Virus record (IMG/VR): IMGVR_UViG_3300045988_171811
Direction: 5' to 3' (one strand)
Length of the DNA stretch: 43,396 nucleotides
From: a virus
Part shown: positions 1 to 43,396 of the stretch, piece after piece
Layout of the letters: the number at the start of each line of letters is the position of its first letter
Position numbering within the stretch: position 1 is the first letter of the stretch
Notes under the pieces: generated by a model
What the model saw: only the letters and a program-made list of their open reading frames with translations
Database searches by the model: none
Told to the model about the DNA's origin: nothing
Position numbers and translations under genes: made by a program

Positions 1-55
1 GATTAAGACCAAGGCCGGCGCCTGATAAAATCGCCGTAAAGAAAAAATAACACAA
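1..55. repeat. Terminal 55-bp overlap identical to 43342..43396 (circular contig closure)
   Basis: The first 55 nt (gattaagacc...aataacacaa) match the last 55 nt of the window base for base. Nt 1-24 duplicate the 3' end and stop codon of the capsid gene. Confidence 0.95.
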
Positions 56-95
56 TCCATCCAAAACAAAATTTTTCCCAGGGGCGATTTCGGAG

Positions 96-302
96 ATGCG
101 ATCCTACAAGCACCGAGACCATGACATTGTGATCCATCTCGCAGACGACCACAATGTGATGCTCGGAGACGAATACACTGAGATCGATCCCGGGAATGAT
201 GGCGCTGGCGGGGCAGACGAGCCCACCTCCTCCCCTCGTACTGCCCCGCCGGCACCTGCACCTCGTAGGGGACGAGGCCGCCCCAGAAAGACCACAAAGT
301 GA
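96..302 (+). CDS. Hypothetical small protein with a Pro/Arg-rich basic C-terminus
   Basis: 68-aa ORF directly after the capsid gene. Its TGA overlaps the GTG start of the next gene (GTGA at 299-302), suggesting translational coupling. No family recognised. Confidence 0.45.
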   Translation: MRSYKHRDHDIVIHLADDHNVMLGDEYTEIDPGNDGAGGADEPTSSPRTAPPAPAPRRGRGRPRKTTK

Positions 303-784
303 TACCGGACGACATTATCCCGTTCGCCACGGTCGAAGACCTGGAAGCGCGGTGGCGGGCGCTCTCGGACAGTGAGCGTATTCGCGCTGACGTACTCCTC
401 GCCGACGCGACCGACCTCATCGTGTCGAAATGTCCCCGCTGGGAATCCGCCACGCCTCGCACGCGAAAGCGAGTGGCGTGCGCCGTGGTACGGCGCGCAA
501 TGCAGGGGGGAGATGCTATCGGCGGCGTCACCGACAGTGGTGGCGGAATCTACTCCGAGCCTCACGGGATTATCGCGTCAGAATCGCACACGACCGGCCC
601 ATTCTCCGATCAGTTCACGTATCAGAATCCTGAAGGCGGCCTCTACCTGAAACGCGAGGAAAAAGACGCTCTCGGCGGCTCCGGCGGCGCGTTCGAGGTG
701 GACCTCCTGCAGGATTATGACGTGCGATCCGCCACCGATCAGCTGATCGAAGACATTAACGCGATCGGCGGACAGGAACCGTAA
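299..784 (+). CDS. Head-tail connector / adaptor (gp6-like)
   Basis: The N-terminus (FATVEDLEARWRALSDSERIRADVLLADATDLI) has the typical head-tail connector pattern. Sits right after the capsid gene and is coupled to both neighbours. Confidence 0.6.
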   Translation: MIPDDIIPFATVEDLEARWRALSDSERIRADVLLADATDLIVSKCPRWESATPRTRKRVACAVVRRAMQGGDAIGGVTDSGGGIYSEPHGIIASESHTTGPFSDQFTYQNPEGGLYLKREEKDALGGSGGAFEVDLLQDYDVRSATDQLIEDINAIGGQEP

Positions 785-1113
785 TGCTTTCAGGGTATGT
801 GCCTGTCACACGGCGTAGGAGAGGCCCGGCGTCGAAAGACCAGTACGGTAACCCTGTGCCGGGGCAGTGGGAGAACGTTGCTCTGCCGCCCGCAGTGTTT
901 GCGCCGGCCACGTCTACTGAGCCGATCAGTGCTGGGGCAATGCCCGTCACTGTGCCCGCCGCCCTTTACTGGCGGAACACCACAATCGACGTGACCGCCG
1001 AAGATCATCTCATTGTAGACGGCATAGAATACCGTGTCGGGGGTCGCCCTTCTCCATACCCCAAGGGGACGGTTGTGCAGATTCGTGCCAACGAAGACAA
1101 GGTGAGCGAATAA
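784..1113 (+). CDS. Head closure protein (SPP1 gp16-like)
   Basis: 109 aa. TAATG overlap with the upstream gene. The pattern D.YG......W....a plus a C-terminal I.DG..Y.V is typical of head-closure proteins. Confidence 0.5.
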   Translation: MLSGYVPVTRRRRGPASKDQYGNPVPGQWENVALPPAVFAPATSTEPISAGAMPVTVPAALYWRNTTIDVTAEDHLIVDGIEYRVGGRPSPYPKGTVVQIRANEDKVSE

Positions 1114-1368
1114 ATGCCGAAAGTAAAATTCCAGCTCAACCGTGACGGTGTCGCCGATCTTCTCCGCGGCCCTGACGTGGCCCGGACCGTAGCATTAGAG
1201 ACAGGGCGCGTAGCCGCCGCTGCCGGCCGTGGGTTCGAGGGTGAGACGACGCACGGAAATCGTACTCGCGGATACGTCAGGGCACGCACCATTGCTGCAA
1301 TGCGCAGACAGATGAAGGAGCACACATTGGAGCGTGCGATCGGCCTCACAATGGGTGGCGGGAAATGA
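1114..1368 (+). CDS. Neck / tail-component protein (HK97 gp10-like position)
   Basis: 84 aa. The start abuts the upstream stop (TAAATG). Assigned from synteny within the connector cluster. Confidence 0.45.
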   Translation: MPKVKFQLNRDGVADLLRGPDVARTVALETGRVAAAAGRGFEGETTHGNRTRGYVRARTIAAMRRQMKEHTLERAIGLTMGGGK

Positions 1369-1754
1369 GCCCAACATACGATCGCGCCCCCACAGTGCCG
1401 GACATAAAGAAACGACTCATGGATTTTTTGTCCGCACACATGAGCGTGCCGATCGTGGCCCGCAGGCCCGAAAGTCCGGACCGTCCCGCCGCATTCATTC
1501 GAGTTCTCTCAACAGGCGGTACTGGAGTCACGCAGAAAGCGCTCTGTACCGCGCTGGAGACGATCGACGCCTATGCGCAGTCGTCGGGTGAGGCGATGAA
1601 GATTGCGTGCGAGGCCGTGAATGTGGCGCACACTATGCCGAACTATCAGGATGGTATAGTGATGGTACAATCATCCTATCCGATAGAAATGCCCGATCCG
1701 GACACGTCTCAGGCGAGGGCGACTGCAACATTAACAATTACAGCACACAGGTGA
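1365..1754 (+). CDS. Tail terminator / tail completion protein (DUF3168-like)
   Basis: 129 aa. ATGA overlap with the upstream gene. Lies immediately before the major tail protein. Confidence 0.5.
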   Translation: MSPTYDRAPTVPDIKKRLMDFLSAHMSVPIVARRPESPDRPAAFIRVLSTGGTGVTQKALCTALETIDAYAQSSGEAMKIACEAVNVAHTMPNYQDGIVMVQSSYPIEMPDPDTSQARATATLTITAHR

Positions 1755-1761
1755 ACAAATA

Positions 1762-2346
1762 ATGGCTGTTAACGCTGACAATGCACTCATTTTCTCGTCC
1801 GACAATGACGCGCTCTGGCTGGGCGACTATGTCGAGAAGTTCGGTGAGAAGGTCACGTCGCTCACCCAGGACCTCTCCGGTGTGACCGGTCTTACCAATG
1901 TTGGGTGGATTAGCGAGGATGGATTCAAGCTCACCTCGGACGACTCCGTCACCAAGATTAAGGGGCATCAGGGCCACGGAGTTGTCAAGACCTTCCTCGA
2001 CTCGTCGGAGACGACTTTCAGTGCCACTCTTCTGGAAACCAAGCTTGCCCCGCTCTCATGGTATCTTGACGCCACCAGTGAGAAGGTTGAGGATGGTGGC
2101 GCCACCAAGGGTGTGAAGATCACCGCCAAGTCTTCCCGCAAAGTCAAGCTTCTCTGCGGTGTCGCCGACTTCTTCGACGTTTCCGGTGTGGGTGCGCAGA
2201 TTCGTATTGTTTTCCCGCGTCTGGAGCTCGGTGAGCGTGGTGAGATTACTTTCCAGCAGGCTGAGATCACCGGCTACGAATACAACCTCTCCGTGCTGGG
2301 CGACTACATTATCTACTCCGACCACAAGGCGCTCTTCCCCGCCTGA
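1762..2346 (+). CDS. Major tail protein
   Basis: 194 aa. RBS aggtga upstream. Sits between the terminator protein and the chaperone pair, and is followed by a strong hairpin as expected for a highly expressed gene. Confidence 0.65.
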   Translation: MAVNADNALIFSSDNDALWLGDYVEKFGEKVTSLTQDLSGVTGLTNVGWISEDGFKLTSDDSVTKIKGHQGHGVVKTFLDSSETTFSATLLETKLAPLSWYLDATSEKVEDGGATKGVKITAKSSRKVKLLCGVADFFDVSGVGAQIRIVFPRLELGERGEITFQQAEITGYEYNLSVLGDYIIYSDHKALFPA

Positions 2347-2354
2347 CAGATGAT

Positions 2355-2407
2355 TCTTCCCCGCTATTCCGTGTTTCGGATGGGTTGTCGCGGAATAGTG
2401 GGGAAGA
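2355..2407 (+). terminator. Stem-loop after the major tail gene (attenuator or terminator)
   Basis: 17-nt arms tcttccccgctattccg / cggaatagtggggaaga, with one G-U pair and a 19-nt loop. There is no clear U-tract. Confidence 0.4.
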
Positions 2408-2463
2408 TCCAAAACAAACACAACCCACCCACTTTTGTAAAACAATTTTGAGGACAACCCATT

Positions 2464-2790
2464 ATGTCTGACAAGACCACGAAGAGCAAGGCAAAGTCGA
2501 CCGGTGCCAAGGTGCCGGCTGACAGGCTCGCCAAGGCCGAGGCCACGCGCGACCCGATTCACGTGGACTATGAGGGGATCGAGTTTGACATTCCTCCGGA
2601 GGCGTTGGAGGACTTCCGTGCGTTCGAGGCCCTCGACGCCGGTAATCCGTTTCCGCTTTTCCGCCTTATCGTGGGAGACCATAAGGATGAGGTCTACGCC
2701 GCGTTGGAGGACGAGAACGGTCGCGTTCCGATCGACGTGGTGACCGACTTTATGCAGTCAATCGTGTCCGAGGTGGGCGCGGGAAACTGA
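2464..2790 (+). CDS. Tail assembly chaperone (gpG-like, zero-frame product)
   Basis: 108 aa, acidic. RBS gagga. Ends on the slippery heptamer immediately before the tape measure region. Confidence 0.7.
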   Translation: MSDKTTKSKAKSTGAKVPADRLAKAEATRDPIHVDYEGIEFDIPPEALEDFRAFEALDAGNPFPLFRLIVGDHKDEVYAALEDENGRVPIDVVTDFMQSIVSEVGAGN

Positions 2791-3185
2791 CGATTCTCCC
2801 ACCTCTACTCCGCGAGTATGGGTGGGAGATAGAAGCCGACCTTCAACGATACTACAATACCGATCTCCTCGATCTATATCGAGGCAGAATAACCCCGCGG
2901 CGGATAATGGCGCTCATCGGCGGCCTCCCGCCCGGGTCAACATTCGATAGGACGCGAGGCGGAGACAGATACTGGTCTGACGAAGTGGCCGCCACAATAA
3001 TGTCAGCACACAATATTCAGACCACATTGCTCGCTGTCAATGGGGTTAAGAAAGATAAATGGCCTGAGACGCCGAAGCCTCCGGCCGAAGGATACCGGGA
3101 AACCGGTAACCCCAGAGTGTCAAGCAAACACGCTAAAGCGCAAAAAGCCAAGGGCGAGAAATGGCTCGCCCGATACGGCAGCTGA
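2464..3185 (+). CDS. Tail assembly chaperone, -1 frameshift fusion product (gpGT-like; join 2464..2787,2787..3185)
   Basis: The -1 frame continues LTILPPLLREYGWEIEADLQRYYNTDLLDLYRGRITPRRIMALIGGLP, which is typical of the T part of G/GT chaperones. No stop codon until 3185. Confidence 0.65.
2781..2787 (+). promoter_or_regulatory. Programmed -1 ribosomal frameshift slippery heptamer G_GGA_AAC
   Basis: X_XXY_YYZ in the zero frame: GGA = 2782-2784, AAC = 2785-2787, stop = 2788-2790. The -1 frame is open from 2787 to 3185. Confidence 0.75.
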
Positions 3186-3209
3186 ACCCGTGTTTCTATC
3201 GGATAGTGT

Positions 3210-3266
3210 AAAATGGTTCACGCCAAGACAAACACGAAAAACGGTTTGATTGGCGTGAACCATTTT
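3210..3266 (+). repeat. Perfect 16-bp inverted repeat (stem-loop) between the chaperone and tape measure genes
   Basis: aaaatggttcacgcca (3210-3225) and tggcgtgaaccatttt (3251-3266) are exact reverse complements with a 25-nt loop. The structure lies 28 nt upstream of the tape measure start. Confidence 0.7.
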
Positions 3267-3294
3267 CGCTACACATGATTTCGGAGAGGTATCA

Positions 3295-6200
3295 ATGGCC
3301 GGATATGATCTCGGGACCGCATGGATTCAGATCAGCCCGTCCGTGCGAGGCCTCGCCCGAAGCATCAATAGCGAAATCGGCAACGTCGACACCGGGCCGG
3401 CCGAGAGAAAGATCACATCCGGCCTGGGTGGTGCGTTCAAATCGGTAGCGAAAGTCGCCGGCGCCGCACTCGGAGGGCTCGCAATCGGCGGCATCGCCGT
3501 CGCATTCGGCGGCGTCGCAAAAGAAGCATTCAACGCGGCCGACGCCACAATCAAATTCAAACAAACGCTCGCATTCGCCGGTAAAAGCGCGGACGAAATC
3601 AACGCGCTCACAAAAAGCACGCGCTCCTACGCAGACCGCACAATTTACGAGCTCGACGACATTCAATCAATCACCGCACAGCTAGCATCCAACGGCGTAA
3701 AGGGCTACGATAAACTCGCCGAGGCGGCCGGTAACTTGAATGCTGTTGCTGGCGGGAATGCGCAGACGTTCAAAACGGTCGGCCTTGTCATGACGCAGAC
3801 CGCGGGTGCCGGAAAACTTACCACCGAGAACTGGAATCAGCTTTCCGACGCAATTCCTGGCGCATCTGGTAAATTGCAGGAAGCCATGAAAAAGAATGGC
3901 GCCTACACGGGCAATTTCCGGGAAGCCATGGAAAAGGGCGAGATCACCGCCGAGGAATTCAACCAAGCGATTCTCGACCTCGGTATGGAGGACGTGGCCA
4001 TTGAGGCCGCTACATCCACCAAAACCCTGGAAGGTGCCTGGGGGAACTTCAAGGCGACCCTTGTGACCGGGGCGCAGGAAATCGCCGAAAAAGCACTCCC
4101 GTGGATCACCGCATCCCTTGACGCTATGAGCAAAGGGTTCGAGAAAGTATTCAACTGGGTCAGTAACTCGTTCATTCCTAGTATTACGAATGCTTTCAAC
4201 GTTATCCGCAAGGGTGATTTCACGGGCCCGATCTTCTCGTTCGAGGAAGACTCAAGCTTCGTTGATTTTCTTTTCCGCATGCGTGACGCTGCCGCCGCCG
4301 CGGGGGAATGGATTAACAAGACGCTCGTCCCGTCGTTGAAGAATCTTAAAGATTTGCTCATGTCTGGTGATTTCACGGGGACGATTTTCGGATTCGACAA
4401 AGACTCTGGAATCATCTCGTACATCACCAACGTACGCAACAGTTTCGTCGAGCTCGGCAAATTCATTGTTGGGACGCTCGTCCCCGGCATCGCCACGGCG
4501 CTCAGCACCATCGCGAACAGCAGCCTTGTCCAATTCATGGAAAGTCTCACCGTCGCTATTCTCAATAGCAAAGTGGCGGTTTACAGCATTGCGGCTGCGT
4601 TCACGGCATGGAAAGCCGTCATGGTCATGTCCTCAATGCAGCAATGGCTAAATGACATGGAAGGCGTAGCCGGCGTAGCAGGGCGTGTCACCACGGCCAT
4701 TAACGCGATGACCGTGGCGAAGGTCAAAGACGTGGTTGAGACAGCGCAGCTCAACCTCATGTACGCCGGCGAATTCCTGTCGAATATCGCGCGTGCAACG
4801 ACGCAGATCACGATGCAGGCGGTTGCTTGGGGGAGGGCCACGGCAATGATGGTCCTCCACAAAACTGCAACAATCGCTTCAACTGCGGCGCAGTGGGCAT
4901 TCAACGCCGCAATGGACGCCAACCCAATCGGCCTTGTTGTGATCGCTATTGCAGCATTGGTCGCAGCCATTGTGGTGGCATGGCAGAATTCCGAAACATT
5001 CCGCAACGTCGTCATTTCTTGCTGGGAAGCAATCAAAACAGCAGCCGGGGCCGTGGCCGATTGGTTCGCCGCTAACGTATGGCCTCTCATGCAAGTCGCA
5101 TGGGACGGAATCGTGGCAGGCGCCCAGTGGATGTGGGGCGTCATGGTATCCGTCTGGCAAGGAATGCAACCTATTATTCAGGCGGTCATTGATTGGATCG
5201 TCGGTACCGCATGGCCCGCGCTTCAGGCGGCATGGGACGGGATTGTCGCCGGAGCCCAATGGGTATGGAACGGCATCGTCAGCGTCTGGCAGGGAATACA
5301 GCCCGTCATTCAAGCCGTCGTTGATTGGATCGTAAATACTGCGTGGCCCAACCTGCAAGCCGCCTGGGACGGCATTTCCGCGGGCGCAATGATCGTTTGG
5401 AACGGAATGGTCGCAGCCTGGCAGGGGATCAGCGACATAATCCGGCCTGTCGTTGATTGGATTGTCAACGTTGCCGCTTTGTATCTCACTACGGCATGGG
5501 ATGCTATCAGCTGGGGTGTGAGCGCGCTTTGGTCCACGATTCAGTGGGCGTGGGACGCTATTTGGGCGGCAATCATGCCCGTCGCCACACAAATCTACAA
5601 CGACATTTGGCCCATGGTAGTCGGCGCATTTAACGCGATTAAAGACACCGCCAGTATGATGTGGGCCGATATTCAGATCGCATGGACCGCAATTCAAACC
5701 GCAATTCAGCCCGTTGCAGATTGGATTTACAATACAGTTTGGCCTTGGGTCGTTGGCGCGTTCAATGCGATTAAAGACACAGCCGCCAACATGTGGGCCG
5801 ATATTCAGACCGCGTGGACCGCAATTCAAGCGGCAATGCAACCGGTAGTCGAGTGGATCTACTACACAGCATGGCCCTGGGTAGTCGATACATTCAACAC
5901 GATCAAAGATGCAGCGTCTAATCTTTGGGGCACTGTATCGGCGGCGTGGACCTCCATTCAGGCTGCAATGCAGCCCGTAGTCGAATGGATCTACTACACA
6001 GCATGGCCCTGGGTAGTCGATACATTCAATACAATCAAAGACACCGCCTCCGCCCTTTGGGGCACCATATCAGCGGCGTGGAACGGCATTTGGGCCACCA
6101 TTCAGCCCGTCGTTGATTGGATTTACAATATTGCATGGCCGTGGGTGGTCGGAGCATTCAACGCCATTAAAGACACGGCGTCTATTATGTGGGGCTCCCT

Positions 6201-7857
6201 GTCGGCGACATGGAACGGCATCTGGGCCGTCATGCAGCCTGTGGTGAATTGGATTCAAACCTATGCTGCACCCGTTATTAGTGTGGCCTGGGAAATCATC
6301 TCTACGGGTGCGAAAATTCTGGGCGGAATCATCGCGTTCGTATTCGCGTCCATTATCGCCGCGGTCACCATGGGAGTCGCTGTAATTCAGGGTGCAGCCA
6401 CTACGATCAGCGCGGCCTGGAATACTGTTGTTTCGTGGACCAGCTGGCTGAAAAACATGGTCGTCTCCGCGTGGAACATCCTGAAAGGCGAAATCCAAAT
6501 CGTTAAAGATTGGATCGCTAACACGCTTGTTCCCGCAATTACAAGCGCCTGGGACAGGGTCGTGGCTGCCGCCAATACCATGAAAGATGGTGTTAGGACG
6601 GCGTGGGACAAAATCAAAGAAGCCGCCGCCAAACCCGTTAACTTCGTTATCGGCACAGTTTACAATAACGGGCTGCGGAAACTCGTTAACGGAATGATGG
6701 AGAAGCTCTCCCTCGATCTTCGCCTTCCTGAAGCCCCCACGATTGGCGGGTACGCGTCCGGTGGTGTTCTGCCCGGATACTCTCCGGGCCGTGACATTTA
6801 CCATTTCGTATCACCCGACGGTGGCGGCAGGCTCGCGCTTTCCGGTGGAGAAGCAATCATGCGGCCAGAATGGGTGAAGGCCGTAGGCGGGCCCGCGATG
6901 GTGAATGCCATGAACCGTGCCGCAGCACACGGGGACAGGATTCCCGGTGGTGATGCCGGCTATGCTGCATTCGCCCCGGGCGGTATTTGGGACCCTGTCA
7001 AAGAAACGGTTTCAAAGGGCGCGTCCGCTGCCCTTAATTGGATCACCGGCGCGGCCGATGCGGTGTCCTCGATCTTCTCCGACCCGATCGGAGCCGTCGA
7101 GACTGTCATCAAGGCTCCGGTTCACAAACTTCTCGATTCATGGGGTGGCGACGGGGCGAAACCATTCTTCGACGCCGGGAAAGCGGGCGTTGATAAAACC
7201 ATTGACGCGCTCGGCGATTGGATTAAAGATCACATGCCTGTGGTCAGTGGCTTCGGTGGCGGAATCGGTGCTATTGGTGCCGCTGCCGGCGACCTCGTGA
7301 ATACGGCGCGTCGGGCTATCGGTACACCGTATGTTTGGGGCGGTGTCTCCCCGGGCGGGGGGCTCGACTGTTCTGGTCTTGTCTATTGGGCGCTTAACGC
7401 TATGGGTATTCATGTGCCGCGTCTCACGGCGGCCGGATATCAGGCAATGTCATCTCCCGGTAATCCTATGGTTCCCGGTACGCTTCTGTTCTGGGGTTAC
7501 CCGGCTCACCACGTTGCTATTGCCTCCGGTAATGGAATGATGGTCGAGGCGCCGACGTTCGGCATTCCCGTGCGTGAGGTGCCGATTTACGGTGGGCCGT
7601 CTGCGGGGAATCTTCGCTACGACAATGGCGGATTCTTGCAGCCTGGCCTCTCAACAATTGAGAATAAGACTGGCCGTCCGGAGCCTGTTTTCACGTCAGC
7701 CCAGTGGGAGAAAATGGATAAGCTGATCAGCCTCCTGGAGAATCGCGCGCTCGGCCCGGACGTGCTCGAAATTCGAGATGTGGACAACGATCTTGTCGGC
7801 CGCATGCAAGTGGAAGCGACGTCGGCCATAGTAGACTATGACCGAATGAACCGATAA
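3295..7857 (+). CDS. Tape measure protein with a C-terminal NlpC/P60 peptidoglycan endopeptidase domain
   Basis: 1520 aa, the largest ORF, following the G/GT chaperone. RBS ggagagg. Has internal Trp-rich tandem repeats. The C-terminal motif GTPYVWGG...LDCSGLVYWA...HHVAIASGNGMMVEAP (about nt 7300-7610) is canonical NlpC/P60. Confidence 0.9.
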   Translation: MAGYDLGTAWIQISPSVRGLARSINSEIGNVDTGPAERKITSGLGGAFKSVAKVAGAALGGLAIGGIAVAFGGVAKEAFNAADATIKFKQTLAFAGKSADEINALTKSTRSYADRTIYELDDIQSITAQLASNGVKGYDKLAEAAGNLNAVAGGNAQTFKTVGLVMTQTAGAGKLTTENWNQLSDAIPGASGKLQEAMKKNGAYTGNFREAMEKGEITAEEFNQAILDLGMEDVAIEAATSTKTLEGAWGNFKATLVTGAQEIAEKALPWITASLDAMSKGFEKVFNWVSNSFIPSITNAFNVIRKGDFTGPIFSFEEDSSFVDFLFRMRDAAAAAGEWINKTLVPSLKNLKDLLMSGDFTGTIFGFDKDSGIISYITNVRNSFVELGKFIVGTLVPGIATALSTIANSSLVQFMESLTVAILNSKVAVYSIAAAFTAWKAVMVMSSMQQWLNDMEGVAGVAGRVTTAINAMTVAKVKDVVETAQLNLMYAGEFLSNIARATTQITMQAVAWGRATAMMVLHKTATIASTAAQWAFNAAMDANPIGLVVIAIAALVAAIVVAWQNSETFRNVVISCWEAIKTAAGAVADWFAANVWPLMQVAWDGIVAGAQWMWGVMVSVWQGMQPIIQAVIDWIVGTAWPALQAAWDGIVAGAQWVWNGIVSVWQGIQPVIQAVVDWIVNTAWPNLQAAWDGISAGAMIVWNGMVAAWQGISDIIRPVVDWIVNVAALYLTTAWDAISWGVSALWSTIQWAWDAIWAAIMPVATQIYNDIWPMVVGAFNAIKDTASMMWADIQIAWTAIQTAIQPVADWIYNTVWPWVVGAFNAIKDTAANMWADIQTAWTAIQAAMQPVVEWIYYTAWPWVVDTFNTIKDAASNLWGTVSAAWTSIQAAMQPVVEWIYYTAWPWVVDTFNTIKDTASALWGTISAAWNGIWATIQPVVDWIYNIAWPWVVGAFNAIKDTASIMWGSLSATWNGIWAVMQPVVNWIQTYAAPVISVAWEIISTGAKILGGIIAFVFASIIAAVTMGVAVIQGAATTISAAWNTVVSWTSWLKNMVVSAWNILKGEIQIVKDWIANTLVPAITSAWDRVVAAANTMKDGVRTAWDKIKEAAAKPVNFVIGTVYNNGLRKLVNGMMEKLSLDLRLPEAPTIGGYASGGVLPGYSPGRDIYHFVSPDGGGRLALSGGEAIMRPEWVKAVGGPAMVNAMNRAAAHGDRIPGGDAGYAAFAPGGIWDPVKETVSKGASAALNWITGAADAVSSIFSDPIGAVETVIKAPVHKLLDSWGGDGAKPFFDAGKAGVDKTIDALGDWIKDHMPVVSGFGGGIGAIGAAAGDLVNTARRAIGTPYVWGGVSPGGGLDCSGLVYWALNAMGIHVPRLTAAGYQAMSSPGNPMVPGTLLFWGYPAHHVAIASGNGMMVEAPTFGIPVREVPIYGGPSAGNLRYDNGGFLQPGLSTIENKTGRPEPVFTSAQWEKMDKLISLLENRALGPDVLEIRDVDNDLVGRMQVEATSAIVDYDRMNR
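5098..6285 (+). repeat. Nine in-frame tandem repeats of 132 bp (44 aa, Trp-rich) inside the tape measure gene
   Basis: Unit starts at 5098, 5230, 5362, 5494, 5626, 5758, 5890, 6022 and 6154. There are two sub-families, AWDGIVAGAQW... and AFNAIKDTA..W. Units 7 and 8 are nearly identical over about 60 nt. Confidence 0.85.
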
Positions 7858-7884
7858 AACCATTATGACGGAAAGCACAAAATA

Positions 7885-8664
7885 ATGCCGATTACGGGAT
7901 GGATTGCTACACACACTGGGCTGCCGTCAATAATGGCCACAGGCAAAGAACCCGTCTACGCGGGCGACCGTCTTTTCGCCGTGCCCGGTATGGCTCGCGA
8001 CAAAAGACCACTCACCGGACGTGCGAAAATGATTCGCGAGCTCGAGGGCCCCAAGCTGACTGAGCCGGTGACAATGATCCTCTCAGACGCGTACGCCGTG
8101 CCGGGCACCACAATAAAATACACTCAGGGTGACTCCTCGGTCACGCTGACTCGCCCCGAGGTGGAGTGGTGGCGTGGCATGGTGAGCGGCCTCAACGGCC
8201 GCACCGTCCCAGGGCTCATCTGGGAGGAGGCCCAGGATAAAAGAGAATGGTCCTCCCCGATTTCGAGATATAACTCACTTATCACCAGGTGGCCGATGCT
8301 AGAAGTAGCTCGCACCGGAGGCGGCCAATTCGTCCTAGACGACCCGTCCCACGTTAACGCCGTTTGGGAAATCCTGCAGAAACGGGAGCCTCTCATTCTC
8401 ACGCCTGGCGCCCCCGCAGATGTTCTTCCGTCGCGATTCATCACCGTAGACAAAGTCGACAGCGCCAGAATCACAGGCGACGGTATCATTCGGTGGAACG
8501 TTAAATGGCACGAGCTCCCCGAGGACTCGCCAATGCTTGTTGGCCCTCATGCTGGCTGGGGGGCAGCGCCCTGCGTTACTTGGGGTGAATGGCGTGAAGT
8601 CGACAAGGTATGGAAGTCGCGCACATACATTGAGATTTGCAAAATGATTGCGGGAATGCCATGA
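7885..8664 (+). CDS. Minor tail protein (distal tail protein position)
   Basis: 259 aa, the first gene after the tape measure. RBS ggaaag. Function inferred from synteny only. Confidence 0.5.
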   Translation: MPITGWIATHTGLPSIMATGKEPVYAGDRLFAVPGMARDKRPLTGRAKMIRELEGPKLTEPVTMILSDAYAVPGTTIKYTQGDSSVTLTRPEVEWWRGMVSGLNGRTVPGLIWEEAQDKREWSSPISRYNSLITRWPMLEVARTGGGQFVLDDPSHVNAVWEILQKREPLILTPGAPADVLPSRFITVDKVDSARITGDGIIRWNVKWHELPEDSPMLVGPHAGWGAAPCVTWGEWREVDKVWKSRTYIEICKMIAGMP

Positions 8665-9734
8665 GAAACGGCCCCACGCTGGCCGCCCTTTCAGACGGCC
8701 TCAGCATCGGCGCAAGAATCAACATCATTCGAGGCGGTGAAGTTCTCAAAACGGGAATCCCCGCCTCCGAGGTGAAAGTCGAGTGGTCCTCAACGAACCG
8801 TCAGGTTCCGGGAGCCCTGTCTTACTCTTGCCCAATGTCTTGGGTTCCGGAATGGCCGTTGGACGCGCTCAACAATTTCGGACAGCGTTCCATGGTGACT
8901 GCACTTTATGAGAATCGGCGCGGCGACTATTGGGAAATTCCGCTCGGTGAATTCGTCAACATGGAATGGTCCGTGTCGAAGGAAAAAGTGAATGTTTCCT
9001 GTAAAGATTTGACGCAGATTCTTGCCGATAATCCGAGGCCGTGGCCGTCCTCCCCCGCCGCTGGCGCCACCCTACTCTCCGAAGCCAATGAGCTCGCCGA
9101 ATATGTGCGAGTGAAATTGGAGGACGACGTATGGGACGCACCCATCCCACGCACTACACAATGGGGAAATTCGCGGATCGAATCGATCTATAAGCTCGTA
9201 GAATCGCGGGGCTGTGGTATTCGTAGTGGCGCGGATGGGATGTTGCATATTTTCAAGCTCCGTGACAAGACGGCGCCCGATGAGATTTATACGTACGAGT
9301 CCGGTTTTCTTTTGGAGGCCCCGCGCGCTCCGAGGTCGGGCGGTCGTCGTCCGAACCGTTGGTACGTTACTGGCAGTAAGCAACAGCGGGCTCAGGGTGA
9401 GCAGGAGGAGCGTTGGACTGCGGAACGCAAAATCACTGACCCGCCATACGAACCAGGTGGTTATGGTTGGGTTACTTCGCACAAGGAATTCAGTGCTGCA
9501 AGCTCGGCGCGAGAGGTGTCTGAGGCTGCAGACACGTACATGATTCAGGATATCTCTTCCCGCTCTTCCAGGTCTTTGACGATTATCCCGGATGCCCGTA
9601 TTGAGGTCGGGGATATTGTTGGTGCGATTACTGAGCAGGGTGAGCATATTGCGGGCCGTGTCACGGCCTATAGTCTCCCGTTGTCTGATCCGTCCGCTAC
9701 AATGAGGGTGGACATAGAGGTACTGGGGGAATAA
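8661..9734 (+). CDS. Minor tail protein (Tal / baseplate hub position)
   Basis: The ORF is open from 8637. ATG 8661 forms an ATGA overlap with the upstream stop, so it is the preferred start. Second gene after the tape measure. Confidence 0.5.
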   Translation: MRNGPTLAALSDGLSIGARINIIRGGEVLKTGIPASEVKVEWSSTNRQVPGALSYSCPMSWVPEWPLDALNNFGQRSMVTALYENRRGDYWEIPLGEFVNMEWSVSKEKVNVSCKDLTQILADNPRPWPSSPAAGATLLSEANELAEYVRVKLEDDVWDAPIPRTTQWGNSRIESIYKLVESRGCGIRSGADGMLHIFKLRDKTAPDEIYTYESGFLLEAPRAPRSGGRRPNRWYVTGSKQQRAQGEQEERWTAERKITDPPYEPGGYGWVTSHKEFSAASSAREVSEAADTYMIQDISSRSSRSLTIIPDARIEVGDIVGAITEQGEHIAGRVTAYSLPLSDPSATMRVDIEVLGE

Positions 9735-9744
9735 ACGGGGCATC

Positions 9745-11661
9745 ATGGTCAGACCGTCACTATTGCTTGACACGGCGCCACGAAACGGTGGCGGCCGCAA
9801 CAATAACAATGTTGTTGTTCAGCAATCCTCAGTATCGTGGACGTACGGGAAAATCACCGGCACGTCCGCCACCGACAGTACGCTCCCGTCCGGCTGGGTG
9901 GAAGTAGGAATCCCCTACAGTAACCCGACCTCTCATGCTGTTGGCGAATCCGATGGTATTGCCACGTGGATAGGTGCCCGCGTACTCGTCATCATTGACT
10001 CATCCGGCCGCGTAGTCAAAATTAGTGACCCTATCGCTGAGCCGCCTTCCGGTGCGAAGGTTGAGAATCTCGGGCACACGGGCAAAATTCTCAGCCAGGC
10101 CGCGAAAGATGCCGAACGCGCCTTCAAAGAGGCCGACGCGATTCGAGACCGGGCCAACAAGGCCGAAGGTGCTGCGAACAAGGCGGCGAAAGACGCGGAA
10201 AAAGCTGTTCAGATTGCGGAAGCTAACCGTCCGCCCGTAGTGGCCCGGACCGCACCAGAGAATCCTGTCACAGGGTTGATTTGGTATGTCATCGACAATG
10301 CCGGGCACATTACTGACGTGCGTATTTGGGACGGCACACAGTGGGTGACCAGGACAATGGTCGCTGGCAGCATTCTCGTCCCCTCGTCCGTGGGAAACGT
10401 CTCGCTCGCTGACGGCTCTGTGTCCGCACGCAACATTTATGCGTCCGGGGAACTCTGGGCGAAAATCGCGGCGTTCGCGTCTGTTACTACGGAAATGCTG
10501 ACCGCAGGAAACGCGACATTCAACGCAGCCAAGGTCACCGGCGACCTCATCGGCAATAGGCTTATCGGTGGTGAGCTTTCGCTCGTTGATACTGAGCCGA
10601 CGTCAGGCGAGAAGAATATCCGATTCGGCCTCGGCAGCGAATACGGGTTCTGGGAGTCTATTTGGTCTCCCAAAATCGCGACCGTAGAGGAGCTCGAGGG
10701 CGGCACGCGATTCGTTCTGACGGACAGAGACCGTCCTAATCGCAACGATGGCGCGCAGATGGCAATCTACGACATTGCTGTTGCGAAACCAAAAACATAC
10801 GGTATCGCCGGTGAGGGTGTCGGCAAGGTTGAGGGGTATATTCTTTTCACCCCGTCATGGAACGGCCGCGCAATTCTCACAATCAACATTGGCAAGAATA
10901 GGATCATCAGTGTTGACGAGCAGGCGACAGCCGGGCAGAAAATAAGATTCGATTTCACGCTCCCCGACGGCGCGTGGATCCAAGACACGGACACGCCTTT
11001 CTACATTAGTGCCCGCACGAACGATGTTTTCACGCCAGGGATGCAGCTCGGAATCATTTATTCCATGTACGTGTCATGGAAGATGAGCCGCTCCTCGGGT
11101 TTGCATATTTTCCGTGATGACGAGGGCGTGGCGAAAATACAGGTCACTGATCGTCAGGGCGGCCAGCTCGTCATGGACACGAATGGCGTGTCCTATGATC
11201 CGCCCGGATCGCCCACGCCTCATTCTTCGTCTTGGCGTACTTTCACGGAGCCGCCTTTTGCCCACATGGCAACAAACAACGCGCACCTGTGGACTGTGAA
11301 GGACAAATGGACCAAGGTCCCGGTCGGTTCGCAGGAGAAAATTGTTCGTGGCGGAATGCAGGTAGACGGTATCGAGATCATTATTCCGCAGAGCGGTCTT
11401 TATCGTCTAGACGGTACAACATGGTACAGGTCATCATGGGCGGGATACGTTGGCGGCACGAAGGTTTCTCGCAGCAACGATGATGAATATGGCGTTTACA
11501 TGTACGCCGCGTTGAACCATGGCCTGTGGACTGCGTTGCAGGTGACCGGTGTCAGGCGTTTGAACGTCGGGGACCGGATCGCGCTTTATACGTATCAGAA
11601 TATTGATGAGGGTACAATTATGGATTGGGGCGAGATGACGGTTAGCTGGCTCACCTACTGA
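9745..11661 (+). CDS. Minor tail protein, candidate receptor-binding or fibre protein with a coiled-coil segment
   Basis: 638 aa. Has an Ala/Lys/Glu-rich coiled-coil stretch (AAKDAERAFKEADAIRDRANKAEGAANKAAKDAEKAVQIAE). Sits in the tail-tip position. Confidence 0.5.
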   Translation: MVRPSLLLDTAPRNGGGRNNNNVVVQQSSVSWTYGKITGTSATDSTLPSGWVEVGIPYSNPTSHAVGESDGIATWIGARVLVIIDSSGRVVKISDPIAEPPSGAKVENLGHTGKILSQAAKDAERAFKEADAIRDRANKAEGAANKAAKDAEKAVQIAEANRPPVVARTAPENPVTGLIWYVIDNAGHITDVRIWDGTQWVTRTMVAGSILVPSSVGNVSLADGSVSARNIYASGELWAKIAAFASVTTEMLTAGNATFNAAKVTGDLIGNRLIGGELSLVDTEPTSGEKNIRFGLGSEYGFWESIWSPKIATVEELEGGTRFVLTDRDRPNRNDGAQMAIYDIAVAKPKTYGIAGEGVGKVEGYILFTPSWNGRAILTINIGKNRIISVDEQATAGQKIRFDFTLPDGAWIQDTDTPFYISARTNDVFTPGMQLGIIYSMYVSWKMSRSSGLHIFRDDEGVAKIQVTDRQGGQLVMDTNGVSYDPPGSPTPHSSSWRTFTEPPFAHMATNNAHLWTVKDKWTKVPVGSQEKIVRGGMQVDGIEIIIPQSGLYRLDGTTWYRSSWAGYVGGTKVSRSNDDEYGVYMYAALNHGLWTALQVTGVRRLNVGDRIALYTYQNIDEGTIMDWGEMTVSWLTY

Positions 11662-11695
11662 AGATTGTGCAACAATATTTTTAGGAGAAAACAAT

Positions 11696-12397
11696 ATGCC
11701 TAACACTAGGTGGACCGGCGGTATCGTCCCCACAGTGGATGATAATCTTATCGAGGCTTGGGACGCGTACGACGATTCCGCCGGTAGGGTGATGCCGGCG
11801 GCGTCCGTAGCGGCGGCGCGGGTTATGTTGGCGGCTGCACCGTCTGGGGCGGTCTCGAAGGCTCGTCCCGCCGTTTTCATTATTGACGATATTCTGTACA
11901 CTGCCGACGGATCCAAGGCCGGCGACGGGTCATTCAACATTAACCCCGCGAACTCGTTCAGTGGTGTGCTTTACAGGCATCGTGATAATACGAACGGGCG
12001 TGGACGCTCGACCTCGGACCATGCCACTTACACGTGGGGCGACGGTATTGTCACTCTGCCGATCAAGAGTCTCATGGAGTTCTCGCTTGACGTGTGCGTG
12101 AGTATTGCGCACGAGGACTATCATTCCGAGGAGGAGAAAGATAAGGCAGTCGGCTCGTATTTCTTTGGGTTCAAGCTTGACAATCGGGGTATTTGGCAGA
12201 CCGAGATTCAGTACAATCGTACGTTTATGACCCACCATATGCAGTGGCGCCTTTCCGTGGAGGCCGGTTCGCACAGAGTTGCCTATACTACGGCGGGTAG
12301 TTATGGTGCTGACCCGTATTGGCATTACGATGGTGGCGTGTTTCCCGGTACCGTGTTTACGGTGGCTACTCTTGGTGCGACTCGCGTTGACTTGTAA
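11696..12397 (+). CDS. Hypothetical tail-module protein
   Basis: 233 aa. Strong RBS taggagaaaacaatATG. No family recognised. Confidence 0.55.
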   Translation: MPNTRWTGGIVPTVDDNLIEAWDAYDDSAGRVMPAASVAAARVMLAAAPSGAVSKARPAVFIIDDILYTADGSKAGDGSFNINPANSFSGVLYRHRDNTNGRGRSTSDHATYTWGDGIVTLPIKSLMEFSLDVCVSIAHEDYHSEEEKDKAVGSYFFGFKLDNRGIWQTEIQYNRTFMTHHMQWRLSVEAGSHRVAYTTAGSYGADPYWHYDGGVFPGTVFTVATLGATRVDL

Positions 12398-12438
12398 TCA
12401 ACAAAAATGGTTCACTATTAGAAATAGGTGATAACAAT

Positions 12439-12831
12439 ATGACCAAGGTCATGGCGACGGTTGTGAATGCGGCCGGCAAGACAGTCAATGCGACAATGAG
12501 CATCCGCCCCGAAACAGTGTACACGTCCGACAATATTACGACAGTCCCCGCCCCGGTGCGCGGTGACGCCGACGACAAGGGCAGGATCGAGGTGGAGGTA
12601 GACGCCAGCCACGGCGGCCGATGGGCAATTGTCTTGAATGTTGCTGGCGTTTGGGCGCGAGAAGTGCGTGGGGCAGAACTGCCCGCTTCCGGCGACGTGC
12701 AGGTGACCTCTCTGTCGGCGTGGAACGGCGGCAGTGCCCCTGATCCTGGCAATCCTGGTGGCGGCGGCCAGGGCAATGGTGGCAAGATCACCGTCAGTGA
12801 CGATGGTCTTACCTGGACTTACGGAGAGTGA
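12439..12831 (+). CDS. Hypothetical tail-module protein with a Gly-rich C-terminal linker
   Basis: 130 aa. RBS aggtga. Beta-rich sequence with a GNPGGGGQGNGG stretch. Confidence 0.5.
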   Translation: MTKVMATVVNAAGKTVNATMSIRPETVYTSDNITTVPAPVRGDADDKGRIEVEVDASHGGRWAIVLNVAGVWAREVRGAELPASGDVQVTSLSAWNGGSAPDPGNPGGGGQGNGGKITVSDDGLTWTYGE

Positions 12832-12840
12832 GAAAGCACA

Positions 12841-13830
12841 ATGGCAAATATTACTGGGTACACTAAGGCCGGCGTAGACAAGCTGGTCGCCCCCCTGTTC
12901 TCTTCAATCTCGCCTTTCACGGTCGGCGGCCACTATTATTCTCCGGTCACGTATTTCTGGCCCGATTTCTACAATGAAGGCCAGGCCGGGAAGGTGTCAA
13001 AGTGGGCCAAGACATTGGCTTACGGGAATGCTCTCGGCTACGTGATTATGAATCGTTCTACGGGCGATTGGTCCGCCAAGGATAATGATTTTCTCGCGCA
13101 GGCGCAGCGCGCCCAGGCGGCCGGCGCGAAGAGAATTCTTTGGTACATTCCTACCCGCTACGGTGTAGCGTCACTCGCCAAGGATGATGCTGCCAGGAAT
13201 GGTGTGCCGGACCCGGACAAGTTTACGCGCGAATACATTATGCAGCTGTGCGCCAACCTTCGCTCCCAGTACGATGGTCTTTTCCAGGGCGTATTCTTGG
13301 ACGAGGTAATCAACGGCTGGGGCGCCCAGGCGGGACGAGTCGGCTGGTATGGCGACCTCATCGGCGAAATTCGACGCGCCTACGGGAAGAATTTCACAAT
13401 CGCCATAAACCCTGGCAGCAATATTACCGAGGCCGTGTGCGCGCTCGATTTCGACGTGTGCATGAGCTTCGAGGATACTGCCGCCAAGTATTTGACGGAT
13501 GACCCTAATAATCCGATTGCGAATGATGTGATGCGGGCACAGCCTTCCACCAAGTGGTGGCATGTCATTCATGGGGTTACGAAAGAGAATTTCCGGCAGG
13601 TAATCGATCGTGCCGCATCATTTGGTGTTTCGCATTTGTATGTGACCGACGGTGAGCTGGTGCAGGGTGAGGGCGGCCAGTGGGTTCCTGAGAAGAACCC
13701 CTATCAGAATCCTCCGTCTGATTGGATCATGGAACGTGTGATCGCCTGGCATGGCGGCTACCTCGGTCTGGCTGAGCGTGTTGCCGAGTTGGAAGCGAAA
13801 GCGGCTCCGTCTCCGCAACCTGGCGCCTGA
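12841..13830 (+). CDS. Spherulin-4 / GH135-like (Sph3-type) glycoside hydrolase, putative exopolysaccharide depolymerase
   Basis: The motif order fits my recollection of the Spherulation-specific family 4 profile: VIMNRSTGDW, ILWYIPTRYG, GVFLDE (catalytic D-E region), IAINPGS, DVCMSFE. Last gene of the tail module. Confidence 0.55.
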   Translation: MANITGYTKAGVDKLVAPLFSSISPFTVGGHYYSPVTYFWPDFYNEGQAGKVSKWAKTLAYGNALGYVIMNRSTGDWSAKDNDFLAQAQRAQAAGAKRILWYIPTRYGVASLAKDDAARNGVPDPDKFTREYIMQLCANLRSQYDGLFQGVFLDEVINGWGAQAGRVGWYGDLIGEIRRAYGKNFTIAINPGSNITEAVCALDFDVCMSFEDTAAKYLTDDPNNPIANDVMRAQPSTKWWHVIHGVTKENFRQVIDRAASFGVSHLYVTDGELVQGEGGQWVPEKNPYQNPPSDWIMERVIAWHGGYLGLAERVAELEAKAAPSPQPGA

Positions 13831-13831
13831 G

Positions 13832-13847
13832 TGTTTCACGTGAAACA
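13832..13847. promoter_or_regulatory. Perfect consensus parS (ParB/Spo0J binding site) TGTTTCACGTGAAACA
   Basis: Exact 16-bp palindrome beginning 2 nt after the stop codon at 13830. The same 16-mer occurs at 21017 and 21041. Confidence 0.8.
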
Positions 13848-13884
13848 TTCCCCCTCACCGCACAAATCGTGGTGAGGGGGAATG
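13846..13884. terminator. Bidirectional terminator hairpin at a convergent junction
   Basis: 14-nt arms cattccccctcacc / ggtgagggggaatg with an 11-nt loop and gttttc downstream. Separates the + tail module from the - accessory block. Confidence 0.7.
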
Positions 13885-13906
13885 TTTTCATGCCCAAAAC
13901 GGGAGA

Positions 13907-14374
13907 CTATAGTCCCAGGCGTTGGTAGTCTCCTCCGTGCTCGCGAGCAATATCGTCCAATACGCCCATGAGATCGGAGCGCGCATCGTCCTGAGCGGTG
14001 ATCGACGGTGAGTTCAGAATCGAATGAATCGTGCTGTTGATCTCTCGGAATTGACGGGCAGCGATTGCGTCACACTCTACGGTAGTCCATTGTCGCGCTA
14101 GATGGCGTGCAAGATTGCATGTGCTCTCGCCGCTTGTTTCATGGTAAACGCCCACAATGCTCAGCGGCCGGCCCCAGATAACCCATTTACTGACAGTGCC
14201 GCCATCGTCGTTTTCTACGGTGACGTCAATTCCAGCGCCCTTATATTGGTAGCGCCACTTCAGACGGGCGACCATGTGCGTTTCGTCAATGTCGCACATG
14301 TCGGGCTTCGGAAGCCATAACTGTGTGAGACTAATCTCGTGCTCGATCTTCAGCATTGGGTTATTCGCTGTCAT
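13907..14374 (-). CDS. Hypothetical protein (accessory block)
   Basis: 155-aa ORF overlapping the upstream gene by 4 nt. No family recognised. Confidence 0.55.
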   Translation of the reverse strand: MTANNPMLKIEHEISLTQLWLPKPDMCDIDETHMVARLKWRYQYKGAGIDVTVENDDGGTVSKWVIWGRPLSIVGVYHETSGESTCNLARHLARQWTTVECDAIAARQFREINSTIHSILNSPSITAQDDARSDLMGVLDDIAREHGGDYQRLGL

Positions 14375-14625
14375 GAGACGCTCCGCAAAAGTATGCTACA
14401 GCGCACTGCAGAATGCTGGGGACCATCGGATTCTCTGTGAGTCCATCCTGTTGACACTCCACGCCTCGTCTTCACGAAAACACCATTATCAGTGACCTCG
14501 ATTTTCCCCGGCGAGCACTCAATGGCAGTGACTCCCGTGTGGTCAGAAATGCGAGGAGGTGGCGTGATATCACGCAATTCTCCAGCAATCGTCAACGCGA
14601 TTTCCCGGCGATCAATCTTGCTCAT
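14371..14625 (-). CDS. Hypothetical protein (accessory block)
   Basis: 84-aa ORF, start-stop coupled to both neighbours. Confidence 0.5.
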   Translation of the reverse strand: MSKIDRREIALTIAGELRDITPPPRISDHTGVTAIECSPGKIEVTDNGVFVKTRRGVSTGWTHRESDGPQHSAVRCSILLRSVS

Positions 14626-15143
14626 TACTCTACCTCCATGGCCGATGGTGTGACACCGATCTGCCCCTGATAATGCGAGCCGAGACCGTTGGTGCCGTAT
14701 GGTGCACTGGCTGGCCTGTCCAGGTCCTCGAAAGCGATCTGCGCGATCCTGTCCCCAGGGTGAAGAATGGCAGATTTAGTGGAGTGCAGGTTAGCGATTT
14801 CCAAGGTCACGTTTCCCTGGAATCCCGGATCAATGTATCCCGCGGACACGTGGACGAGAATTCCGCGGCGCGCCCACGATGACTTGCCTTCGACTCTGGC
14901 CACTAGGTCGGCTGGCACGCTGACTTTCTCCTGCGTGGATGCGAGAATAAACTCACCCGGCAACAGCTCATAACCATTCTTACCGATGGTGACATTCTCG
15001 TCCCCATGACGATAGGCGACGATGTTCTCGTCCAACCGCACCTCTACTGACGCTGGCTGAATAGACAACGGCTTCTGCCAGTCGGAGATGAGTTCGCCCC
15101 AATCGATTCTGCGTCGGAGAGTAAAATCACTCAGCGTAGCCAT
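14625..15143 (-). CDS. dcd: dCTP deaminase family protein (Dcd/dUTPase fold)
   Basis: 172 aa. Motifs GKSSWARRGILVHVSAGYIDPGFQGNVTLEIANL and GDRIAQIAF...YQGQ match the Dcd family signature. Confidence 0.8.
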   Translation of the reverse strand: MATLSDFTLRRRIDWGELISDWQKPLSIQPASVEVRLDENIVAYRHGDENVTIGKNGYELLPGEFILASTQEKVSVPADLVARVEGKSSWARRGILVHVSAGYIDPGFQGNVTLEIANLHSTKSAILHPGDRIAQIAFEDLDRPASAPYGTNGLGSHYQGQIGVTPSAMEVE

Positions 15144-15598
15144 TGCGGTAGTCCCTCGTCTTCGTTTTCCTTGATCACATGGACCGTGTAACCTTTATCA
15201 CGTAGAATTGATTCGGCTTCAAGAGCAAGGGCGGCCTTCCCTCCTGGCATGATTTCCATCGCGTCTTCACTGTGCTCCGAAACTATGATCGCGCAGACGT
15301 ACGCATTGTCGTCTGATGAGTCGTCATAAGTGAGCACATATCTGCCTTTCTCGCGCCAATATGTGCACCTAGTGAAAGTGATTCTCCCTTCCTGCCACGA
15401 ACACAAGGCAAGCGTTACTCCCTGAACAAGTTGCACGGTGTGCATAAGCTCATGGATCGTGGCGGACGGATTGGTAGAATTGCTTTGAATACTGAATTCA
15501 CAGTCAATGGCATGCATGAATGCAGTCGCCACCCACCGCTCACCACATTTCACCAAATCAACTAAAGCAATGTTGACAATATTTTCCATAATGGTCAC
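15131..15598 (-). CDS. Hypothetical protein (accessory block)
   Basis: 155-aa ORF overlapping neighbours on both sides. No family recognised. Confidence 0.5.
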   Translation of the reverse strand: MTIMENIVNIALVDLVKCGERWVATAFMHAIDCEFSIQSNSTNPSATIHELMHTVQLVQGVTLALCSWQEGRITFTRCTYWREKGRYVLTYDDSSDDNAYVCAIIVSEHSEDAMEIMPGGKAALALEAESILRDKGYTVHVIKENEDEGLPQWLR

Positions 15599-16623
15599 TT
15601 CTCTTCTGGAATATAGCCGCTGAGGCGGTCGTGTAAAATGGCGGACGTGAAGTCTGTGAGCCGGTCTCGAATTTCCCCGGCGCGATCCTCTGGGGCGAGC
15701 TGTCTGTTGATAGTGTCCCAGTAGGCATTTCGCAGAATCGCGATCACCGTCTGGCCTCCCCGCTCGGCGACGAGTTCACGCAGATACCACGCCGCCTTTC
15801 CCATGTCAACATTCTCGTCGGCACCATTCTTATGGCCAGCCCTGAAAATATACTTCAGGGCACTGCCAGTCAAATAGTCTTTGTCGCGAATGAAAGTAAT
15901 GGGCTCGGGATCGAGGGCCGTATAGTGTGATGGGTGAGTTATCTCGTTCTCATGTACATTATTCTCGACGCGCCCGCCATTCTTCTCCGTGACACAGAAA
16001 ATGTCATCGCACTTCTTTGTGATATAGATAACGTTGTCGCGGAGAGTCAACTCATAGCACTGCTCATCGAAAGACAAGAACCCTTCTCCGCCCTCTTCAG
16101 TCTCGTACCATATACACCATTCGCCACTAAAATACCTATGCGTCCTCTTGATGGGCGCTTCATGACCGTCGGAGACATGGAGACGAATTGGTCTACCTGC
16201 GAATTTCACCTCGTAGTCGGCGTAAGCCCAATAGGGGCCGGTTTGCTGCCAATACCAGCCATCGCGCTTATGCTCCAAAAAGACGCGATGACGACTCCAG
16301 CATGCTACTCGTCGTTTATTAGCAAGATTGCGGATATGCGCCTCCCAGAACCCATCATGCGGCACCACCTTCAAAACATACTCGTACTCGCCGCTCGGGT
16401 AGAAAATCTTCTCGCACTCATCATCTACAGGTGACACAACATAATCCCCTTTCTCTGTCTGTGTGATCGAATAGTCGCTGTACTTGAAATAGTGTCTTCG
16501 TTCTGCATCACTGCTAATAGAAGCGAAACCAACCCCTCTACTGTCGCCGGTTTGCGATATGATTCTCTCTTTACTACCGTCCGGCAAGTACAGCCAAACC
16601 GTCTTCAAAAACATCATGTCCAT
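15595..16623 (-). CDS. Two-domain protein: unknown aromatic-rich N-terminus plus a DUF3310 (SaV-like) C-terminus
   Basis: The C-terminal sequence HPSHYTALDPEPITFI...LTGSALKYIFRAGHKNG...DMGKAAWYLRELV fits the DUF3310 pattern (HY...KY..R...K......KA..YL). Confidence 0.6.
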   Translation of the reverse strand: MDMMFLKTVWLYLPDGSKERIISQTGDSRGVGFASISSDAERRHYFKYSDYSITQTEKGDYVVSPVDDECEKIFYPSGEYEYVLKVVPHDGFWEAHIRNLANKRRVACWSRHRVFLEHKRDGWYWQQTGPYWAYADYEVKFAGRPIRLHVSDGHEAPIKRTHRYFSGEWCIWYETEEGGEGFLSFDEQCYELTLRDNVIYITKKCDDIFCVTEKNGGRVENNVHENEITHPSHYTALDPEPITFIRDKDYLTGSALKYIFRAGHKNGADENVDMGKAAWYLRELVAERGGQTVIAILRNAYWDTINRQLAPEDRAGEIRDRLTDFTSAILHDRLSGYIPEEK

Positions 16624-16640
16624 GGTCGTTCACGTCATTT

Positions 16641-16970
16641 TCAGTTGCCGAGAGTGCCAACCGTGGCGAAGTAGGCGAAGAATACTTGGAGCCACCAAAA
16701 AGCACGCCACGCCAATGACAGTCCGATAACTCCAACGATGAGGGCGACTGCACCCATTGCCATACCTTCACCCGTGGACCTCGGCCTACGAAGCCACGCC
16801 ATGAAACGATTCGTGGGACGCGGGGGCGCCATCACACTGAGCGGTACAGACAGTGCGGGGGGCGCCGGGGCAGGCCGAGGCGGCGGAGGCGGTGCAGGAG
16901 TAGGTGCGCTATCTGCGGGCGGAGGCGGTGCAGGAGTAGGTGCCGACGGGGCACTCGAAAAAGTAGACAT
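16641..16970 (-). CDS. Proline-rich membrane protein
   Basis: 109 aa. The N-terminus has a repeated SAPTPAPPPP motif encoded by a 26-bp direct repeat. The C-terminus has hydrophobic segments (AVALIVGVIGLSLAW, FFAYFATVG). Confidence 0.5.
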   Translation of the reverse strand: MSTFSSAPSAPTPAPPPPADSAPTPAPPPPPRPAPAPPALSVPLSVMAPPRPTNRFMAWLRRPRSTGEGMAMGAVALIVGVIGLSLAWRAFWWLQVFFAYFATVGTLGN

Positions 16971-16982
16971 AATAGTTGTTTC

Positions 16983-17171
16983 TCACTTTCCGTTCAGTTC
17001 TGCCATGAGATGGTTAGTCCAACCGTCACTGTAATTGAAATTCGTGCGCTTAGTGTGACGTGTGCTCTTGATTCTCTTCGCTCGATTCCTCTTGTGCTCC
17101 TGAAACTCGATCGTCTTGCGACGAACCTCGTCTTCACGTCCGTCCATACGGCGGATTGCTGGGTATTTCAT
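16983..17171 (-). CDS. Small basic hypothetical protein
   Basis: The ORF is open from GTG 17183. ATG 17171 forms an ATGA overlap with the upstream stop, so it is preferred. Lys/Arg-rich. Confidence 0.4.
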   Translation of the reverse strand: MKYPAIRRMDGREDEVRRKTIEFQEHKRNRAKRIKSTRHTKRTNFNYSDGWTNHLMAELNGK

Positions 17172-17563
17172 GATTTGACCCACTCGATCTCGTCGCCGAG
17201 AAGCCCGCGCAGATCATTGATCAAGTTGCGCGCGTTCCCGAGCTCCTCCTCGCTGATATCGAAAACTCGGTAGACATTTTCTTCGGTGCAGATCACGAGG
17301 AAGTGATCGTGTGCGCATTCGGGGATGAAAACGTTGCGGATGTTTCCGATGAGGGCGGGCCGCTGAACGGGAATGGCCTGTACGAGGTCGGCCCCCGTGA
17401 GAATTGCGACAGCAGTCACTCTCTCAACAGGGATACCCCGGAACTCGTTCTCGCCTTTCTCGTATCCCTTTGCGGGGAAGTGAATCTTGGTGCCTTTCAG
17501 GTTGGTGAATACGGCTCCTCCTGTGGTCTTGCATGATCCATATCCGGTGCGACGGCGTACCAT
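17168..17563 (-). CDS. Hypothetical protein
   Basis: The start is set at internal ATG 17563, preceded by gaaagag-N5. The longer ORF to 17632 has a His/Pro-rich, implausible N-terminus. Confidence 0.5.
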   Translation of the reverse strand: MVRRRTGYGSCKTTGGAVFTNLKGTKIHFPAKGYEKGENEFRGIPVERVTAVAILTGADLVQAIPVQRPALIGNIRNVFIPECAHDHFLVICTEENVYRVFDISEEELGNARNLINDLRGLLGDEIEWVKS

Positions 17564-17649
17564 GATAACTCTTTCTTCTAGTGTGTGTGATGATGGTGGG
17601 TGGTGGGTGGCCCCTCGCCCGTGATGGGGCACCCACCGTTATGTGTGTG

Positions 17650-17946
17650 TCAGTGCTCCAGCCACCAATCGGCCAGGTAGGCGATGGTCTCATCGGTCAG
17701 AGCAGAAAGGCCATCGTGGACGAGAATGACTCCGTCAGCATCGTACTGCCAGAGTCCCCAGGAGACGACGTCGTCGCACACGTGGAGTCCGAGCGCCTGC
17801 CCGCCGTGGGTGGTGCCTCGCATGAGGCCGATGGTCTCGCCGGTCTCGTCCACCCAGTAGTCCGTGTCGCCCCACGCGTTGGCGGCAGTGCCGACGGCGT
17901 AGGCGATGCCGGTGTCGGTGGTGATGTTCTCGGTGGTGGTGGTCAT
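17650..17946 (-). CDS. Hypothetical acidic protein, first gene of the leftward accessory operon
   Basis: 98 aa. RBS gagagg-N8-ATG. Faces the divergent intergenic region 17947-18181. Confidence 0.55.
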   Translation of the reverse strand: MTTTTENITTDTGIAYAVGTAANAWGDTDYWVDETGETIGLMRGTTHGGQALGLHVCDDVVSWGLWQYDADGVILVHDGLSALTDETIAYLADWWLEH

Positions 17947-18077
17947 TGTCTTGTCCTCTCTATCTTGGCTGGGTGGCTTGTCCTCCCTGCCAATGTCTTA
18001 ATCGTGTTCTCTCGCGCGCTGTGGGTCAACCCTCACGAGCGGTGACCTATCCCACACAATCAATGTTGTGTAGAGTA

Positions 18078-18107
18078 TTGACAGACACTGGGCGCATGTG
18101 GTATACG
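18078..18107 (+). promoter_or_regulatory. Candidate sigma-70-type promoter for the lysis cassette
   Basis: TTGACA (18078-18083), an 18-nt spacer, then TATACG (18102-18107) preceded by TGg (extended -10-like). Lies 75 nt upstream of the endolysin start. Confidence 0.3.
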
Positions 18108-18181
18108 CGCGCGCACGTACCTATATATGCTAAAGGCACCTCCAGGCGCTCATGATAAAATTATGACTACCGAAAACCTTT

Positions 18182-19654
18182 ATGAAAGGCGGTGCAAAAT
18201 TGGCAGATTCCGTCACAGAATATGCTGCGTCGGAAATGAAATATTGGTGCACCACAGGCGACTACGGGGGAACTGGTTACGCCCAGGATAACCGTTGGAC
18301 CTGCTACTGGAATAGCAATGATGCCGGCTGGAAAACGGGCCCCGGTGACATGGATTGCAGTAGCGGCGTAGCCGGCGCCTACAATATTGCATTCCATAAC
18401 GTCTGGGGAACCGGCTGGGATGACCCGATCATGTTCCCGCGGACCGGCGAGACATGGACTGAAACCCTAAATTCCTTGGCCGCGAATCGCGGTTTCATGG
18501 ATATTGGGGACACCTGGTATGGGTCCACGCCGTCGGGAGGATTCCAGGTCGGCGACCTGGTCCTGAAAACTACCGGGGACGGTGGCCATGTCGCAATGTG
18601 CGTGCGCGAAAACGATGGTTCATTCAATGCGGGCGACCCGCTCCTCGCTGAGGCGTGGATCAATGAGAGTGGTGAAATCGCGGAAGGGCAGATGGGGGAC
18701 CAGACCGGCCATGAAACTCACATAGTCCGGTACAGTAGTCACCCGATGACTGTCGCGGCCTCGTGGTCCACGTGCATCCGTTTCGGAAAGCGGACCGATG
18801 CTGATAACGGGCACGAGTCTGCCGGATCGTACCGCCTTTCTTCAATTCAAGAGGCCGTTCTCAGGGCCGCCGATGTAGAGAATTGCCCGTGGTGGGCCGC
18901 CCTGGCGTGCCTGTGGATGGAAACCGGCGAACGTGGCGCAAACATTTACGGGCACGACGCCGGCGGTGCCGGCCCGCACGGCGAGGAAGTAACCGAGGAG
19001 AATTTCCGCGAGTTCTTTGCGGCAATTCAGAACGGTGAAAACTCGAATGGCGTGGGGCCGTTGCAGATTACGTATCCGGGTTATTTCTTTGATGATCCGG
19101 ATCGTGAGTGGTGGATGCCGGAGAAGTCGGCTGAGGTCGGCTGCCGTATTCTTCGTGATCTTATTAACGCTGAGGGCGATAGTTATGAAGCGTTGAAGCG
19201 TGTTGGGTCGCGTTATAATTCAGGGAATCCGTATGACGCGTATGAGTCTTATGGGATTCTTTTCAGTAATCGTTGCAAGTCTTGGTATGATTATGGTCGT
19301 CCGTCCGGGGGCGCCGGAGAGGAATTTTGGGATATGAGTGAGGGTGTTGATCTGCTCAGGGAGATTCGCGATCTTTTCCGTAGTGGAAAGGCTGGGGATC
19401 ATTTCGCGGGCGACATGAATTGGTACGCTAAGGCGACCTATGAGGAGGTTAAGTCTATTCACGCGTCTGTGGATCAGATTCTGCATTCTGTGACTCCGGG
19501 TCAGGAGAATGTTCGTGAGGCGGGTGCGATTTATGGTGCTGTGAATGAGATTCGTAAGGCGGTGTCGACGCCGTCGTCTTTGCAGGCGCATGATGGTGTC
19601 GCGGAGTCTCCCGTTCCAGATCCGGAGTCTCCTGCCCCGGAGCAGAATTCCTGA
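18182..19654 (+). CDS. Endolysin with two catalytic domains: N-terminal Cys-His peptidase (NlpC/P60 or CHAP-like) plus an SLT-type lytic transglycosylase
   Basis: The N-terminus has DMDCSSGVAGAY...GDGGHVAMCV. The middle region has WMETGERG ... GVGPLQIT ... SRYNSGNP (the E, GLMQ and AYNxG motifs of the SLT family). The start has no clear RBS. Confidence 0.75.
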   Translation: MKGGAKLADSVTEYAASEMKYWCTTGDYGGTGYAQDNRWTCYWNSNDAGWKTGPGDMDCSSGVAGAYNIAFHNVWGTGWDDPIMFPRTGETWTETLNSLAANRGFMDIGDTWYGSTPSGGFQVGDLVLKTTGDGGHVAMCVRENDGSFNAGDPLLAEAWINESGEIAEGQMGDQTGHETHIVRYSSHPMTVAASWSTCIRFGKRTDADNGHESAGSYRLSSIQEAVLRAADVENCPWWAALACLWMETGERGANIYGHDAGGAGPHGEEVTEENFREFFAAIQNGENSNGVGPLQITYPGYFFDDPDREWWMPEKSAEVGCRILRDLINAEGDSYEALKRVGSRYNSGNPYDAYESYGILFSNRCKSWYDYGRPSGGAGEEFWDMSEGVDLLREIRDLFRSGKAGDHFAGDMNWYAKATYEEVKSIHASVDQILHSVTPGQENVREAGAIYGAVNEIRKAVSTPSSLQAHDGVAESPVPDPESPAPEQNS

Positions 19655-19787
19655 CGCGACATGTTGGTGTTCCATCATGGCTTGTTTGGTTGGCATTATA
19701 GTGGGCGTCGTGCCATGATGGAGGCAACGTACGAGGGGCTTCACTCTCTTCCCCCCTCGTAACCCCCCGGTGCCGTAGGGGTGATCA

Positions 19788-19830
19788 CGATCCCCGAGAA
19801 TAGTCGGTGATTGACTATTCTCGGGGATCG
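19788..19830 (+). terminator. Rho-independent terminator after the endolysin gene
   Basis: Perfect 18-nt arms cgatccccgagaatagtc / gactattctcggggatcg with a 7-nt loop, followed by tgttttat. Confidence 0.75.
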
Positions 19831-20003
19831 TGTTTTATATGTGTGCTATACTTCCCTACGTACCGCTTATTGGTTAATACACAAATATTTTCCTACGCGT
19901 TCCGACGGTGCAACAAGAGAATACTATCGCCCTCACGTTTCCTGCATTCTTCCCTTAGCTGCTTTAGGAGTCGACGTGAGGGCGGTAGTATACAATCCAT
20001 CTA

Positions 20004-20234
20004 ATGAAAGTGAAAATTAGGGTGACTAAGTCGCTTTATGTTGCCGCAATTTTTGCGGCCGTCATGGTGACAGCAAACACGGCGTTCATGGTGTATAATG
20101 ACTTCGCCAAGGGCACCGTAAGCGTGACTCGCGATTCTCTGTGGTGTGTTGGTGCGATTATTCTTTGGGCCACCGTACGCACCGTCCGGTTCATGCGGAC
20201 TATCGGCTACTATCCTGGTTTCCACAGAAAATAA
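20004..20234 (+). CDS. Small membrane protein (moron-like insert in the lysis cassette)
   Basis: 76 aa with two hydrophobic segments (LYVAAIFAAVMVTANTAFMVY, LWCVGAIILWATV). Sits in an AT-rich segment bracketed by strong hairpins. No clear RBS. Confidence 0.45.
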   Translation: MKVKIRVTKSLYVAAIFAAVMVTANTAFMVYNDFAKGTVSVTRDSLWCVGAIILWATVRTVRFMRTIGYYPGFHRK

Positions 20235-20241
20235 CCAAAAC

Positions 20242-20287
20242 ATAACATTCCTGCCTAACAATCATCGTTGTTAGGCAGGAATGTTAT
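20242..20287 (+). terminator. Terminator hairpin after the moron gene
   Basis: Perfect 19-nt arms ataacattcctgcctaaca / tgttaggcaggaatgttat with an 8-nt loop. Confidence 0.7.
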
Positions 20288-20343
20288 ATAATACGTGTTG
20301 GCAACCCTGTAAAAACAATCACGACAAAGAGGACATTAGATAT

Positions 20344-20715
20344 ATGACGGTCCCTGTTATGCACGACGTCCTCTCCGATGCCACCCTAGTCGCCTTGGTC
20401 GCGCTCGCTGGCACAATATTCTCAAATGTGATGGGTCGCAAGAATGCGCGTGACCAGGAACAGATCTCAATCTTGGACATTACTGTCAGGTCTCTTTCTG
20501 AGAGGGTGAGCGCCCTGGAGGGGAGTCTTGCGGCGGCCGAAAGGGCGGCGGATATGGCGGAAGATGGTCGCCGTCGGGCTGAAGTGAAATGGTGGGAGGC
20601 CGTCTCTTTCGCACATACTGTTATCGATTGGGGCAGGTCTCTGAAAATTCTGATACCATCTGATAAAGAGGACTCAATCCCTACTGAGCCTCAAATTCCG
20701 GAATCTATGAGGTGA
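20344..20715 (+). CDS. Membrane-anchored coiled-coil protein (lysis accessory or holin-associated)
   Basis: The start is set at ATG 20344 (RBS aagagga-N10). Has an N-terminal TM segment (ATLVALVALAGTIFSNV) and then a coiled coil (SLSERVSALEGSLAAAERAADMAEDGRRRAE). Confidence 0.5.
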   Translation: MTVPVMHDVLSDATLVALVALAGTIFSNVMGRKNARDQEQISILDITVRSLSERVSALEGSLAAAERAADMAEDGRRRAEVKWWEAVSFAHTVIDWGRSLKILIPSDKEDSIPTEPQIPESMR

Positions 20716-20724
20716 TTCATAAAC

Positions 20725-20958
20725 ATGTTTACTCCTGAGGTCCGCAAGGCCCTTTACGCCCTCCTCACCGCTGTTCTCGGTGTTTTTGCGGCTTTCAATG
20801 TTATTTCTGCGGATCAGGCGTCTCAGTATGCTGACGCTGTTACCCAGATTGTCGGTGCTCTGACTCTGGCGCTGGCTACGTATCACACTCGCCCGGGCGC
20901 GGCCGCTGGCCGTCACGCCGCCGGTGAGGGTGAGGCCGCTGAGGACAAGGTAGCCTGA
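20725..20958 (+). CDS. Holin (two-TM, actinophage type)
   Basis: 77 aa. RBS gaggtga-N9. Has two TM segments (ALYALLTAVLGVFAAFNVI, IVGALTLALATY) and a charged C-terminus. Last gene of the lysis cassette. Confidence 0.65.
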   Translation: MFTPEVRKALYALLTAVLGVFAAFNVISADQASQYADAVTQIVGALTLALATYHTRPGAAAGRHAAGEGEAAEDKVA

Positions 20959-20976
20959 CCTCCGCCTTCCACAGAA

Positions 20977-21018
20977 CATTACTGCCCCCTACCGAACATG
21001 CGATAGGGGGCAGTAATG
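20977..21018. terminator. Bidirectional terminator hairpin at a convergent junction
   Basis: Perfect 15-nt arms cattactgcccccta / tagggggcagtaatg with a 12-nt loop. The right arm overlaps the first parS of the pair by 2 nt. Confidence 0.7.
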
Positions 21019-21032
21019 TTTCACGTGAAACA
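21017..21032. promoter_or_regulatory. Perfect consensus parS TGTTTCACGTGAAACA (copy 2)
   Basis: Exact 16-mer, identical to 13832-13847. Confidence 0.8.
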
Positions 21033-21040
21033 CGGGGGCA

Positions 21041-21056
21041 TGTTTCACGTGAAACA
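21041..21056. promoter_or_regulatory. Perfect consensus parS TGTTTCACGTGAAACA (copy 3)
   Basis: Exact 16-mer, start to start 24 bp from copy 2. Ends 2 nt before the stop codon of the RuvC-like gene. Confidence 0.8.
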
Positions 21057-21057
21057 T

Positions 21058-21543
21058 TCACCTCCGTTCCATGTCGCTCCCGACGATGCGGGCGATCACA
21101 TCCTCGTCGTGGCGTTTAGTGACTGCCCACAGGAAGAGATGACGCCCCGCATCACGCACGTCGTCCGCATCGGGCTGGCTCACGTCGGCTCCAGTGGGCC
21201 AAAAACCAAGAGACTTCAAAACATGGTCGGGCATGGTTGTTTTCGCCATTGCGGGAGTCTGCCATACGATATCCCCGATCTCCCATTCCAGCACGGAGTT
21301 GATTTTTACTGGGGTGAGGTCTGCGAGAAAATTGTTGCCCGGTCGAAGATCGAATTGCTCGCACACGACAATGTCTGGGGCGAATTCGTTTCGTGTGGCC
21401 AGAATGTCGTATGCACTGGCGGTCCAATGCTCATACTTGAATTGTTGAACATGAATGATTGAGAATTCGTGGTCGTCGTGGAAGTCTCCGACGACGATTC
21501 CTGTTGATTTGCCGGGATCAACGGCCATCACCCGTTGCATCAT
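21058..21543 (-). CDS. RuvC-like Holliday junction resolvase
   Basis: 161 aa. The N-terminal MAVDPGKSTGIVVG has the first catalytic Asp motif of the RuvC/RNase H fold. ATGA overlap with the upstream gene. Confidence 0.65.
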   Translation of the reverse strand: MMQRVMAVDPGKSTGIVVGDFHDDHEFSIIHVQQFKYEHWTASAYDILATRNEFAPDIVVCEQFDLRPGNNFLADLTPVKINSVLEWEIGDIVWQTPAMAKTTMPDHVLKSLGFWPTGADVSQPDADDVRDAGRHLFLWAVTKRHDEDVIARIVGSDMERR

Positions 21544-22604
21544 GCCTTTTCTCCCCCCTTATTCTTCCGCAAGCCTCGCCGCGACTTGTTCACGGTAGCA
21601 ATACTTTTTACCATGTCCGAACGCACTCCGTCCACCTTGAGCCACAGCGTGTCTGGAGTCATTGGTTTACCTCGACCTTTCTTCAAAGTCCACGGCGTAT
21701 CCGGGTCGTCCGGGAAAGGTAGATTCTTATAGCACCATATTGCACAATCCTGTGGGGAATCGAAATGGAAATCTTCCTTCGGAATGTATCTTTTTAAGTC
21801 GTAGATGCGTCGCATGAGTGAAGGTGTGAGCCATTTCGGTAGTTCCTTGTACATGCGCAGCGATGAGCTAGTGCATGGGCAATTCACGGGTTCGCCGCCG
21901 CTGAAGCGCGAGACACGAATCCACTTCTCTTCCCCGCAATTCACACAACGCATATGAAAATACTTATGGTGATCGCTCATGAACCTGTACTCGGGGGACG
22001 TAACCTCCCACTGCCGGAAACGGCGTCCCACCATTTCCGGCTCTTCCCCAGTCAAGTTTTTGTTCACTGGCTTGACAGGGTGGAGAATGCGGCGGTTGCG
22101 ACCTTTCTTTCTTGTCTTGGTGCGCATGATAGAGATTTCACCGGGGCGAAATACTCCGTTTTCAGTCGCGAACTTCCATTCGAATACAACCGATGGGTTG
22201 AATTCGTTATAGCACCACTCGATAGCCGACGTCATGCCGTCGAACTCAAAATTATCTACACCGTTCTCCTCTCGCCACACCCAAATATTGAGGCGAATAT
22301 CGTTGTAGGAACGGCTTGGCATGAGTGTCTCATTTGCCTTGCGATGGTAGCGCAAATACGGCATGTCCGGCGTGTGATCTAGTGCTACGTCAAGGTTGCA
22401 TGGGGCGATTGGCTTGGTAATGTCAGGGCGCACGAAACGCCATTTCTTGTCCTCGGGAATCTCCAAATAGGTGAAGCACCATTCCAGGGCGGCATCCACG
22501 GAGGGGAAAAGAAATTCCCCGCTGGGGACACTTGTTTGAAGCCTGTCCAGCCTGTTAGCGGCTAGCCTGTACAGTTTGTATGATGGTTGCGTCACTTGCG
22601 TCAT
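21540..22604 (-). CDS. Hypothetical protein with a triplicated WC-motif module and a Cys4 zinc ribbon
   Basis: 354 aa. Three similar segments: VDAALEWCFTYLEIP, MTSAIEWCYNEFNPS and PQDCAIWCYKNLPFP. Also has CVNCGEEKWIRVSRFSGGEPVNCPC. No family recognised. Confidence 0.55.
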   Translation of the reverse strand: MTQVTQPSYKLYRLAANRLDRLQTSVPSGEFLFPSVDAALEWCFTYLEIPEDKKWRFVRPDITKPIAPCNLDVALDHTPDMPYLRYHRKANETLMPSRSYNDIRLNIWVWREENGVDNFEFDGMTSAIEWCYNEFNPSVVFEWKFATENGVFRPGEISIMRTKTRKKGRNRRILHPVKPVNKNLTGEEPEMVGRRFRQWEVTSPEYRFMSDHHKYFHMRCVNCGEEKWIRVSRFSGGEPVNCPCTSSSLRMYKELPKWLTPSLMRRIYDLKRYIPKEDFHFDSPQDCAIWCYKNLPFPDDPDTPWTLKKGRGKPMTPDTLWLKVDGVRSDMVKSIATVNKSRRGLRKNKGGEKA

Positions 22605-22693
22605 TTGCGTGTTTCTCTCTCTTCTCCATTGGGTTGAATAGCGGGGGCAACATGATCGTTGCCCCCGCTATTCAAATCATGCGACCGGGTGTG

Positions 22694-23284
22694 TCAGAAA
22701 ACTACTGACCATGAGTTAGAAGTATCCTTTTTGGCCTCGAAATCAATGGAAGAAATCTCAGCCCTTGGAGGCCAGAAAGCGGGCTTCGGCGCGCCGTCCT
22801 CACCGAGGACCGTGACTCCGTTCTCGTCTTGCTCGTATGCGGGGCGACCATAATCGTCCAAACGAGGACGCGGCTTACTCATTCGTGTCACCAATGTTGC
22901 GTGAGCGCCCTCCAGATTCTCGCACACGCGCTTCACGGTAGTGTCAATCTTCTGGGGTGAGAGAAGGTCGGCCCTCTCCCTGGCGTCGGCCGGCCAGAGA
23001 CCGGCGGCACTGAAATACTTCGGAATGTTGAAGTGAATGAAAGTCTTCCCATTCTTGTTGATAGTGAAAACAGTGCGGTCGGTGAGGGCCTTTCCGGCAT
23101 CCTCGTCGTCGCCGTCGATCATCCAATCGGTGACAAGCATTGGCCTGCCGCTCTTGGAGGTGGTCATTTCGGCCTTGGTGATGAACGCGGAGTGCTTTCC
23201 GGGCTTGGGCGGCTCGAAATTGCCGCCGCCGGTGGCGACTTCCAGTGATGAGAGGTCGGTTCCGAAGTTGAAGCCAGTTGCCAT
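22694..23284 (-). CDS. DUF669-like protein (putative ssDNA-binding partner of Sak4)
   Basis: The start is set at ATG 23284 (RBS aggaga-N9). The N-terminus MATGFNFGTDLSSLEV...GNFEPPKPGKH and the position next to the AAA_24 ATPase are typical of DUF669. Confidence 0.5.
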   Translation of the reverse strand: MATGFNFGTDLSSLEVATGGGNFEPPKPGKHSAFITKAEMTTSKSGRPMLVTDWMIDGDDEDAGKALTDRTVFTINKNGKTFIHFNIPKYFSAAGLWPADARERADLLSPQKIDTTVKRVCENLEGAHATLVTRMSKPRPRLDDYGRPAYEQDENGVTVLGEDGAPKPAFWPPRAEISSIDFEAKKDTSNSWSVVF

Positions 23285-23327
23285 AATTATTGTTCTCCTA
23301 TAAGTCGGTGGTAAAGAATTGCGGTGG

Positions 23328-23441
23328 TCAGTTCGCGCCGTCAGTGGGCTTGCTGCGGAGTGCTTCCCTGATCGCGTCAGCGGCGACGGCGAGAGTCTCA
23401 GCGGAGACACCACGGTCAGCGGTAACAGTGATCTTAGCCAT
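23328..23441 (-). CDS. Small hypothetical protein (37 aa, not in the ORF track)
   Basis: Translates as MAKITVTADRGVSAETLAVAADAIREALRSKPTDGAN. RBS ggaagagag upstream. Fills the gap between two genes. Confidence 0.35.
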   Translation of the reverse strand: MAKITVTADRGVSAETLAVAADAIREALRSKPTDGAN

Positions 23442-23469
23442 AATTGTTTTCTCTCTTCCTGTGTTTTGG

Positions 23470-24210
23470 TTAGTGGTTAGTGATGTAATTGTGAATCTTG
23501 GTCATGCTGGGGTTCCCCATTGCTGGGGGGAACCCGCGCGACTGTTGTTTTGTCACGACGTTGGGTTTGCGAGTGTATAGTACTGGCACGGTGATTTCTT
23601 CGCCGTCCCCATTGTCTACGTTCGCCCATTCCATGTAGCCGACAAAATTGAACAGGGCGGGGATGCGCTGTCCGGACTTCTGTCCCTCGAAGGATGGGGC
23701 GATGAAAACCTCCCCAGTGACCTCACTGCTCTCGCGTGCGGAGTGCGTGATAGCAATGAATGAAATGTCGGGGGCATTCAGGAATACGCTGATCACCTTC
23801 AGCAGGGAATCGTATACTGCCCGCCATTTCGTCCAAGTATCATTCGACACAGCCTCATAGTGAGACAGGATGAGTTCCTGGCACTTGTCCAGCGTGTCGA
23901 ACACTACGGTTCTGTAGGGGAATTCTGCGAGATTGCGTGCAATATTGTCGCAGAGATTGGCGCAATCAAGCCATTTGTCGCAATGCACGACAGTAATGTT
24001 TGCAGGGTTCCCCCAATCCCGTACTGGGAGGGTGCCGGATTCGAAATCAACGTACAGGACGGGCGACATGTCGTCCACCTGTGATGCTGTGGCTGCGAGC
24101 GATGTTTTGCCGACACCACTCACACCATGAATAAGCATGTTGAAATGATTATTCTGTTCCGGGTTCACGACCGTCATTCCGAGACGGGCGAGAGTGTCCT
24201 CGAAAGTCAT
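23470..24210 (-). CDS. Sak4-like / AAA_24 RecA-fold ATPase (recombination)
   Basis: Walker A GVSGVGKTS and Walker B VVFDTLD. The start is set at ATG 24210 (RBS aggagg-N11) rather than GTG 24222. Confidence 0.7.
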   Translation of the reverse strand: MTFEDTLARLGMTVVNPEQNNHFNMLIHGVSGVGKTSLAATASQVDDMSPVLYVDFESGTLPVRDWGNPANITVVHCDKWLDCANLCDNIARNLAEFPYRTVVFDTLDKCQELILSHYEAVSNDTWTKWRAVYDSLLKVISVFLNAPDISFIAITHSARESSEVTGEVFIAPSFEGQKSGQRIPALFNFVGYMEWANVDNGDGEEITVPVLYTRKPNVVTKQQSRGFPPAMGNPSMTKIHNYITNH

Positions 24211-24225
24211 GATATGTTTCACCTC

Positions 24226-24975
24226 CTAACCGTTGACATTGTAGTTTTTGAATGCTTCTGTGTGGCGCTCATGTGAGCAGTACCAACATAGAGAAGACGA
24301 CTGAAGACTGTCAACCCTACCATCATGCGACCTTGCTCTCGCCCAAATGTTTTGGAGTCTTTCTATGGCTGCGAGCGCAACGTCCTGCCGCCACGGGAAA
24401 GAGAACTCACAAATACTGTCCGGCACCACCTCTACACTGCAGTCCCTAGGAAGGGCGACGATGGAACAGTGAGCCACCTCGTGTCCGAGCTGCGTGAGAC
24501 CGTACCCGTAGAGCATGATCTGAATGTAGTATTTACGAAATTGGCTTCCTGCCGCCGTATCAGCGAATCGTGGTAGATCATTGTCCCATTTAATGCTCTT
24601 CCGGAATGCGGAAATCTTTTTCCGTGAGAGCAGCTTCCAGTCTAGGACCGTCGCCGCCGCAATATCGAAACGATCCACGCTCCCAGAAATACGCCCATAG
24701 TCTTCAAGATCGTATACCTCTACTCTCTGCTCCACTAGAACGTTCGGTTCGTTTTTTGTGCGTGATTCCGCGAAAGCATGAAATGCGGTGCCGAGAAACG
24801 GTGCCAGTGGCGTGCCCGTATCCTCCGTGTCGTGCGGGATTCCGAGAAGCTTATCGGCAATGCATCGCTCGCAATCGTCCCCGATTTCACTTACGCCGAT
24901 GCGTGTTTGTTTGTCGCGTTCGGTTGGGGCGAAAACATTACTGACCGCTGTTGCGGCGGCCGGGCTCAAATTCAA
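24226..24975 (-). CDS. PD-(D/E)XK exonuclease, Cas4/RecB-like with a Cys cluster
   Basis: Has DDCERC near the N-terminus and CWYC near the C-terminus (a 4-Cys cluster), plus VDRFD....VLDWK (D...D-x-K). The ORF is open to ATG 25143, but that would overlap the upstream gene by 206 nt. TTG 24975 follows aggaagggga. Confidence 0.6.
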   Translation of the reverse strand: MNLSPAAATAVSNVFAPTERDKQTRIGVSEIGDDCERCIADKLLGIPHDTEDTGTPLAPFLGTAFHAFAESRTKNEPNVLVEQRVEVYDLEDYGRISGSVDRFDIAAATVLDWKLLSRKKISAFRKSIKWDNDLPRFADTAAGSQFRKYYIQIMLYGYGLTQLGHEVAHCSIVALPRDCSVEVVPDSICEFSFPWRQDVALAAIERLQNIWARARSHDGRVDSLQSSSLCWYCSHERHTEAFKNYNVNG

Positions 24976-25204
24976 ATTTCTCCCCTTCCTGAATTGCAGC
25001 GATAGCGGCGAGCCTGACGTCGCGGTGAACTTCAATGTCTCCGCTCGCAATATCTTCAATGAAGAATAGTCTCGCGTCGCCGGCCGGCATGATTTCGTAG
25101 ACCGTGCCGCCGAGCTCTTCTGCCCGCATTGCGGCTTGCTCAAGATTCGAATAGACCCGGTAGTCGCCTTTCTGCTGCGATTCCCATACTAGGTAGACGC
25201 CCAT
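24938..25204 (-). CDS. Hypothetical protein
   Basis: 88 aa with ordinary globular composition. RBS ggaagagagag upstream. Confidence 0.5.
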   Translation of the reverse strand: MGVYLVWESQQKGDYRVYSNLEQAAMRAEELGGTVYEIMPAGDARLFFIEDIASGDIEVHRDVRLAAIAAIQEGEKFEFEPGRRNSGQ

Positions 25205-25249
25205 TAGTATTTTTACTCTCTCTTCCCTGTAGTGTTGATTGGTGGTGTG

Positions 25250-25456
25250 TTATTCGACGATGGTTGCTGTGAGGCCGGCACGCTCCTCGATTGCTGTAGA
25301 AATGACGGCCGCATAGCACTGAATCCGCCAAATGTTCTCCGATCGAATGTTGGGTACGTGCAGTTGCATTGTCTTGACGCCGAATTTAGTGGGCCATTTC
25401 AGAATAATGGTGCGACCGGCGATCTCGTCAATCGTGGTGGCCTGTGTGATGCGCAT
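25250..25456 (-). CDS. Hypothetical protein
   Basis: 68-aa ORF with GGAGGA 12 nt upstream. Confidence 0.5.
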   Translation of the reverse strand: MRITQATTIDEIAGRTIILKWPTKFGVKTMQLHVPNIRSENIWRIQCYAAVISTAIEERAGLTATIVE

Positions 25457-25464
25457 AATATTTT

Positions 25465-25785
25465 CTATTCCTCCGTCGCAATGAGCTCGTAAATGTCGAG
25501 ATTGTTATTGATGGCCATGCCTCGCACAATGCTAACGTTATCCACGGTGACGTGAATGACATTGACGTCCGAGTGTCCGTCGCTCACTGGGGCGACGATC
25601 AGGAAATTCCTGTCGACCAGTTCGCTGTCGTCGGATACGAGAATGTTTCTGATAGTGCCTGTCATGCGGCGTCGCACTAGGTGAATGTTCGAGCCGCCGT
25701 GTGTTCCTGTCTTCATGGCATCTACTTTATGTGTGTGGCGGTGGTGTACGCAACCCACGTGAGCGTGGCGCCTATCACATCTCAT
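25465..25785 (-). CDS. Hypothetical protein
   Basis: ATGA overlap with the helicase stop at 25782-25785. Internal ATGs at 25716 or further downstream are possible alternative starts. Confidence 0.45.
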   Translation of the reverse strand: MRCDRRHAHVGCVHHRHTHKVDAMKTGTHGGSNIHLVRRRMTGTIRNILVSDDSELVDRNFLIVAPVSDGHSDVNVIHVTVDNVSIVRGMAINNNLDIYELIATEE

Positions 25786-27176
25786 ATGAGGCCGCTCTCA
25801 CGCAGACGCTCATACCCCGCAGCCAGCCTGGGCTCCACAGCCGTCACGTCAACAGTACCCTCACACTGCAAAAGAAAACGATTCACTCGTTTTGTCTGCC
25901 CCTTACGATTCAAACGAGCAGACGCCTGCAAATTCAAAATCACACTATTATCCTCACTCAACCAAATCTCAGTGTTGCAAACATTCTGCAGACCGTCGAT
26001 CCCTTCAGCGGCGGCCGCAACGACAGCACAGAGAATCCTCGGCCCATCGGGCCCCAAAAACTGTCGCCACTCATCCCTGTAGTCACTGGACAATTCAACA
26101 CTTCGGTAGCCGGCGTCAGCCAGTCGTTTCCGCAATGGCGTCATGAATTTACGCGAGTGACACCACAGAATAACTTTCTCGTCCGGGGGTAGATCGGACA
26201 GAATATCAAGAGTGGCGTCGATCTTCGAGGATTCTCTCTCCTCGAACTCCACACTGTCACCCACGATCCTCAGCGGTCCTAGAGTGATCTGCCTGAGTCT
26301 CCCGTCTAGAACGGCGGCGGACGAGGCTACACTGGCGCCACCATCCATAACCGCCAACCGATGATCCACAAACTCCCAATACATTCTCTTCTGTTCGCGC
26401 CTCATCCCGCAGACGACGCGTTGAACATTTACGGGGGGTAGATCACCGAAAACCTCATTCCCCCGCATCGCAGACCAATTGTCACCCACAGAATCACGGA
26501 GAGCACCTGGGCACCTTTCGCCACCATAAATCCTGGCATATGGGGACGCCGCAAACGGATTGAACCGAGAGACAAAAAACTCATCAGCAAACCGGTAGAA
26601 ACTACGATCGACACTATCCGGGTTCAGGAATTTGAGTACCCCGTAAATATTGACAGGTTTATTGCCGGCAGGCGTGCCCGACAAACCAAGACGATACTTT
26701 GATTTCAATGCTTTCACGGCCCGGAAAGACTGAGTACGGTGATTCGCGATACGGTGCACCTCATCCACGACCACCATGTCGAACGATTTCTTTGAGAAAG
26801 AAACGGACGGCCACTTCCCCACGTCCACCGCCTTTCCCAGGGAAACCAATAGCTCGAAATTAATGACCCACCAACCTTCCTCGCCGTTCAACATGTCCTC
26901 AATGTTGGCGCGCCCCGCCTTAGTGGTACGAGACAGTACTCTCGCTTCCCGGCCGGTGATGATTTTGACGCTGGCCTGCCATGACGGAATGACGCGCTTC
27001 GGACACACAACAATGACTCGCCTGGCCGCGTTAAGTTTCTGTGTGACCCAGATGGCGCCGTATGTTTTGCCGCATCCCGGTTCCCACGCCAGCAAGGCAC
27101 CACCGCCGTCTCGAATCGCGGTGACGGTACGGTTGATTTCTCTTTCCTGCGCCCCAGTAGGCTTAATGTCAATCAT
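25782..27176 (-). CDS. SNF2-family helicase / DNA-dependent ATPase
   Basis: Walker A EPGCGKTYG, DEXH box VVVDEVHRI, LSGTP motif and a C-terminal helicase domain. The ORF is open to TTG 27194, but ATG 27176 is preferred. Confidence 0.8.
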   Translation of the reverse strand: MIDIKPTGAQEREINRTVTAIRDGGGALLAWEPGCGKTYGAIWVTQKLNAARRVIVVCPKRVIPSWQASVKIITGREARVLSRTTKAGRANIEDMLNGEEGWWVINFELLVSLGKAVDVGKWPSVSFSKKSFDMVVVDEVHRIANHRTQSFRAVKALKSKYRLGLSGTPAGNKPVNIYGVLKFLNPDSVDRSFYRFADEFFVSRFNPFAASPYARIYGGERCPGALRDSVGDNWSAMRGNEVFGDLPPVNVQRVVCGMRREQKRMYWEFVDHRLAVMDGGASVASSAAVLDGRLRQITLGPLRIVGDSVEFEERESSKIDATLDILSDLPPDEKVILWCHSRKFMTPLRKRLADAGYRSVELSSDYRDEWRQFLGPDGPRILCAVVAAAAEGIDGLQNVCNTEIWLSEDNSVILNLQASARLNRKGQTKRVNRFLLQCEGTVDVTAVEPRLAAGYERLRESGLI

Positions 27177-27260
27177 TGAAATTCGTCCAAACAATCACTA
27201 GCAGACAAACGGTGAGCGTGAACACCAGTAGGGTCACTTGTTTTTCCTCTTTTCTATACA

Positions 27261-27298
27261 ACGAACCCCACCCCATTGCTCGGTGGGGCGGGGTTCGT
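27261..27298 (-). terminator. Stem-loop between a small early gene and the SNF2 helicase
   Basis: 15-nt arms acgaaccccacccca / tggggcggggttcgt with one mismatch and an 8-nt loop. Confidence 0.45.
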
Positions 27299-27307
27299 CG
27301 TGTGTGG

Positions 27308-27520
27308 TCAGTGGGTGATGGCGTGACGCTTCACGGCGTCCCAGTAGGCGTCTTCGTCAACGTCCACCACATAGTAGGGGGTGCCGGTGGCGGAGAAGTA
27401 TTGTCCGATCACGTCATCGGCGATGGCGGCAACGTCATAGTCGTCCGCATTGTCGAGCGTGGGGATGATGCCGAACTCGACGACGTCGTTCCGGGTGCTG
27501 CGGCGAGTGGTGATGTCCAT
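27308..27520 (-). CDS. Small acidic hypothetical protein
   Basis: The start is set at ATG 27520 (RBS agagga-N4). Asp/Tyr-rich (DDYDVAAIADDVIGQYF). Confidence 0.5.
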   Translation of the reverse strand: MDITTRRSTRNDVVEFGIIPTLDNADDYDVAAIADDVIGQYFSATGTPYYVVDVDEDAYWDAVKRHAITH

Positions 27521-27619
27521 GATTTCCTCTTCTCTCTGTACTGTCACCGTCTCTCGGTGACGGCTCTAGTATAGGCAGACCGTGCACGCCCTCGTCACCC
27601 CACAGAAGCATGATCTGGC

Positions 27620-28519
27620 TCACATCTCCAGTTGGAGGAGAGACAGCGCCCTACCCACGGCCGCACTCACATCGCCACCGCACTCCAGCAACCGCATGCA
27701 ATCGAACCCCGTGTGCGCCCGGCCGTCTGCGAGCGGATCATCCGCATGATGCGAGTAGACCAGACCGCTGTCCAGCATCGTCACACCCGGGGCCGTGTCA
27801 CCGCCACGCGTATACCGCCAACGCCGACCCACCGACTCATACGGCCAACCAAACAAACTGACAAGATCATTAAACCCGTACTTTGAATTGAATTCCCCAA
27901 TCACCCCACCATAGCCGCCATCGGGCACAGAAGACAAAGAAACATCATCATTCCTCTCCTCATACCCGATATTCTCCAACCATTTATCAACATTCAAACG
28001 GGCACCGTCAACGAGCCAATGACGCACCCTCAACCCAAGACGATGCGACGGCAGGAAGAAAGCTCGGGACGCCTCAGCACACGACCCGTCCCACTGGGCC
28101 ACGGGCCCCAACACACTAAAACACGTCCGGCCGATCGCCTCACACTCCCCCGCGGTCATGCTGCGAGTGCACGGCAGGACAACACGGAAACGCGGGGACG
28201 GGAAAGATGACGACGCCGTCTCCCACACAATCCCGGCAAGATTCGCCACCTGCATACGATCCCCGACAAAATCTTCCCGCGACCCGTGGTCCGCGTCCAA
28301 AACAATAGCCGACCGGGACACAAAATTTCTCTTCTGCCGCCTCCCCCCCGAAAGAATGCCAGCAAAAAACGCTGGAGCATCATATTTCTCGCATTTCGAG
28401 GGCGCCTCACACAAGGATGCAAAATCGTTAAGATTAACGCTAGTGGCACGCCACCCCGTGATGGAGCGAACACTGCCCGCTACCATCACAGGGAAACGCA
28501 CCCCGAAAACATCACTCAC
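27620..28519 (-). CDS. Primase-polymerase-like protein (AEP / VirE-N-like)
   Basis: 299 aa. Has AIVLDADH (DxD metal motif), RFRVVLP and RAFFLPS. Sits immediately downstream of the DUF3987-type helicase, with an 8-nt overlap and a GTG start. Confidence 0.5.
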   Translation of the reverse strand: MSDVFGVRFPVMVAGSVRSITGWRATSVNLNDFASLCEAPSKCEKYDAPAFFAGILSGGRRQKRNFVSRSAIVLDADHGSREDFVGDRMQVANLAGIVWETASSSFPSPRFRVVLPCTRSMTAGECEAIGRTCFSVLGPVAQWDGSCAEASRAFFLPSHRLGLRVRHWLVDGARLNVDKWLENIGYEERNDDVSLSSVPDGGYGGVIGEFNSKYGFNDLVSLFGWPYESVGRRWRYTRGGDTAPGVTMLDSGLVYSHHADDPLADGRAHTGFDCMRLLECGGDVSAAVGRALSLLQLEM

Positions 28520-30083
28520 TGTACGACGGTTCCGCTATCTGATCCCGCAGAATCGCCTCCACGAGATCATTATCCACAATCGCACCTTCCGTCCTAAACT
28601 TCACGCCCCGACGAAGAATATACTGCCGATACTCCTCCACGCTCCGCGGAGACAGATTCTTCGCTTCCAGCACCTGATAAAGGCGCGTCTCAGTCGGCGG
28701 ATTACTACTGAAATCATCCACCATACGCGTCAAATCCGGAACGAAAACATAGTCGATCATTTTCAACGCGTCAGGAAGCCAGAAATCAGCGGCCAGGCTG
28801 AAAGCTTTCCTCACCGCGGACGATGACACGCTCATCTGCTGCTCGAAAAGAGACAGAATAGCGGCAACACGCATAATATGATTCCCCATACGGTCAATGA
28901 CCGCCTGCACTGCACGCTGGAAAGGCGACTCGCGGGCCGCCTCCCTACCCCAAGCTCGCATTGTCTCCACCCAAACATTCCGGGCAGACTCGGTCACGGT
29001 CATAACCATTGGCGTATTGACAGGCCAAAACTCAGTGGCACAAGTGACAGTACCACGGAATTCATGTTGCATCATACCCAACATTGTTGAAATGCGCTCG
29101 GAAGCACGCTCAACAAAACCATCACTACCATGCGCGTTCCGGTCGTTATCAGTGACCCACACGAAAGACGACGGGTCAGACCGGCGATCCTCCTCGTCCA
29201 ACGCGAAAAGAATGCGCGGACCCCACCCTGTCTCGAACAAAGACTGAGACATGTTATCGACTACGTCGCCGAGAATACCGGTACCGCAGAAAGCAAGAAA
29301 ATGAGGAACCCTCTCGCTATCCGCACGCCTCACACCGTCGTCACCGACACGCACGGACTCAACAGTTTTACCCGAGTAGACGTCGGTCAAGAATCCGATG
29401 AGCCCGCTACGATAACCCTCACCCTGTGACGCAGAATACATGTTCTGCAGTTCGTCTACAAACATAATAGACGCCCCGCCAGGCCGCTGCGCCATCCGAA
29501 GATTCAAACCTTCAGCCGTCACATTCGACCCGAACAAAACATTCGCCATAAGAGACCGCTCGCACGGACTATTACCGATACTGTTCAGCAAATCTTTACG
29601 ATCGGCCTCGAACTCGACGATACGATTATTGATATCGTCCCGCTCCGTCCGGTACTCGTCAATATCAATACGCCCACTTCTCTTTTCCAGGGATTCCAGG
29701 CGACGATGCAGCATGTGGAGTGCTGAATCCACCTCCTGCACAGCCGCCAAAGGCGTTGACGAATCCCACCTGAACGCGCCCACACAGTCGTCGAAAAAAC
29801 TACGCACCAAAGACTGAGCCGTCGTCTTCCTCGACAAAGTAGAAGCACCCAGACAGTGCGAGTACAAGGTCAACGGCACCACATTCTGCGCGTTCGCAGA
29901 CAGGTGAGTCCTCGCAGACAACGGGGCAGACACCATCGTCAAGAAAGTCGTCCACAAAAACCGGGGAGGCGTCTCCGGCGACCTGGACTGCAAATAGTCA
30001 ATGATCCTGTCAGCGAACCAATCATAATGCACGCCCCCATCCGGGGACGCGAACCCGTAATCCGTAATCCTCTCAACACTCAA
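28512..30083 (-). CDS. DNA helicase, DUF3987 / D5-like P-loop NTPase
   Basis: 523 aa. P-loop-like GASTLSRKTT and Walker B IMFVDELQN. Paired with the PrimPol-like gene. Confidence 0.55.
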   Translation of the reverse strand: MSVERITDYGFASPDGGVHYDWFADRIIDYLQSRSPETPPRFLWTTFLTMVSAPLSARTHLSANAQNVVPLTLYSHCLGASTLSRKTTAQSLVRSFFDDCVGAFRWDSSTPLAAVQEVDSALHMLHRRLESLEKRSGRIDIDEYRTERDDINNRIVEFEADRKDLLNSIGNSPCERSLMANVLFGSNVTAEGLNLRMAQRPGGASIMFVDELQNMYSASQGEGYRSGLIGFLTDVYSGKTVESVRVGDDGVRRADSERVPHFLAFCGTGILGDVVDNMSQSLFETGWGPRILFALDEEDRRSDPSSFVWVTDNDRNAHGSDGFVERASERISTMLGMMQHEFRGTVTCATEFWPVNTPMVMTVTESARNVWVETMRAWGREAARESPFQRAVQAVIDRMGNHIMRVAAILSLFEQQMSVSSSAVRKAFSLAADFWLPDALKMIDYVFVPDLTRMVDDFSSNPPTETRLYQVLEAKNLSPRSVEEYRQYILRRGVKFRTEGAIVDNDLVEAILRDQIAEPSYSE

Positions 30084-30394
30084 TTGTTCTCCTCCTCCAC
30101 ATGAGCGAGAAAACTATTGAAAGCTTCAAGAATCTCATCGCCGTCGAACGTGTAGCCGACATCAAACATAGGGCCCCAGTAATGGTTCGTCTGCTCGAAA
30201 ATCGCCGCCTTGTAACCGCGAACAGTATCCGCTTCGAAAATAAACCGGTGCCCCAGCGATGCGACGACAATGTGGATGCTGTTATTCCAGGCGCTTACTT
30301 CCAGGCCGAACGAATCATTCCCACCCTTGCTGGCGTAATTCTTGCACGCCTCAGTAACATGCTTCAGGAACTCCCAGTCGAATACCTTAATCAT
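30080..30394 (-). CDS. Hypothetical protein
   Basis: The start is set at ATG 30394, which forms an ATGA overlap with the upstream stop. The longer ORF has a Gly/Arg/Asn low-complexity N-terminus. Confidence 0.5.
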   Translation of the reverse strand: MIKVFDWEFLKHVTEACKNYASKGGNDSFGLEVSAWNNSIHIVVASLGHRFIFEADTVRGYKAAIFEQTNHYWGPMFDVGYTFDGDEILEAFNSFLAHVEEENN

Positions 30395-30699
30395 TTGTCC
30401 TCCCACAGTTTTGTCTCGATTTCGCCGAGCAGCTCCTGAAGCTCCCACGCCCCGTCCCCCTTCACTGTTGTTATTGTTTCGTCCATGTCGACGTCTCGAA
30501 CACTCACCGAATACTCGACCCCCAGAATATTGAGAGTGCACCCGTACCGTTTCCCGGTGACGTCCAAGTAGAGGACGGGCAGATCACTGTCCACTATGGC
30601 ATCCTCACCCGTATCCAATAGGATGGACTCGCAGCACGGGTCATTGAGCATTTCTGCCACGAATTGGGTCACGACAGGGCGCAACTCGCCGTCAATCAT
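30391..30699 (-). CDS. Hypothetical acidic protein
   Basis: 102 aa, overlap-coupled to both neighbours. Confidence 0.5.
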   Translation of the reverse strand: MIDGELRPVVTQFVAEMLNDPCCESILLDTGEDAIVDSDLPVLYLDVTGKRYGCTLNILGVEYSVSVRDVDMDETITTVKGDGAWELQELLGEIETKLWEDK

Positions 30700-31031
30700 G
30701 ACTCCCGCCTTTCCACCATGCCAGCCAACTCTTCGAAGCGATTCACAGCACTGACAATCATGCCCCGGTCAGCGTTGCGCTCGTCCAAGAGGACATGGTT
30801 CGACAGTTGAATGACGCGAACCCGCCACTCATCATCTTTCGTAACAACAATCCTGAAGACAGTCCTATCGTCAGGATTCCTGGCCGTCGCCTTGAACAGA
30901 ACCCCGAAAAGACGGCCACCTTCATTATTGCCATGCAAAGCGGTGATCGAACACTGGGGCCATTGGGCGAAATCGCCAACGCAACTGGCGAGATAAGCGA
31001 ATACCACCTTGTCGATACTGGAGTCACTCAT
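30696..31031 (-). CDS. Hypothetical protein
   Basis: The start is set at ATG 31031 (MSDSSIDKVV...), overlapping the upstream stop by 8 nt. The longer ORF to 31292 overlaps the better 31024..31305 gene. Confidence 0.5.
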   Translation of the reverse strand: MSDSSIDKVVFAYLASCVGDFAQWPQCSITALHGNNEGGRLFGVLFKATARNPDDRTVFRIVVTKDDEWRVRVIQLSNHVLLDERNADRGMIVSAVNRFEELAGMVERRES

Positions 31032-31305
31032 TGCCAGCCGCCTTCCCGCGGCTCGCCGCGACAGCCAAAGCGCGGCGGACGAACTCACCAACGCTCTCCA
31101 CTGGAATCGCGACGCCCTTCCGCTTAATAGATCTCGCCCGCACCGTGTTACCGGCGACCACAATACGGCAAGTGCTGCCGATAGTGACGATTCCGCCGTC
31201 GTAAACCTTGCGGGCAGGCGCATGCACGTTGAACTCATGACGGCGCCCGTCATCATTCCACTCACGGACCGCCTGAGCGATAACCGTTCCAAAAACTGTA
31301 CCCAT
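31024..31305 (-). CDS. Hypothetical protein
   Basis: 93 aa. RBS gggaagagaaaag upstream. A candidate internal promoter lies just upstream. Confidence 0.5.
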   Translation of the reverse strand: MGTVFGTVIAQAVREWNDDGRRHEFNVHAPARKVYDGGIVTIGSTCRIVVAGNTVRARSIKRKGVAIPVESVGEFVRRALAVAASRGKAAGNE

Positions 31306-31370
31306 AGTAATGCTTTTCTCTTCCCTATGATGTGATGGATGCTACTATTTACTGTTGAAGGGCGCGGGGG

Positions 31371-31862
31371 TTAAATGTCGGAGCCGATCACCTCCTCCGC
31401 GGGCACATCTACCAGATCGCACAGATCAGCCAACGCGTCCCTGGCGTCAGACAAGGCGCACTCATATTCTGCCGAACACCTGTCACTGTCCCGCATTTCC
31501 TCCAAACAAAGAATGAAATCATTCACCAGACGGGCTCCCTCCTCTTTCCTCTCGCAACGCTTGACATGCTTGCAAATCCACCTGGCCGCAACGGCCGTAT
31601 TCTCACCCACGGTAGAAATCTTCCGCCACCAAGCATCCACTGCCGTGCTCTTCGGACTGAAATACCAGACCGTCGGCCTACCATTATCAAACATGTACGT
31701 TTCAATAACACCAGCCTTAGTATCCCAGATCGCGACAATAAAACCATCATTATCGTGATGGTAGGAAGTGGCGGGCGGCATATTCTCCCGAATAAACCCC
31801 ATCTCAACGTCAGGATCGGTCACACCCTCATCGTTGGGGCCATCATATTCAAACCAAAGCAC
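31371..31862 (-). CDS. Hypothetical protein
   Basis: The start is set at GTG 31862 after ggaagagaggaagagag. The longer ORF to 32195 overlaps the upstream gene extensively. Confidence 0.45.
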   Translation of the reverse strand: MLWFEYDGPNDEGVTDPDVEMGFIRENMPPATSYHHDNDGFIVAIWDTKAGVIETYMFDNGRPTVWYFSPKSTAVDAWWRKISTVGENTAVAARWICKHVKRCERKEEGARLVNDFILCLEEMRDSDRCSAEYECALSDARDALADLCDLVDVPAEEVIGSDI

Positions 31863-31899
31863 TACTCTCTTCCTCTCTTCCCCTGAAATTGCAACAGTG

Positions 31900-32817
31900 T
31901 CAGACGACCCTACTGTCAGGAATCTCCCGGATCCGATCACAGAACCAGCCCCACGCCTCCTCCACGGCGTCCGACCGGACAGGAAAATCCAAGCTGCCAG
32001 GAGCAAGCTCGACACCGCTCCTACCCGCGCCCACAGTAATCTGCCCAATAATCTCACCATTGAAATAGGCGACCATGAGAGAATCCCCCGCCATTGCAAG
32101 AGTGATACCACAGGCGTGCGCCGCCGAAGCAAGACCATCCATGACCGAGGCGCCCACAACAAGACGGTCGAACATTTCCTGCACCCGATCCGCAACGTCC
32201 TCAGTGCGGATCACACCAATATTGGCCTCCCACTGGAGAGTCTCAACATTGTCCACGGTCAACGCAGCCTCACCGGAAACGAACGTCATCTCGCCCATCG
32301 GTGCCGCGTAAATGTGGAACCGCGTTGAATGTGTGAGCGGCCTCGCCACCCTTACCCCAATAGCATCACCAACGGGAGTGCGGGAACGCTCAATAACAGG
32401 ATCATGGGTGAGATCATCCACAAAACGGTCCCAGATGGTCCTCTTCGACACGCCCTCCCCGACGAGCGGGTCCACGTCCAGCTCGACGCCGCTTCGCCTC
32501 ATAGCAACCATCATGGTGCCAATCGCCGCCCCGCCGGACGACACTACCAGAGCCGAAAACTCATCCTCGTCAACATGGAGGCCGTGCTCATCTGCCAGGG
32601 TAAGAATGCGATCGTAAATCCTCGCCACGGCCACCATGGAAGCCAGCCCCTCACTGGCGGAACGGCGGTTGTTCGGAAAATCGGGGAAGTAGGCGGGGAT
32701 AAGGCGATCGGACAGGAGAATGTCCTCCCCGTCCATTATCTGCGTTGTGCCGTCCGACCAAATACCCCGCGACCAATTCGTGACGTCAATGATGAAATGC
32801 GCGTCATAAAACATCAT
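31900..32817 (-). CDS. Hypothetical protein (305 aa)
   Basis: The start is set at ATG 32817 after gaagggaagagag. The ORF is open to 32859. There may be an internal duplication (RRSGVELDVDP versus GRSGVELAPGS). Confidence 0.5.
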   Translation of the reverse strand: MMFYDAHFIIDVTNWSRGIWSDGTTQIMDGEDILLSDRLIPAYFPDFPNNRRSASEGLASMVAVARIYDRILTLADEHGLHVDEDEFSALVVSSGGAAIGTMMVAMRRSGVELDVDPLVGEGVSKRTIWDRFVDDLTHDPVIERSRTPVGDAIGVRVARPLTHSTRFHIYAAPMGEMTFVSGEAALTVDNVETLQWEANIGVIRTEDVADRVQEMFDRLVVGASVMDGLASAAHACGITLAMAGDSLMVAYFNGEIIGQITVGAGRSGVELAPGSLDFPVRSDAVEEAWGWFCDRIREIPDSRVV

Positions 32818-32865
32818 GCACTCTCTTCCCTTCTTCAATGTTTGTGTTGTAAGAATCATGGAAGG

Positions 32866-33048
32866 CTACCGCACTCCCAGCGTCCCCCATAGGACCCAGA
32901 TAGCCGCCGCGACGCCGAGCGTCCCGACAATGGCGAAACACGACGCCGTAAGGTAGACGATGGTGGCGAGGATGATTTCGCTGCTGCGCTTCAAAGGGCG
33001 GCGGGGGGCGGCGTTGGTGCGCTTCGGTGCCGCATGCCTCATGGTCAT
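32866..33048 (-). CDS. Small membrane protein
   Basis: The start is set at ATG 33048 (RBS agaggaaa-N4). Has a basic N-terminus and then a TM segment (IILATIVYLTASCFAIVGTLGVAAAIWVLW). Confidence 0.5.
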   Translation of the reverse strand: MTMRHAAPKRTNAAPRRPLKRSSEIILATIVYLTASCFAIVGTLGVAAAIWVLWGTLGVR

Positions 33049-33254
33049 GATGTTTCCTCTTTCCATGTGATTGTCTTGGCTGTGTTGCGGGCTGCTGTCT
33101 TGCTCCCGACGCCATTAACTCTAGGCGCCCGACGCTCGCCCTGTCCACCCCACCTGGGTGGGACATACGTCACAATTCCGAGGTGTTGGTCCACGACGTC
33201 GTCAGCCCACCACCCCCGGAACACCGTGAAGGGCGGACGGACGGGGGGGGGCAT
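33045..33254 (-). CDS. Possible small protein (69 aa)
   Basis: ATG 33254 is preceded by ggaggg-N9. The stop overlaps the next gene's start (ATGA). Pro/Trp/Arg-rich, so the coding status is uncertain. Confidence 0.3.
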   Translation of the reverse strand: MPPPVRPPFTVFRGWWADDVVDQHLGIVTYVPPRWGGQGERRAPRVNGVGSKTAARNTAKTITWKEETS

Positions 33255-33357
33255 GCGGTTGTGCCCTCCATCCCGTGCGATCACGAAACGGAGGACACGA
33301 TGCCCGCCCTACAGAGATGGGGGGTGATATGTCATTGTTGACCTCTATCACACCGTC

Positions 33358-33795
33358 TCATATGACGTCAATACCACTCTCCTCCAGCACACCCCCAATC
33401 TCTTCAACATTATCCACATTCACGCCGGCAACACTGATACCGCAGTCGATATCGCCGTCACTGTGCTCAATGACCTCAAGCTCAAGCGTGACACGGTCCA
33501 AGCCAAAGACGATTTGCCTACCCAATAGTGCGACGGGGCGCACGTCCACGTATCCGGTAGTACGGAGAATGTCGAGGGCGCGGAACATCAGGTTAGCGCC
33601 GCGCCCGACATTGGCGAGCAGTGTCGTCAAATATTCGGGCGTCTCTCTTTTGTCGGCGACGCTTACCATGTAGTTTGTGCCGTCCATGTGCTCGATCATA
33701 ATTGCGAGCCGGGCCGGCATGTCGTCTGACGGGTCCGTGGCCCGGCGCAGGTCCATGTGTCGGACGAGCATCCCCTCGTCTAGCGTGTTGCCCAT
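33358..33795 (-). CDS. Hypothetical protein, first gene of the leftward early operon
   Basis: The start is set at ATG 33795 (RBS gaagagaggg upstream). GTG 33804 is an alternative start. Confidence 0.5.
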   Translation of the reverse strand: MGNTLDEGMLVRHMDLRRATDPSDDMPARLAIMIEHMDGTNYMVSVADKRETPEYLTTLLANVGRGANLMFRALDILRTTGYVDVRPVALLGRQIVFGLDRVTLELEVIEHSDGDIDCGISVAGVNVDNVEEIGGVLEESGIDVI

Positions 33796-33844
33796 TATGT
33801 CCACCCTCTCTTCGTGTGCCGGCCTTCGTCGGCGTGGTGTGTCT

Positions 33845-33874
33845 ACTATAGAAGGGCGGCGGGGGTGCCATCAA
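33845..33874 (-). promoter_or_regulatory. Candidate leftward early promoter
   Basis: On the minus strand: TTGATG (33874-33869), an 18-nt spacer, then TATAGT (33850-45). The -10 is about 50 nt upstream of the first leftward gene. Confidence 0.4.
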
Positions 33875-33961
33875 CACCCAACGTGTGTGACTTGTGTCTC
33901 AGTAGACTCTGGGAGCTCCCGTGGACTTGCACTACTGCCCCATCCGTGTCACCGCAGGGGC

Positions 33962-34204
33962 ATGGATACCTCAACTACTCCGCGCATCTCACCCGCCCTC
34001 GAGCCAGAGACCATGATGACTCTCATGCTCCGCTACGTCGAAGACCACGAGGAGGTCGCATACCAGTACGCCCGTACGCTGGTGGGTGCTTTCGCCGCCG
34101 ACCCGTACATCCCGGACGCCCTCCAGTTGACACACGACCTCATCACCGAGTCCGTGGATGACATTCGGAACTTCGAGGGGGAGGGGGGAGGCGAGCCGAA
34201 TTAA
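33962..34204 (+). CDS. Small acidic hypothetical protein (rightward early)
   Basis: ATG 33962 lies within the longer track ORF. ATG 34013 (MMTLMLRYVEDHEE...) is an alternative start. Both have weak RBSs. Confidence 0.4.
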   Translation: MDTSTTPRISPALEPETMMTLMLRYVEDHEEVAYQYARTLVGAFAADPYIPDALQLTHDLITESVDDIRNFEGEGGGEPN

Positions 34205-34386
34205 CGTTGCTCTGCGGCGGCTGACCAACCGCGTCGAGGCTGAGCTGGGCGACTGAGCCACCCACCCCAACCCCTCCTGCACACAATGTGACAGAGAACA
34301 CTCCCCCAAGGTCTTGGCTAGCACAAGGCCCTGGGGGCATTCTTACACCAACAGAACAGCCCAACCGGCCAGGGAGAAAAGAGAAA

Positions 34387-34731
34387 ATGAACCCCGCCAT
34401 CTATCGCACTGAGGACCCGACCCTCGAGACCGTCGAGTTCGGCACCATCTACCGGATCCGCGCTCCTCGCACCGGCGAACCCTGGAGCCTGTACAGGGTT
34501 TTCGACGACTGCGGTGTCGGCACCATTGAGCCGCTGGACGTCCCCGACGGATGGGACGACGCCTACGAGTACCCGATGGGCGACACTGATATGTGGGCTC
34601 GTCTTACTCGTCTCGCTATGGACGCTCATCTCGCTCACGCGATACTTGAGGTCGCCATCGTCCCCGTCGACGACGATGAGGCGGATGCTGGCTCGCGCGC
34701 TCTGCTGTACCGCTTCACCTGGCCCTACTGA
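34387..34731 (+). CDS. Hypothetical protein (rightward early)
   Basis: The start is set at ATG 34387 after gggagaaaagagaaa. 114 aa, acidic. Confidence 0.55.
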   Translation: MNPAIYRTEDPTLETVEFGTIYRIRAPRTGEPWSLYRVFDDCGVGTIEPLDVPDGWDDAYEYPMGDTDMWARLTRLAMDAHLAHAILEVAIVPVDDDEADAGSRALLYRFTWPY

Positions 34732-34751
34732 CCCGACCGCCCGAGAACGAC

Positions 34752-34785
34752 GAGGCCCCACCCTCCATGACGATGGTGGGGCCTC
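34752..34785 (+). terminator. Terminator hairpin after the rightward early genes
   Basis: 11-nt arms gaggccccacc / ggtggggcctc with a 12-nt loop. Confidence 0.5.
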
Positions 34786-34860
34786 AGTGCGTCTGCTGTA
34801 GAAGGGCGGTGTGCGATGGGGTGTGTGGTGCCGGCCGCCATGACTCTGACGTCTCACAGT

Positions 34861-34904
34861 TTCCGTTAACTTCCCGTTTACTTTGTTCACCTTCCGTTTA
34901 CTTT
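34861..34904. repeat. Iteron-like direct repeats TTCC(C)GTTTACTTT
   Basis: CCGTTTACTTT occurs at 34874-34884 and 34894-34904, exactly 20 bp apart. A variant, CCGTTAACTT, occurs at 34863-34872. Confidence 0.6.
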
Positions 34905-35141
34905 CTACGCATGTGGGTTGTTTGCTAGCAACTTGCTTTCTAGAACAAAAACACCCGTTTGTGTTACTACAATATTGGTGCGTGTCGTCACACTTTCTGC
35001 CCCTGTAGCAAGGTTTTGTGTCAGTGTGTTTCGCATGATTGCAACGAATAGTCTCTGTCACGGTTGTTTTGTTGGCAGTGTTTGTTGCGGTGACTTTGGT
35101 CCCGTATGCTACACTCGAGTAGACGAATCGTCGAAGACGAT

Positions 35142-35201
35142 CGCGGCGTAGCCGCTGAGGAGCCCTAGCGACGCAAGCGAGCGTTACGCCGCGGGTGTTT
35201 T
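35142..35201 (+). terminator. Long hairpin followed by a U-tract (terminator or small structured RNA 3' end)
   Basis: cgcggcgta (35142-35150) pairs with tacgccgcg (35185-35193) around a GC-rich interior, followed by ggtgtttt. Confidence 0.4.
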
Positions 35202-35257
35202 CGAAGAGCTCGCCACTGTGTTGGGCCCAACCTATACTCTTAAAAGAGTACTAGAAT

Positions 35258-35310
35258 TAGACACTGTCTAACACGCCTAGACAGTGTCTATTTTTGTTAG
35301 ACAGTGTCTA
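35258..35310. promoter_or_regulatory. Three 13-bp palindromes TAGACA-N-TGTCTA phased at exactly 20 bp (operator-like array)
   Basis: Copies at 35258-35270, 35278-35290 and 35298-35310. Flanked by further short inverted repeats (tactctt-aa-aagagta at 35235-35250; tgttca-N4-tgaaca nearby). Confidence 0.7.
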
Positions 35311-35469
35311 ATTAGGTAACATGTGTTATAACATAATTAGTGTTCAATGGTGAACATGACGATTGTTAACAGTGAACAGTGCGATGGGGGCAACACACAC
35401 TATTGCGGTGGCATACAACACACACACTATTAGATAAACAAACCCGCAATACACGAGGCGTGTGCTGTG

Positions 35470-35504
35470 TTACGTGCGTGCTCGCAAAGCTGCGCGCGCA
35501 CTAC
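35470..35504 (+). repeat. 35-bp repeat copy 1 (hairpin GTGCGTGC...GCGCGCAC) followed by a purine-rich tract
   Basis: ttacgtgcgtgctcgcaaagctgcgcgcgcactac differs from the copy at 36130-36164 only at two loop positions (aa versus gg). Confidence 0.7.
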
Positions 35505-35675
35505 ACAGCACCCGCCATTCCAAAACAAAGAAAAACGAGGAGAAAAGAAAGAGAAAAGGAAAAAAGAACAGAGAGGGTAGTGTTAGACGGTGGAGGCGCT
35601 CGTCTCGCTGACGCTGCGACGCGCCACCACCTAACACAAACAAAGAGAAAGAAAAGCGAAGAGAGGAGAACAACG

Positions 35676-36020
35676 GTGAGCAGAACAAGCACCAAAGAAC
35701 ATAAACAATTCAGAAAACAAGTACTCGCCAGAGCACAAGCAATGGGCATCACACACTGCCCAGCATGCGGAACCAAACTCCAATACCACAATAACGGGCA
35801 ACGCAAACCCAACTCAGCCGAGGCAGACCACATAATCCCAGCCTCACTAGGCGGAACCAACCACCCAGACAACGGCAGAGTGCTGTGCGCCAAATGCAAC
35901 AGCAGACGCGGCAACGGCAGAGGAGGAAAAGGAAAAGCACGCCACTACCAGAAAAACGAGGGGGAACGAGACAGGCTACCTATCGCAGTCATGCCCACCG
36001 AACACTCGGACACATGGTGA
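35676..36020 (+). CDS. HNH endonuclease (terminase-associated type)
   Basis: GTG start after gagaggagaa-N5. Motifs: CPACG...EADHIIPASLGGTNHPDNGRVLCAKCNSRRGN. The part of the track ORF upstream of it is low-complexity. Confidence 0.8.
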   Translation: MSRTSTKEHKQFRKQVLARAQAMGITHCPACGTKLQYHNNGQRKPNSAEADHIIPASLGGTNHPDNGRVLCAKCNSRRGNGRGGKGKARHYQKNEGERDRLPIAVMPTEHSDTW

Positions 36021-36129
36021 ATCACACACCACCGCCATTCCAACACACAGAAAGGCTGGGCAAAAAGAGAAGAGAAAAGAGGAGAAGAGAAGACAAAGAG
36101 ACACAATGGTGTTCGGGGATTACGTGCGT

Positions 36130-36164
36130 GCTCGCAGGGCTGCGCGCGCACTACCCCGAACACC
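36130..36164 (+). repeat. 35-bp repeat copy 2 followed by a (GAGGAA)n purine-rich tract
   Basis: ttacgtgcgtgctcgcagggctgcgcgcgcactac lies 660 bp downstream of copy 1 and is followed by aaagaggaagaggaagaggaagaggagaag. Confidence 0.7.
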
Positions 36165-36969
36165 GAACAACAAAGAGGAAGAGGAAGAGGAAGAGGAGAA
36201 GACGGAGAACAGCGAACTAAAACAACACACCACGCCCCCTCCCCACCATTCCAGCACACGCATAAACCATCACCGCCATTCCACAATGACACAACCATGC
36301 CACAAAAACACTACCCTAAACCAACAATACTGTGACAGCAAACACAAAGGGCGGAAGAGAAGAGCAGAACAGGACACAGTTCCACACGCCACATACCACC
36401 GCACTTCCCCACCCACAACAAACACGACAATACACAAGACAGAAGAAGAGCGGGAACAACACAAGGGAAGCAGGACAACGCGAAGACAGGGAACACCATG
36501 AAGATGACGGGGACAACGCAAGACAGGGGACACCGCACACGCCAACACACCCCGCCCCTCAACACGGCCACCACACAAACGTAAGGGGGACGCCGATACA
36601 AAACGAGGGGACGTCATCACACAGACGAGAGGGTCATCATCGCAGCACCCGCCCTTCATTCACCATGCCACCCCACCACACAATGGCACCCCACCATCCA
36701 CTACGCCCCCACCCACCACCACCGTGAAGGGGGGAGCACACAGAGGATACCCCACCACACAAACACTGCAGACACGCACCACCCACACACCACACACCCG
36801 GCAGGCAACAGTGCACGACACGACAGCAGTACTCACACAGTACGCACGAGGAGTAGATGGCATGGGCCGCACGCACTTGGTCGGGCACACCACCGCCATT
36901 CCACAGCAGCACACACCGACGAGGATGGACACCATCCACTCTCCCACCTCACACTGTTCACGTTCACAC

Positions 36970-37310
36970 AACCAACGAACAACAATGATCAACGAACATG
37001 ATGATGAACAATCATCGTTCAATGATCAATCAATCAACAATGAATGATGAACATCATGATGATCAATGATGATCAACAATAAACATGATCAACATGATGA
37101 TGAACATCACGATGATGATGTGATGCATGACATGCATACCAATACCATGCACCATGCATGGTGCCAACGCATGCCACAAGGCAACATGCAATGCACAAAC
37201 GCACAAACACACAAAAAAGCATAAAAACAAAAGAAATGTTACAAAAAATGCAAAAATATTCAAGGCACGAATCGAACAATGGCGTTCAAAAAAACCATGG
37301 CAACAAAACG
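36970..37310. repeat. AT-rich degenerate repeat tract (ATGATCAA / ATGATGAACA / ATGCAT) with phased A-tracts
   Basis: Five ATGATCAA copies place GATC at 36987, 37024, 37061, 37071 and 37087. A5-7 tracts begin at 37213, 37223, 37243, 37252 and 37288. Confidence 0.7.
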
Positions 37311-37319
37311 AGACGAACA

Positions 37320-37353
37320 TAAGGGATCCCTTAAAAGAGTAAGGGATCCCTTA
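37320..37353. promoter_or_regulatory. Two 14-bp perfect palindromes TAAGGGATCCCTTA, 20 bp apart
   Basis: Copies at 37320-37333 and 37340-37353. Each is part of a 16-bp direct repeat, taagggatcccttaaa. Confidence 0.75.
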
Positions 37354-37491
37354 AAGTGGGACCCACACCACAAAACAAGACAGGGAACACACACAAACGA
37401 GACACACACCACACAAATTATGTGATGGGGGCCACCCCCCCTCCCCCATCTGGCCGCGAACACCCCGAAGGTCTGCCCATCTCTCCCTGCT

Positions 37492-37620
37492 TGTGGAAAA
37501 CCCTGTGGATAACTCCAGTAATCCATGTCACAATGTGACTGCCGTCATGTGGAAAACTCCCAAACCTGTGGAAAACCCTGTGGAAAACTCAGACAGCCTG
37601 TGGATAACCCTGTGGAAAAC
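37492..37620 (+). promoter_or_regulatory. Cluster of seven co-oriented TGTGGAWAAC boxes (complement of DnaA-box consensus TTWTCCACA; alternatively terS/cosB-type sites)
   Basis: Boxes start at 37492, 37504, 37548, 37567, 37579, 37599 and 37611. Two are TGTGGATAA (perfect TTATCCACA) and five are TGTGGAAAA. Three pairs have 12-bp spacing. The extended consensus is CCTGTGGAAAACYC. Confidence 0.7.
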
Positions 37621-37626
37621 CCCGCA

Positions 37627-37663
37627 GGAACATGACTGACATTACAGCATATAATAGAGGGTA
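37627..37663 (+). promoter_or_regulatory. Candidate late/packaging promoter with a perfect -10 TATAAT and a leaderless terS start
   Basis: TATAAT is at 37650-37655. The terS ATG begins at 37663, 7 nt after the -10, and has no usable SD (the only SD-like element, gaggg, lies just 1 nt upstream). The weak -35 is ggaaca with a 17-nt spacer. Confidence 0.4.
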
Positions 37664-37944
37664 TGACAACCCACACAAACACCACAATCACCGTATACGA
37701 ACCCAACAGCCCCGCACCCATCACAGACGCCACAAACACCGGCAACCCCACCCTCATCCGCCAAGCACTCGCACACAAAATCGCCACCGTCATAGACGAC
37801 CCCAGGACAGGCGACACAGCACTCACAAAACTCACCGCACAACTCATACAAATCACAGACCAACTCGCCACCACACAAAACGAAAACACACAAACACACA
37901 CCACCGACATTCCAAACGAAACACAAACCTGGGACGGCATCTGA
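37663..37944 (+). CDS. terS: Small terminase subunit (candidate)
   Basis: 93 aa. The stop overlaps the terL ATG (ATCTGATG). The segment LIRQALAHKIATVIDDPRTGDTALTKLTAQLIQITDQLA resembles the C-terminal helices of actinophage small terminases. Sits directly upstream of terL. Confidence 0.5.
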   Translation: MTTHTNTTITVYEPNSPAPITDATNTGNPTLIRQALAHKIATVIDDPRTGDTALTKLTAQLIQITDQLATTQNENTQTHTTDIPNETQTWDGI

Positions 37945-39437
37945 TGAGCGAAAAACACCTATCCGAAATCGCCGCCCACCTCACCCTCCCAGAAAACATC
38001 ACACACACAGCCTGGCCACCAGTCCAACGCCGCCTCCAAGAAATGCAATACCCCCTCGACGTATGGCAGCAAGACTGGCTAAAAGCAATCCTCGCAAAAA
38101 GAAAAGACGGCCACTACGCCGCCAGCATCGACGGAATTCAAGCATCCATCCCTCGTCAGGTCGGCAAAACATACACAATCGGCGGCCTCACATTCGCACT
38201 CGCCACCCTCCACCCAAACTACTTCGTCCTCTGGACCGCACACCGCACACGCACCGCGGACGAAACATTCAACGACATGAAAGGCATGGCACAAATCCCC
38301 AACATCGCCCCATACGTAAACAAAATACGGCAAGCAAACGGACAACAAGCCATCCTCTTCAACAACGGATCACGCATTCTCTTCGGAGCCCGCGAAGGCG
38401 GATTCGGGCGAGGATTCCACGGCGTAGACATGATACTTTTCGACGAAGCCCAGATCCTAGGCGCCGCCGCACTAGACGACATGATCCCCGCCACAAACAC
38501 GGCGCCCGACCCACTCATCATCAAAATCGGGACACCACCAAAACCAAAAGACCCATCCGAAGCATTCAGCGAATTCCGCAACCTCGCCCTGCAAGGCGAA
38601 ATAAAAGACGGCCTCTACCTCGAACTGGCCGCCGACTATGACGCCAACAGCGACGACAGGAAACAATGGGAAAAAGCAAACCCATCATACCCGCGCCGCA
38701 CACCCGAATCCGCCATTCTAAGAATGCGCCGGCAGCTCGGAGAAGAATCATTTCGACGTGAAGGCCTCGGAATATGGGACCGCGCCAACGACAGACTCGC
38801 AATCGACCCAATCGCTTGGAACGCCGCCGCAATACGGCCAGAAAACACTCCGTCTGGTATGCGGTGGTGCGCCGCGATCAGGTTCGCACCCGACGGATCA
38901 ACGTGCGCCCTAGCCCGAGCTGGACATAAGCAAAACACGCCCACACACGTCGAACTCTGCACACACCAAGGCGTCCGCCGCATGAGTGAGGGCACACAAT
39001 GGATCATCGACTACATTGCAGACACAAAAGACAGATGGGCGCAAATCATCGTAGACGGAAAATACGGTGCCGGAGACACAATCGAAAGACTCCGTGCCAT
39101 CGGAGTACGCCCGCAAGTCATTATCACGCCCACGATCACGCAAATCGTAGACGCTTACAGCATGCTAGACGCCTCACTACGCGAAAAAACAATCACGCAC
39201 CTGGACGACATGCAACTGAGAACCGAAGCCGCGTCCGCAACATCACGCCCAATCGGAACATCAGGAGGATGGGCGCTACAGGCCCCGCCCGGCGCCACAG
39301 TAGCCGGCCTAGAGGCATGCACGCTCGCAATGTGGGCCGCACGCACAACAAAAAGAAGGCCTCGTTACAAGCCTTATGATAAAATCGAGAACGCCAATAG
39401 TAATACTGGACGTGGCGGCGGAGTATTGTTCCTATGA
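37944..39437 (+). CDS. terL: Terminase large subunit
   Basis: The start is set at ATG 37944 (MSEKHLSEIAAHL). Walker A IPRQVGKT and Walker B MILFDEAQ, with a C-terminal nuclease region. The track ORF's 104-aa His/Arg/Thr N-terminal extension is rejected. Confidence 0.85.
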   Translation: MSEKHLSEIAAHLTLPENITHTAWPPVQRRLQEMQYPLDVWQQDWLKAILAKRKDGHYAASIDGIQASIPRQVGKTYTIGGLTFALATLHPNYFVLWTAHRTRTADETFNDMKGMAQIPNIAPYVNKIRQANGQQAILFNNGSRILFGAREGGFGRGFHGVDMILFDEAQILGAAALDDMIPATNTAPDPLIIKIGTPPKPKDPSEAFSEFRNLALQGEIKDGLYLELAADYDANSDDRKQWEKANPSYPRRTPESAILRMRRQLGEESFRREGLGIWDRANDRLAIDPIAWNAAAIRPENTPSGMRWCAAIRFAPDGSTCALARAGHKQNTPTHVELCTHQGVRRMSEGTQWIIDYIADTKDRWAQIIVDGKYGAGDTIERLRAIGVRPQVIITPTITQIVDAYSMLDASLREKTITHLDDMQLRTEAASATSRPIGTSGGWALQAPPGATVAGLEACTLAMWAARTTKRRPRYKPYDKIENANSNTGRGGGVLFL

Positions 39438-41050
39438 CTGAAATTTATCCTGACGACGGACGACTCGTTAATGCTACGCCCGCCCCCACACGCATTTCCG
39501 GACTCCCCGACGACGACAAGGTAACATTCCTGCAACTGTGGCAGAAATGGCAGCAGCACTCAAACAAAAACAAGCTGCTGTCCGTCTACTACGACGGCCA
39601 CCGCGCTTTCCAGGACTTGGGTATTAGTATTCCGCCGCAAATGACGCGCACCAAGGCGGCGCTTGGGTGGCCTCAGAAAGTCGTCACCATGCTCGCCCGA
39701 CGGCACGTGTTCGAGGGCTACTCGTTGAACGGCGCCCCCGACGCCTTCGAAGCAAACGAAATACTCTCCGCAAACAACTACGACCTTGACCTCGCGCAGG
39801 CAATAACGTCCGCCTACAAGCATTCTTTCTCACTACTTACAGTGACACGGGGGGACGAGACCATCGGCGAACCGCCTGTCGTCGTGCAGGCCCGTGACGC
39901 AGAATGGGGCGCCGCCCTTTGGGACACTAGGCGCCGCATAATCGAAGCCGCCCTCACAATCGACAAGACCGACAAATACGGGCAGCCCGCCGGCGCCATC
40001 ATGCACACCCCCACCGCCATTTGGCGAATCGACGCCAAAGAAAACGGTGGCGGATGGAAAGCTGAAAAGCTCGGAGACACGCCCAACCGCATTTTCGTCG
40101 AAGCACTCTGCTACGACCCGCAGCTGAACCGCCCATTGGGGCATTCACGAATCACCCGTGAAGTAAGATATCTCACGGACGCGGCGGTGAGGACAATGGT
40201 CCGTGCGGAAACATCCGCAGAATTCTTCTCCTCCCCGCAGCGGTACGTGCTCGGTGCGGAAAGAGCAGATTTCGCCGGCCAAGACAGGTGGTCCGCAATC
40301 ATGGCCCGAGTCCAAGTACTCGAGCCGAACGAGAACGGCGACATTCCCAGTGTTGGGCAATTCTCACAAATGACCATGAGCCCTCACCTGGAAATGTACC
40401 GTCAGCTGGCGCAGAATTTGTGTGCAGCCACAAACCTCCCTCAATCCGCCATCGGAGTATTCGCGGAGAATCCTGCCTCGGCTGAGGCGATGCAGGCGGC
40501 TGAGGCGGCGCTCGCGGACGAAGCCGAGTACCAATGGCGCATTTTCACCGCCCCGCTGCGGCGCACTTTGCAGAACATTATTATGGTCCGGGATAAGCTT
40601 GACGAGCCTCCCGCTGAGTCCTGGAAGACCTCGGTGAAGTGGACCCCCGCCCGCTATTCCTCGCCCTCGTCTGCCGCCGATTTCGCGGTCAAAATGGTGT
40701 CCGCGTTCCCGTCGCTGCAGGAGTCGCAGACTCTCATGCGGCGTGCCGGACTCACCGAGGACGATCTCGCAGATATCAACGCCGAAAATCGTAAGAAGAA
40801 TGCGGTGTCCCTACTCGACCGAGCTCTCGCCGCCACAAACAACGAGAACACTGTGGACGAGAACGGCGAAAACGCCGAGAATGATGACACAGCCAACAAT
40901 GATGGCGGCGACAATGCCGACAATGTTGGCAACAGCAACGGCGGCAACGGTAGCGGCAATAACCTGGGCATTAATAACGCACCCAATACAAGGAACCGGG
41001 TTAAGCGCAACATCAAACTGCCCGGCGGCACTAAAACACCAATAAACTAA
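39434..41050 (+). CDS. Portal protein (SPP1 gp6-like)
   Basis: 538 aa. ATGA overlap with terL. Conserved order terL-portal-MuF. The C-terminal tail is Asn/Gly/Asp-rich and low-complexity. Confidence 0.8.
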   Translation: MTEIYPDDGRLVNATPAPTRISGLPDDDKVTFLQLWQKWQQHSNKNKLLSVYYDGHRAFQDLGISIPPQMTRTKAALGWPQKVVTMLARRHVFEGYSLNGAPDAFEANEILSANNYDLDLAQAITSAYKHSFSLLTVTRGDETIGEPPVVVQARDAEWGAALWDTRRRIIEAALTIDKTDKYGQPAGAIMHTPTAIWRIDAKENGGGWKAEKLGDTPNRIFVEALCYDPQLNRPLGHSRITREVRYLTDAAVRTMVRAETSAEFFSSPQRYVLGAERADFAGQDRWSAIMARVQVLEPNENGDIPSVGQFSQMTMSPHLEMYRQLAQNLCAATNLPQSAIGVFAENPASAEAMQAAEAALADEAEYQWRIFTAPLRRTLQNIIMVRDKLDEPPAESWKTSVKWTPARYSSPSSAADFAVKMVSAFPSLQESQTLMRRAGLTEDDLADINAENRKKNAVSLLDRALAATNNENTVDENGENAENDDTANNDGGDNADNVGNSNGGNGSGNNLGINNAPNTRNRVKRNIKLPGGTKTPIN

Positions 41051-41058
41051 CACTTATT

Positions 41059-41784
41059 ATGCTGTCAACCGCAGAAATCGGGGCATACGGTCGAGCAATA
41101 GACTCACTCACCACACTCGCCCAAAACGACCTACACGCGCTCTGGGCGCACGCCGCACGGCAAAGGCCCCAGGACGCCCGCGACCTTCTGCTCGAAATCA
41201 TGCCCGCCCTCGTAGACCAATACGGTAATGCGGCCGCCGCAATCGCCGACGAATGGTACCGCGACATGCGCCTAGACCAAGACATTCCCGGCGACGCCCC
41301 CACAGTACAAACATCACTCACACCACAAGGCGAAATAGACGACAGCGTCAGATTCAGCGCGGGCGCACTATACGCCGGAAACCAAGACATTGCCCTATCC
41401 TATCTGACCGGGGCGCTCATCCGATACGTCAGCGACGGAGCCCGCTCACAAATCGCAGACATGACATGGGCCGACCCGGAAGCCATGGGCTGGGAAAGAC
41501 GAACACGTAACCCACAAGCCTGCAATTTCTGCGTCATGCTCACAATGAACGAATGCTACTACCGGTCACAGGGGACCGCGTCGTTCGGGGCGCACGATAA
41601 CTGCAAATGTGTCGCGGTCCCAGCATGGGACCCGACCTCCCGCGAAGTTCCCGCGAAAGCGTACACGCTCGCGGCCAGACACAAAACTGATAAAGGTCGC
41701 AAACGGCATCGTGAACTCGTCTCATCGTGGATAGACACGCACCAGGAAGAGCTCGCAGAATGGCGCACTCGGCCAATTGAATGA
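41059..41784 (+). CDS. MuF-like head morphogenesis / minor capsid protein
   Basis: The C-terminal motif CNFCVML...HDNCKCVAVP matches the Phage_Mu_F signature (C..C...H.NC.C). Follows the portal gene. Confidence 0.7.
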   Translation: MLSTAEIGAYGRAIDSLTTLAQNDLHALWAHAARQRPQDARDLLLEIMPALVDQYGNAAAAIADEWYRDMRLDQDIPGDAPTVQTSLTPQGEIDDSVRFSAGALYAGNQDIALSYLTGALIRYVSDGARSQIADMTWADPEAMGWERRTRNPQACNFCVMLTMNECYYRSQGTASFGAHDNCKCVAVPAWDPTSREVPAKAYTLAARHKTDKGRKRHRELVSSWIDTHQEELAEWRTRPIE

Positions 41785-41891
41785 TTGTGCTACAATGCAT
41801 AAACAAGGGCCACGAAAGACGGCTGCAAAGCCCAGAATAGTTGCCTGAAAACATCACAACAACCGCACGGTCAAAATATAGGAAACGCCCA

Positions 41892-42374
41892 ATGAGCGAT
41901 AACGTTGCAAGCGACACGCCAGCCGACAACAGCGCCACTAACGACGACAACGCCTCCACGAACGGGGACAACGCTGCTAGTAAGCCCGAAATCGACTGGA
42001 AGAGCGAGTCCCGTAAGTGGGAGAATCGCGCCAAGGAAAATCGGCGCGCCGCTAACGAACGAGACGAGCTCGCCAAGGCAATCGGCGACAAAGACGCCAC
42101 AATCGAAGCCCTAAAGGCCAAAGTGGCAGATTTCGAAACTGCCGCCAAAGTTCGCGAATGGTCCGCCAACGCCGCCGCCGAGCATGGTATCAGCGCCGAT
42201 TTGATCCGAGGAACAACCGAGGACGAAATCAACGCTCATGCTGCCGCAATCGCCAAGGCACTGCACGACGCTAAGCCGTCCGTCGCCCCCGTGGTACCAC
42301 AGGCCGGAGCCACGCCCGACAATGACGGCGGCAATCTTGCAGAATTCGCTCGGAATGTTTTCGCCGGCGACTAA
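41892..42374 (+). CDS. Scaffolding protein
   Basis: The start is set at ATG 41892. Ala/Glu/Lys-rich helical sequence (KWENRAKENRRAANERDELAKAIGDKDATIEALKAKVADFE). Immediately precedes the capsid gene. Confidence 0.65.
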   Translation: MSDNVASDTPADNSATNDDNASTNGDNAASKPEIDWKSESRKWENRAKENRRAANERDELAKAIGDKDATIEALKAKVADFETAAKVREWSANAAAEHGISADLIRGTTEDEINAHAAAIAKALHDAKPSVAPVVPQAGATPDNDGGNLAEFARNVFAGD

Positions 42375-42433
42375 AACACGCTAGCCGCTATTCTAAAAAG
42401 TAAAACACTAGAAAGAAACGGAAACCAACTAAA

Positions 42434-43366
42434 ATGGCCGTGTTTGATTCAGGCAAGGCAAAGGTCCTCATGCCTCGGCAGATTGCCGACGGGATCATTA
42501 CTCGTACTCAGACTCTCTCCACCGTCGCCAAGCTCAACGGTGGAATCCCCATGACTTTCGGCGACGTGGACATTATCACTTTCGATAATTTCCCGCGCGC
42601 CGAGTTCGTTGACGAGGGCGCTGAAAAGGCGCCCACCTCCGGTGAATTCGGCTATGTGACCGCTAAGCCGCATAAGGCGCAGGTTACTATGCGATTCAAC
42701 GAGGAGGTCCAGTGGGCCGACGAGGATTATCAGCTGGACGTCCTCAACCAGCTCGCGCAGAAGGGTAGTGAGGCGCTTTCCCGGGCCCTTGACCTCGGAC
42801 TTTATCACCGTGTTAACCCGCTGACTGGCGCTGTTATTGACGCGTGGACCAATTACCTGACCTCCACCACCAAGAATGTCGAGATTGGCACTACGGAGAT
42901 GGACCAGGCGATCCGTCAGGCCGCCGGTCTGCTCATTAATGATAATGCTGCGCCGATTACCCCCACTGGTCTTGCGCTTGCCCCGTCCGCGGTTTGGGCG
43001 CTCGGTAGTCTCCAGACCAAGAATGCAGACGGGTCGCCGTCGGGGACGCCGCGTTACCCGCAGATCGGCCTTGGTGTCAACATTGACAACTTTATGGGAC
43101 TTCCGGCTGCCGCTGGAAACACTGTTGCCGGTAAGCCTGAGGCGACCGCCGCCACCAATGTCGAGGGCATCGTCGGCGATTTCGTGGATGGTATTCGGTG
43201 GGGAATTCAGCGTTCTCTTCCGCTTGAGATTATCCGTTTCGGTGACCCGGACGGCCAGGGTGATTTGAAGCGTCGGAACCAGATCGCTCTGCGTCTCGAG
43301 ATTCTGTACGCTTGGTATGTTTTCCCGGACAAGTTCGCGACGATTAAGACCAAGGCCGGCGCCTGA
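42434..43366 (+). CDS. Major capsid protein (HK97 fold)
   Basis: 310 aa, following the scaffold gene. Composition and length are typical of HK97-like capsid proteins. Its 3' end runs into the 55-bp terminal overlap. Confidence 0.8.
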   Translation: MAVFDSGKAKVLMPRQIADGIITRTQTLSTVAKLNGGIPMTFGDVDIITFDNFPRAEFVDEGAEKAPTSGEFGYVTAKPHKAQVTMRFNEEVQWADEDYQLDVLNQLAQKGSEALSRALDLGLYHRVNPLTGAVIDAWTNYLTSTTKNVEIGTTEMDQAIRQAAGLLINDNAAPITPTGLALAPSAVWALGSLQTKNADGSPSGTPRYPQIGLGVNIDNFMGLPAAAGNTVAGKPEATAATNVEGIVGDFVDGIRWGIQRSLPLEIIRFGDPDGQGDLKRRNQIALRLEILYAWYVFPDKFATIKTKAGA

Positions 43367-43396
43367 TAAAATCGCCGTAAAGAAAAAATAACACAA
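43342..43396. repeat. Terminal 55-bp overlap identical to 1..55
   Basis: Exact match to window positions 1-55. Confidence 0.95.

What the first reader, a model, noticed from the sequence alone, without database searches (positions are those of the whole stretch)
1..43396. Complete circular phage genome with host-type parS and DnaA-box elements but no recognisable integrase, repressor or partition genes
The 55-bp end overlap closes the contig at 43,341 bp, so the gene inventory is complete. I recognise packaging, head, tail, lysis, replication and recombination genes. I see nothing with tyrosine or serine recombinase hallmarks, no CI/Cro-like HTH pair, and no ParA Walker ATPase or ParB. The genome nevertheless carries three perfect chromosomal parS sites and a cluster of seven DnaA-box-like sequences beside an AT-rich tract. 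One coherent hypothesis is a phage, possibly an episomal prophage, that recruits host DnaA for initiation and host ParABS for segregation or positioning without encoding its own. I am not aware of that arrangement having been described. Actinophages known to use partitioning, such as some cluster A mycobacteriophages, encode their own parABS.
Basis: inference. Interest (0 to 1): 0.75.

Follow-up and report, generated by a model that had tools for sequence, protein, structure and literature searches.

The report
Oral phage carrying host parS sites
This is the complete genome of a very common human-mouth phage with no genes for integration, repression or partition, yet it keeps three perfect copies of its host's chromosome-segregation site and a row of DnaA-box look-alikes next to its DNA ends, which resembles the way Bacillus phage phi29 uses host DNA-binding proteins.

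Summary
Every sequence observation holds. There is a 55-bp end overlap (43,341-bp unit). There are three perfect 16-bp parS sites, and seven same-strand TTWTCCACA boxes at 37492-37619. Pfam and PHROGs searches of the whole inventory found no integrase, repressor, ParA or ParB.

The interpretation needs revision in three respects.

1. The virion DNA is probably linear with cos ends at about 37464-37473. Ten independent assemblies start exactly at 37474. The box array lies 19-146 bp inside the left end, directly upstream of terS-terL. The AT-rich tract lies on the other side of the cut.
2. No contig shown to be integrated turned up in hundreds of oral metagenome assemblies or in 185,579 reference genomes. 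Nothing indicates lysogeny.
3. The arrangement has a precedent. Virulent phage phi29 carries host Spo0J/ParB parS sites and Spo0A boxes without its own partition genes.

The parS sites are under selection. They stay perfect in about 50 relatives while the spacer between them changes in sequence and length.

The box array is a lineage-specific insertion. Distant relatives with the same cos core and the same small-TerS type lack it. Its unit, CCTGTGGAWAAC, equals E. coli oriC R1. Whether host DnaA or the small terminase binds it is unresolved.

Verdict: real and conserved, a new variant of a known strategy.

The parts
1..55 (.). Assembly overlap, identical to 43342-43396. It closes the contig at 43,341 bp.
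13832..13847 (.). parS site A, a perfect TGTTTCACGTGAAACA. It starts 2 nt after the stop codon of the last late-operon gene, at a convergent junction.
   Evidence: All 16 columns are invariant in 44 aligned relatives.
13839..13892 (.). Bidirectional terminator-like hairpin that overlaps the right half of parS A.
   Evidence: dG -39.8 (+ strand) and -37.7 (- strand) kcal/mol, z -7.0 and -5.4
20975..21020 (.). Terminator-like GC-rich hairpin after the holin gene, immediately before parS B1.
21017..21032 (.). parS site B1, perfect.
21041..21056 (.). parS site B2, perfect. It ends 1 nt before the stop of the last gene of the leftward replication operon.
   Evidence: The spacer between B1 and B2 varies in sequence and length (6-10 nt) among relatives, while both sites stay perfect.
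37464..37473 (.). Inferred cos cleavage region, with a putative ~10-nt 3' overhang CCCGAAGGTC. The left end begins at 37474 and the right end stops at about 37463.
   Evidence: Ten independent contigs start at 37474. Right ends or junctions lie at 37462/37463. The CCCCGAAGG core is conserved in distant relatives. This is inferred, not measured.
37492..37619 (-). Array of seven DnaA-box-like repeats. The unit is CCTGTGGAWAAC on the + strand and TTWTCCACA on the - strand. There are three tandem pairs with a 3-bp spacer plus one single box.
   Evidence: There are 5-9 copies in relatives. Logo from 350 units. Identical to E. coli oriC R1.
37663..37944 (+). terS, small terminase, 93 aa.
   Evidence: phrog_1459, E 2.9e-5, near full length. 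Intact and 95% identical in 18 relatives. Aligns with 89-96-aa ORFs upstream of terL in distant relatives.
37944..39437 (+). terL, large terminase.
   Evidence: Pfam Terminase_6N; phrog_9, E 1e-46
35676..36020 (+). HNH endonuclease near the right genome end. The longest ORF starts at 35379.
   Evidence: Pfam HNH, E 8e-10. The conserved core is 92% identical in relatives.
36021..37463 (.). Non-coding right-end region of 1.45 kb. The + strand is 60-79% A+C. It contains ATGATGA-type repeats (36960-37130), a 16-bp palindrome (37149), an AT-rich tract (37200-37262) and two TAAGGGATCCCTTA palindromes (37320, 37340).
   Evidence: ORFs here are interrupted by stops in relatives, and external gene calls are inconsistent. 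Repeats. Palindromes. Skew.
39434..43366 (+). Late structural operon, first part: portal 39434-41050, VG15-like protein 41059-41784, scaffold-like protein 41841-42374, capsid 42434-43366. It continues across the window ends.
96..13830 (+). Late structural operon, second part: head-tail genes, tape measure 3295-7857 (with NlpC/P60 domain), tail proteins, and a Spherulin4-like protein at 12841-13830.
13907..17946 (-). Leftward block with a dCTP deaminase/dUTPase-like gene (14625-15143), a DUF3310/nucleotide-kinase-like gene (15595-16623) and ORFans.
18182..20958 (+). Lysis block: endolysin-like gene (18182-19654) and holin (20725-20958).
21058..33795 (-). Leftward early/replication-recombination operon. 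It comprises a RuvC-like gene, a 354-aa ORFan, DUF669, AAA_24, an exonuclease, an SNF2 helicase, a primase-like gene, a DUF3987 helicase and ORFans.
   Evidence: Independent gene calls.

Best explanation
The window is the complete genome of a widespread human-oral siphovirus, deposited as Siphoviridae sp. ctio73. Its host is unknown but is probably an oral member of the Actinomycetota. It packages linear DNA from a cos site at about 37464-37473, using HNH, TerS and TerL. It has no lysogeny or partition genes.

Most likely mechanism (inferred): like Bacillus phage phi29, the phage borrows host DNA-binding proteins through cis sites alone. The three perfect parS sites load host ParB onto the cos-circularised phage DNA. 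They sit beside the bidirectional terminators at the two convergent junctions in the middle of the genome. When lytic growth is delayed in slow-growing plaque cells, the genome is then positioned and passed to both daughter cells by the host ParABS machinery. This would be a repressor-less carrier state rather than true lysogeny.

The array of 5-9 CCTGTGGAWAAC repeats is a lineage-specific insertion between the conserved cos core and terS. I consider it slightly more likely to bind host DnaA than to be only a small-terminase recognition site. If it binds DnaA, it would couple late transcription, packaging or replication start to host growth state, as the Spo0A boxes at phi29 promoters and ends do. 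The two roles are not exclusive.

Shown: the sites, their positions, their conservation, the gene inventory and the absence of integrated copies. Inferred: who binds the sites and what follows from it.
For: parS is real and selected. There are three perfect sites, with 0.35 expected at up to 3 mismatches. All are kept at the same positions in about 50 relatives. The B1-B2 spacer and the neighbouring hairpin loops vary in sequence and length while the 16-mers stay perfect. Some relatives have a fourth site.

The phage has no ParAB of its own.

Precedent: the phi29 genome has parS sites for host Spo0J and 0A boxes for host Spo0A, used for spore entrapment and lytic suppression (PMC2731898; PMC9437464). 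Phi29 carries 4 sites with 1 mismatch. One of them lies directly between the gene 16 stop and the bidirectional terminator TD1, the same layout as site A here. Other bona fide phages in IMG/VR, phi29-like and HK97-type, carry 3-4 perfect parS.

Not integrated: there is no close relative in the reference genomes. An identical TerS occurs in 137 assembly blocks, and all but one have contigs of 50 kb or less. The 304-aa ORFan has 1,186 homologues; among the 120 best listed, the longest contigs are about 43 kb, with one of 54 kb.

cos.

Boxes resemble DnaA sites. The 11-13-mer is identical to E. coli oriC R1 and R4. The only variable position in 350 units is the W of the TTWTNCACA consensus. Tandem pairs have the 3-bp spacer typical of origin tandem boxes (PMC8287927). 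The array is absent from relatives that share the cos core and the small-TerS type.
Against: No binding data exist and the host is unidentified. Its DnaA-box preference is therefore unknown. From my own knowledge, high-GC actinobacteria favour TTGTCCACA, which is almost never seen in these arrays.

The box array occupies exactly the slot where lambda has cosB, at +19 to +146 from the left end with terS at +190. No other repeat lies between cos and terS, so binding by the small terminase alone remains a strong alternative.

The likely host group does not sporulate, so the selective benefit known for phi29 does not transfer directly.

The tandem parS B1/B2 and half of site A can also pair into RNA hairpins next to terminators.

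A novel repressor among the ORFans cannot be excluded. AlphaFold models of the two largest ORFans were poor.
Confidence: 0.45

Rival explanations
1. One reading: a stably maintained episomal prophage. Replication is initiated by host DnaA at an oriC-like origin (box cluster plus AT-rich tract), and host ParABS partitions it like a plasmid.
For: After cos joining, the 1.45-kb non-coding right end and the box array form one roughly 1.7-kb non-coding region with plasmid-oriV-like ingredients. The right end contributes the AT-rich tract, iteron-like ATGATGA repeats and palindromes. Strand-composition skew peaks there. The parS sites are central in the genome, as parABS cassettes are in extrachromosomal mycobacteriophages (PMC7157519). 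There is no integrase.
Against: No repressor or immunity gene was found. The phage encodes its own primase-like and DUF3987 helicase proteins. No DnaA-trios or DUE abut the boxes, and the AT tract is more than 230 bp away across the cos cut. None of the 185,579 reference genomes carries a close relative as a plasmid-like contig, and PLSDB has none. Many assemblies break exactly at cos, as expected for abundant linear virion DNA.
Confidence: 0.17
2. The box array is simply cosB, the recognition site of the small terminase, and its likeness to DnaA boxes is coincidental. Only the parS sites involve a host protein.
For: The geometry matches lambda cosN-cosB-Nu1: left end at 37474, repeats at +19 to +146, terS at +190, then terL. 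The repeats are direct, in one orientation, and vary in copy number from 5 to 9, as expected for DNA wrapped on a TerS ring. An HNH endonuclease sits by the right end.
Against: The chance that one arbitrary 12-mer contains TTWTCCACA is about 6e-5 (my estimate). The match extends to the flanks of E. coli R1 and R4. Distant relatives with the same cos core and the same small-TerS type have no repeats; there terS or the next gene starts 40-55 bp after the cut. The phage demonstrably mimics another host origin-region site, parS.
Confidence: 0.3
3. Decoy model. During lytic replication, hundreds of phage copies carrying 3 parS sites and 7 DnaA boxes each titrate host ParB and DnaA. This blocks host chromosome segregation, SMC loading and new initiation. 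No carrier state is involved.
For: It needs no phage protein partner, which fits the inventory. Both elements copy host origin-region sites. It is compatible with a strictly virulent lifestyle. Another unrelated viral contig combines a 6-box array with a parS site.
Against: Purely inferential. Phi29, the one studied case, uses parS for segregation and not for titration. Only 2-4 sites per genome are kept. Multiplying sites would be an easy route to stronger titration, but copy number does not grow.
Confidence: 0.12
4. The parS sites recruit host ParB to load SMC/condensin at mid-genome. This zips the two arms together, helping to juxtapose the cos ends or to resolve replicated genomes.
For: In linear coordinates the sites lie at 19.7 and 26.9 kb of 43.3 kb, flanking the midpoint (calculated). 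ParB-parS is the known SMC loader in Firmicutes and Actinobacteria (established knowledge).
Against: No direct evidence. The sites coincide with the only two convergent junctions, which may simply be the available non-coding slots. Phi29's sites are not central.
Confidence: 0.08
5. The palindromes are only parts of transcription terminators, and their identity to parS has no meaning.
For: All three abut strong hairpins. B1 and B2 can pair with each other, and half of site A extends the terminator stem.
Against: A random 16-bp palindrome equals parS with probability 4^-8 (about 1.5e-5), and this happened at three to four separate sites. There are no compensatory variants in about 50 relatives, although spacers and loops vary. 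Phi29 has the same layout with functional Spo0J sites.
Confidence: 0.03

Closest known systems
Bacillus phage phi29 'alternative infection strategy' (host Spo0J/ParB parS sites plus host Spo0A boxes; Meijer et al. 2005, as cited in PMC2731898 and PMC9437464)
   Same: A virulent phage with no ParA or ParB, integrase or repressor. It carries several host-consensus parS sites, one placed directly against the bidirectional terminator at the convergent late/early junction. It also carries binding sites for a second host master DNA-binding protein near the genome ends and promoters.
   Different: Phi29 is an unrelated virus: a protein-primed podovirus of Bacillus, against a cos siphovirus of a probable actinobacterial host here. 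The sites here are perfect 16/16 matches, whereas phi29's have 1 mismatch. The second motif resembles DnaA boxes, not 0A boxes, and sits in the cos-terS gap. The likely host does not form spores, so the benefit must differ. Nothing has been tested experimentally here.
Extrachromosomal actinobacteriophage prophages with parABS (cluster A mycobacteriophages such as RedRock; PMC7157519)
   Same: Actinobacterial siphoviruses that lack integrase. Their centromere sites are central in the genome, at the position where relatives carry an integration cassette. A non-coding region may serve as an origin.
   Different: Those phages encode their own ParA and ParB with phage-specific parS, and they have a repressor. 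This phage has none of these and uses the host chromosomal consensus parS.
Lambda-type cos region (cosN-cosB-Nu1/A) and HNH-assisted cos packaging (HK97-like)
   Same: Defined ends. Repeats lie between the cut and terS. The order is terS then terL. An HNH endonuclease sits at the other end. In lambda cosB a host factor (IHF) binds among the terminase sites (established knowledge; geometry).
   Different: The repeats are copies of a consensus DnaA box and are absent from relatives with the same cos core. The ends and overhang are inferred from assemblies only.
CtrA-box 'lytic deferment' phages of Alphaproteobacteria (PMC9437464)
   Same: Virulent-looking phages that carry clustered binding sites for a host cell-cycle master regulator in terminal or non-coding regions.
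   Different: The regulator and host group differ. That study found no positional signal for DnaA sites in those phages.
DnaA-dependent origins (chromosomal oriC/BUS; plasmid oriV types with DnaA boxes)
   Same: A cluster of consensus boxes, tandem pairs with a 3-bp spacer, and an AT-rich tract and iteron-like repeats within 300-500 bp once cos is closed.
   Different: No DnaA-trios or unwinding element lie next to the boxes, and the cos cut runs through the would-be origin. No Rep-type initiator is recognised. The phage has its own primase/helicase.

Membership tests
phi29-type hitchhiking on host ParB | Phage lacks its own ParA/ParB | tested here: met
   Pfam and PHROGs on all ORFs; motif scan
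phi29-type hitchhiking on host ParB | Several sites matching the host chromosomal parS consensus | tested here: met
   Three perfect 16-mers, conserved in about 50 relatives. The consensus itself is established knowledge.
phi29-type hitchhiking on host ParB | Virulent gene content (no integrase or repressor) and never found integrated | tested here: met
   A novel repressor cannot be excluded.
phi29-type hitchhiking on host ParB | Host ParB binds the sites and directs segregation of the phage DNA | not testable with these tools
   Needs EMSA, ChIP or microscopy in the unidentified host.
phi29-type hitchhiking on host ParB | Sites for a host master regulator that suppress or time the lytic cycle | tested here: inconclusive
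   An array of DnaA-box look-alikes lies at the left end, upstream of a possible TATAAT at 37649 and of terS. The binding protein is unknown.
Plasmid-prophage with own partition system (P1, N15, cluster A parABS phages) | Encodes ParA-type ATPase and ParB/SopB | tested here: not met
Plasmid-prophage with own partition system (P1, N15, cluster A parABS phages) | Encodes an immunity repressor | tested here: not met
   No HTH or repressor family at E<0.01 in any ORF. No operator-like repeats in the divergent region 33796-33961.
Plasmid-prophage with own partition system (P1, N15, cluster A parABS phages) | Found as a plasmid in isolate genomes | tested here: not met
   No close match in PLSDB or in the GTDB representatives.
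Integrating temperate phage | Tyrosine or serine recombinase | tested here: not met
   A distant relative, the Propionimicrobium element NZ_CP127391, has one.
Integrating temperate phage | Copies flanked by host DNA | tested here: not met
   Gene positions in the one 53,984-bp contig fit a longer-than-unit phage assembly, but its ends were not read.
cos-packaging phage with HNH-TerS-TerL | Defined genome ends | tested here: met
   Ten contigs start at 37474. Ends or junctions lie at 37462/3. This is an inference from assemblies, not from reads.
cos-packaging phage with HNH-TerS-TerL | terS-terL next to the left end, HNH endonuclease near the right end | tested here: met
cos-packaging phage with HNH-TerS-TerL | TerS binds repeats beside the cut (cosB) | not testable with these tools
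   Position fits. Relatives with the same cos core lack the repeats.
DnaA-dependent origin (oriC/BUS-like) | Two or more consensus DnaA boxes, tandem with a spacer of 3 bp or less | tested here: met
   criterion from PMC8287927
DnaA-dependent origin (oriC/BUS-like) | DnaA-trios (three or more NAN/GAT repeats) within about 16 bp of the boxes, followed by an AT-rich unwinding element | tested here: not met
   Read by eye on both flanks. The left flank is GC-rich up to the cos cut. The right flank is the terS leader.

The most novel reading that the evidence does not exclude
A very prevalent human-oral phage clade maintains a repressor-less, integrase-less carrier state in a non-sporulating actinobacterial host purely through cis-acting mimicry of the host origin region. 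Perfect parS sites hand the circularised genome to host ParABS. A cos-adjacent array of high-affinity DnaA boxes lets host DnaA gate late transcription, packaging or replication. This would extend the phi29 principle to a new virus type, a new host phylum and a new host regulator (DnaA). The many other parS-bearing phages in IMG/VR suggest that it may be a general and overlooked phage strategy.
Probability: 0.25. Interest if true: 0.8.

Novelty: new variant of a known kind. Interest (0 to 1): 0.58.

Why it matters
If host ParB, and possibly host DnaA, really act on this genome, a strictly 'lytic-looking' phage found in hundreds of human oral metagenomes would have a hidden persistence mode. 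Gene-based lifestyle predictors cannot see such a mode, because it is encoded only in short DNA sites. That would bear on how oral phages coexist with their hosts for months and on how phage lifestyle is predicted. It would also bear on whether the phi29 Spo0J/Spo0A strategy, known for twenty years in one family, is widespread. The scan for perfect parS in IMG/VR hit its 120-contig limit before reaching this clade, and it included phi29-like and HK97-type phages with 3-5 sites. The cos-adjacent DnaA-box array is also a clean test case for whether a host initiator can be co-opted in packaging or late control.

Tried and rejected
1. Close annotated relatives. Megablast against INPHARED phages and PLSDB plasmids found none. 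The best isolate is Schaalia phage LC001, with 55% portal identity.

2. Host identification failed. There is no tRNA. The homologues listed for the lysin and the 304-aa ORFan come from metagenomic or virus-labelled records and carry no host name. The reference-genome scan found only 41%-identical Leucobacter prophages.

3. Hidden integrase or ParB folds. AlphaFold2 on the two largest ORFans (304 and 354 aa), using alignments of their homologues, gave pLDDT 55 and 47. That was too poor for a fold search, which was therefore not run. Profile and sequence searches against PDB sequences found nothing.

4. Rfam found no RNA family in the window.

5. The promoter/terminator consensus scan was no better than shuffles.

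6. Isolated TTATCCACA boxes at 28570 and 33410 lie inside genes. The one at 33410 is not conserved, so both were dismissed.

7. A DnaA-trio/BUS architecture next to the array was looked for and not found.

8. Literature searches for phages with host parS or with DnaA boxes at cos first returned nothing. The phi29 precedent surfaced only after phi29-like contigs appeared among the parS-bearing viral contigs.

9. The idea that the parS-flanked 7.2-kb segment is a mobile module was dropped. All relatives are collinear.

Full report
OBSERVATION

The window's first and last 55 bases are identical, so the unit genome is 43,341 bp at 55.3% GC. The 16-mer TGTTTCACGTGAAACA occurs at 13832, 21017 and 21041. 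No further site appears even with 3 mismatches allowed, where shuffles give 0.35 matches on average. These are the longest perfect palindromes in the genome and the only one present three times. Seven TTWTCCACA boxes, all on the minus strand, lie at 37492-37619. A tract of about 25% GC lies at 37200-37262. All sequence statements of the finding are therefore correct.

GENE INVENTORY

I called genes with a self-trained codon model. I then checked doubtful ORFs by asking whether they stay open in 18 relatives and against independent gene calls in public assemblies.

Pfam on about 70 ORFs and PHROGs on about 40 gave the following assignments:
- Packaging and head: TerS (37663-37944), TerL, SPP1-type portal, a VG15-like protein, scaffold and HK97-type capsid.
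- Tail: tape measure with an NlpC/P60 domain, tail proteins, and a Spherulin4-like protein.
- Nucleotide metabolism: a dCTP-deaminase/dUTPase-like protein and a DUF3310/nucleotide-kinase-like protein.
- Lysis: an endolysin-like protein and a holin.
- Replication and recombination: RuvC-like, DUF669, AAA_24, exonuclease, SNF2 helicase, primase-like and DUF3987 helicase proteins.
- An HNH endonuclease.

No integrase or recombinase, HTH repressor, ParA or ParB family was hit at E<0.01. The ParB GERRxRA and ParA KGGxGK signatures are absent from all six frames. The two largest ORFans (304 and 354 aa) gave poor AlphaFold models (pLDDT 55 and 47) and no PDB sequence match. 'No recognisable' lysogeny or partition gene is therefore confirmed. 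'None at all' cannot be proven.

WHAT KIND OF PHAGE

The window is the TPA record Siphoviridae sp. ctio73. More than 60 IMG/VR contigs of 41-43.4 kb share 93-98% TerL identity and 80-92% DNA identity. A TerS identical to the window's is found in 137 assembly blocks; the ten places shown include human oral metagenomes. The 304-aa ORFan has 1,186 homologues.

The nearest isolated phage is Actinomyces/Schaalia phage LC001, with 55% portal identity. TerL is 41-43% identical to prophages of Leucobacter and to a Propionimicrobium phage-plasmid. An oral actinobacterial host is thus likely but not identified.

PHYSICAL ENDS

Eight IMG/VR contigs from different samples, and two further ENA assemblies, begin at exactly window position 37474. 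That position is always 19 nt before the first box, whatever the array length. On the other side:
- One contig ends at 37462.
- One has a chimeric junction after 37463.
- One shows a fold-back at 37463.
- One runs into a Nextera adapter at 37453.

The intervening CCCGAAGGTC, with the flanking G/C-rich inverted motif and ATCTCTCCC, is conserved in LC001, the Propionimicrobium element and the Leucobacter prophages. An HNH endonuclease lies upstream and terS-terL downstream. This is the signature of an HNH-assisted cos phage with a short 3' overhang. The 'circle' is what assemblers make of cos-joined or concatemeric DNA. The overhang itself is inferred, not measured.

LIFESTYLE

No close relative exists in 185,579 species-representative genomes or in PLSDB. 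Contigs carrying the phage's proteins are almost all 47 kb or shorter. The single 53,984-bp contig has gene positions that fit a 1.25-unit phage assembly, but its ends were not read.

The Propionimicrobium relative carries integrase, HTH regulators and an antirepressor right after its lysis genes. In this phage that position holds only parS B1/B2, followed by the end of an inverted replication operon. Relatives are collinear and none has room for a lysogeny module. Nothing therefore indicates classical lysogeny.

THE parS SITES

All three sites are kept, in place and perfect, in about 50 relatives. Counts range from 2 to 4, some relatives have gained a fourth site about 50 bp beyond site A, and a few sites carry one mismatch. 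In the alignment of site A all 16 columns are invariant in 44 sequences. At site B the spacer between the two sites differs in sequence and length (6-10 nt) in nearly every relative, and the loop of the adjacent hairpin varies, yet both 16-mers stay perfect. That pattern is purifying selection on the palindromes themselves.

A second oral phage group with a 57%-identical lysin has none within 10 kb of that gene. LC001 and the sequenced parts of the Leucobacter prophages have none either.

Each site abuts a strong bidirectional terminator-like hairpin at one of the two convergent junctions. In linear coordinates they lie at 19.7 and 26.9 kb of 43.3 kb. The tandem sites can pair with each other as RNA. 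A pure hairpin role cannot explain identity to the parS consensus at three or four independent places, or the absence of compensatory variants.

PRECEDENT

A scan of IMG/VR for the perfect 16-mer stopped at its 120-contig limit without reaching this clade. Eleven of those loci have 3 or more sites. Pfam showed that several are true phages: two phi29-like podoviruses, with Phi29 MCP plus Gp16 or tail knob, and an HK97-type siphovirus. Only 2 of the 120 loci show a ParB motif nearby.

This led to the literature on phi29. [quoted passage not shown] Spo0J helps segregate the phage genome into the prespore, and Spo0A suppresses early transcription, late activation and replication (PMC2731898; also PMC9437464). 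In the phi29 reference genome I find four sites with one mismatch and one weak site. The site at 17243-17258 sits between the stop of gene 16 and the bidirectional terminator TD1. That is the same layout as site A here.

A virulent phage with host-type parS and no partition genes has therefore been described. What is new is the virus type, the host phylum, the perfect consensus sites, and the companion motif.

THE BOX ARRAY

The array is conserved in relatives with 5-9 copies, always in one orientation. Over 350 units the logo is C-N-TGTGGAWAA-C-Y-C, and the only freely variable core position is W. The unit CCTGTGGATAAC is identical to E. coli oriC R1, and its 11-mer is identical to R4, read directly from MG1655. 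Tandem pairs have the 3-bp spacer described for tandem origin boxes (PMC8287927). These points favour host DnaA as the binder.

Position favours the terminase. The array fills the gap between the left end (+19 to +146) and terS (+190), as cosB does in lambda. No other repeats occupy that gap.

Two further observations shift the balance somewhat towards DnaA. Relatives with the same cos core and the same roughly 90-aa TerS type have no repeats at all; there terS or the next gene starts 40-55 bp after the cut, and HNH lies within about 110 bp before it. The array and the 1.45-kb non-coding right end are therefore lineage-specific insertions flanking cos. In addition, the Leucobacter prophages carry a single TTTTCCACA about 10 bp after the conserved left-end motif.

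An origin of the oriC/BUS type is not supported. No DnaA-trios or unwinding element adjoin the boxes. The AT-rich tract is on the other side of the cut, and the phage has its own primase/helicase. After cos closure, however, the region from HNH to terS is one roughly 1.7-kb non-coding stretch containing iteron-like repeats, palindromes, an AT tract and the boxes. The strand-composition skew also peaks there. A replication or control function for the joined region cannot be excluded.

My estimates for what binds the array are: host DnaA about 45%, TerS only about 30-40%, another phage protein about 15-20%.

CONCLUSION

The best-supported reading is a virulent-type cos siphovirus that, like phi29, uses host DNA-binding proteins through cis sites. 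Host ParB at the parS sites is likely. Host DnaA at the cos-adjacent array is possible. The probable purpose is to position, inherit or time its genome when lysis is deferred.

The stable-episome model with a DnaA-fired origin is a weaker rival. Decoy and SMC-loading roles are also open.

The finding is a new variant of a known kind. It is of moderate to high interest because of its prevalence, the strength of selection on the sites, and the unusual DnaA-box array at a cos site.

Noticed in passing
window 35400-42400, peak at 36200-38000: The + strand is 60-79% A+C (AT skew up to 0.8). The skew starts sharply at about 35.4 kb, runs through the cos site, and decays over about 5 kb into the terminase, portal and head genes, regardless of coding. 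The Schaalia phage LC001 record starts with a similarly T-poor stretch. This may reflect one strand being single-stranded for a long time (a replication start near cos), or an R-loop or RNA-based function.
   Followed up: partly
window 36120-36154: A 35-nt GC-rich block (TACGTGCGTGCTCGCAGGGCTGCGCGCGCACTACC) is 100% identical in many relatives, inside a region that is otherwise about 82% identical. It is flanked by an 11-nt inverted repeat (GGTGTTCGGGG/CCCCGAACACC) and by GA-rich tracts. CGAACACC recurs at the cos right end.
   Followed up: no
window 36960-37130, 37149-37164, 37320-37353: Dense ATGATGA/TGATCAA-type direct repeats (a 55-nt unit twice). There is also a 16-bp palindrome GCACCATGCATGGTGC and two copies of the 14-bp palindrome TAAGGGATCCCTTA 20 bp apart, all in the non-coding right end. 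These are candidate binding sites for phage proteins (iterons, cosQ-like elements or operators).
   Followed up: partly
window 21540-22604 (- strand): The 354-aa ORFan two genes from parS B has three repeats of an F-x-S/T-x3-A-I/L-x-W-C-Y/F motif, reminiscent of AP2-type DNA-binding modules, plus a CxxC...CPC zinc-ribbon-like segment. Its homologue clusters have more than 2,000 member sequences. There was no Pfam, PHROG or PDB hit, and the AlphaFold model was poor.
   Followed up: partly
L146, L153, L160, L246 (phi29-like), L163 (HK97-type), L161, L201 (5 sites each): Unrelated IMG/VR viral contigs carry 3-5 perfect chromosomal parS sites within 14 kb or less, mostly with no ParB motif nearby. 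This suggests that host-parS carriage by phages is widespread.
   Followed up: partly
L250 positions 787-850 and 5988: A 36.7-kb viral contig (GC 37%) has six direct GGTTATTCACA repeats (DnaA-box consensus TTATNCACA) at an 11-bp period, upstream of an XRE-like HTH gene. It also has one perfect parS next to terminase-like genes. This is a second phage that combines both motifs.
   Followed up: no
L065 about 3129 and L063 about 2745: Leucobacter prophage relatives (TerL 41%) carry a single TTTTCCACA about 10 bp after the conserved left-end motif ATCTCTCCCC, in the orientation opposite to the array in the window.
   Followed up: no
L316 (phi29) 17243-17258: One of phi29's Spo0J sites lies exactly between the gene 16 stop codon and the annotated bidirectional terminator TD1. 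This mirrors the position of parS A in the window.
   Followed up: yes
L028 1-103; L269 end; L274 end: Assembly artefacts cluster at the inferred cos site. They are a fold-back inverted duplication at 37463, a Nextera adapter after 37453, and 67 nt of unrelated AT-rich sequence after 37463.
   Followed up: partly
window 12841-13830 and 3295-7857: The last late gene encodes a Spherulin4-like (glycoside-hydrolase-like) protein, possibly a tail-associated exopolysaccharide depolymerase. The tape measure protein carries an NlpC/P60 peptidase domain.
   Followed up: no
L300 (NZ_CP127391.1, Propionimicrobium sp.): A 40.5-kb circular 'plasmid' in a complete genome is a temperate phage with integrase, HTH regulators and an antirepressor. 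It has the same cos core, the same small-TerS type and an HNH endonuclease, but no parS and no box array.
   Followed up: yes
window 37649-37654: A perfect TATAAT lies 8 nt upstream of the terS start and about 30 nt after the last box. The array could therefore act as an upstream element of a late or terS promoter.
   Followed up: no

What the first reader, a model, noticed from the sequence alone, without database searches (positions are those of the whole stretch)
13832..13884. Perfect chromosomal-type parS fused to the bidirectional terminator at the tail/accessory junction
TGTTTCACGTGAAACA (13832-13847) is the exact consensus ParB/Spo0J site (tGTTtCACGTGAAACa) used around bacterial origins, including in Actinomycetota. 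It starts 2 nt after a stop codon and overlaps the left arm of a 14-bp-stem terminator. The same 16-mer occurs twice more, at 21017-21056. Three chance occurrences of one 16-mer in 43 kb are essentially impossible. No phage parA or parB is recognisable. Possible roles:
- hijacking host ParABS for episome segregation or subcellular positioning;
- loading host ParB-CTP clamps or SMC onto phage DNA;
- titrating ParB to perturb host chromosome segregation.
Basis: partly seen in the sequence, partly recalled or inferred. Interest (0 to 1): 0.85.

Follow-up and report, generated by a model that had tools for sequence, protein, structure and literature searches.

The report
Host-type parS sites on Actinomyces phage
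A common, apparently non-integrating phage of an oral Actinomyces carries three perfectly conserved copies of the bacterial chromosome "centromere" (parS) but no partition genes, so it most likely borrows the host ParB protein, as Bacillus phage phi29 is known to do.

Summary
TGTTTCACGTGAAACA occurs exactly three times (13832, 21017, 21041). Each copy sits between a stop codon and a strong hairpin, at the only two convergent gene junctions of a circularly assembled 43.3-kb cos siphovirus.

- **Conservation:** in about 60 related metagenomic genomes the 15-bp core never changes. Hairpin loops, the spacer between the tandem copies and codon wobble positions vary freely, and the hairpin stems change by compensatory substitutions. 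Selection therefore acts on the sequence, which points to a protein-binding site.
- **Gene content:** no ParB, ParA, integrase or repressor was found in the phage.
- **Host:** a chimeric contig joined through a leader-proximal CRISPR spacer links the phage to Actinomyces sp. oral taxon 448, a non-spore-former.
- **Precedent:** virulent Bacillus phage phi29 carries five host-type parS sites, used through host Spo0J for spore entrapment. One phi29 site has the same layout: stop codon, parS, bidirectional terminator.
- **Wider survey:** tandem perfect parS pairs are common in viral contigs, in phi29-like phages, this clade and other lineages.

Verdict: a real orphan parS set, and a new variant of a known kind. 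ParB binding and the biological purpose remain untested.

The parts
13832..13847 (.). parS copy 1, a perfect 16-bp palindrome TGTTTCACGTGAAACA. It lies one base after the stop codon of the last tail gene.
   Evidence: The site is present in 61 of 61 related loci: 52 are exact and 9 differ only at the outermost base 1. Columns 13833-13848 are invariant in 60 distinct sequences.
13845..13885 (.). Hairpin 1, with arms 13845-13859 and 13871-13885 and an 11-nt loop. It sits at the convergent junction between the tail genes (+) and the accessory block (-), and is a probable bidirectional terminator. Its foot overlaps the last bases of parS 1. For the leftward transcript, the parS half-site supplies the U-rich tail (UGUUUCAC).
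   Evidence: -39.8 kcal/mol on the + strand and -37.7 on the - strand, z = -7.0 and -5.4. Compensatory stem changes and a variable loop are seen in relatives. The consensus terminator scan did not flag it.
13884..13899 (.). The position directly right of hairpin 1. Here 3 of 61 relatives (L149, L168, L171) carry a second parS copy, perfect in L149 and L168 and with one mismatch in L171. In the window it reads TGTTTTCATGCCCAAA and is not a site.
20975..21020 (.). Hairpin 2, with arms 20975-20994 and 21001-21020. It sits at the convergent junction between the lysis cassette (+) and the replication block (-). The stem runs 4 bp into parS 2.
   Evidence: inverted repeat I18; -50 and -55.8 kcal/mol, z = -8.9 and -9.4. 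Compensatory changes include covariation of stem base A to G with parS base 1 T to C in L188, L220 and L230.
21017..21032 (.). parS copy 2, perfect.
   Evidence: Of 48 related loci, 44 keep both tandem copies and 4 keep one.
21041..21056 (.). parS copy 3, perfect. It lies 8 nt after copy 2 and one base before the stop codon of the minus-strand gene 21058-21543.
   Evidence: Mean column conservation is 0.995, against 0.67 for the spacer between the copies. Start-to-start spacing of the two copies varies from 22 to 26 bp among relatives.
12841..13830 (+). The last gene of the late (structural) operon, a Spherulin4-family protein and probable tail-associated glycanase. Its transcript reads through parS 1 before reaching hairpin 1.
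   Evidence: PF12138, E = 2e-14.
13907..14374 (-). The last gene of the leftward accessory block (155 aa). It is an orphan gene restricted to this clade and is unusually variable.
   Evidence: No family hit. There are 579 clusters at 90% identity, 82-89% identical to the query among the 120 best hits listed. The structure model is unusable, with pLDDT 48.
20725..20958 (+). A holin-like gene, the last gene of the lysis cassette (endolysin at 18182-19654).
21058..21543 (-). The last gene of the leftward replication/recombination operon. It matches phrog_1981 and has a weak RuvC-like hit.

Best explanation
The three 16-mers are nucleation sites for the host's own chromosomal ParB (a CTP-dependent clamp). 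They are carried by a cos siphovirus of oral Actinomyces that encodes no ParA, ParB or integrase.

Proposed sequence of events:
1. After injection and circularisation, host ParB loads at 13.8 kb and 21.0 kb.
2. ParB spreads over the roughly 7-kb segment between the sites and over its flanks.
3. The cell then treats the phage DNA like an origin-proximal centromere. It is tethered to, or moved with, the host ParB/ParA partition complexes, and may also recruit SMC.

By analogy with phi29, the likely benefit is that an un-integrated, transcriptionally quiet phage genome is carried and partitioned in cells where lytic growth is stalled, such as slow-growing biofilm cells, rather than being diluted out.

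The sites sit at the two convergent junctions, the only places where they disrupt no promoter or coding frame. There the half-site also doubles as the U-rich tail of the hairpin terminators.

**Shown here:**
- identity to the consensus;
- sequence-specific purifying selection;
- absence of phage partition and integration genes;
- the Actinomyces host link;
- the same layout in phi29.

**Inferred:** binding by host ParB (I put this at about 0.85) and the partition or hitch-hiking purpose (about 0.5).
For: - Exact match to the ParB/Spo0J consensus, three times, which chance does not explain.
- Site 1 is present in 61 of 61 related loci, and the only variation is at the outermost base. The tandem pair is kept in 44 of 48 loci, while its spacer varies in both length and sequence.
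- The adjacent hairpins evolve by compensatory changes, but the parS core does not change. Selection is therefore on sequence, not on pairing.
- No ParBc, ParA, integrase, recombinase or repressor family was found in the 150 longest ORFs, in 10 small ORFs or in PHROGs scans.
- The host is identified through a leader-proximal CRISPR spacer. Contig L310 runs cas genes, leader and one type I-E repeat, then is 100% identical to the window from 5898 onward. Cas5e, Cas6e and Cas2 are identical to those of Actinomyces sp. oral taxon 448.
- An actinobacterium uses this same 16-bp consensus for ParB, confirmed by ChIP-seq in C. glutamicum (PMC7083940).
- phi29 provides the precedent: five host-type parS sites used through host Spo0J (PMC2731898). 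Its site at 17243-17258 lies between the gene 16 stop codon and bidirectional terminator TD1.
- Sister phages with about 41% identical tail proteins carry an integrase and a repressor and have no parS. This fits parS being linked to a non-integrating lifestyle.
Against: - No binding data exist.
- The host's own parS sites and parB gene could not be inspected with these tools.
- No lysis-deferral switch analogous to phi29's Spo0A boxes was found.
- No repressor was identified, so a quiescent or carrier state is hypothetical.
- No close relative appeared in a scan of one genome per GTDB bacterial and archaeal species, so no evidence was found for carriage in sequenced genomes.
- The host does not sporulate, so phi29's specific rationale cannot apply.
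- The strict association with terminator hairpins also fits a transcription-related role.
Confidence: 0.5

Rival explanations
1. Transcription insulator. Host ParB bound next to the hairpins acts as a protein roadblock. It reinforces termination at the two convergent junctions, where the hairpins have poor U-tracts, and so prevents head-on read-through between operons. Segregation would play no part.
For: - All three sites abut the only two convergent-junction hairpins.
- Three relatives have a site on both sides of hairpin 1.
- phi29 has one site directly next to TD1.
- The consensus scan finds no canonical T-run after these hairpins.
Against: - Four of phi29's five sites, and the sites in an unrelated HK97-like lineage (L023: portal and protease genes), lie inside coding regions far from terminators.
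- ParB-CTP leaves parS quickly and is a weak obstacle to RNA polymerase (established knowledge of ParB clamps).
- The hairpins are already very stable.
Confidence: 0.12
2. Host takeover by titration. Hundreds of replicating phage copies, each with three sites, soak up host ParB-CTP clamps. This disturbs origin segregation, SMC loading or division, to the phage's benefit.
For: The sites are perfect and therefore high-affinity. There are multiple copies per genome, and the phage is abundant in oral metagenomes, with protein clusters of 1000-1700 member sequences.
Against: - No mechanism is known by which loss of ParB would help a phage within one lytic cycle.
- ParB loss in actinobacteria gives segregation defects over generations, not acute effects (established knowledge).
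- Three sites are few for a dedicated sink.
Confidence: 0.08
3. The palindrome is the operator of an unrecognised phage-encoded DNA-binding protein, and only coincidentally resembles parS.
For: About 25 phage ORFs have no family assignment. The gene next to site 1 (13907-14374) is an orphan whose fold could not be predicted.
Against: - A 16-of-16 match to a universal consensus is unlikely to be coincidence.
- The same exact 16-mer recurs, often in tandem, in unrelated phage lineages, including phi29-likes where Spo0J involvement is established.
- The phage's own operator-like repeats look different: TAGACAGTGTCTA, three copies at 35258-35310.
Confidence: 0.07
4. A purely structural element. 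The palindromes only extend or duplicate the terminator hairpins in RNA, since the two tandem copies can pair with each other. No protein is involved.
For: The tandem copies fold into a second long hairpin next to hairpin 2. Each site overlaps the foot of a hairpin.
Against: A structural constraint permits compensatory change, as seen in the neighbouring stems. The parS core, by contrast, is invariant in about 60 genomes. Site 1 is single and its own 6-bp A/U-rich stem is weak.
Confidence: 0.03

Closest known systems
Host-type parS sites of virulent Bacillus phage phi29 and its relatives (Meijer et al. 2005, as summarised in PMC2731898)
   Same: - The phage has no ParA, ParB or integrase.
- It carries several copies of the host chromosomal parS consensus: five in phi29, four of them TGTTTCACGTGGAACA.
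- One copy lies between the stop codon of the last late gene and the bidirectional terminator at the convergent junction, as at window site 1.
- Host Spo0J/ParB is the binder, and it is used to move the phage genome with the host chromosome.
   Different: - The phage type is unrelated: a 19-kb protein-primed podovirus against a 43-kb cos siphovirus.
- The host phylum differs: Bacillota against Actinomycetota.
- The phi29 function is spore entrapment coupled to Spo0A boxes. The host here is a non-spore-forming Actinomyces, and no host-regulator boxes were found.
- The sites here are all perfect, all intergenic and all attached to hairpins.
Phage-encoded ParABS cassettes of plasmid prophages (P1, N15, cluster A mycobacteriophages such as RedRock)
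   Same: These are non-integrating phage genomes that rely on a ParB-parS centromere for inheritance. In actinophages the cassette takes the place of the integrase.
   Different: Those phages encode their own ParA and ParB and have their own, non-chromosomal parS repeats next to those genes. The window has neither gene, and its sites are the host chromosomal consensus.
Chromosomal parS clusters near oriC in Actinomycetota (for example the ten sites of Corynebacterium glutamicum, PMC7083940)
   Same: The 16-bp consensus is identical, the sites are mostly intergenic, and several sites lie within a few kb to tens of kb of each other.
   Different: The sites here are on a phage genome, not next to parAB or oriC.

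Membership tests
Chromosomal-type parS (ParB/Spo0J nucleation site) | A 16-bp palindrome matching tGTTNCACGTGAAACa | tested here: met
   Three exact matches. It has the parS-type bases, not the Noc-type (TATTTCCCGGGAAATA).
Chromosomal-type parS (ParB/Spo0J nucleation site) | Constraint acts on the sequence itself (protein recognition), strongest in the central 14 bp | tested here: met
   The core is invariant in about 60 genomes. At site 1 all 9 mismatches, and at the tandem pair 5 of the 11 mismatches, are at the outermost base. The neighbouring stems, loops and spacers vary.
Chromosomal-type parS (ParB/Spo0J nucleation site) | Bound by the ParB of the cell it resides in | not testable with these tools
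   This needs EMSA or ChIP-seq with Actinomyces sp. HMT-448 ParB.
Chromosomal-type parS (ParB/Spo0J nucleation site) | The host encodes ParB and uses the same motif on its chromosome | not tested
The only support is by analogy: C. glutamicum uses this consensus, and ParABS is near-universal in Actinomycetota (established knowledge).
phi29-type orphan parS on a virulent phage (host ParB hijack) | Multiple host-consensus parS sites on the phage genome | tested here: met
   Three sites in the window, and three or four in relatives.
phi29-type orphan parS on a virulent phage (host ParB hijack) | No phage-encoded ParA or ParB | tested here: met
   No such family in Pfam on the 150 longest ORFs plus small ORFs, or in PHROGs on 20 ORFs. 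A very divergent binder cannot be excluded.
phi29-type orphan parS on a virulent phage (host ParB hijack) | No integration or lysogeny module | tested here: met
   No integrase, recombinase or repressor family was found. Sister phages do have them and lack parS. Many early ORFs remain unassigned.
phi29-type orphan parS on a virulent phage (host ParB hijack) | Spore-forming host, with host-regulator (Spo0A) boxes that suspend the lytic cycle so the genome is trapped in the spore | tested here: not met
   The host was identified as Actinomyces sp. oral taxon 448, a non-spore-former by established knowledge. A scan for actinobacterial LexA boxes gave nothing above chance. No other host-regulator motif was identified.
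Plasmid-prophage ParABS cassette (P1, N15, RedRock type) | Phage parA and parB genes adjacent to their own parS repeats | tested here: not met
   The genes flanking the sites are a Spherulin4-like tail protein, a 155-aa orphan, a holin-like protein and a RuvC-like protein. There is no ParA or ParB anywhere.
Intrinsic bidirectional terminator | A stable G+C-rich hairpin at a convergent junction, flanked by an A-tract and a U-tract | tested here: inconclusive
   The hairpins are very stable and covary. The U-tracts are weak (UGUUUUC, and UGUUUCAC supplied by parS), and the consensus scan did not call them.

The most novel reading that the evidence does not exclude
Orphan host-consensus parS sites may be a widespread, convergently evolved phage strategy, not a phi29 peculiarity.

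- 55 are phi29-like;
- 26 belong to this Actinomyces phage clade;
- 38 belong to other lineages, including HK97-like siphoviruses with sites inside the portal and protease genes.

No strong ParB-family hit appeared among the ORFs of at least 130 aa nearest the sites (up to four per contig, all within 3.5 kb).

In non-sporulating hosts such as oral Actinomyces, this would define a ParB-tethered carrier state. A formally virulent phage would ride the host's segregation machinery through periods when lysis is not productive.
Probability: 0.35. Interest if true: 0.8.

Novelty: new variant of a known kind. Interest (0 to 1): 0.6.

Why it matters
If host ParB does load on this phage, use of the host segregation machinery by virulent phages extends beyond the single textbook case, phi29 and spores. 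It would reach a different phage family, a different bacterial phylum and a host that does not sporulate. The purpose would then have to be something other than spore entrapment, most plausibly persistence of un-integrated genomes in slow-growing oral biofilm cells.

This gives a concrete, mutable handle (three 16-mers) for testing how abundant 'lytic' oral phages persist for months in individuals.

The recurrence of the stop-codon/parS/bidirectional-terminator layout in two unrelated phages also suggests a positional rule for where ParB loading sites can function on compact, densely transcribed genomes.

Tried and rejected
1. **Nearest cultured phages.** Megablast of 12-23 kb against cultured phage genomes found no match. 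By terminase, the nearest cultured phages are only about 50% identical: Arthrobacter, Rothia and Propionibacterium phages.
2. **Host from endolysin or tail protein.** Homologues gave no named host. There was only a 61% identical prophage in A. israelii and unnamed metagenome proteins. Those more distant phages have no parS in the parts of their genomes that were retrieved.
3. **Prevotella label.** One RefSeq protein identical in family is labelled Prevotella denticola, on a 13.8-kb contig. I treated this as contamination or mis-binning, because the CRISPR link and all phage relatives point to Actinomycetota.
4. **DnaA-box cluster.** Seven TGTGGAWAA boxes at 37492-37619 look like DnaA boxes. 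That would have suggested mimicry of an oriC region. However, eight to eleven independent contigs start at or within about 10 nt of window 37474. The boxes therefore lie 18-145 nt inside a cos end, just upstream of the terminase gene, and are more likely terminase-binding (cosB-like) repeats.
5. **LexA-box scan.** Nothing above chance.
6. **Structure of the orphan gene next to site 1.** The model has pLDDT 48, so it is unusable and no fold search was run.
7. **Literature.** Searches found no report of native orphan parS in phages other than the phi29 family. Livny et al. 2007 is not held.
8. **tRNA scan.** None found.

Full report
**Observation**

The 16-mer TGTTTCACGTGAAACA occurs exactly at 13832-13847, 21017-21032 and 21041-21056. 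Even with up to three mismatches these are the only hits. Dinucleotide shuffles give a mean of 0.35 hits and never three.

Site 1 starts one base after the TGA of gene 12841-13830. Its last bases form the foot of a hairpin with arms 13845-13859 and 13871-13885. Sites 2 and 3 follow a second hairpin (20975-20994 and 21001-21020) whose stem runs four bases into site 2. Site 3 ends one base before the stop codon of the minus-strand gene 21058-21543.

Both hairpins are far more stable than shuffled controls, at -38 to -56 kcal/mol with z from -5.4 to -9.4. The simple terminator scan did not call them, because the loops are long and the T-runs weak.

**Genome context**

The window is a circular assembly of a 43,341-bp phage; bases 1-55 repeat at 43342-43396. 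A gene map of 63 ORFs with family scans gives this layout:
- terminase, portal, capsid and tail genes on the plus strand (37632 through the end of the window to 13830);
- a leftward accessory block (13907-17946: dCTP deaminase, DUF3310/nucleotide-kinase-like);
- a rightward lysis cassette (18182-20958);
- a long leftward replication/recombination and early block (21058-35061: RuvC-like, DUF669, AAA_24, exonuclease, SNF2 helicase, primase-helicase DUF3987);
- an HNH endonuclease gene upstream of the terminase gene.

The parS sites occupy the only two convergent junctions. Eight to eleven independent metagenomic contigs begin at or within about 10 nt of window 37474. This indicates a cos end there and places the sites at about 45% and 62% of the linear map.

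No ParB, ParA, integrase, recombinase or repressor family was found among the 150 longest ORFs, ten small ORFs, or in two PHROGs scans.

**Conservation**

About 60 close relatives (42-43 kb contigs, mostly human oral metagenomes) were retrieved through two flanking proteins.
- Site 1 is present in 61 of 61 loci. Of these, 52 are exact, and the nine variants differ only at the outermost base 1.
- The tandem pair is present in 44 of 48 loci and a single copy in the other four. Start-to-start spacing is 22-26 bp, and the spacers differ in sequence.
- Column conservation is 1.0 across 13833-13848 and 0.995 for site 3. It is about 0.7 for the hairpin loops and for the spacer between the copies.
- The hairpin stems change by compensatory substitutions. 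One example links a stem base to the first base of parS.
- L149, L168 and L171 carry a second copy directly right of hairpin 1; it is perfect in the first two and has one mismatch in L171.

This is the pattern expected for a protein-recognition sequence, not for a purely structural element.

More distant phages that share the endolysin or tail protein show no parS in the parts of their genomes that were retrieved. Two sister phages with about 41% identical tail proteins carry a tyrosine integrase and an HTH repressor and have no parS.

**Host**

One ENA contig of 53,984 nt (L310) runs as follows: type I-E cas genes, a short leader, one CRISPR repeat (GTGTAAACCCCGCGCGAGCGGGGATGATCC), then 100% identity to the window from 5898 onward, inside the tape-measure gene.
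- The bases before the protospacer in the phage are AAC, and the C coincides with the last repeat base, as happens with type I-E PAMs. This last point is inference.
- The simplest reading is an assembly chimera through a leader-proximal spacer acquired from this phage.
- Cas5e, Cas6e and Cas2 are identical to proteins of Actinomyces sp. oral taxon 448. This species belongs to the Actinomycetaceae, which by established knowledge are non-spore-forming.
- The cas segment has 67% G+C, against 55% for the phage.
- The window proteins equal those of the metagenome-derived 'Siphoviridae sp. ctio73'.

**What is known**

The library holds no report of native orphan parS in phages other than the phi29 family. 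[quoted passage not shown]

I scanned phi29 itself (NC_011048). It has four sites reading TGTTTCACGTGGAACA and one weaker site. The site at 17243-17258 lies immediately after the stop codon of gene 16 (17242) and four bases before the annotated bidirectional terminator TD1. This is the same layout as window site 1, in an unrelated phage.

C. glutamicum, an actinobacterium, uses ten copies of this 16-bp consensus, confirmed by ParB ChIP-seq (PMC7083940).

**Wider survey**

The exact 16-mer occurs in at least 120 IMG/VR contigs, and tandem exact pairs occur in at least 119. Of the 119 tandem-pair contigs:
- 55 have phi29-type proteins;
- 26 belong to the window's clade;
- 38 are other lineages, with 33-73% G+C.

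In the 'other' group I scanned the ORFs of at least 130 aa nearest the sites, up to four per contig and all within 3.5 kb. They are mostly portal, prohead protease and capsid genes, and one contig has a Microviridae capsid. No ParB family appears among the 25 listed families of 33 (likewise). In the HK97-like contig L023 the sites lie inside the portal and protease genes.

**Interpretation**

I consider it very likely (about 0.85) that these are binding sites for host ParB. The purpose is inferred. The best-supported model, by analogy with phi29, is hitch-hiking of a non-integrated phage genome on the host ParABS machinery. Since the host does not sporulate, this would serve carriage in stalled or slow-growing cells (about 0.5).

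The tight association with convergent-junction hairpins, also seen in phi29, keeps open a transcription-insulator role (about 0.12). Titration of ParB, an unrecognised phage binder and a purely structural role are less likely.

The placement may simply reflect that convergent junctions are the only neutral intergenic space. There the half-site TGTTTC can also double as the U-rich tail of the terminator.

**Verdict**

It is not categorically new, because phi29 set the precedent. It is a new variant in phage type, host phylum and host biology, and it appears to be part of a broader, little-described pattern.

Noticed in passing
window 37492-37619 (and 36990-37470): Seven same-orientation TGTGGAWAA boxes lie within 130 bp, in pairs 12 nt apart. 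They are the reverse complement of the DnaA-box consensus TTWTCCACA, and two are perfect TTATCCACA. The window has 9 such boxes against 0.59 expected. Eight to eleven independent contigs start at or within about 10 nt of 37474, so the boxes sit just inside a cos end upstream of the terminase gene. They are more likely terminase-binding repeats than an origin. The region to their left (36990-37470) is A-rich and of low complexity, with strong AT and GC skew.
   Followed up: partly
window 35258-35310: Three 13-bp palindromic boxes TAGACAGTGTCTA lie 20 bp apart in the divergent intergenic region between the leftward early block and the rightward HNH/terminase block (0.44 expected by chance). They look like the operator set of a phage regulator, but no repressor gene was identified.
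   Followed up: partly
L310 1-3057 joined to window 5898 onward: This metagenome contig is a chimera between an Actinomyces sp. oral taxon 448 type I-E CRISPR-Cas locus and the phage. The join runs through the leader-proximal spacer, which matches the 132-nt repeat region of the tape-measure gene, and the flanking bases fit an AAC PAM. This is direct evidence of recent spacer acquisition against the phage.
   Followed up: yes
window 13907-14374 (minus strand): The 155-aa orphan gene next to site 1 is unusually diverse within the clade. It forms 579 clusters at 90% identity, and the 120 best hits listed are 82-89% identical to the window copy. Neighbouring proteins are 93-98% identical. It could be a diversifying host-interaction or anti-defence gene. 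The fold prediction failed, with pLDDT 48.
   Followed up: partly
L023, L319, L320, L339, L344, L361, L395 (HMP and oral viral contigs, G+C about 0.53): This is a second, unrelated HK97-like siphovirus lineage. It has four perfect parS sites, some inside the portal and prohead-protease genes, and no ParB family among the ORFs scanned around the sites.
   Followed up: partly
L021, L061, L073 (viral contigs, G+C about 0.50-0.54): These contigs have clusters of three to five perfect parS sites within about 0.7-0.9 kb. In L021 and L061 the cluster lies in mostly non-coding DNA next to a large terminase gene. L073's flanking genes were not examined.
   Followed up: no
L312 (phi29) 17243-17258: One phi29 parS site sits between the gene 16 stop codon and bidirectional terminator TD1, the same layout as window site 1. 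I did not find this positional parallel discussed in the papers read.
   Followed up: yes
window 19786-19832 and 20242-20287: Two perfect 20-bp-stem hairpins lie inside the lysis cassette. One is followed by TTTTATATGT, after the endolysin gene.
   Followed up: no
window 5059-6252: The tape-measure gene contains eight tandem 132-nt (44-aa) repeats. The CRISPR protospacer lies within them.
   Followed up: no
L244, L245: These sister phages share the tail module (about 41% identity) but have 62-69% G+C. They carry a tyrosine integrase, an HTH repressor and Bro/ANT genes, and have no parS. The window's clade looks like a non-integrating offshoot of a temperate group.
   Followed up: partly
protein cluster of window 12841-13830: One member of this protein cluster (same 90%-identity cluster as the window protein) is deposited in RefSeq as Prevotella denticola (WP_455087043.1), on a 13.8-kb contig. 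This is probably contamination or mis-binning of this Actinomyces phage.
   Followed up: no

What the first reader, a model, noticed from the sequence alone, without database searches (positions are those of the whole stretch)
20977..21056. Tandem pair of perfect parS sites abutting the second convergent terminator
Two exact TGTTTCACGTGAAACA copies (21017-21032 and 21041-21056, 24 bp start to start) follow a perfect 15-bp-stem bidirectional terminator. They fill the whole gap between the holin and the RuvC-like gene. As at 13832, the site lies exactly where converging transcription stops. That repeated architecture (terminator plus parS at both strand-switch points, about 7.2 kb apart, flanking the accessory and lysis segment) argues for selection rather than chance. 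Terminators may protect ParB nucleation from read-through transcription, or the sites may delimit a ParB spreading or sliding domain.
Basis: partly seen in the sequence, partly recalled or inferred. Interest (0 to 1): 0.85.

Follow-up and report, generated by a model that had tools for sequence, protein, structure and literature searches.

The report
Host centromere sites on an oral phage
A family of roughly 43-kb phages from the human mouth carries three strongly conserved copies of the bacterial chromosome "centromere" sequence (parS) but no partition genes of its own, so it most likely borrows the host's ParB protein, as Bacillus phage phi29 is known to do.

Summary
TGTTTCACGTGAAACA occurs exactly three times in the window (13832, 21017, 21041). 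The tandem pair plus a 15-bp-stem hairpin fills the gap between a holin-like gene and a putative RuvC-like gene. It is not chance, and it is not just terminator structure.

- **Conservation:** in about 50 related phage contigs the 16-mers are the least variable positions (pi 0.01-0.03). For comparison, pi is 0.42 in the spacer, 0.33 in the hairpin loop and 0.26 at third codon positions.
- **Sequence, not structure:** the 16-mers show no compensatory changes, while the adjacent hairpin covaries.
- **Both places kept:** all 37 genomes that cover both places keep at least one site at each.
- **No phage partition genes:** no ParB, ParA, integrase or repressor was detected.

The window is a complete circular assembly of a human oral actinobacteriophage. 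The best reading is pirated host-type parS sites that load host ParB. This probably makes phage DNA a cargo of the host segregation machinery when lysis is delayed.

This has a precedent. Phi29 carries host parS sites used by Spo0J, and one of them lies between a stop codon and the bidirectional terminator TD1.

Binding and function are inferred, not shown, and the host genus is unresolved. I rate it a new member of a known kind, of moderate to high interest.

The parts
20977..21018 (.). Bidirectional terminator-like hairpin. It has a 15-bp G+C-rich stem and a 12-nt loop. The 3' arm overlaps the first two bases of parS-1.
   Evidence: Sequence. RNA folds on both strands have z-scores of about -7.5. 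Across 45 relatives, 7 of 15 stem pairs change on both sides, and 0 of 500 shuffles reach this. The consensus scan did not flag it because the loop exceeds 8 nt and the T-run is weak.
21017..21032 (.). parS-1, next to the hairpin: TGTTTCACGTGAAACA
   Evidence: Exact match. Pi is 0.028 across 52 relatives. Its distal end base covaries with the hairpin stem: A to G together with U to C in 4 relatives.
21033..21040 (.). Variable spacer between the two sites
   Evidence: It is 6-10 nt long in relatives, with pi 0.42.
21041..21056 (.). parS-2, 1 nt from the stop codon of the putative RuvC-like gene: TGTTTCACGTGAAACA
   Evidence: Exact match. Pi is 0.026. It is absent as a clean 24-nt unit in 4 of 52 relatives.
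13832..13847 (.). Distal parS, 2 nt after the stop codon of the Spherulin4-like tail gene
   Evidence: Exact match. Pi is 0.009, and 37 of 40 relatives are perfect; the other 3 carry only the A16-to-G change.
13847..13883 (.). Second bidirectional terminator-like hairpin (ATTCCCCCTCACC ... GGTGAGGGGGAAT). It shares its first base with the distal parS.
   Evidence: The arms have pi 0.02-0.03 and the loop 0.43, with compensatory variants visible in the alignment.
13883..13892 (.). Remnant of a parS half-site (TGTTTTCATG) on the other side of the distal hairpin
   Evidence: Three relatives (L007, L012, L015) have a complete second parS here. In the rest, GAAAACA stays conserved (pi 0.035) while the outer part decays.
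20725..20958 (+). Holin-like gene, the last gene of the lysis block, transcribed towards the sites
   Evidence: ORF. Precomputed weak Phage_holin_9 hit.
21058..21543 (-). Putative RuvC-like resolvase gene, the last gene of the replication and recombination block, transcribed towards the sites
   Evidence: phrog_1981 at 5e-24 and RuvC-like phrog_159 at 2.8e-4. No Pfam hit.
12841..13830 (+). Last gene of the tail block (Spherulin4 domain), converging on the distal site
   Evidence: Pfam PF12138 at 2e-14.
13907..14374 (-). Last gene of the minus-strand accessory block, converging on the distal site
   Evidence: ORF, also called in related contigs. No family hit.

Best explanation
The three 16-mers are genuine chromosomal-type parS sites that this phage family has acquired and keeps under selection. 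The phage encodes no ParB or ParA, so the sites can only work with the host's proteins.

**Proposed mechanism (inferred)**
1. Host ParB dimers recognise the 16-mers on the injected or replicating phage genome.
2. They bind CTP, close into clamps and slide onto flanking phage DNA, building a partition complex.
3. Through ParA, and possibly SMC and polar tethering, the phage DNA then behaves like a host origin region.
4. Phage DNA is therefore positioned and passed to daughter cells whenever lysis is delayed. That would be a carrier or dormant state, the counterpart of Spo0J-dependent spore entrapment of phi29.

**Why the sites sit where they do (inferred)**
The tandem pair increases loading. 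The sites lie just outside the bidirectional terminators at the two main convergent junctions. There, no RNA polymerase runs through them and no coding or promoter constraint applies.

**Shown:** sequence identity to parS, selection on the sequence, absence of detectable phage partition genes, and structural selection on the hairpins.
**Inferred:** ParB binding and everything downstream of it.
For: - **Identity:** three perfect 16/16 matches to the parS consensus, with 0.35 matches expected even at up to 3 mismatches.
- **Proximal pair:** in 52 relatives, 88 of 100 copies are perfect. Pi is 0.026-0.028, against 0.42 (spacer), 0.33 (loop), 0.26 (codon position 3) and 0.09-0.12 (codon positions 1 and 2).
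- **Distal site:** pi 0.009, with 37 of 40 perfect.
- **Pattern of variants:** most fall at the outermost positions 1 and 16 or at position 5, the N of TGTTNCACGTGAAACA.
- **Spacer:** its length varies from 6 to 10 nt while the 16-mers stay fixed.
- **Both places kept:** all 37 genomes covering both keep at least one site at each. Copy numbers (proximal, distal) are (2,1) in 31, (2,2) in 3 and (1,1) in 3.
- **Divergent relative:** one whose neighbouring gene product is only 70% identical still has the module.
- **No structural signal:** the parS-parS pairing shows no compensatory change, while the adjacent hairpin covaries.
- **No partition or lysogeny genes:** Pfam, PHROGs and PADLOC found no ParB, ParA, integrase or repressor among the ORFs of about 60 aa or more that were searched.
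- **No integrated or plasmid copy:** none in PLSDB and no close prophage in the genome collection.
- **Actinobacterial host:** portal relatives are overwhelmingly actinophages.
- **Behaviour of such sites in an actinobacterium:** in Corynebacterium glutamicum, identical 16-bp sites recruit ParB. A single site supports spreading up to 16 kb on each side. Ectopic sites recruit SMC. Nine of the ten native sites are intergenic (PMC7083940).
- **Precedent:** virulent phi29 carries host parS sites used by Spo0J to segregate phage DNA into the prespore (PMC2731898; PMC9437464). Phi29 has TGTTTCACGTGGAACA four times, one between the gene 16 stop and terminator TD1.
Against: - No binding or functional data exist, and the host genus is unknown.
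- The closest isolates and more distant relatives have no parS: Actinomyces phage LC001, Rothia phage Spartoi, Actinomyces phage Av-1, and phages sharing an endolysin of about 50% identity. The trait is therefore confined to this family.
- The probable hosts, oral Actinobacteria, do not sporulate. The one demonstrated benefit of parS piracy, spore entrapment, therefore cannot apply directly.
- No regulator that would suspend the lytic cycle has been identified.
- SMC loaded at a convergent junction would have to move head-on against transcription.
- One relative (L008) has lost both proximal copies, and another (L046) has both mutated.
Confidence: 0.6

Rival explanations
1. **Decoy or titration.** The sites do bind host ParB, but the benefit is to the lytic cycle. 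Dozens to hundreds of replicating genomes with 2-4 sites each would outnumber the host's few chromosomal parS sites. That would strip ParB, and with it ParA or SMC activity, from the host origin. Chromosome segregation and cell division would be blocked, or the nucleoid freed, while the phage multiplies.
For: - The sites are perfect consensus copies, so presumably of the highest affinity, and occur in tandem.
- The phage looks lytic: no integrase, repressor or prophage copies were found.
- In C. glutamicum, loss or displacement of parS gives 25-29% anucleate cells (PMC7083940).
Against: - A decoy would be expected to multiply its sites, yet copy number stays at 2-4 per genome and at two fixed places.
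- Titration would act late, when copy number is high and the cell is about to lyse anyway.
- The only studied precedent, phi29, uses parS for segregation and not for titration.
Confidence: 0.18
2. **Timing or insulation.** ParB loaded at the two places spreads or bridges across the 7.2-kb segment between them, which holds the accessory and lysis genes. It dampens or insulates expression of that segment and so sets the timing of lysis.
For: - The two places bracket exactly the accessory and lysis blocks, and both are always retained.
- ParB can spread up to 16 kb from a single site in an actinobacterium.
- Plasmid ParB homologues such as KorB do silence genes (PMC11790492, listed; abstract only).
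Against: - From general knowledge, chromosomal ParB has little effect on the transcription of the genes it covers.
- Three of the four phi29 sites lie inside transcribed genes.
- A single site would spread just as far in both directions, so two boundaries are not needed.
Confidence: 0.1
3. **Operator for a phage protein.** The palindromes are binding sites for an unrecognised phage-encoded DNA-binding protein, and their identity to parS is coincidental or convergent.
For: - Many ORFs have no detectable family, including the 354-aa protein with internal repeats and a zinc-ribbon-like motif encoded two genes away.
- The genome has other operator-like palindromes.
Against: - An arbitrary 16-bp palindrome would match the parS consensus at all 8 half-site positions with probability of about 1.5e-5.
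- The tolerated variants fall where ParB tolerates them.
- Unrelated tailed phages with G+C from 27% to 73% carry the identical tandem sequence. That points to a universal host factor rather than a family-specific protein.
Confidence: 0.05
4. **Terminator structure only.** The tandem palindromes pair with each other in RNA, forming a stem of about 18 bp. They simply form a second terminator hairpin, or supply the U-tract, for the converging operons.
For: - The minus-strand RNA folds the two copies into one long hairpin beside the terminator.
- TGTTTCA directly follows both hairpins and could serve as a weak U-tract.
- The site's end base is part of the stem and covaries with it.
Against: - None of the 16 pairs shows a compensatory change and 10 never vary, whereas the true hairpin shows 7 of 15 pairs changed on both sides.
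- Four relatives at the proximal place, and most at the distal place, have a single copy. On its own that copy folds at only -3.9 kcal/mol.
- A hairpin has no need for each arm to be a palindrome, nor to equal parS.
Confidence: 0.03

Closest known systems
Host parS sites in virulent Bacillus phage phi29 (Spo0J-dependent spore entrapment; Meijer et al. 2005, as cited in PMC2731898 and PMC9437464)
   Same: - A phage with no lysogeny module and no ParB carries several copies of the host's chromosomal parS sequence.
- In phi29 (NC_011048), TGTTTCACGTGGAACA occurs four times.
- One copy (17243-17258) starts right after the gene 16 stop codon and lies 3-12 nt before the annotated bidirectional terminator at the convergent junction of late and early operons. 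This is the same layout as at 13.8 and 21.0 kb here.
   Different: - Phi29 is a 19-kb protein-primed podovirus of a spore-forming Firmicute. This phage is a 43-kb siphovirus-type actinophage from the human mouth, and its probable hosts do not sporulate.
- Phi29's sites are single, carry one mismatch, and mostly lie inside genes. Here they are perfect, partly in tandem, and all intergenic.
- Phi29 also has Spo0A boxes that suspend the lytic cycle. No equivalent switch has been identified here.
Self-contained parABS cassettes of plasmid-prophages (P1 ParAB-parS, N15 SopAB with dispersed centromeres, cluster A mycobacteriophage parABS; Dedrick et al. 2016, as cited in PMC12704722)
   Same: Centromere-like repeats on a phage genome serve to segregate an unintegrated phage genome.
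   Different: Those elements encode their own ParA and ParB and use element-specific parS sequences. Here no parA or parB was detected, and the sequence is the universal chromosomal consensus.
Chromosomal parS clusters of Actinobacteria (e.g. the ten identical 16-bp sites of Corynebacterium glutamicum, PMC7083940)
   Same: The 16-bp sequence class is the same, the sites are mostly intergenic, they are redundant and closely spaced, and more sites recruit more ParB.
   Different: Those sites lie near oriC on the chromosome. Here they lie mid-genome on a phage, pressed against terminators at convergent junctions.
Other tailed-phage contigs with tandem perfect parS in IMG/VR (L058, L068 and L072 phi29-like; L065, L067 and L076 with portal, capsid or terminase genes)
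   Same: They carry the identical tandem TGTTTCACGTGAAACA-N8-TGTTTCACGTGAAACA in bona fide phage contigs, with G+C from 27% to 73%.
   Different: They are unrelated in sequence to this family, and their sites lie in other gene contexts. In L058 the junction is convergent; in L068 and L072 the flanking genes run the same way.

Membership tests
Chromosomal-type (Spo0J/ParB) parS site | 16-bp palindrome matching TGTTNCACGTGAAACA | tested here: met
   Three 16/16 matches and no other match at up to 3 mismatches.
Chromosomal-type (Spo0J/ParB) parS site | The sequence itself, not just base pairing, is constrained relative to neutral neighbours | tested here: met
   Pi is 0.009-0.028, against 0.26-0.43 for the spacer, loops and third codon positions. 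No compensatory changes occur.
Chromosomal-type (Spo0J/ParB) parS site | Specific, CTP-dependent binding and spreading of ParB | not testable with these tools
   This needs ChIP-seq or in vitro binding with the host ParB.
Chromosomal-type (Spo0J/ParB) parS site | A cognate ParB is present in the same cell | tested here: inconclusive
   No ParB was detected in the phage. The host is inferred to be an actinobacterium, and studied members of that group use this consensus. The host genus itself was not identified.
Self-contained phage or plasmid parABS partition cassette | parA and parB genes encoded next to the centromere | tested here: not met
   No ParBc, ParA, CbiA or AAA_31-type hit appeared in any ORF searched. 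The flanking genes are holin-like, putative RuvC-like, a tail protein and an unknown.
Phi29-type piracy of host parS by a virulent phage | Multiple host-consensus parS sites on a phage genome that lacks parB and lysogeny genes | tested here: met
.
Phi29-type piracy of host parS by a virulent phage | Host-dependent segregation of phage DNA into a dormant cell type, together with a host-factor switch that suspends lysis (Spo0A boxes) | not testable with these tools
   The host is unidentified and no switch element was recognised. The three TAGACAGTGTCTA palindromes at 35258-35310 are candidates only.
Intrinsic (factor-independent) bidirectional terminator | G+C-rich hairpin maintained by compensatory change | tested here: met
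   Seven of 15 pairs change on both sides, 97% of cells are paired, and 0 of 500 shuffles reach this. Fold z-scores are about -7.5.
Intrinsic (factor-independent) bidirectional terminator | U-rich tract directly after the stem on both strands | tested here: inconclusive
   Only TGTTTCA and TGTTCTATG follow the stem, so the consensus scan did not flag the hairpins. From general knowledge, actinobacterial terminators often lack U-tracts. Termination itself was not measured.

The most novel reading that the evidence does not exclude
Piracy of the host centromere may be a widespread and overlooked phage strategy, not a peculiarity of phi29 and spores.

On this reading, an abundant 'lytic' phage family of the human mouth persists in a non-sporulating actinobacterium as an unintegrated episome. 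The host's own ParABS machinery segregates it, and the phage supplies no partition or immunity genes.

Its genome may even mimic a host origin region. Besides parS, it carries a conserved cluster of seven DnaA-box-like repeats (37492-37619) next to an AT-rich repeat tract.

The module of parS plus bidirectional terminator, shared with phi29 TD1, would place ParB loading sites where converging transcription confines the sliding clamps.
Probability: 0.2. Interest if true: 0.8.

Novelty: new member of a known kind. Interest (0 to 1): 0.6.

Why it matters
If host ParB really loads on these genomes, a common phage of the human oral microbiome would exploit the host's chromosome-segregation system without encoding any part of it.

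- **Persistence:** this would give a concrete, testable mechanism for how apparently virulent phages persist in slow-growing biofilm bacteria, as a carrier state or pseudolysogeny.
- **Reach of the phi29 paradigm:** it would extend the 20-year-old phi29 and Spo0J model beyond spore-formers.
- **Breadth:** identical tandem sites occur in unrelated tailed phages spanning G+C from 27% to 73%, which suggests the strategy is broad.
- **Experimental use:** the phage offers a natural, minimal, three-site substrate for studying how ParB loading interacts with converging transcription.

Tried and rejected
- **Chance:** rejected by shuffles and by the perfect triple match.
- **Terminator-only explanation:** rejected by the contrast between covariation and invariance and by single-copy variants.
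- **Phage-encoded ParB, ParA, integrase or repressor:** searched with Pfam, PHROGs and PADLOC on essentially all ORFs of about 60 aa or more. None was found. Remote folds were not tested by structure prediction.
- **Extra or degenerate sites:** none at up to 3 mismatches. The half-site GTTTCAC occurs only once outside the full sites, against 6.4 expected in total.
- **Plasmid or prophage lifestyle:** no PLSDB match. No close prophage among the species-representative genomes; the best was a Timonella senegalensis prophage with a portal 57% identical and no parS. One contig of 50-200 kb carries the identical RuvC-like protein but could not be displayed.
- **Host identification:**
  - Megablast against isolated phages found nothing.
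  - Endolysin homologues occur only on phage-sized metagenome contigs.
  - LC001, Spartoi and Av-1 lack parS.
  - G+C of 55% and the oral habitat fit Rothia or Corynebacterium better than Actinomyces, but this is only a guess.
- **General coupling of parS to hairpins in viral contigs:** not found. Among the surveyed sites, 7.9% had a flanking hairpin stronger than all controls, against 4.8% expected.
- **ParB-dependent T-dioxygenase systems (PMC13229309):** irrelevant, because those ParB-like proteins lack a DNA-binding domain and no dioxygenase is present here.
- **Rfam and tRNA scans:** nothing found.
- **Literature:** full-text searches turned up no report of host-type parS on actinophages lacking ParB. 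Livny et al. 2007 was not held.

Full report

Yes. Reading 20800-21250 and 13650-14000 shows TGTTTCACGTGAAACA at 21017-21032 and 21041-21056, separated by CGGGGGCA. A third copy lies at 13832-13847. A search allowing up to three mismatches returns only these three, all perfect. Dinucleotide-preserving shuffles give 0.35 matches, and 0 of 100 reach three.

The hairpin is as described. CATTACTGCCCCCTA (20977-20991) pairs with TAGGGGGCAGTAATG (21004-21018) around a 12-nt loop. Its 3' arm overlaps the first two bases of the first site.

The holin-like ORF stops at 20958 and the minus-strand putative RuvC-like ORF stops at 21058. Hairpin and sites therefore fill the 99-nt gap.

At 13.8 kb the arrangement is mirrored: stop codon, 2 nt, parS, then a hairpin (13847-13883) that shares one base with the site.

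**2. What is the window?**

It is a complete phage genome. The first and last 55 nt are identical, which marks a circular assembly with a unique length of 43,341 bp. G+C is about 55%. The gene blocks are:

- **Head and tail:** 37.9-43.4 kb and 0-13.8 kb, plus strand. These include terminase, an SPP1-type portal, VG15, capsid, a 1520-aa tape measure, and a last gene with a Spherulin4 domain.
- **Accessory block:** 13.9-17.9 kb, minus strand, with a dCTP deaminase-like gene and a DUF3310 gene.
- **Lysis block:** 18.2-21.0 kb, plus strand, with an ELLD endolysin and a holin-like gene.
- **Replication and recombination block:** from 21.06 kb, minus strand. It holds a putative RuvC-like gene, a DUF669 gene, AAA_24, an exonuclease, an SNF2 helicase, a primase/helicase-like gene and DUF3987.

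The two parS places sit at the two large convergent junctions. A third strong terminator-like hairpin (19786-19832) inside the lysis cassette has no parS.

No ParB, ParA, integrase or repressor domain was found by Pfam, PHROGs or PADLOC in any ORF searched.

The phage has no close relative among isolated phages. Its portal is 55% identical to that of Actinomyces phage LC001, and 1741 weaker matches are overwhelmingly actinophages. An identical gene lies on contigs of about 43.3 kb from human oral metagenomes. There is no PLSDB match and no close prophage among species-representative genomes.

The host is therefore an oral actinobacterium whose genus I could not determine.

**3. Comparative evidence**

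A scan of IMG/VR with the putative RuvC-like protein returned 55 related contigs at 84-95% identity, mostly 42-43 kb. Nearly all carry the 16-mers at the same two places.

*Proximal junction, 52 usable sequences:*

| Region | Pi |
|---|---|
| The two 16-mers | 0.026 and 0.028 |
| Spacer (length 6-10 nt) | 0.42 |
| Hairpin loop | 0.33 |
| Codon position 3 of the neighbouring gene | 0.26 |
| Codon positions 1 and 2 | 0.12 and 0.085 |

- Of 100 copies present, 88 are perfect.
- Four relatives lack one copy as a clean 24-nt unit.
- One contig has lost both copies, and one has both mutated.

*Distal place, 40 sequences:*

- The site has pi 0.009, and 37 of 40 copies are perfect. The other three differ only by A16 to G.
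- Three relatives have a second complete parS on the far side of the hairpin. The others retain a decayed half-site there, of which GAAAACA stays conserved.

*Both places together:*

- All 37 genomes covering both places keep at least one site at each. Copy numbers (proximal, distal) are (2,1) in 31, (2,2) in 3 and (1,1) in 3.
- Most variants fall at positions 1 and 16 or at position 5, the N of the Bacillus consensus.
- A more divergent relative, whose neighbouring 354-aa protein is only 70% identical, still has the intact module.
- Phages that share only an endolysin of about 50% identity have no parS, and neither do LC001, Rothia phage Spartoi or Actinomyces phage Av-1.

The trait is therefore specific to this family, and within it strongly maintained.

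**4. Structure or sequence?**

Each site is a palindrome, so the tandem pair can fold into an RNA hairpin of about 18 bp next to the terminator hairpin. This is a real rival explanation. I counted pairs on a 45-sequence alignment to test it.

- **Terminator hairpin:** 97% of cells are paired, and 7 of 15 pairs change on both sides (19 cells). None of 500 shuffles and none of the slid controls reach this.
- **parS-parS pairing:** no compensatory change at all, and 10 of 16 pairs never vary.

So the hairpin is conserved as a structure and the 16-mers are conserved as a sequence. That is the signature of a protein-binding site.

The two elements are physically interlocked. The end base of the hairpin-proximal site belongs to the stem and covaries with it (A-U to G-C in four relatives). 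TGTTTCA also follows both hairpins where a U-tract would be expected.

**5. What is it, and how does it work?**

The sequence equals the chromosomal parS consensus. In the actinobacterium Corynebacterium glutamicum (PMC7083940):

- ten identical 16-bp sites of this class recruit ParB, and sites with three or more mismatches do not;
- nine of the ten are intergenic;
- a single site supports spreading up to 16 kb on each side;
- ectopic sites recruit SMC.

With no partition genes detected on the phage, the parsimonious reading is that host ParB loads on the phage DNA.

Its purpose is inferred by analogy. While examining unrelated IMG/VR contigs that also carry tandem perfect parS, I found that three are phi29-like podoviruses. 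That led to the known precedent. Virulent phi29 contains parS sites for host Spo0J and uses the host segregation machinery to get its genome into the prespore (PMC2731898; PMC9437464).

In the phi29 record, TGTTTCACGTGGAACA occurs four times. One copy (17243-17258) lies between the gene 16 stop codon and the annotated bidirectional terminator at the convergent junction.

I therefore favour the following: the phage makes itself a cargo of host ParABS, so that its DNA is positioned and inherited when lysis is delayed.

**6. Rival readings**

- **Titration of ParB as a decoy:** possible, but the low and fixed site number argues against it.
- **ParB-mediated damping or insulation of the 7.2-kb segment between the places:**
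- **An operator for an unknown phage protein:** unlikely, given the exact consensus and its recurrence in unrelated phages with G+C from 27% to 73%.
- **Terminator structure only:** rejected as the sole explanation.

**7.

It is partly supported.

*In favour:*
- Both places are retained.
- The interlocking with hairpins is conserved.
- Phi29 offers a parallel.

*Against generality:*
- Among 165 parS sites in 120 other viral contigs, a flanking hairpin stronger than all 20 local controls occurred in 7.9%, against 4.8% expected, and the mean z-score was about 0.
- This genome has another terminator without parS.

A simpler explanation cannot be excluded. Convergent gaps may just be the places where a 16-bp palindrome disturbs neither coding sequence nor promoters.

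**8. Novelty**

The element is a known kind of site, and the strategy has one studied precedent. What is new:

- the phage family, which is abundant in human oral metagenomes (its endolysin clusters hold hundreds of member sequences);
- the probable non-sporulating actinobacterial host;
- the perfect, tandem, terminator-interlocked arrangement;
- the comparative proof of selection.

My literature searches found no report of host-type parS on actinophages lacking ParB. Together these hint that the phenomenon is wider than recognised.

I rate it a new member of a known kind, with interest 0.6.

Noticed in passing
window 37492-37619: Seven same-strand copies of TGTGGAWAA lie here, several as pairs 12 bp apart, within the unit CCTGTGGAAAAC. 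TGTGGAWAA is the complement of the DnaA-box TTWTCCACA. Only 0.59 copies are expected in the whole window. The cluster is conserved, at 5-9 copies, in most of the roughly 60 related contigs. It could be a set of DnaA boxes (an origin or DnaA titration) or terminase-binding repeats next to cos.
   Followed up: partly
window about 37430-37480: Many related IMG/VR contigs end here, 7 of them exactly at 37474 and about 25 within 37425-37617. The spot is a G+C-rich stretch just upstream of the repeats and the terminase gene. It is probably the physical genome end (cos). An HNH endonuclease ORF lies at 35379-36020.
   Followed up: partly
window 35258-35310: Three copies of the 13-bp palindrome TAGACAGTGTCTA are spaced 20 bp apart in an intergenic region (0.44 expected). 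They look like operators for an unidentified regulator.
   Followed up: no
window about 35400-37940: About 2.5 kb is A/C-rich and strongly strand-skewed (AT skew up to 0.53). Apart from the HNH endonuclease ORF (35379-36020), it has only low-complexity ORFs and no Rfam hit. It includes an AT-rich tract of ATGATCAA and ATGATGAACA repeats at 36980-37115. The large terminase subunit probably starts at the Met near 37944 and not at 37632.
   Followed up: partly
window 19786-19832 and 20241-20288: Two very strong hairpins with 20-bp stems flank the small ORF or ORFs at 20001-20261 inside the lysis cassette. The first is followed by a T-run. Which strand is coding there is ambiguous: a membrane-like 76-aa ORF on the plus strand, or the 80-aa ORF called on the minus strand in public annotations.
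   Followed up: no
L206 (phi29, NC_011048) 17243-17258: One of phi29's four TGTTTCACGTGGAACA sites lies directly between the gene 16 stop codon (17242) and the annotated bidirectional rho-independent terminator (17262-17301). The other three lie inside genes 10, 15 and 17.
   Followed up: yes
L058, L065, L067, L068, L072, L076: Six viral contigs unrelated to this family, with G+C from 27% to 73%, carry the identical tandem parS-N8-parS. All encode tailed-phage proteins, and three are phi29-like. L068 is distantly Av-1-like, although Av-1 itself has no parS.
   Followed up: partly
window 21540-22604 (minus strand): This 354-aa protein has three internal repeats built around EWC-type motifs and a CxxC...CxC zinc-ribbon-like motif. 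It has homologues only within this phage family and no Pfam, PHROGs or PADLOC hit.
   Followed up: partly
window 1-55 and 43342-43396: The first and last 55 nt are identical, which marks a circular assembly. The unique genome length is 43,341 bp.
   Followed up: yes
window 5090-6255: Tandem 132-nt (44-aa) repeats lie inside the 1520-aa tape-measure gene.
   Followed up: no
whole window: Outside the three full sites, the parS half-site GTTTCAC occurs only once (24216), although about 6 occurrences in total are expected by composition. This may reflect avoidance of stray half-sites.
   Followed up: partly

What the first reader, a model, noticed from the sequence alone, without database searches (positions are those of the whole stretch)
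34732..37662. About 2.9-kb gene-poor, strand-skewed control region containing only an HNH gene
Between the rightward early terminator and terS, the only convincing CDS is the HNH endonuclease (35676-36020). The + strand of 35380-37320 is strikingly depleted of T and low in G; my count for 36201-36260 is A21 C26 G9 T4. The segment left of the palindrome cluster is T-rich on the + strand instead; my count for 34861-34920 is T27 C16 G10 A7. In other words, sequence is T-poor in both directions away from about 35.1-35.4 kb. T depletion removes stop codons, which explains the many long low-complexity ORFs in the track. A C-rich, G-poor, unstructured transcript is the textbook substrate for Rho. The region could therefore be a giant Rho-dependent conditional terminator between early and late transcription, a pair of divergent non-coding RNAs, or an origin or packaging region with strand-specific constraints. 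I know of no described function for such a tract.
Basis: partly seen in the sequence, partly recalled or inferred. Interest (0 to 1): 0.7.

Follow-up and report, generated by a model that had tools for sequence, protein, structure and literature searches.

The report
Thymine-purged genome ends around phage cos
The T-poor "gene desert" is real: it is the junction of the two physical ends (cos site) of an actinobacterial phage genome. The lack of T on one strand is kept by natural selection and also reaches into the silent codon positions of the neighbouring DNA-packaging genes, a constraint for which I found no published explanation.

Summary
Apart from HNH (35676-36020), 34750-37662 is non-coding. 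About 50-70 related contigs show no 3-base periodicity of substitutions there. They show 375 distinct indels, only 22% of them multiples of 3.

The interval holds the genome termini. Contig ends pile up at 37462 and 37474, which implies an 11-nt 3' overhang, CCCCGAAGGTC. This cos is homologous to the ends of isolated relatives. The 1.45-kb T-poor tract is therefore the right-terminal non-coding region. It is absent from the nearest outgroups, where HNH abuts cos.

The T-poverty is not confined to intergenic DNA. Third codon positions have 1-6% T in HNH, terS and terL, against 24-36% in the capsid gene. The effect fades over about 5 kb. Rare-variant spectra are strand-symmetric and predict about 20-26% T, so selection maintains the bias, not mutation.

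Conserved hairpins with invariant G·U pairs and a motif found only on the + strand point to a sense-strand, probably RNA-level, constraint. My best guess is an almost structure-free, C-rich, factor-dependent (Rho/RNase) transcript zone. That mechanism is unproven.

The parts
34752..34785 (+). GC-rich hairpin after the last rightward small ORF (34387-34731). It is terminator-like but has no T run.
   Evidence: Inverted repeat I12. Fold -31 kcal/mol, z -4.6.
34861..34905 (.). Three TTCC(C)GTTTACTTT repeats in the modestly T-rich segment. Possible protein-binding sites.
   Evidence: Read from the sequence. 82-94% conserved.
35082..35110 (+). Candidate promoter P1: TTGTTG, 17 nt, TATGCT.
   Evidence: Read from the sequence. 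The -10 is kept as TATGNT in 34 relatives.
35124..35212 (+). Conserved hairpin of about 90 nt. Candidate small RNA or attenuator.
   Evidence: 93-100% identity in 49 relatives. Compensatory pairs and several invariant G·U pairs, valid only on the + strand. z -3.1.
35210..35238 (+). Candidate promoter P2: TCGCCA, 17 nt, TATACT.
   Evidence: The only + strand sigma-70-like hit in 33000-38200. Nearly invariant in 34 relatives.
35258..35310 (.). Three 13-bp palindromes, TAGACA(C/G)TGTCTA, spaced 20 bp apart. Operator-like, just downstream of P2.
   Evidence: These are the only 3 matches in the window.
35385..35675 (+). T-poor (12%), purine-rich untranslated leader of HNH. It is rich in SD-like GAGG motifs.
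   Evidence: Composition. No codon periodicity. GAGG 21 per kb against 4.2 per kb genome-wide.
35459..35516 (+). Twin hairpin, copy 1. The core ACGTGCGTGCTCGC-N4-GCTGCGCGCGCAC is invariant.
   Evidence: z -5.3. The outer stem covaries (GC/UA/CG) and one U·G pair is invariant in 68 sequences.
35580..35636 (+). Hairpin directly upstream of the HNH ribosome-binding site, 98-100% conserved.
   Evidence: z -3.4. A positionally equivalent weak hit lies upstream of HNH in the Actinomyces bowdenii prophage.
35676..36020 (+). HNH endonuclease gene (packaging-associated). Third codon positions are T 3%, G 11%.
   Evidence: Pfam HNH 5e-10. PHROG HNH families. Periodicity. Third-position composition.
36021..36960 (+). 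Fast-evolving, indel-rich A+C tract (T 5-9%). Core of the right-terminal non-coding region.
   Evidence: Predicted RNA folding -0.12 kcal/nt.
36108..36164 (+). Twin hairpin, copy 2.
   Evidence: z -6.1. Alignment and covariation with copy 1. R1 model 86 bits.
35512..36903 (+). Five copies of CCRCCATTCCA, at 35512, 36032, 36243, 36273 and 36893, all on the + strand.
   Evidence: 5 exact matches confined to this span. In relatives there are 1-4 copies at conserved relative positions. Over all loci, 162 copies are on the + strand and 1 on the - strand.
36960..37320 (.). Conserved AT-rich block (GC 38-41%) with ATGATSAAC repeats and a CATGCA cluster. Candidate packaging-termination (cosQ-like) or origin element.
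   Evidence: Repeat families D2, D3 and D5. 84-98% identity.
37320..37353 (.). Two copies of the palindrome TAAGGGATCCCTTA.
   Evidence: Inverted repeat I11. z -4.1.
37463..37473 (+). cosN: inferred 11-nt 3' cohesive end, CCCCGAAGGTC. The right end of the genome is at 37473 (37462 after trimming) and the left end at 37474.
   Evidence: At least 9 independent contigs start at 37474. One has an Illumina adapter fused directly to it. Two contigs end at 37462. Homology to the record ends of phages MrSmee, Spartoi and B22.
37493..37620 (+). Seven GTGGAWAAC repeats between cosN and terS. Candidate terS-binding (cosB-like) sites.
   Evidence: 7 of the 8 matches in the window lie here; 0.7 expected by chance. 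Relatives have 5-9 copies.
37650..37655 (+). Invariant TATAAT, 7 nt before the terS ATG. Candidate promoter for a leaderless terS transcript.
   Evidence: Invariant in 69-71 of 71 sequences. The spacer is 7 nt in 55 of 56 distinct contexts while its sequence varies.
37663..37944 (+). terS. Third codon positions are T 1%, G 3%.
   Evidence: PHROG small terminase 3e-5. Periodicity. Composition.
37944..39437 (+). terL. Third-position T is 0-2% over roughly the first 750 nt (one 50-codon window at 6%), then 8-12%.
   Evidence: Third-position T is 3.4-8.5% in 72 relatives.

Best explanation
What it is (shown). The interval is the circularised junction of the two ends of a linear, cos-type siphophage genome. 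The nearest outgroup terminases are in Actinomyces and Schaalia prophages. From left to right it holds:
1. two tandem rightward promoter candidates and three operator palindromes;
2. a T-poor untranslated leader with conserved hairpins;
3. the HNH packaging endonuclease gene;
4. a 1.45-kb untranslated right-terminal tract;
5. cosN (11-nt 3' overhang, 37463-37473);
6. seven terS-site-like repeats;
7. an invariant TATAAT placed to give a leaderless terS mRNA.

The T-poverty belongs to the sense strand of the whole packaging module. It runs from about 35385 to 38700 and fades by about 42400. It applies equally to non-coding DNA and to synonymous sites. Selection maintains it, not mutation bias.

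How it most likely works (inferred). The constraint acts on the transcript.
- Restricting the RNA to alphabets that cannot self-pair (A+C, or A+G near HNH) yields an RNA that is almost structure-free and free of terminators.
- Over most of its length that RNA is also C-rich and G-poor, punctuated only by a few conserved hairpins.
- Where ribosomes do not cover it, such an RNA is the preferred substrate of Rho. In Actinobacteria it is also the preferred substrate of RNase E.
- Its fate would therefore depend on factors rather than on built-in terminators.
- I propose that this insulates the P2-HNH unit from the late operon and keeps HNH and terminase expression low or conditional.
For: Termini: contig-end pile-up with adapter fusion. 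cos homology to the ends of isolated phages.

Non-coding status.

Selection rather than mutation:
- Singleton rates are strand-symmetric (C>T 0.120 against G>A 0.126 per site).
- They predict an equilibrium T of 0.20-0.26 against 0.05-0.08 observed.
- The ratio of T gains to T losses falls from 3.9 among singletons to 1.8 among common variants (p 0.02).
- terL third-position T stays at 3.4-8.5% in 72 genomes despite 18% divergence at third positions.

Same composition in the tract and at third positions of HNH, terS and terL, opposite to the capsid gene (A3 2-6%, T3 24-36%).

Sense-strand and RNA evidence:
- Invariant G·U pairs and compensatory changes in three conserved hairpins.
- CCRCCATTCCA occurs 162 times on the + strand and once on the - strand.
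- The domain starts about 140 nt downstream of the conserved promoter P2.

Low structure: + strand RNA folds at -0.12 to -0.25 kcal/nt in the domain, against -0.3 to -0.42 elsewhere and for the - strand RNA. C/G is 1.5-2.65.

Family-wide signature: relatives at 60% TerL identity have a T-free leader directly before HNH. L119 has 0.7% T over 267 nt and L120 has 2.1%. Third-position T in HNH is 1-8% in L119, L120, L121 and MrSmee. The L119 leader folds half as strongly as the adjacent T-containing leader of equal GC.

Mycobacterial RNase E prefers single-stranded C-rich RNA (PMC10641625).
Against: - No transcript data exist. The promoters, transcript ends and Rho dependence are all inferred.
- Rho and RNase E need C-rich unstructured RNA but do not require the absence of U. 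The 'non-pairing alphabet' argument is mine, not an established rule.
- The segments around HNH are purine-rich (C/G about 0.9) and not rut-like.
- The T-free leaders of the high-GC relatives contain G runs and C runs, so they are not structure-free in absolute terms.
- If termination were the aim, an ordinary intrinsic terminator would be simpler.
- The domain is roughly centred on cos, which a DNA-level explanation predicts equally well.
- terS appears to have its own promoter, so the two T-poor halves may be separate transcripts.
Confidence: 0.35

Rival explanations
1. DNA-level constraint tied to cos and packaging. Keeping T off one strand for about 2 kb on either side of cosN would prevent ectopic staggered double nicking by the low-specificity HNH-terminase complex. 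Both inferred nicks fall 5' of TG: C^TGCC on the top strand and G^TGTT on the bottom strand. More generally, it would keep the cos flanks free of -10 hexamers, palindromes and TpA steps on both strands.
For: - The domain spans about -2.1 kb to +1.2 kb (strong) around the mapped cos and fades with distance.
- It covers both coding and non-coding DNA.
- T returns exactly where DNA-binding repeats lie: 36960-37320 has 17% T and 37474-37662 has 22%.
- In relatives the T-poor zone is always the HNH and right-end region next to cos.
Against: - There is no motif-specific avoidance. TA, TG and TT observed/expected ratios are unremarkable or even raised.
- The left boundary coincides with a promoter rather than with a fixed distance from cos.
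- In L119, T is normal in the 200 bp between HNH and terS that contain cos.
- The hairpins carry G·U pairs that make sense only as + strand RNA.
- No base-specific effect of a T-free strand on terminases is known (my knowledge).
Confidence: 0.22
2. Defence evasion. A strand made of A+C or A+G cannot contain any palindromic restriction site that includes an A·T pair. It also biases all asymmetric sites to one orientation. The right end is the first DNA to enter the cell, so it would be protected before any anti-restriction function is made. A related version: a U-free RNA escapes a U-dependent host RNase or abortive-infection nuclease.
For: - The tract lies at the last-packaged end, which is presumably the first injected (plus general knowledge of cos siphophages).
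- The constraint is compositional, not sequence-specific, and evolves fast.
- Selection against new T alleles.
Against: - terS and terL, at the opposite (last-entering) end, are at least as T-poor.
- The rest of the genome is unprotected.
- Several conserved palindromes, including GGATCC, sit inside the zone.
- No host genome or restriction-system information was available.
Confidence: 0.1
3. Replication origin. Transcription from P2 through purine-rich, T-poor DNA forms a persistent R-loop that primes replication. Alternatively, the AT-rich iteron-like block at 36960-37320 is the origin and the skew reflects strand-specific requirements of initiation.
For: - Purine-rich sense tracts lie downstream of a promoter.
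- G-run clusters occur in the T-free leaders of relatives.
- A conserved AT-rich repeat block is present.
- No initiator protein was recognised, but a helicase, primase, Sak4 and an exonuclease are encoded.
Against: - Most of the domain (36220-38700) is C-rich and G-poor, which disfavours R-loops.
- The domain extends through two coding genes.
- Nothing identifies an origin.
Confidence: 0.08
4. Mutational strand asymmetry, as in mitochondrial heavy and light strands. One strand would spend time single-stranded during replication, transcription or end resection, and would deaminate.
For: The - strand is G+T-rich, which is the classic signature of a deaminated single strand. A gradient runs away from about 36-38 kb.
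Against: - Singleton substitution rates are strand-symmetric and predict about 20-26% T.
- New T alleles are in excess at low frequency and are lost at higher frequency.
- The polarity is continuous across the ends rather than mirror-symmetric, which excludes end resection.
- The sign is opposite to transcription-associated deamination of the coding strand.
- Caveat: some singletons may be assembly or sequencing errors.
Confidence: 0.04
5. The long low-complexity ORFs (for example 36106-36501, 36332-36727 and 36724-37047) are translated genes.
For: The ORFs tile the + strand and are longer than the T content alone predicts.
Against: - No 3-periodicity of substitutions.
- 375 indel events, only 22% of them multiples of 3.
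- No Pfam hits.
- Length varies from 1730 to 2170 nt among relatives.
Confidence: 0.02

Closest known systems
HNH-assisted cos packaging modules (HK97 gp74-type; actinophages such as Arthrobacter MrSmee, Rothia Spartoi, Propionibacterium B22)
   Same: The gene order HNH - cos - terS - terL - portal is the same. The cos sequence is homologous: a G-run/C-run element about 40 bp left of the cut, and ATCTCTCCC just inside the left end. The inferred end has a 3' overhang.
   Different: In those phages HNH ends 50-200 bp from the terminus. Here 1.45 kb of T-purged non-coding DNA is inserted between HNH and cos. The purge also covers synonymous sites of terS and terL.
Lambda late-operon arrangement (pR' - leader - cos - Nu1/A) and Rho-dependent terminators with rut sites
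   Same: Rightward transcription is directed at cos from a regulated promoter. There is a long untranslated RNA that is C-rich, G-poor and unstructured.
   Different: No Q, N, nut or qut equivalent was identified. The size is over 1 kb rather than about 100 nt. U depletion is not a feature of known rut sites. terS seems to have its own leaderless promoter. Rho dependence was not tested.
Strand compositional asymmetry of animal mitochondrial DNA (A+C-rich sense strand)
   Same: An A+C-rich sense strand lies opposite a G+T-rich complement. Third codon positions and non-coding DNA share the bias, and there is a gradient.
   Different: In mitochondria the bias is driven by mutation (deamination of the displaced strand). 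Here rare-variant spectra are symmetric and selection removes new T alleles.
Strand-biased site distribution as anti-restriction (T7 and EcoP15I), and the restriction-site-poor first-step-transfer DNA of T5
   Same: A one-strand compositional rule removes or orients recognition sites. The affected DNA includes the end that enters the cell first.
   Different: The purge here is general, not site-specific. It also covers the last-entering end. No link to any restriction system has been shown.

Membership tests
cos site of an HNH-dependent (HK97-like) terminase system | An HNH endonuclease gene lies adjacent to terS, terL and portal. | tested here: met
   Pfam and PHROG hits, and the gene order.
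cos site of an HNH-dependent (HK97-like) terminase system | Fixed physical genome ends at one sequence. | tested here: met
   At least 9 independent contigs start at 37474, one fused to a sequencing adapter. Two contigs end at 37462. The position matches the ends of MrSmee, Spartoi and B22.
cos site of an HNH-dependent (HK97-like) terminase system | Complementary single-stranded overhangs, with known polarity and length. | tested here: inconclusive
   An 11-nt gap between the end pile-ups fits a 3' overhang trimmed during library preparation. This is inferred from assemblies, not measured.
cos site of an HNH-dependent (HK97-like) terminase system | Cleavage at this site requires HNH and terminase. 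| not testable with these tools
   Needs biochemistry.
Rho-dependent terminator / rut region | A stretch of at least 80 nt that is untranslated, unstructured, C-rich and G-poor. | tested here: met
   36220-36960 has C 40% and G 21%, folds at -0.12 to -0.25 kcal/nt, and is non-coding. The feature is not met in the purine-rich segments 35520-36215.
Rho-dependent terminator / rut region | Transcript 3' ends that depend on Rho. | not testable with these tools
   No transcriptome or host is available.
Intrinsic terminator | A GC-rich hairpin followed by a U run on the sense strand. | tested here: not met
   No + strand hit inside the T-poor domain. The only + strand hit is the operator palindrome at 35258-35290.
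Protein-coding gene (low-complexity ORFs) | Codon periodicity of substitutions and indels that preserve the reading frame. | tested here: not met
Known RNA families (Rfam 15) | A match at the family's gathering score. | tested here: not met
   No hits at gathering threshold. Only chance-level hits at E up to 1.
Mutation-driven replication or transcription skew | A strand-asymmetric substitution spectrum that predicts the observed composition. | tested here: not met
   Symmetric singleton rates predict an equilibrium T of about 0.2-0.26.

The most novel reading that the evidence does not exclude
Purging thymine from the sense strand is a distinct, selected design of the whole packaging module: the leader, HNH, the terminal tract, terS and terL. 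It would make these transcripts or this DNA either invisible to, or specifically dependent on, a host factor that needs U or T. Candidates are a U-dependent pause or termination system, an abortive-infection RNase, or off-target nicking by HNH-terminase. To my knowledge no constraint of this class has been described for phage genomes. It would be ancestral, in short form, in Actinomyces- and Arthrobacter-type cos phages.
Probability: 0.3. Interest if true: 0.8.

Novelty: new variant of a known kind. Interest (0 to 1): 0.62.

Why it matters
Non-coding DNA at phage genome ends is usually annotated as empty or as "probably origin/cos". Here a compositional rule is under measurable selection in more than 70 genomes. 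It overrides codon usage in two essential enzymes and recurs as a 0.7%-T leader in related Actinomyces phages. That implies a strand-specific function around cos that current models of packaging, late transcription and defence evasion do not predict.

If the constraint acts on RNA, it offers a natural example of regulation by nucleotide alphabet, a structure-free RNA. It would also be a handle on Rho and RNase control in Actinobacteria. If it acts on DNA, it bears on terminase and HNH specificity.

This phage is abundant in human-associated metagenomes. The cos mapping, the promoters and the candidate small RNA are directly useful for annotating it.

Tried and rejected
- Megablast of the region against GenBank phages gave no match.
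- Rfam (gathering and E-value modes) and tRNA scans gave nothing meaningful.
- A GTDB genome scan with TerL found only 41%-identity Leucobacter prophages and no host.
- An exact scan for the hairpin core in IMG/VR returned a single locus, so it was uninformative.
- A metagenome scan for the 14-mer CCACCGCCATTCCA returned only scattered single chance hits. A test of the idea that it is a host Chi-like site was not possible.
- A Chi or end-protection model was rejected because the polarity is continuous across the ends, not mirror-symmetric.
- RNase E evasion was rejected. Mycobacterial RNase E prefers C-rich single-stranded RNA (PMC10641625).
- Avoidance of specific dinucleotides or motifs (TA, TG, stop codons) was rejected, because only a general loss of T is seen.
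- The covariance model of the twin hairpin found only weak hits in outgroups.
- Pfam, PHROG, NCBIfam and PDB searches of the small ORFs upstream (33275-34731) found no regulator. There is only a faint SigI-like hint for 30080-30541.
- Four literature searches found no description of a T-purged phage tract.


Full report
**1. Observation.**
- AT skew on the + strand is 0.45-0.81 from 35400 to 37400.
- In 500-nt windows T falls to 6.2-7.2%. The rest of the window has mean 21.8%, sd 3.9 and minimum 11.4%.
- The segment to the left (34790-35100) is T-rich (36% T, 16% A), but only modestly so.

**2. Context.** The window is a complete, circularly permuted phage genome of about 43.4 kb.
- Structural genes run rightward from terS (37663) through the window end into 1-13830.
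- Replication genes (Sak4-like annealase, exonuclease, helicase, primase) lie on the - strand at 21540-30541.
- HNH (35676-36020), terS, terL (true start about 37944) and portal are recognised by Pfam and PHROGs.
- There is no nucleotide match in GenBank phages.
- TerL is about 50% identical to Arthrobacter MrSmee, Rothia Spartoi and Propionibacterium B22.
- TerL is 59-63% identical to prophage terminases of Actinomyces bowdenii, Actinomyces sp. 432 and Schaalia hyovaginalis. An Actinomycetaceae host is therefore likely.
- IMG/VR holds about 60 close relatives (TerL 93-98%) from several human-associated samples.

**3. The physical ends lie inside the finding.**
- Among the related contigs, at least 9 begin exactly at the homologue of window 37474 (TGCCCATC...).
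- One of them carries an Illumina adapter fused directly to that base.
- Two contigs end at 37462 and others end within a few bases.
- An 11-nt gap between 'ends' and 'starts' is what end-repair leaves of a 3' overhang. The inferred cohesive end is CCCCGAAGGTC (37463-37473).
- The junction aligns with the deposited ends of MrSmee, Spartoi and B22. They share GAACACCCC before the cut, ATCTCTCCC just after it, and a G-run/C-run element about 40 bp upstream.
- Between cosN and terS lie seven GTGGAWAAC repeats (0.7 expected by chance; relatives have 5-9 copies).
- An invariant TATAAT sits exactly 7 nt before the terS ATG, and the spacer varies in sequence. This is the arrangement of actinobacterial leaderless genes (my knowledge).

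**4. Non-coding status.**
- Across about 50-70 relatives, substitutions fall 65-99% in one codon phase in HNH, terS, terL, portal and primase.
- They are evenly spread over the three phases in 34750-35675 and 36021-37662.
- A MAFFT alignment of 27 distinct sequences shows 375 distinct indel events in the tract, 22% of them multiples of three. HNH has none.
- The long ORFs are by-products of T loss.

**5. Anatomy of the non-coding DNA**.
- Candidate promoter P1 (TTGTTG, 17 nt, TATGNT) precedes a hairpin of about 90 nt. The hairpin is 93-100% conserved and has compensatory pairs and several invariant G·U pairs.
- Promoter P2 (TCGCCA, 17 nt, TATACT) is nearly invariant. Three TAGACASTGTCTA palindromes follow it.
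- From about 35385 T disappears.
- Two copies of a hairpin of about 57 nt flank HNH. They share an invariant core, their outer stems covary (GC/UA/CG), and one U·G pair is invariant.
- A third invariant hairpin abuts the HNH ribosome-binding site.
- CCRCCATTCCA occurs five times, only on the + strand. Over all loci the count is 162 on the + strand and 1 on the - strand.
- 36160-36960 evolves fast (60-85% identity).
- 36960-37473 contains conserved AT-rich repeat blocks and palindromes.
- G·U pairs become A·C mismatches on the other strand. The structures therefore argue for rightward transcription.

**6. The bias is not an intergenic peculiarity.** Third codon positions (A/C/G/T):
- HNH: 0.42/0.44/0.11/0.03.
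- terS: 0.37/0.59/0.03/0.01.
- terL: 0.34/0.46/0.13/0.06.
- The fast-evolving tract has the same profile (consensus base composition A/C/G/T 0.37/0.41/0.17/0.05).
- The capsid gene has A3 0.02-0.06 and T3 0.24-0.36, and the primase is similar.
- T3 is 0-2% for terS and mostly 0-2% (one 50-codon window at 6%) for roughly the first 750 nt of terL. It then rises: 8-12% in the rest of terL, 6-22% in portal, 4-12% in the VG15 gene, 12-18% in scaffold.
- The polarity is the same on both sides of cos.

**7. Selection, not mutation.**
- I used variants present in a single sequence as a proxy for recent mutation. Per-site rates are strand-symmetric (C>T 0.120, G>A 0.126).
- The implied equilibrium is 20-26% T against 5-8% observed.
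- T-gaining alleles outnumber T-losing alleles 3.9:1 among singletons, 3.3:1 at 2-8% frequency and 1.8:1 at 8-25% (Fisher p 0.02).
- C>T variants are rarer at high frequency than G>A variants (p 0.004).
- terL third-position T stays at 3.4-8.5% in 72 genomes despite 18% mean divergence at third positions.
- Caveat: some singletons may be assembly or sequencing errors, and recombination blurs polarisation.

**8. Comparative breadth.**
- MrSmee, Spartoi, B22 and the 60%-identity relatives L119-L122 have HNH 50-200 bp from cos or terS. None has a long tract or an extreme skew over kilobases.
- They do carry a shorter version. L119 has 2 T in the 267 nt directly before HNH (0.7%). L120 has 2.1% over 141 nt.
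- Third-position T in HNH is 1-8% in L119, L120, L121 and MrSmee, while their terL is normal.
- The T-free leader of L119 folds at -0.33 kcal/nt. The adjacent T-containing leader of equal GC folds at -0.61.
- The window's group therefore expanded an older feature linked to HNH.

**9. Mechanism.**
- The two sub-alphabets used are A+G around HNH (with 5-fold enriched GAGG motifs) and A+C elsewhere. Both are unable to self-pair.
- Predicted + strand RNA structure is -0.12 to -0.25 kcal/nt, against -0.3 to -0.42 elsewhere and for the - strand RNA. C/G is 1.5-2.65.
- I therefore favour an RNA-level constraint (confidence about 0.35). It would yield a structure-free, terminator-free, largely C-rich transcript zone whose fate depends on Rho and RNase E. 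Mycobacterial RNase E prefers single-stranded C-rich RNA (PMC10641625).
- Such a zone would insulate the HNH unit from the late operon and keep packaging-enzyme expression low or conditional.
- Shown: the ends, the non-coding status, selection, strand specificity and low predicted structure.
- Inferred: the transcripts, the promoters and any factor dependence.
- The main rival is a DNA-level, cos-centred constraint (about 0.22).
- Mutational skew, end-resection or Chi models, and coding are disfavoured or rejected for the reasons given under rival explanations and tried-and-rejected.

**10. Verdict.** The finding is real and extends beyond the given interval. Part of it is ordinary: a cos region with regulatory DNA. 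Part of it is unexplained: a selected, module-wide purge of sense-strand thymine that overrides codon usage.

Noticed in passing
window 35082-35212: A candidate small RNA or attenuator. A TATGNT -10 element is followed by a hairpin of about 90 nt that is 93-100% conserved, more than most protein-coding sequence here. It has compensatory changes and invariant G·U pairs. No Rfam family matches.
   Followed up: partly
window 37650-37665: An invariant TATAAT lies exactly 7 nt upstream of the terS ATG in 55 of 56 distinct contexts, and the spacer sequence varies. This suggests that the late (structural) operon starts with a leaderless mRNA 190 nt inside the left genome end.
   Followed up: partly
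window 14625-15143 (-) and 15595-16623 (-): The phage encodes a dCTP deaminase-like protein (Pfam DCD 7e-32) and a DUF3310 protein. This hints at manipulation of the dUTP/dTTP pool or at base modification. A link to the T bias was considered but not established.
   Followed up: no
window 35258-35310: Three perfectly spaced (20 bp) 13-bp palindromes, TAGACA(C/G)TGTCTA, lie just downstream of the P2 -10 element. Relatives appear to differ in this segment by an indel, suggesting 2 versus 3 copies (identity 0.49 at 35280-35299; copies not counted directly). They look like repressor operators, but no repressor or integrase gene was recognised.
   Followed up: no
window 36960-37190: A conserved AT-rich block with ATGATSAAC iteron-like repeats and a cluster of CATGCA motifs lies 300-500 bp left of cos. 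It could be an origin or a packaging-termination element.
   Followed up: no
L046:1-21 and L070 (last 36 nt): Public IMG/VR contigs retain sequencing adapters. In L046 an Illumina adapter is fused to the true left genome end. L070 ends in a Nextera adapter.
   Followed up: yes
L119:6340-6606; L120:9151-9291: Related Actinomyces-type phages (about 70% GC) have an almost T-free leader with repeated CACNACCAGGGGG-like units directly upstream of their HNH gene. The 262 nt upstream of this in L119 (6078-6339) is very strongly structured.
   Followed up: partly
window 30080-30541 (-): A 153-aa ORF has a faint similarity to sigma factor SigI (NCBIfam E 0.03, far below the cut-off). A phage sigma factor would change how the promoters here should be read.
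   Followed up: no
window 37632-37943: The mechanical ORF list extends terL 104 codons upstream as a His/Arg/Thr-rich artefact of the T-free sequence. The conserved terL starts near 37944 (MSEKHL...), overlapping the terS stop.
   Followed up: partly

What the first reader, a model, noticed from the sequence alone, without database searches (positions are those of the whole stretch)
37492..37620. Seven co-oriented DnaA-box-like repeats (TGTGGAWAAC) immediately upstream of the terS promoter
All seven boxes fit the relaxed DnaA-box consensus TTWTNCACA on the complementary strand. Two are the perfect E. coli-type TTATCCACA and five are TTTTCCACA. They form three 12-bp-spaced pairs plus one single box, and a 13-bp palindrome (gtcaca-a-tgtgac, 37527-37539) lies among them. 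The cluster ends 30 bp before a perfect TATAAT.

Hypothesis A: host DnaA is recruited, either for origin firing next to the AT-rich tract or for DnaA-dependent control or titration coupled to late transcription.

Hypothesis B: these are cosB/pac-type small-terminase binding repeats, as with the lambda R sites between cosN and Nu1.

Caveat: high-GC Actinomycetota typically prefer TTGTCCACA, and the shared extended consensus CCTGTGGAAAACYC suggests a dedicated binder.
Basis: partly seen in the sequence, partly recalled or inferred. Interest (0 to 1): 0.75.

Follow-up and report, generated by a model that had tools for sequence, protein, structure and literature searches.

The report
Host DnaA-box array beside phage cos site
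Seven perfect binding sites for the bacterial replication initiator DnaA start 18 bp inside the left end of an uncultivated oral actinophage chromosome, between the DNA-cutting (cos) site and the first packaging gene, and similar arrays sit at genome ends or just upstream of terminase genes in many unrelated phages.

Summary
Seven co-oriented TGTGGAWAA boxes lie at 37492-37619; the window holds nine in total against 0.6 expected by chance.

The boxes are conserved in about 60 near-identical phages. Box cores never vary except at W, spacers drift, and whole 31-32-bp pair modules come and go (5-9 boxes).

I mapped the physical genome end. The left end is T37474 and the 3' cos overhang is about 37463-37473, so the array occupies nt 19-146 of the chromosome. 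That is the cosB position, and it ends 29 bp before an invariant TATAAT that gives a leaderless terS mRNA.

The exact tandem pair (9-mer, 3 bp, 9-mer, same flanks) is a standard module of chromosomal origins across bacterial phyla, beside dnaA and dnaN. It also occurs in more than 100 unrelated viral contigs. In 18 of 77 independent lineages a large terminase gene starts within 2 kb downstream on the same strand.

Isolated phages carry such arrays at their termini: Arthrobacter Tiff81, a T7-like Berlinvirus terminal repeat, and T5-like phages.

Most likely host DnaA binds and builds a cos-adjacent complex used in packaging. Late-promoter control, an origin role and terminase-only binding remain rivals. 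The binder and the function are inferred, not shown.

The parts
37492..37512 (+). DnaA-box pair 1 (TGTGGAAAA-CCC-TGTGGATAA). The first box starts 18 nt from the left genome end.
   Evidence: The 18-nt distance holds in 43 of 44 complete family arrays.
37527..37539 (.). 13-bp palindrome GTCACAATGTGAC between pair 1 and box 3. It is conserved as TCACAATGTGA in most relatives and deleted in one.
37548..37556 (+). Single DnaA box 3 (TGTGGAAAA).
37567..37587 (+). DnaA-box pair 2 (TGTGGAAAA-CCC-TGTGGAAAA).
37599..37619 (+). DnaA-box pair 3 (TGTGGATAA-CCC-TGTGGAAAA). It lies 32 bp (three helical turns) after pair 2. This module is present, absent or duplicated among relatives.
37463..37473 (.). Inferred cos cleavage region: a 3' overhang of about 10-11 nt (CCCCGAAGGTC). 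The left chromosome end is T37474.
   Evidence: At least 9 IMG/VR contigs and one ENA scaffold start exactly at TGCCCATC, and one carries an Illumina adapter fused to it. Right-end contigs stop at about 37455-37469. The region aligns with the deposited ends of Rothia phage Spartoi. The length and polarity of the overhang are inferred.
37424..37450 (.). G/C-rich palindrome GATGGGGGCCACCCCCCCTCCCCCATC just left of cos. It is conserved in the family and has a counterpart at the right end of Spartoi.
   Evidence: G/C runs are enriched beside arrays in unrelated phages.
37650..37655 (+). Invariant TATAAT (-10), 7 nt before the terS ATG. This predicts a leaderless late transcript. There is no good -35.
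   Evidence: The gap from the last box to TATAAT is 29-30 nt in 42 of 44 arrays. Promoter activity is inferred.
37663..37944 (+). Small-terminase candidate of 93 aa, acidic and 26% Thr.
   Evidence: phrog_1459 terS, E 2.9e-5. It aligns with gene 1/2 products of Spartoi, MrSmee, AbbyDaisy, G4 and Findley. pI 4.55 with 4 K+R.
37944..39437 (+). Large terminase.
   Evidence: Terminase_6N. 46-50% identity to the terminases of Arthrobacter, Rothia and P. freudenreichii phages.
35379..36020 (+). HNH endonuclease, the usual partner of this kind of cos terminase. The true start may be further downstream.
   Evidence: PF01844 HNH, E 8e-10. An HNH gene is also the last gene before the right end in Spartoi, MrSmee, G4 and Tiff81.
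36961..37300 (.). Right-end non-coding elements that join the array only after circularisation: iteron-like ATGATGAACAT/ATGATGATCA repeats (36961-37125), ATGCAT palindromes, and an A-rich tract (37180-37300).

Best explanation
The repeats are genuine, high-affinity, oriC-type DnaA boxes. After the genome circularises or forms concatemers, host DnaA binds them cooperatively: each pair has 3-bp spacing, and the pair modules repeat every 31-32 bp, about three helical turns. This builds a fixed nucleoprotein complex on nt 19-146 of the chromosome, right next to the cos cleavage site.

I propose that this complex serves as the cosB-type accessory element of the packaging site. It would be a host-factor landmark or DNA-bending scaffold that helps the terminase assemble and cut at cos and start packaging rightwards. 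The terminase here is an acidic 93-aa TerS with almost no basic residues, TerL, and the HNH nuclease. Lambda uses IHF plus the R sites in a comparable way.

Because the array ends at about -44 relative to the leaderless terS start, the same complex probably also affects the late promoter.

**Shown:** the boxes, their conservation, the cos position, the identity with oriC modules, and the recurrence of such arrays next to terminase genes and termini in unrelated phages.

**Inferred:** that DnaA binds (about 0.7-0.75), and that the role is in packaging rather than transcription or replication.
For: 1. **Sequence.** Seven matches to TTWTCCACA, highly non-random.
2. **Selection.** In 349 boxes from 57 distinct family arrays the 9-mer is essentially invariant. 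Only the W position toggles (A 263, T 84), which is the degenerate position of the DnaA consensus. Spacers vary and whole pair modules are gained or lost.
3. **Binder.** The exact 23-mer pair pattern occurs in at least 120 bacterial genomes of many phyla. Its commonest neighbours are DnaA (30 loci), DnaN (27) and RnpA (13). A Nocardiopsis oriC uses TTATCCACA and TTTTCCACA.
4. **Position.** The left end is at 37474, supported by recurrent contig starts, an adapter junction and homology to the Spartoi ends. The first box is 18 nt from the end in 43 of 44 arrays.
5. **Recurrence with unrelated terminases.** In 18 of 77 independent viral lineages that carry the pair, a TerL gene starts within 2 kb downstream on the same strand; about 2.5% is expected, P about 6e-13. 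Our TerL shows no BLAST similarity to the main TerL group there; its only hit is a weak one (25% identity, E 4e-10) to an HNH-type TerL. The small terminases there are of other families, Sf6-like and HTH_36.
6. **Isolated phages.**
   - Arthrobacter Tiff81 and Seahorse have four boxes between the HNH stop and the G-rich cos right end, with a 184-aa TerS of another family.
   - Shigella phage A7 (Berlinvirus) has an exact 177-bp terminal repeat that is mostly DnaA-box pairs.
   - P483 and nasanit carry the array at the concatemer junction after TerL.
   - T5-like phages carry 3-bp-spaced pairs in the terminal repeat.
7. **G/C runs.** G/C runs like the cos-proximal one here lie within 200 bp of the array in 13 of 108 loci, against about 2 expected.
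8. **TerS.** The TerS candidate has pI 4.55 and 4 K+R, against 6-17 in homologues.
Against: - No binding data exist for DnaA or for any phage protein.
- The closest isolated relatives (Spartoi, MrSmee, AbbyDaisy, G4) have only one TTTTCCACA at the same distance from the end, and in the opposite orientation. More distant relatives have just a T-tract plus CC there. That element may therefore be a lineage-specific terminase motif rather than a DnaA box.
- Those relatives package without an array, so the array is not essential for this type of cos.
- Arrays lie on either side of cosN in different phages, and after TerL in T7-like phages. No single geometry relative to the cut is conserved.
- Non-coding space in phages is concentrated at termini, which could bias where any array can sit.
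- No role of DnaA in packaging has been reported (literature searches).
Confidence: 0.4

Rival explanations
1. DnaA-controlled late promoter, acting as a timer. DnaA bound at -171 to -44 activates or represses the leaderless terS promoter. This would couple late gene expression to the host's DnaA-ATP level, or to titration of DnaA by the rising number of phage copies.
For: - The array ends 29-30 nt before an invariant TATAAT in 42 of 44 family arrays.
- The promoter has no good -35, so it may need a factor.
- The same co-oriented pair sits 26-37 bp before the dnaA start codon in Clostridia, the classic autoregulated arrangement.
- In several unrelated viral loci a sigma-70-like promoter follows the array (L090, L139).
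- The array is upstream of and co-oriented with terS or TerL in 18 lineages.
Against: - In L082-type phages the array lies between terS and terL. In T7-like phages it lies after TerL in the terminal repeat, and in T5 it lies in a non-coding terminal repeat. None of these is where a late promoter is expected.
- The constant distance from last box to -10 follows automatically from unit-wise recombination.
- The invariant 18-nt distance to the cos nick is not explained.
Confidence: 0.25
2. Classical cosB. The repeats are binding sites for the phage's own terminase (TerS, TerL or HNH), and the resemblance to DnaA boxes is coincidental or secondary.
For: - The array sits between cosN and terS.
- Relatives in the same TerL/TerS lineage keep GTTTTTTCCACA at nt 19-29 of the left end. 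More distant ones keep T-tract plus CC. This points to a lineage-specific cos motif whose reverse complement (GGGTTTTCCACA) is the unit repeated here.
- C at -2 and C at +9 are as invariant as the core.
Against: - The TerS candidate is acidic with 4 K+R, has no recognisable DNA-binding domain, and gave only a low-confidence two-helix model.
- The motif is inverted relative to the relatives.
- The same 12-bp tandem units occur at cos or termini of phages with unrelated TerS and TerL, and in bacterial oriC.
- The only variable core position is the degenerate position of the DnaA consensus.
Confidence: 0.15
3. One arm of the phage replication origin. After circularisation the DnaA boxes join the right-end iteron-like repeats and A-rich tract into an iteron-plasmid-like origin. 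DnaA would help melt the A-rich DNA so the phage primase-helicase can load.
For: - Iteron-like repeats (36961-37125), an A-rich tract (37180-37300) and the DnaA boxes lie within about 660 bp, and all are conserved.
- In other viral contigs the same arrays lie inside O-like or replication-initiator genes, or next to Prim-Pol or VapE genes.
- No dedicated initiator gene was recognised in this phage.
Against: - All boxes face one way, and there are no DnaA-trios or GC-cluster as at oriC unwinding sites.
- The array is 190-310 bp from the A-rich tract, with the cos nick and two GC palindromes in between.
- GC skew is strongly negative on both sides, with no sign change. The cumulative minimum is about 5 kb away.
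- The closest relatives lack the array.
Confidence: 0.12
4. DnaA sink. The array only titrates host DnaA as phage copies accumulate, which would block host re-initiation or de-repress DnaA-regulated genes. It sits near cos only because that is where non-coding DNA is available.
For: - The boxes are high-affinity and their number varies (5-9), as expected for a dosage element.
- Arrays occur in very different genomic contexts, including Microviridae and a conjugative element.
Against: - The distance to the cos nick is invariant.
- Arrays are strongly enriched just upstream of TerL and at termini.
- Arrays are tolerated inside ORFs elsewhere, so coding constraints do not force the location.
Confidence: 0.08

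Closest known systems
Lambda cosB (R3-I1-R2-R1 between cosN and Nu1, with host IHF)
   Same: - Repeated protein-binding sites directly between the cos nick site and the small-terminase gene.
- A proposed host architectural factor.
- Packaging proceeds towards the terminase genes.
   Different: - The repeats are DnaA boxes, not gpNu1 R sites, and there is no IHF site.
- TerS is an unrelated 93-aa acidic protein with no winged helix-turn-helix detected.
- cos has a 3' overhang and an HNH partner.
- The host factor would be DnaA, which has never been reported in packaging.
DnaA-box pairs in the terminal-repeat injection-stop region of T5-like phages (Davison, bioRxiv 10.1101/866236)
   Same: - Pairs of DnaA boxes separated by 3 bp.
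- About eight boxes per region.
- Non-coding DNA near a physical genome end.
- Conserved across a phage group, with the function untested.
   Different: - In T5 the pairs are embedded in inverted repeats several kb inside a 10-kb terminal repeat at the end that enters first.
- Here all boxes face one way, 18 nt from a cos end that, by lambda analogy, enters last, and directly upstream of terS.
Chromosomal oriC DnaA-assembly arrays and dnaA-promoter boxes
   Same: Identical unit, flanks and 2-3-bp spacing (CTGTGGAWAACYCTGTGGAWAAC). The co-oriented placement just upstream of a gene start matches the dnaA promoter in Clostridia.
   Different: There is no opposing array, no DnaA-trios or GC cluster, no adjacent unwinding element, no dnaA or dnaN nearby, and no skew switch.
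DnaA-titrating clusters (E. coli datA, B. subtilis DnaA-box clusters) and DnaA boxes of iteron replicons (P1 oriR, F, pSC101)
   Same: Clusters of strong boxes outside oriC on a replicon whose copy number changes. In P1, tandem boxes flank an AT-rich region and iterons.
   Different: No IHF site or initiator gene was found next to the array. The array is separated from the iteron-like repeats by cos, and its distance to the DNA end is fixed.

Membership tests
DnaA-box cluster (DnaA-binding array) | 9-mers matching TTWTNCACA | tested here: met
   7 of 7 match TTWTCCACA exactly.
DnaA-box cluster (DnaA-binding array) | Head-to-tail boxes with 2-3-bp spacing, as in authentic DnaA assembly regions | tested here: met
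   Three pairs have 3-bp spacing. The identical pair pattern lies beside dnaA or dnaN in at least 30 of 120 bacterial genomes.
DnaA-box cluster (DnaA-binding array) | Purifying selection on box positions | tested here: met
   In 349 boxes from 57 arrays the core is invariant except at W, while spacers vary.
DnaA-box cluster (DnaA-binding array) | Physical binding of host DnaA | not testable with these tools
   Needs EMSA, footprinting or ChIP. The host is only inferred: the source is an oral metagenome and the nearest TerL hits include a Rothia phage.
Chromosome-type replication origin (oriC / basal unwinding system) | Boxes followed by a GC cluster, DnaA-trios and an AT-rich unwinding element; opposing arrays | tested here: not met
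   There are no inverted boxes and no trios next to any pair. The A-rich tract is 190-310 bp away, across cos. Compare the bacterial examples.
Chromosome-type replication origin (oriC / basal unwinding system) | Strand-composition switch at the site | tested here: not met
   GC skew is -0.23 to -0.34 on both sides, and the cumulative minimum is about 5 kb to the right. Skew is a weak guide in phages.
Lambda-type cosB | Repeated sites between cosN and the small-terminase gene | tested here: met
   cos was mapped at 37463-37473 with the left end at 37474. The array is at 37492-37619 and terS starts at 37663.
Lambda-type cosB | Sites bound by the DNA-binding domain of the small terminase | tested here: inconclusive
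   No DNA-binding domain was detected. There is no Pfam hit, only a weak PHROG terS hit, pI is 4.55 with 4 K+R, and the AlphaFold model has pLDDT 54. Binding itself cannot be tested here.
Lambda-type cosB | Homology of TerS to gpNu1, and an IHF site | tested here: not met
   TerS belongs to the small actinophage family. No IHF-like site was looked for or seen. From general knowledge, classical IHF is not known in Actinomycetota.
T5-type injection-stop DnaA pairs | Pairs separated by 3 bp near a genome terminus | tested here: met
T5-type injection-stop DnaA pairs | Pairs embedded in the IRC/IRD inverted-repeat scheme inside a long terminal repeat | tested here: not met
   All boxes are co-oriented, the genome is cos-type, and the only inverted repeat is one 13-bp palindrome.
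Iteron-type origin with DnaA boxes (P1 oriR-like) | Iterons, an AT-rich stretch and DnaA boxes, contiguous and next to an initiator gene | tested here: inconclusive
   Iteron-like repeats, an A-rich tract and boxes are all present. However they span about 660 bp, are interrupted by cos, and no initiator gene was found.
DnaA-regulated promoter | Boxes within about 100 bp upstream of, or overlapping, a promoter | tested here: met
   The last box ends 29-30 nt before the invariant TATAAT. Both the promoter and the regulation are inferred.

The most novel reading that the evidence does not exclude
Tandem DnaA-box arrays are a widespread, unrecognised cis element of phage packaging sites and genome termini. 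They appear at cos, pac and terminal-repeat junctions in siphophages, T7-like and T5-like phages of many host phyla. Host DnaA, rather than a phage protein, would be the sequence-specific architectural cofactor that marks where terminase starts, playing the role IHF plays for lambda. This oral actinophage would be an extreme case: a TerS that has lost its basic residues and a cosB made entirely of DnaA boxes.
Probability: 0.25. Interest if true: 0.85.

Novelty: new variant of a known kind. Interest (0 to 1): 0.68.

Why it matters
How terminases find their start site is poorly understood for most phages, because small terminases often show weak sequence specificity. If a universal host protein marks cos, pac or terminal repeats, that would explain site choice in many phages at once. 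It would link packaging, or the late switch, to the host's replication state. It would predict a new host dependency and a possible point of defence or counter-defence.

It would also give a simple sequence signature for locating genome ends and packaging sites in metagenomic phage contigs. The long-standing question of what the T5 DnaA boxes do would gain testable relatives in tractable systems: E. coli Berlinviruses and Arthrobacter phages.

Tried and rejected
- **Close relatives among deposited phages.** Megablast of 36500-39500 against deposited phages found nothing, so the phage is uncultivated.
- **Known RNAs.** Rfam (E up to 1) and tRNA scans of the region found nothing above threshold.
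- **Phage-encoded DnaA-like or other DNA-binding protein.** Pfam and PHROG scans of about 35 ORFs gave no candidate.
- **TerS homologues.** The 5.8-billion-protein search returned only the close family, and PDB sequence search found nothing.
- **TerS structure.** The AlphaFold model had pLDDT 54, with two helices at 29-45 and 51-80. That is too poor for a fold search, so none was run.
- **Contig-end distances in unrelated loci.** I tried using the distance of arrays to contig ends as evidence for termini. I dropped it because locus ends are not always contig ends.
- **Contig breaks as assembly artefacts.** I considered that contig breaks at the array come only from the repeats. This is true for some contigs, whose two ends overlap within the array. 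It is rejected as the sole cause because of the exact recurrent start at TGCCCATC, the adapter junction, and the homology to the Spartoi ends.
- **Other boxes as a second cluster.** The two other boxes in the window (28570, 33410) are not conserved.
- **Host from lysis or tail genes.** This failed; there were no PHROG hits.
- **Conserved single box in relatives as a DnaA site.** I first read it as proof of a DnaA site at cos. Wider sampling showed the conserved core is T-tract plus CC, so this argument was downgraded.
Full report
**1.
- The + strand carries TGTGGAAAA or TGTGGATAA at 37492, 37504, 37548, 37567, 37579, 37599 and 37611. That makes three pairs with 12-bp start-to-start spacing plus one single box.
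- The palindrome GTCACAATGTGAC is at 37527-37539, and a perfect TATAAT is at 37650.
- The window contains nine matches to TGTGGAWAA, against 0.59 expected from dinucleotide-preserving shuffles; no shuffle reached nine.
- The two matches outside the cluster are inside genes and are not conserved in relatives.

**2. Genome context.**
- The window is a complete, circularly permuted phage genome of about 43.4 kb.
- On the + strand it runs HNH endonuclease (35379-36020), then about 1.45 kb of T-poor non-coding DNA, the array, a 93-aa small-terminase candidate (37663-37944; phrog_1459), large terminase (37944-39437), portal, and the structural genes.
- Replication and recombination genes lie on the - strand.
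- The exact terminase protein is encoded on contigs from a human oral metagenome (PRJEB6997).
- The nearest cultured relatives by TerL (46-50% identity) infect Arthrobacter, Rothia and Propionibacterium freudenreichii. A Rothia-like oral actinobacterial host is my inference.

**3. The array is under selection.**
- IMG/VR holds 62 near-identical relatives, with TerL 93-98% identical.
- Every contig that covers the region has the array.
- In an alignment of 16 of them the boxes are invariant while the spacers between them differ. Whole pair-plus-spacer units of 31-32 bp are present, absent or duplicated.
- Across 57 distinct arrays (349 boxes) the 9-mer is essentially fixed except at the W position (A 263, T 84). 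C at -2 and C at +9 are also fixed.
- Complete arrays have 5-9 boxes. The first box is 18 nt from the conserved left-end motif in 43 of 44, and the last box ends 29-30 nt before TATAAT in 42 of 44.

**4. The physical end of the genome lies 18 nt upstream of the first box.**
- At least nine IMG/VR contigs and one ENA scaffold begin exactly at TGCCCATC, which is window 37474.
- One contig starts with the 3' end of an Illumina paired-end adapter fused directly to that T (adapter identity from memory). This indicates a real DNA terminus.
- Contigs approaching from the other side stop at about 37455, 37462, 37463 and 37469. Two of these are followed by Nextera adapter or chimeric sequence.
- The deposited right and left ends of Rothia phage Spartoi (...CCCCCATCGGCGGGCCAGACGAACACCCCCCGGCGAT | AGCGATATATTCACC...) align with ...CCCCCATCTGGCCGCGAACACCCCGAAGGTC | TGCCCATCTCTCCC... 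here.
- I therefore place cos at about 37463-37473, with a 3' overhang of some 10-11 nt. Length and polarity are inferred from the gap between right-end and left-end contig termini.
- Some contigs read through the junction or break inside the repeats, as expected for circular or concatemeric DNA in the same samples.
- The array thus occupies nt 19-146 of the chromosome, between cosN and terS. This is the position of lambda cosB.

**5. Who binds? The sequence is that of authentic DnaA sites.**
- The commonest neighbouring proteins are DnaA (30 loci), DnaN (27), RnpA (13), YidC, RecF and GyrB.
- The sequences show the usual dnaA-dnaN origin layout. Tandem TGTGGATAA arrays with 11-12-bp period face inverted arrays that end in a GC cluster and CTACTACTAC trios.
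- In several Clostridia the pair sits 26-37 bp before the dnaA start codon.
- A Nocardiopsis origin uses TTGTCCACA, TTATCCACA and TTTTCCACA side by side. The A/T-rich box variants are therefore acceptable in high-GC Actinomycetota.
- From memory, the flanks CC...C(Y)C are those of the E. coli high-affinity boxes R1 and R4. The extended consensus does not argue for a dedicated binder.
- The only variable core position in the family is the degenerate W of the DnaA consensus.

**6. The same arrays recur beside terminase genes in unrelated phages.**
Of the loci returned, 108 are unrelated to this phage. They have GC from 0.27 to 0.73 and co-oriented arrays of 2-11 boxes.
- Clustering of neighbouring ORFs gave large terminases as the biggest group. 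Further TerL families were found by PHROG.
- After collapsing to 77 lineages, 18 have a TerL start within 2 kb downstream on the same strand. About 2.5% is expected, binomial P about 6e-13.
- The small terminases there are of other families: an Sf6-like one ends 16 bp before the array, and an HTH_36 ORF contains it.
- Our TerL shows no BLAST similarity to the main TerL group there; its only hit is a weak one (25% identity, E 4e-10) to an HNH-type TerL.
- A second, smaller class has the array inside O-like or replication-initiator genes, or beside Prim-Pol or VapE genes. Phages therefore also use such arrays at origins.
- G- or C-runs of 9 in 10 nt, like the one next to cos here, lie within 200 bp of the array in 13 loci against about 2 expected.

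**7. Cultured phages show the link to termini directly.** BLAST with a synthetic four-box array found 91 records.
- In Arthrobacter phages Tiff81 and Seahorse, four boxes (TGTGGATAA, 12-bp period) run from the HNH stop codon to a G-rich palindrome 48-93 nt from the right cos end. A 184-aa TerS of another family starts at nt 52 of the left end.
- Shigella phage A7 (Berlinvirus, T7-like) has an exact 177-bp terminal repeat whose nt 22-150 are DnaA-box pairs.
- In the permuted records of Berlinviruses P483 and nasanit, the array lies between TerL and the early genes, which is the concatemer junction.
- Klebsiella phage ZK1 has six boxes in its first 200 nt.
- T5-like phages carry 3-bp-spaced pairs in the terminal repeat. 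This was noted in a preprint, which proposes without experiments that membrane-bound DnaA stops DNA injection there. The function was still called unclear in 2026.
- Full-text searches found no paper linking DnaA boxes to cos sites, terminases or late operons.

**8. What the closest relatives say.**
- Spartoi, MrSmee, AbbyDaisy and the P. freudenreichii phages all begin AGCGAT(A/C)TCTCCCC-N3-4-TTTTTTCCACA. That is one box at nt 19-29, the same distance as our first box but in the opposite orientation. Gene 1 starts at nt 51-95, leaving no room for an array.
- I first took this as a conserved DnaA site at cos. More distant members of the TerL lineage (mycobacteriophages Findley, Larva, Enkosi) have only T-tract plus CC there.
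- The element may therefore be a lineage-specific cos motif. This keeps the terminase-binding hypothesis alive and shows that the array is an expansion specific to this oral phage family.

**9. The small terminase is an unlikely reader of seven 12-bp sites.**
- It aligns with the gene 1/2 products of the relatives. The conserved core is two helices...AMR..IA.A.DD..T..RDLAAL.RR..EI....
- It has pI 4.55, only 4 K+R in 93 residues and 26% Thr. Its homologues have 6-17 K+R.
- There is no Pfam domain and no PDB relative. The AlphaFold model is low-confidence (pLDDT 54).
- This fits the idea that DNA recognition has been delegated, but it does not prove it.

**10. Mechanism.**

*What I consider shown.* This is an oriC-type DnaA-box array under purifying selection, fixed 18 nt from the cos end and about 44 nt upstream of a predicted leaderless terS start. 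It is one instance of a recurrent association of such arrays with phage termini and terminase genes.

*What I infer.*
- Host DnaA binds (about 0.7-0.75).
- The complex most likely acts as a cosB-type host-factor scaffold for packaging initiation (0.4 overall).
- Its position relative to cosN flips between phages: left of the nick in Tiff81 and many metagenomic loci, right of it here. Its position relative to terS and the junction is kept. The function therefore probably acts on circular or concatemeric DNA, not on the injected linear end.

*Rivals.*
- DnaA control of the late promoter (0.25). This is supported by the dnaA-promoter-like geometry. It is hard to square with arrays between terS and terL or after TerL.
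- Terminase-only binding (0.15).
- One arm of an origin, together with the right-end iteron-like repeats and A-rich tract (0.12). The elements are present, but there are no trios, no opposing boxes, no skew switch, and cos interrupts them.
- A position-indifferent DnaA sink (0.08).

**11. Comparison and novelty.**
- The element works like lambda cosB with IHF. It is not a member of that family, because the sites, the TerS and the host factor all differ.
- It shares its unit structure with oriC arrays but fails the defining features of an origin.
- It shares paired 3-bp-spaced boxes near a terminus with T5, but not the inverted-repeat scheme.
- I rate it a new variant of a known kind.
- The broader pattern may be the more interesting result and is directly testable in cultured phages: DnaA-box arrays at cos, pac or terminal-repeat junctions in at least 18 uncultivated lineages and several cultured groups.

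Noticed in passing
window 36020-37470: About 1.45 kb between the HNH gene and cos is probably non-coding and extremely T-poor on the + strand (A 0.38, C 0.31, G 0.20, T 0.11). The long ORFs in several frames there are artefacts of the lack of stop codons. Relatives such as Spartoi have only about 150 bp in this place. There is no Rfam match.
   Followed up: partly
window 36961-37165: Iteron-like repeats of ATGATGAACAT / ATGATGATCA (about 12 copies) are followed by a highly conserved block of ATGCAT palindromes (ATGCATGACATGCATACCAATACCATGCACCATGCATGGTGC). The repeat type is conserved in the family but the copies vary. This may be an origin or another protein-binding array.
   Followed up: partly
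window 37320-37355: Two exact copies of the palindromic 16-mer TAAGGGATCCCTTAAA lie 20 bp apart. In most relatives the first copy is replaced by a different GC palindrome (AAAGGGGGCCCCAAC). Function unknown.
   Followed up: partly
window 35000-43396 and 1-5000: There is a strand-composition gradient centred on cos. The + strand G+T fraction falls to 0.31 on both sides of cos and returns to 0.5 about 5 kb to the right and 2 kb to the left. It is independent of coding strand; the coding strand of terS has 7.8% T. This suggests the - strand near cos is often single-stranded, or some other end-linked mutational process. Unexplained.
   Followed up: partly
window 37650-37665: The invariant CATATAATAG ends 7 nt before the terS ATG. 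This predicts a leaderless mRNA, typical of Actinomycetota. The genome has only five TATAAT hexamers.
   Followed up: partly
L393 / L403 (Shigella phage A7, NC_048180.1, nt 1-177 and 39882-40058): The exact 177-bp terminal repeat of this T7-like Berlinvirus consists largely of DnaA-box pairs (TTATCCACAGAGTTACCCACA). The same array sits at the concatemer junction in Berlinviruses P483 and nasanit, and six boxes lie in the first 200 nt of Klebsiella phage ZK1.
   Followed up: partly
L391 (Arthrobacter phage Tiff81, PV105567.1, nt 50437-50482): Four DnaA boxes start 2 nt after the HNH stop codon and run into a G-rich palindrome 48 nt from the right cos end. Seahorse has the same arrangement. This is a cultured system in which the role of the array could be tested.
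   Followed up: partly
hits H43, H51, H53, H58, H79, H80 (Microviridae / gokushovirus records): Small ssDNA phages also carry tandem DnaA-box arrays, some annotated inside or next to the replication-initiator gene.
   Followed up: no
L344 (Bifidobacterium scaligerum NZ_PGLQ01000003.1), array at oriented 5791-5823: A three-box array lies inside a small ORF, where it translates as ...VDNSVDNSVDN.... It is immediately upstream of a TraG/VirD4-like coupling protein, so such arrays also occur in conjugative elements.
   Followed up: partly
L057 and L046 (first 25 nt): One family contig starts with a snap-back inverted copy of the sequence around the left end. Another starts with an adapter remnant. 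Both are assembly or library artefacts caused by the natural DNA end.
   Followed up: yes
window 14625-16623 (- strand): A dCTP deaminase/dUTPase-like gene and a nucleotide-kinase-domain gene sit together. This could point to altered nucleotide metabolism or DNA modification.
   Followed up: no
L056 (IMGVR_UViG_3300045988_169391): One relative shows a single box between the left end and the promoter. This is either a real recombinational collapse of the array or an assembly collapse of the repeats. If real, one box is enough for viability.
   Followed up: no
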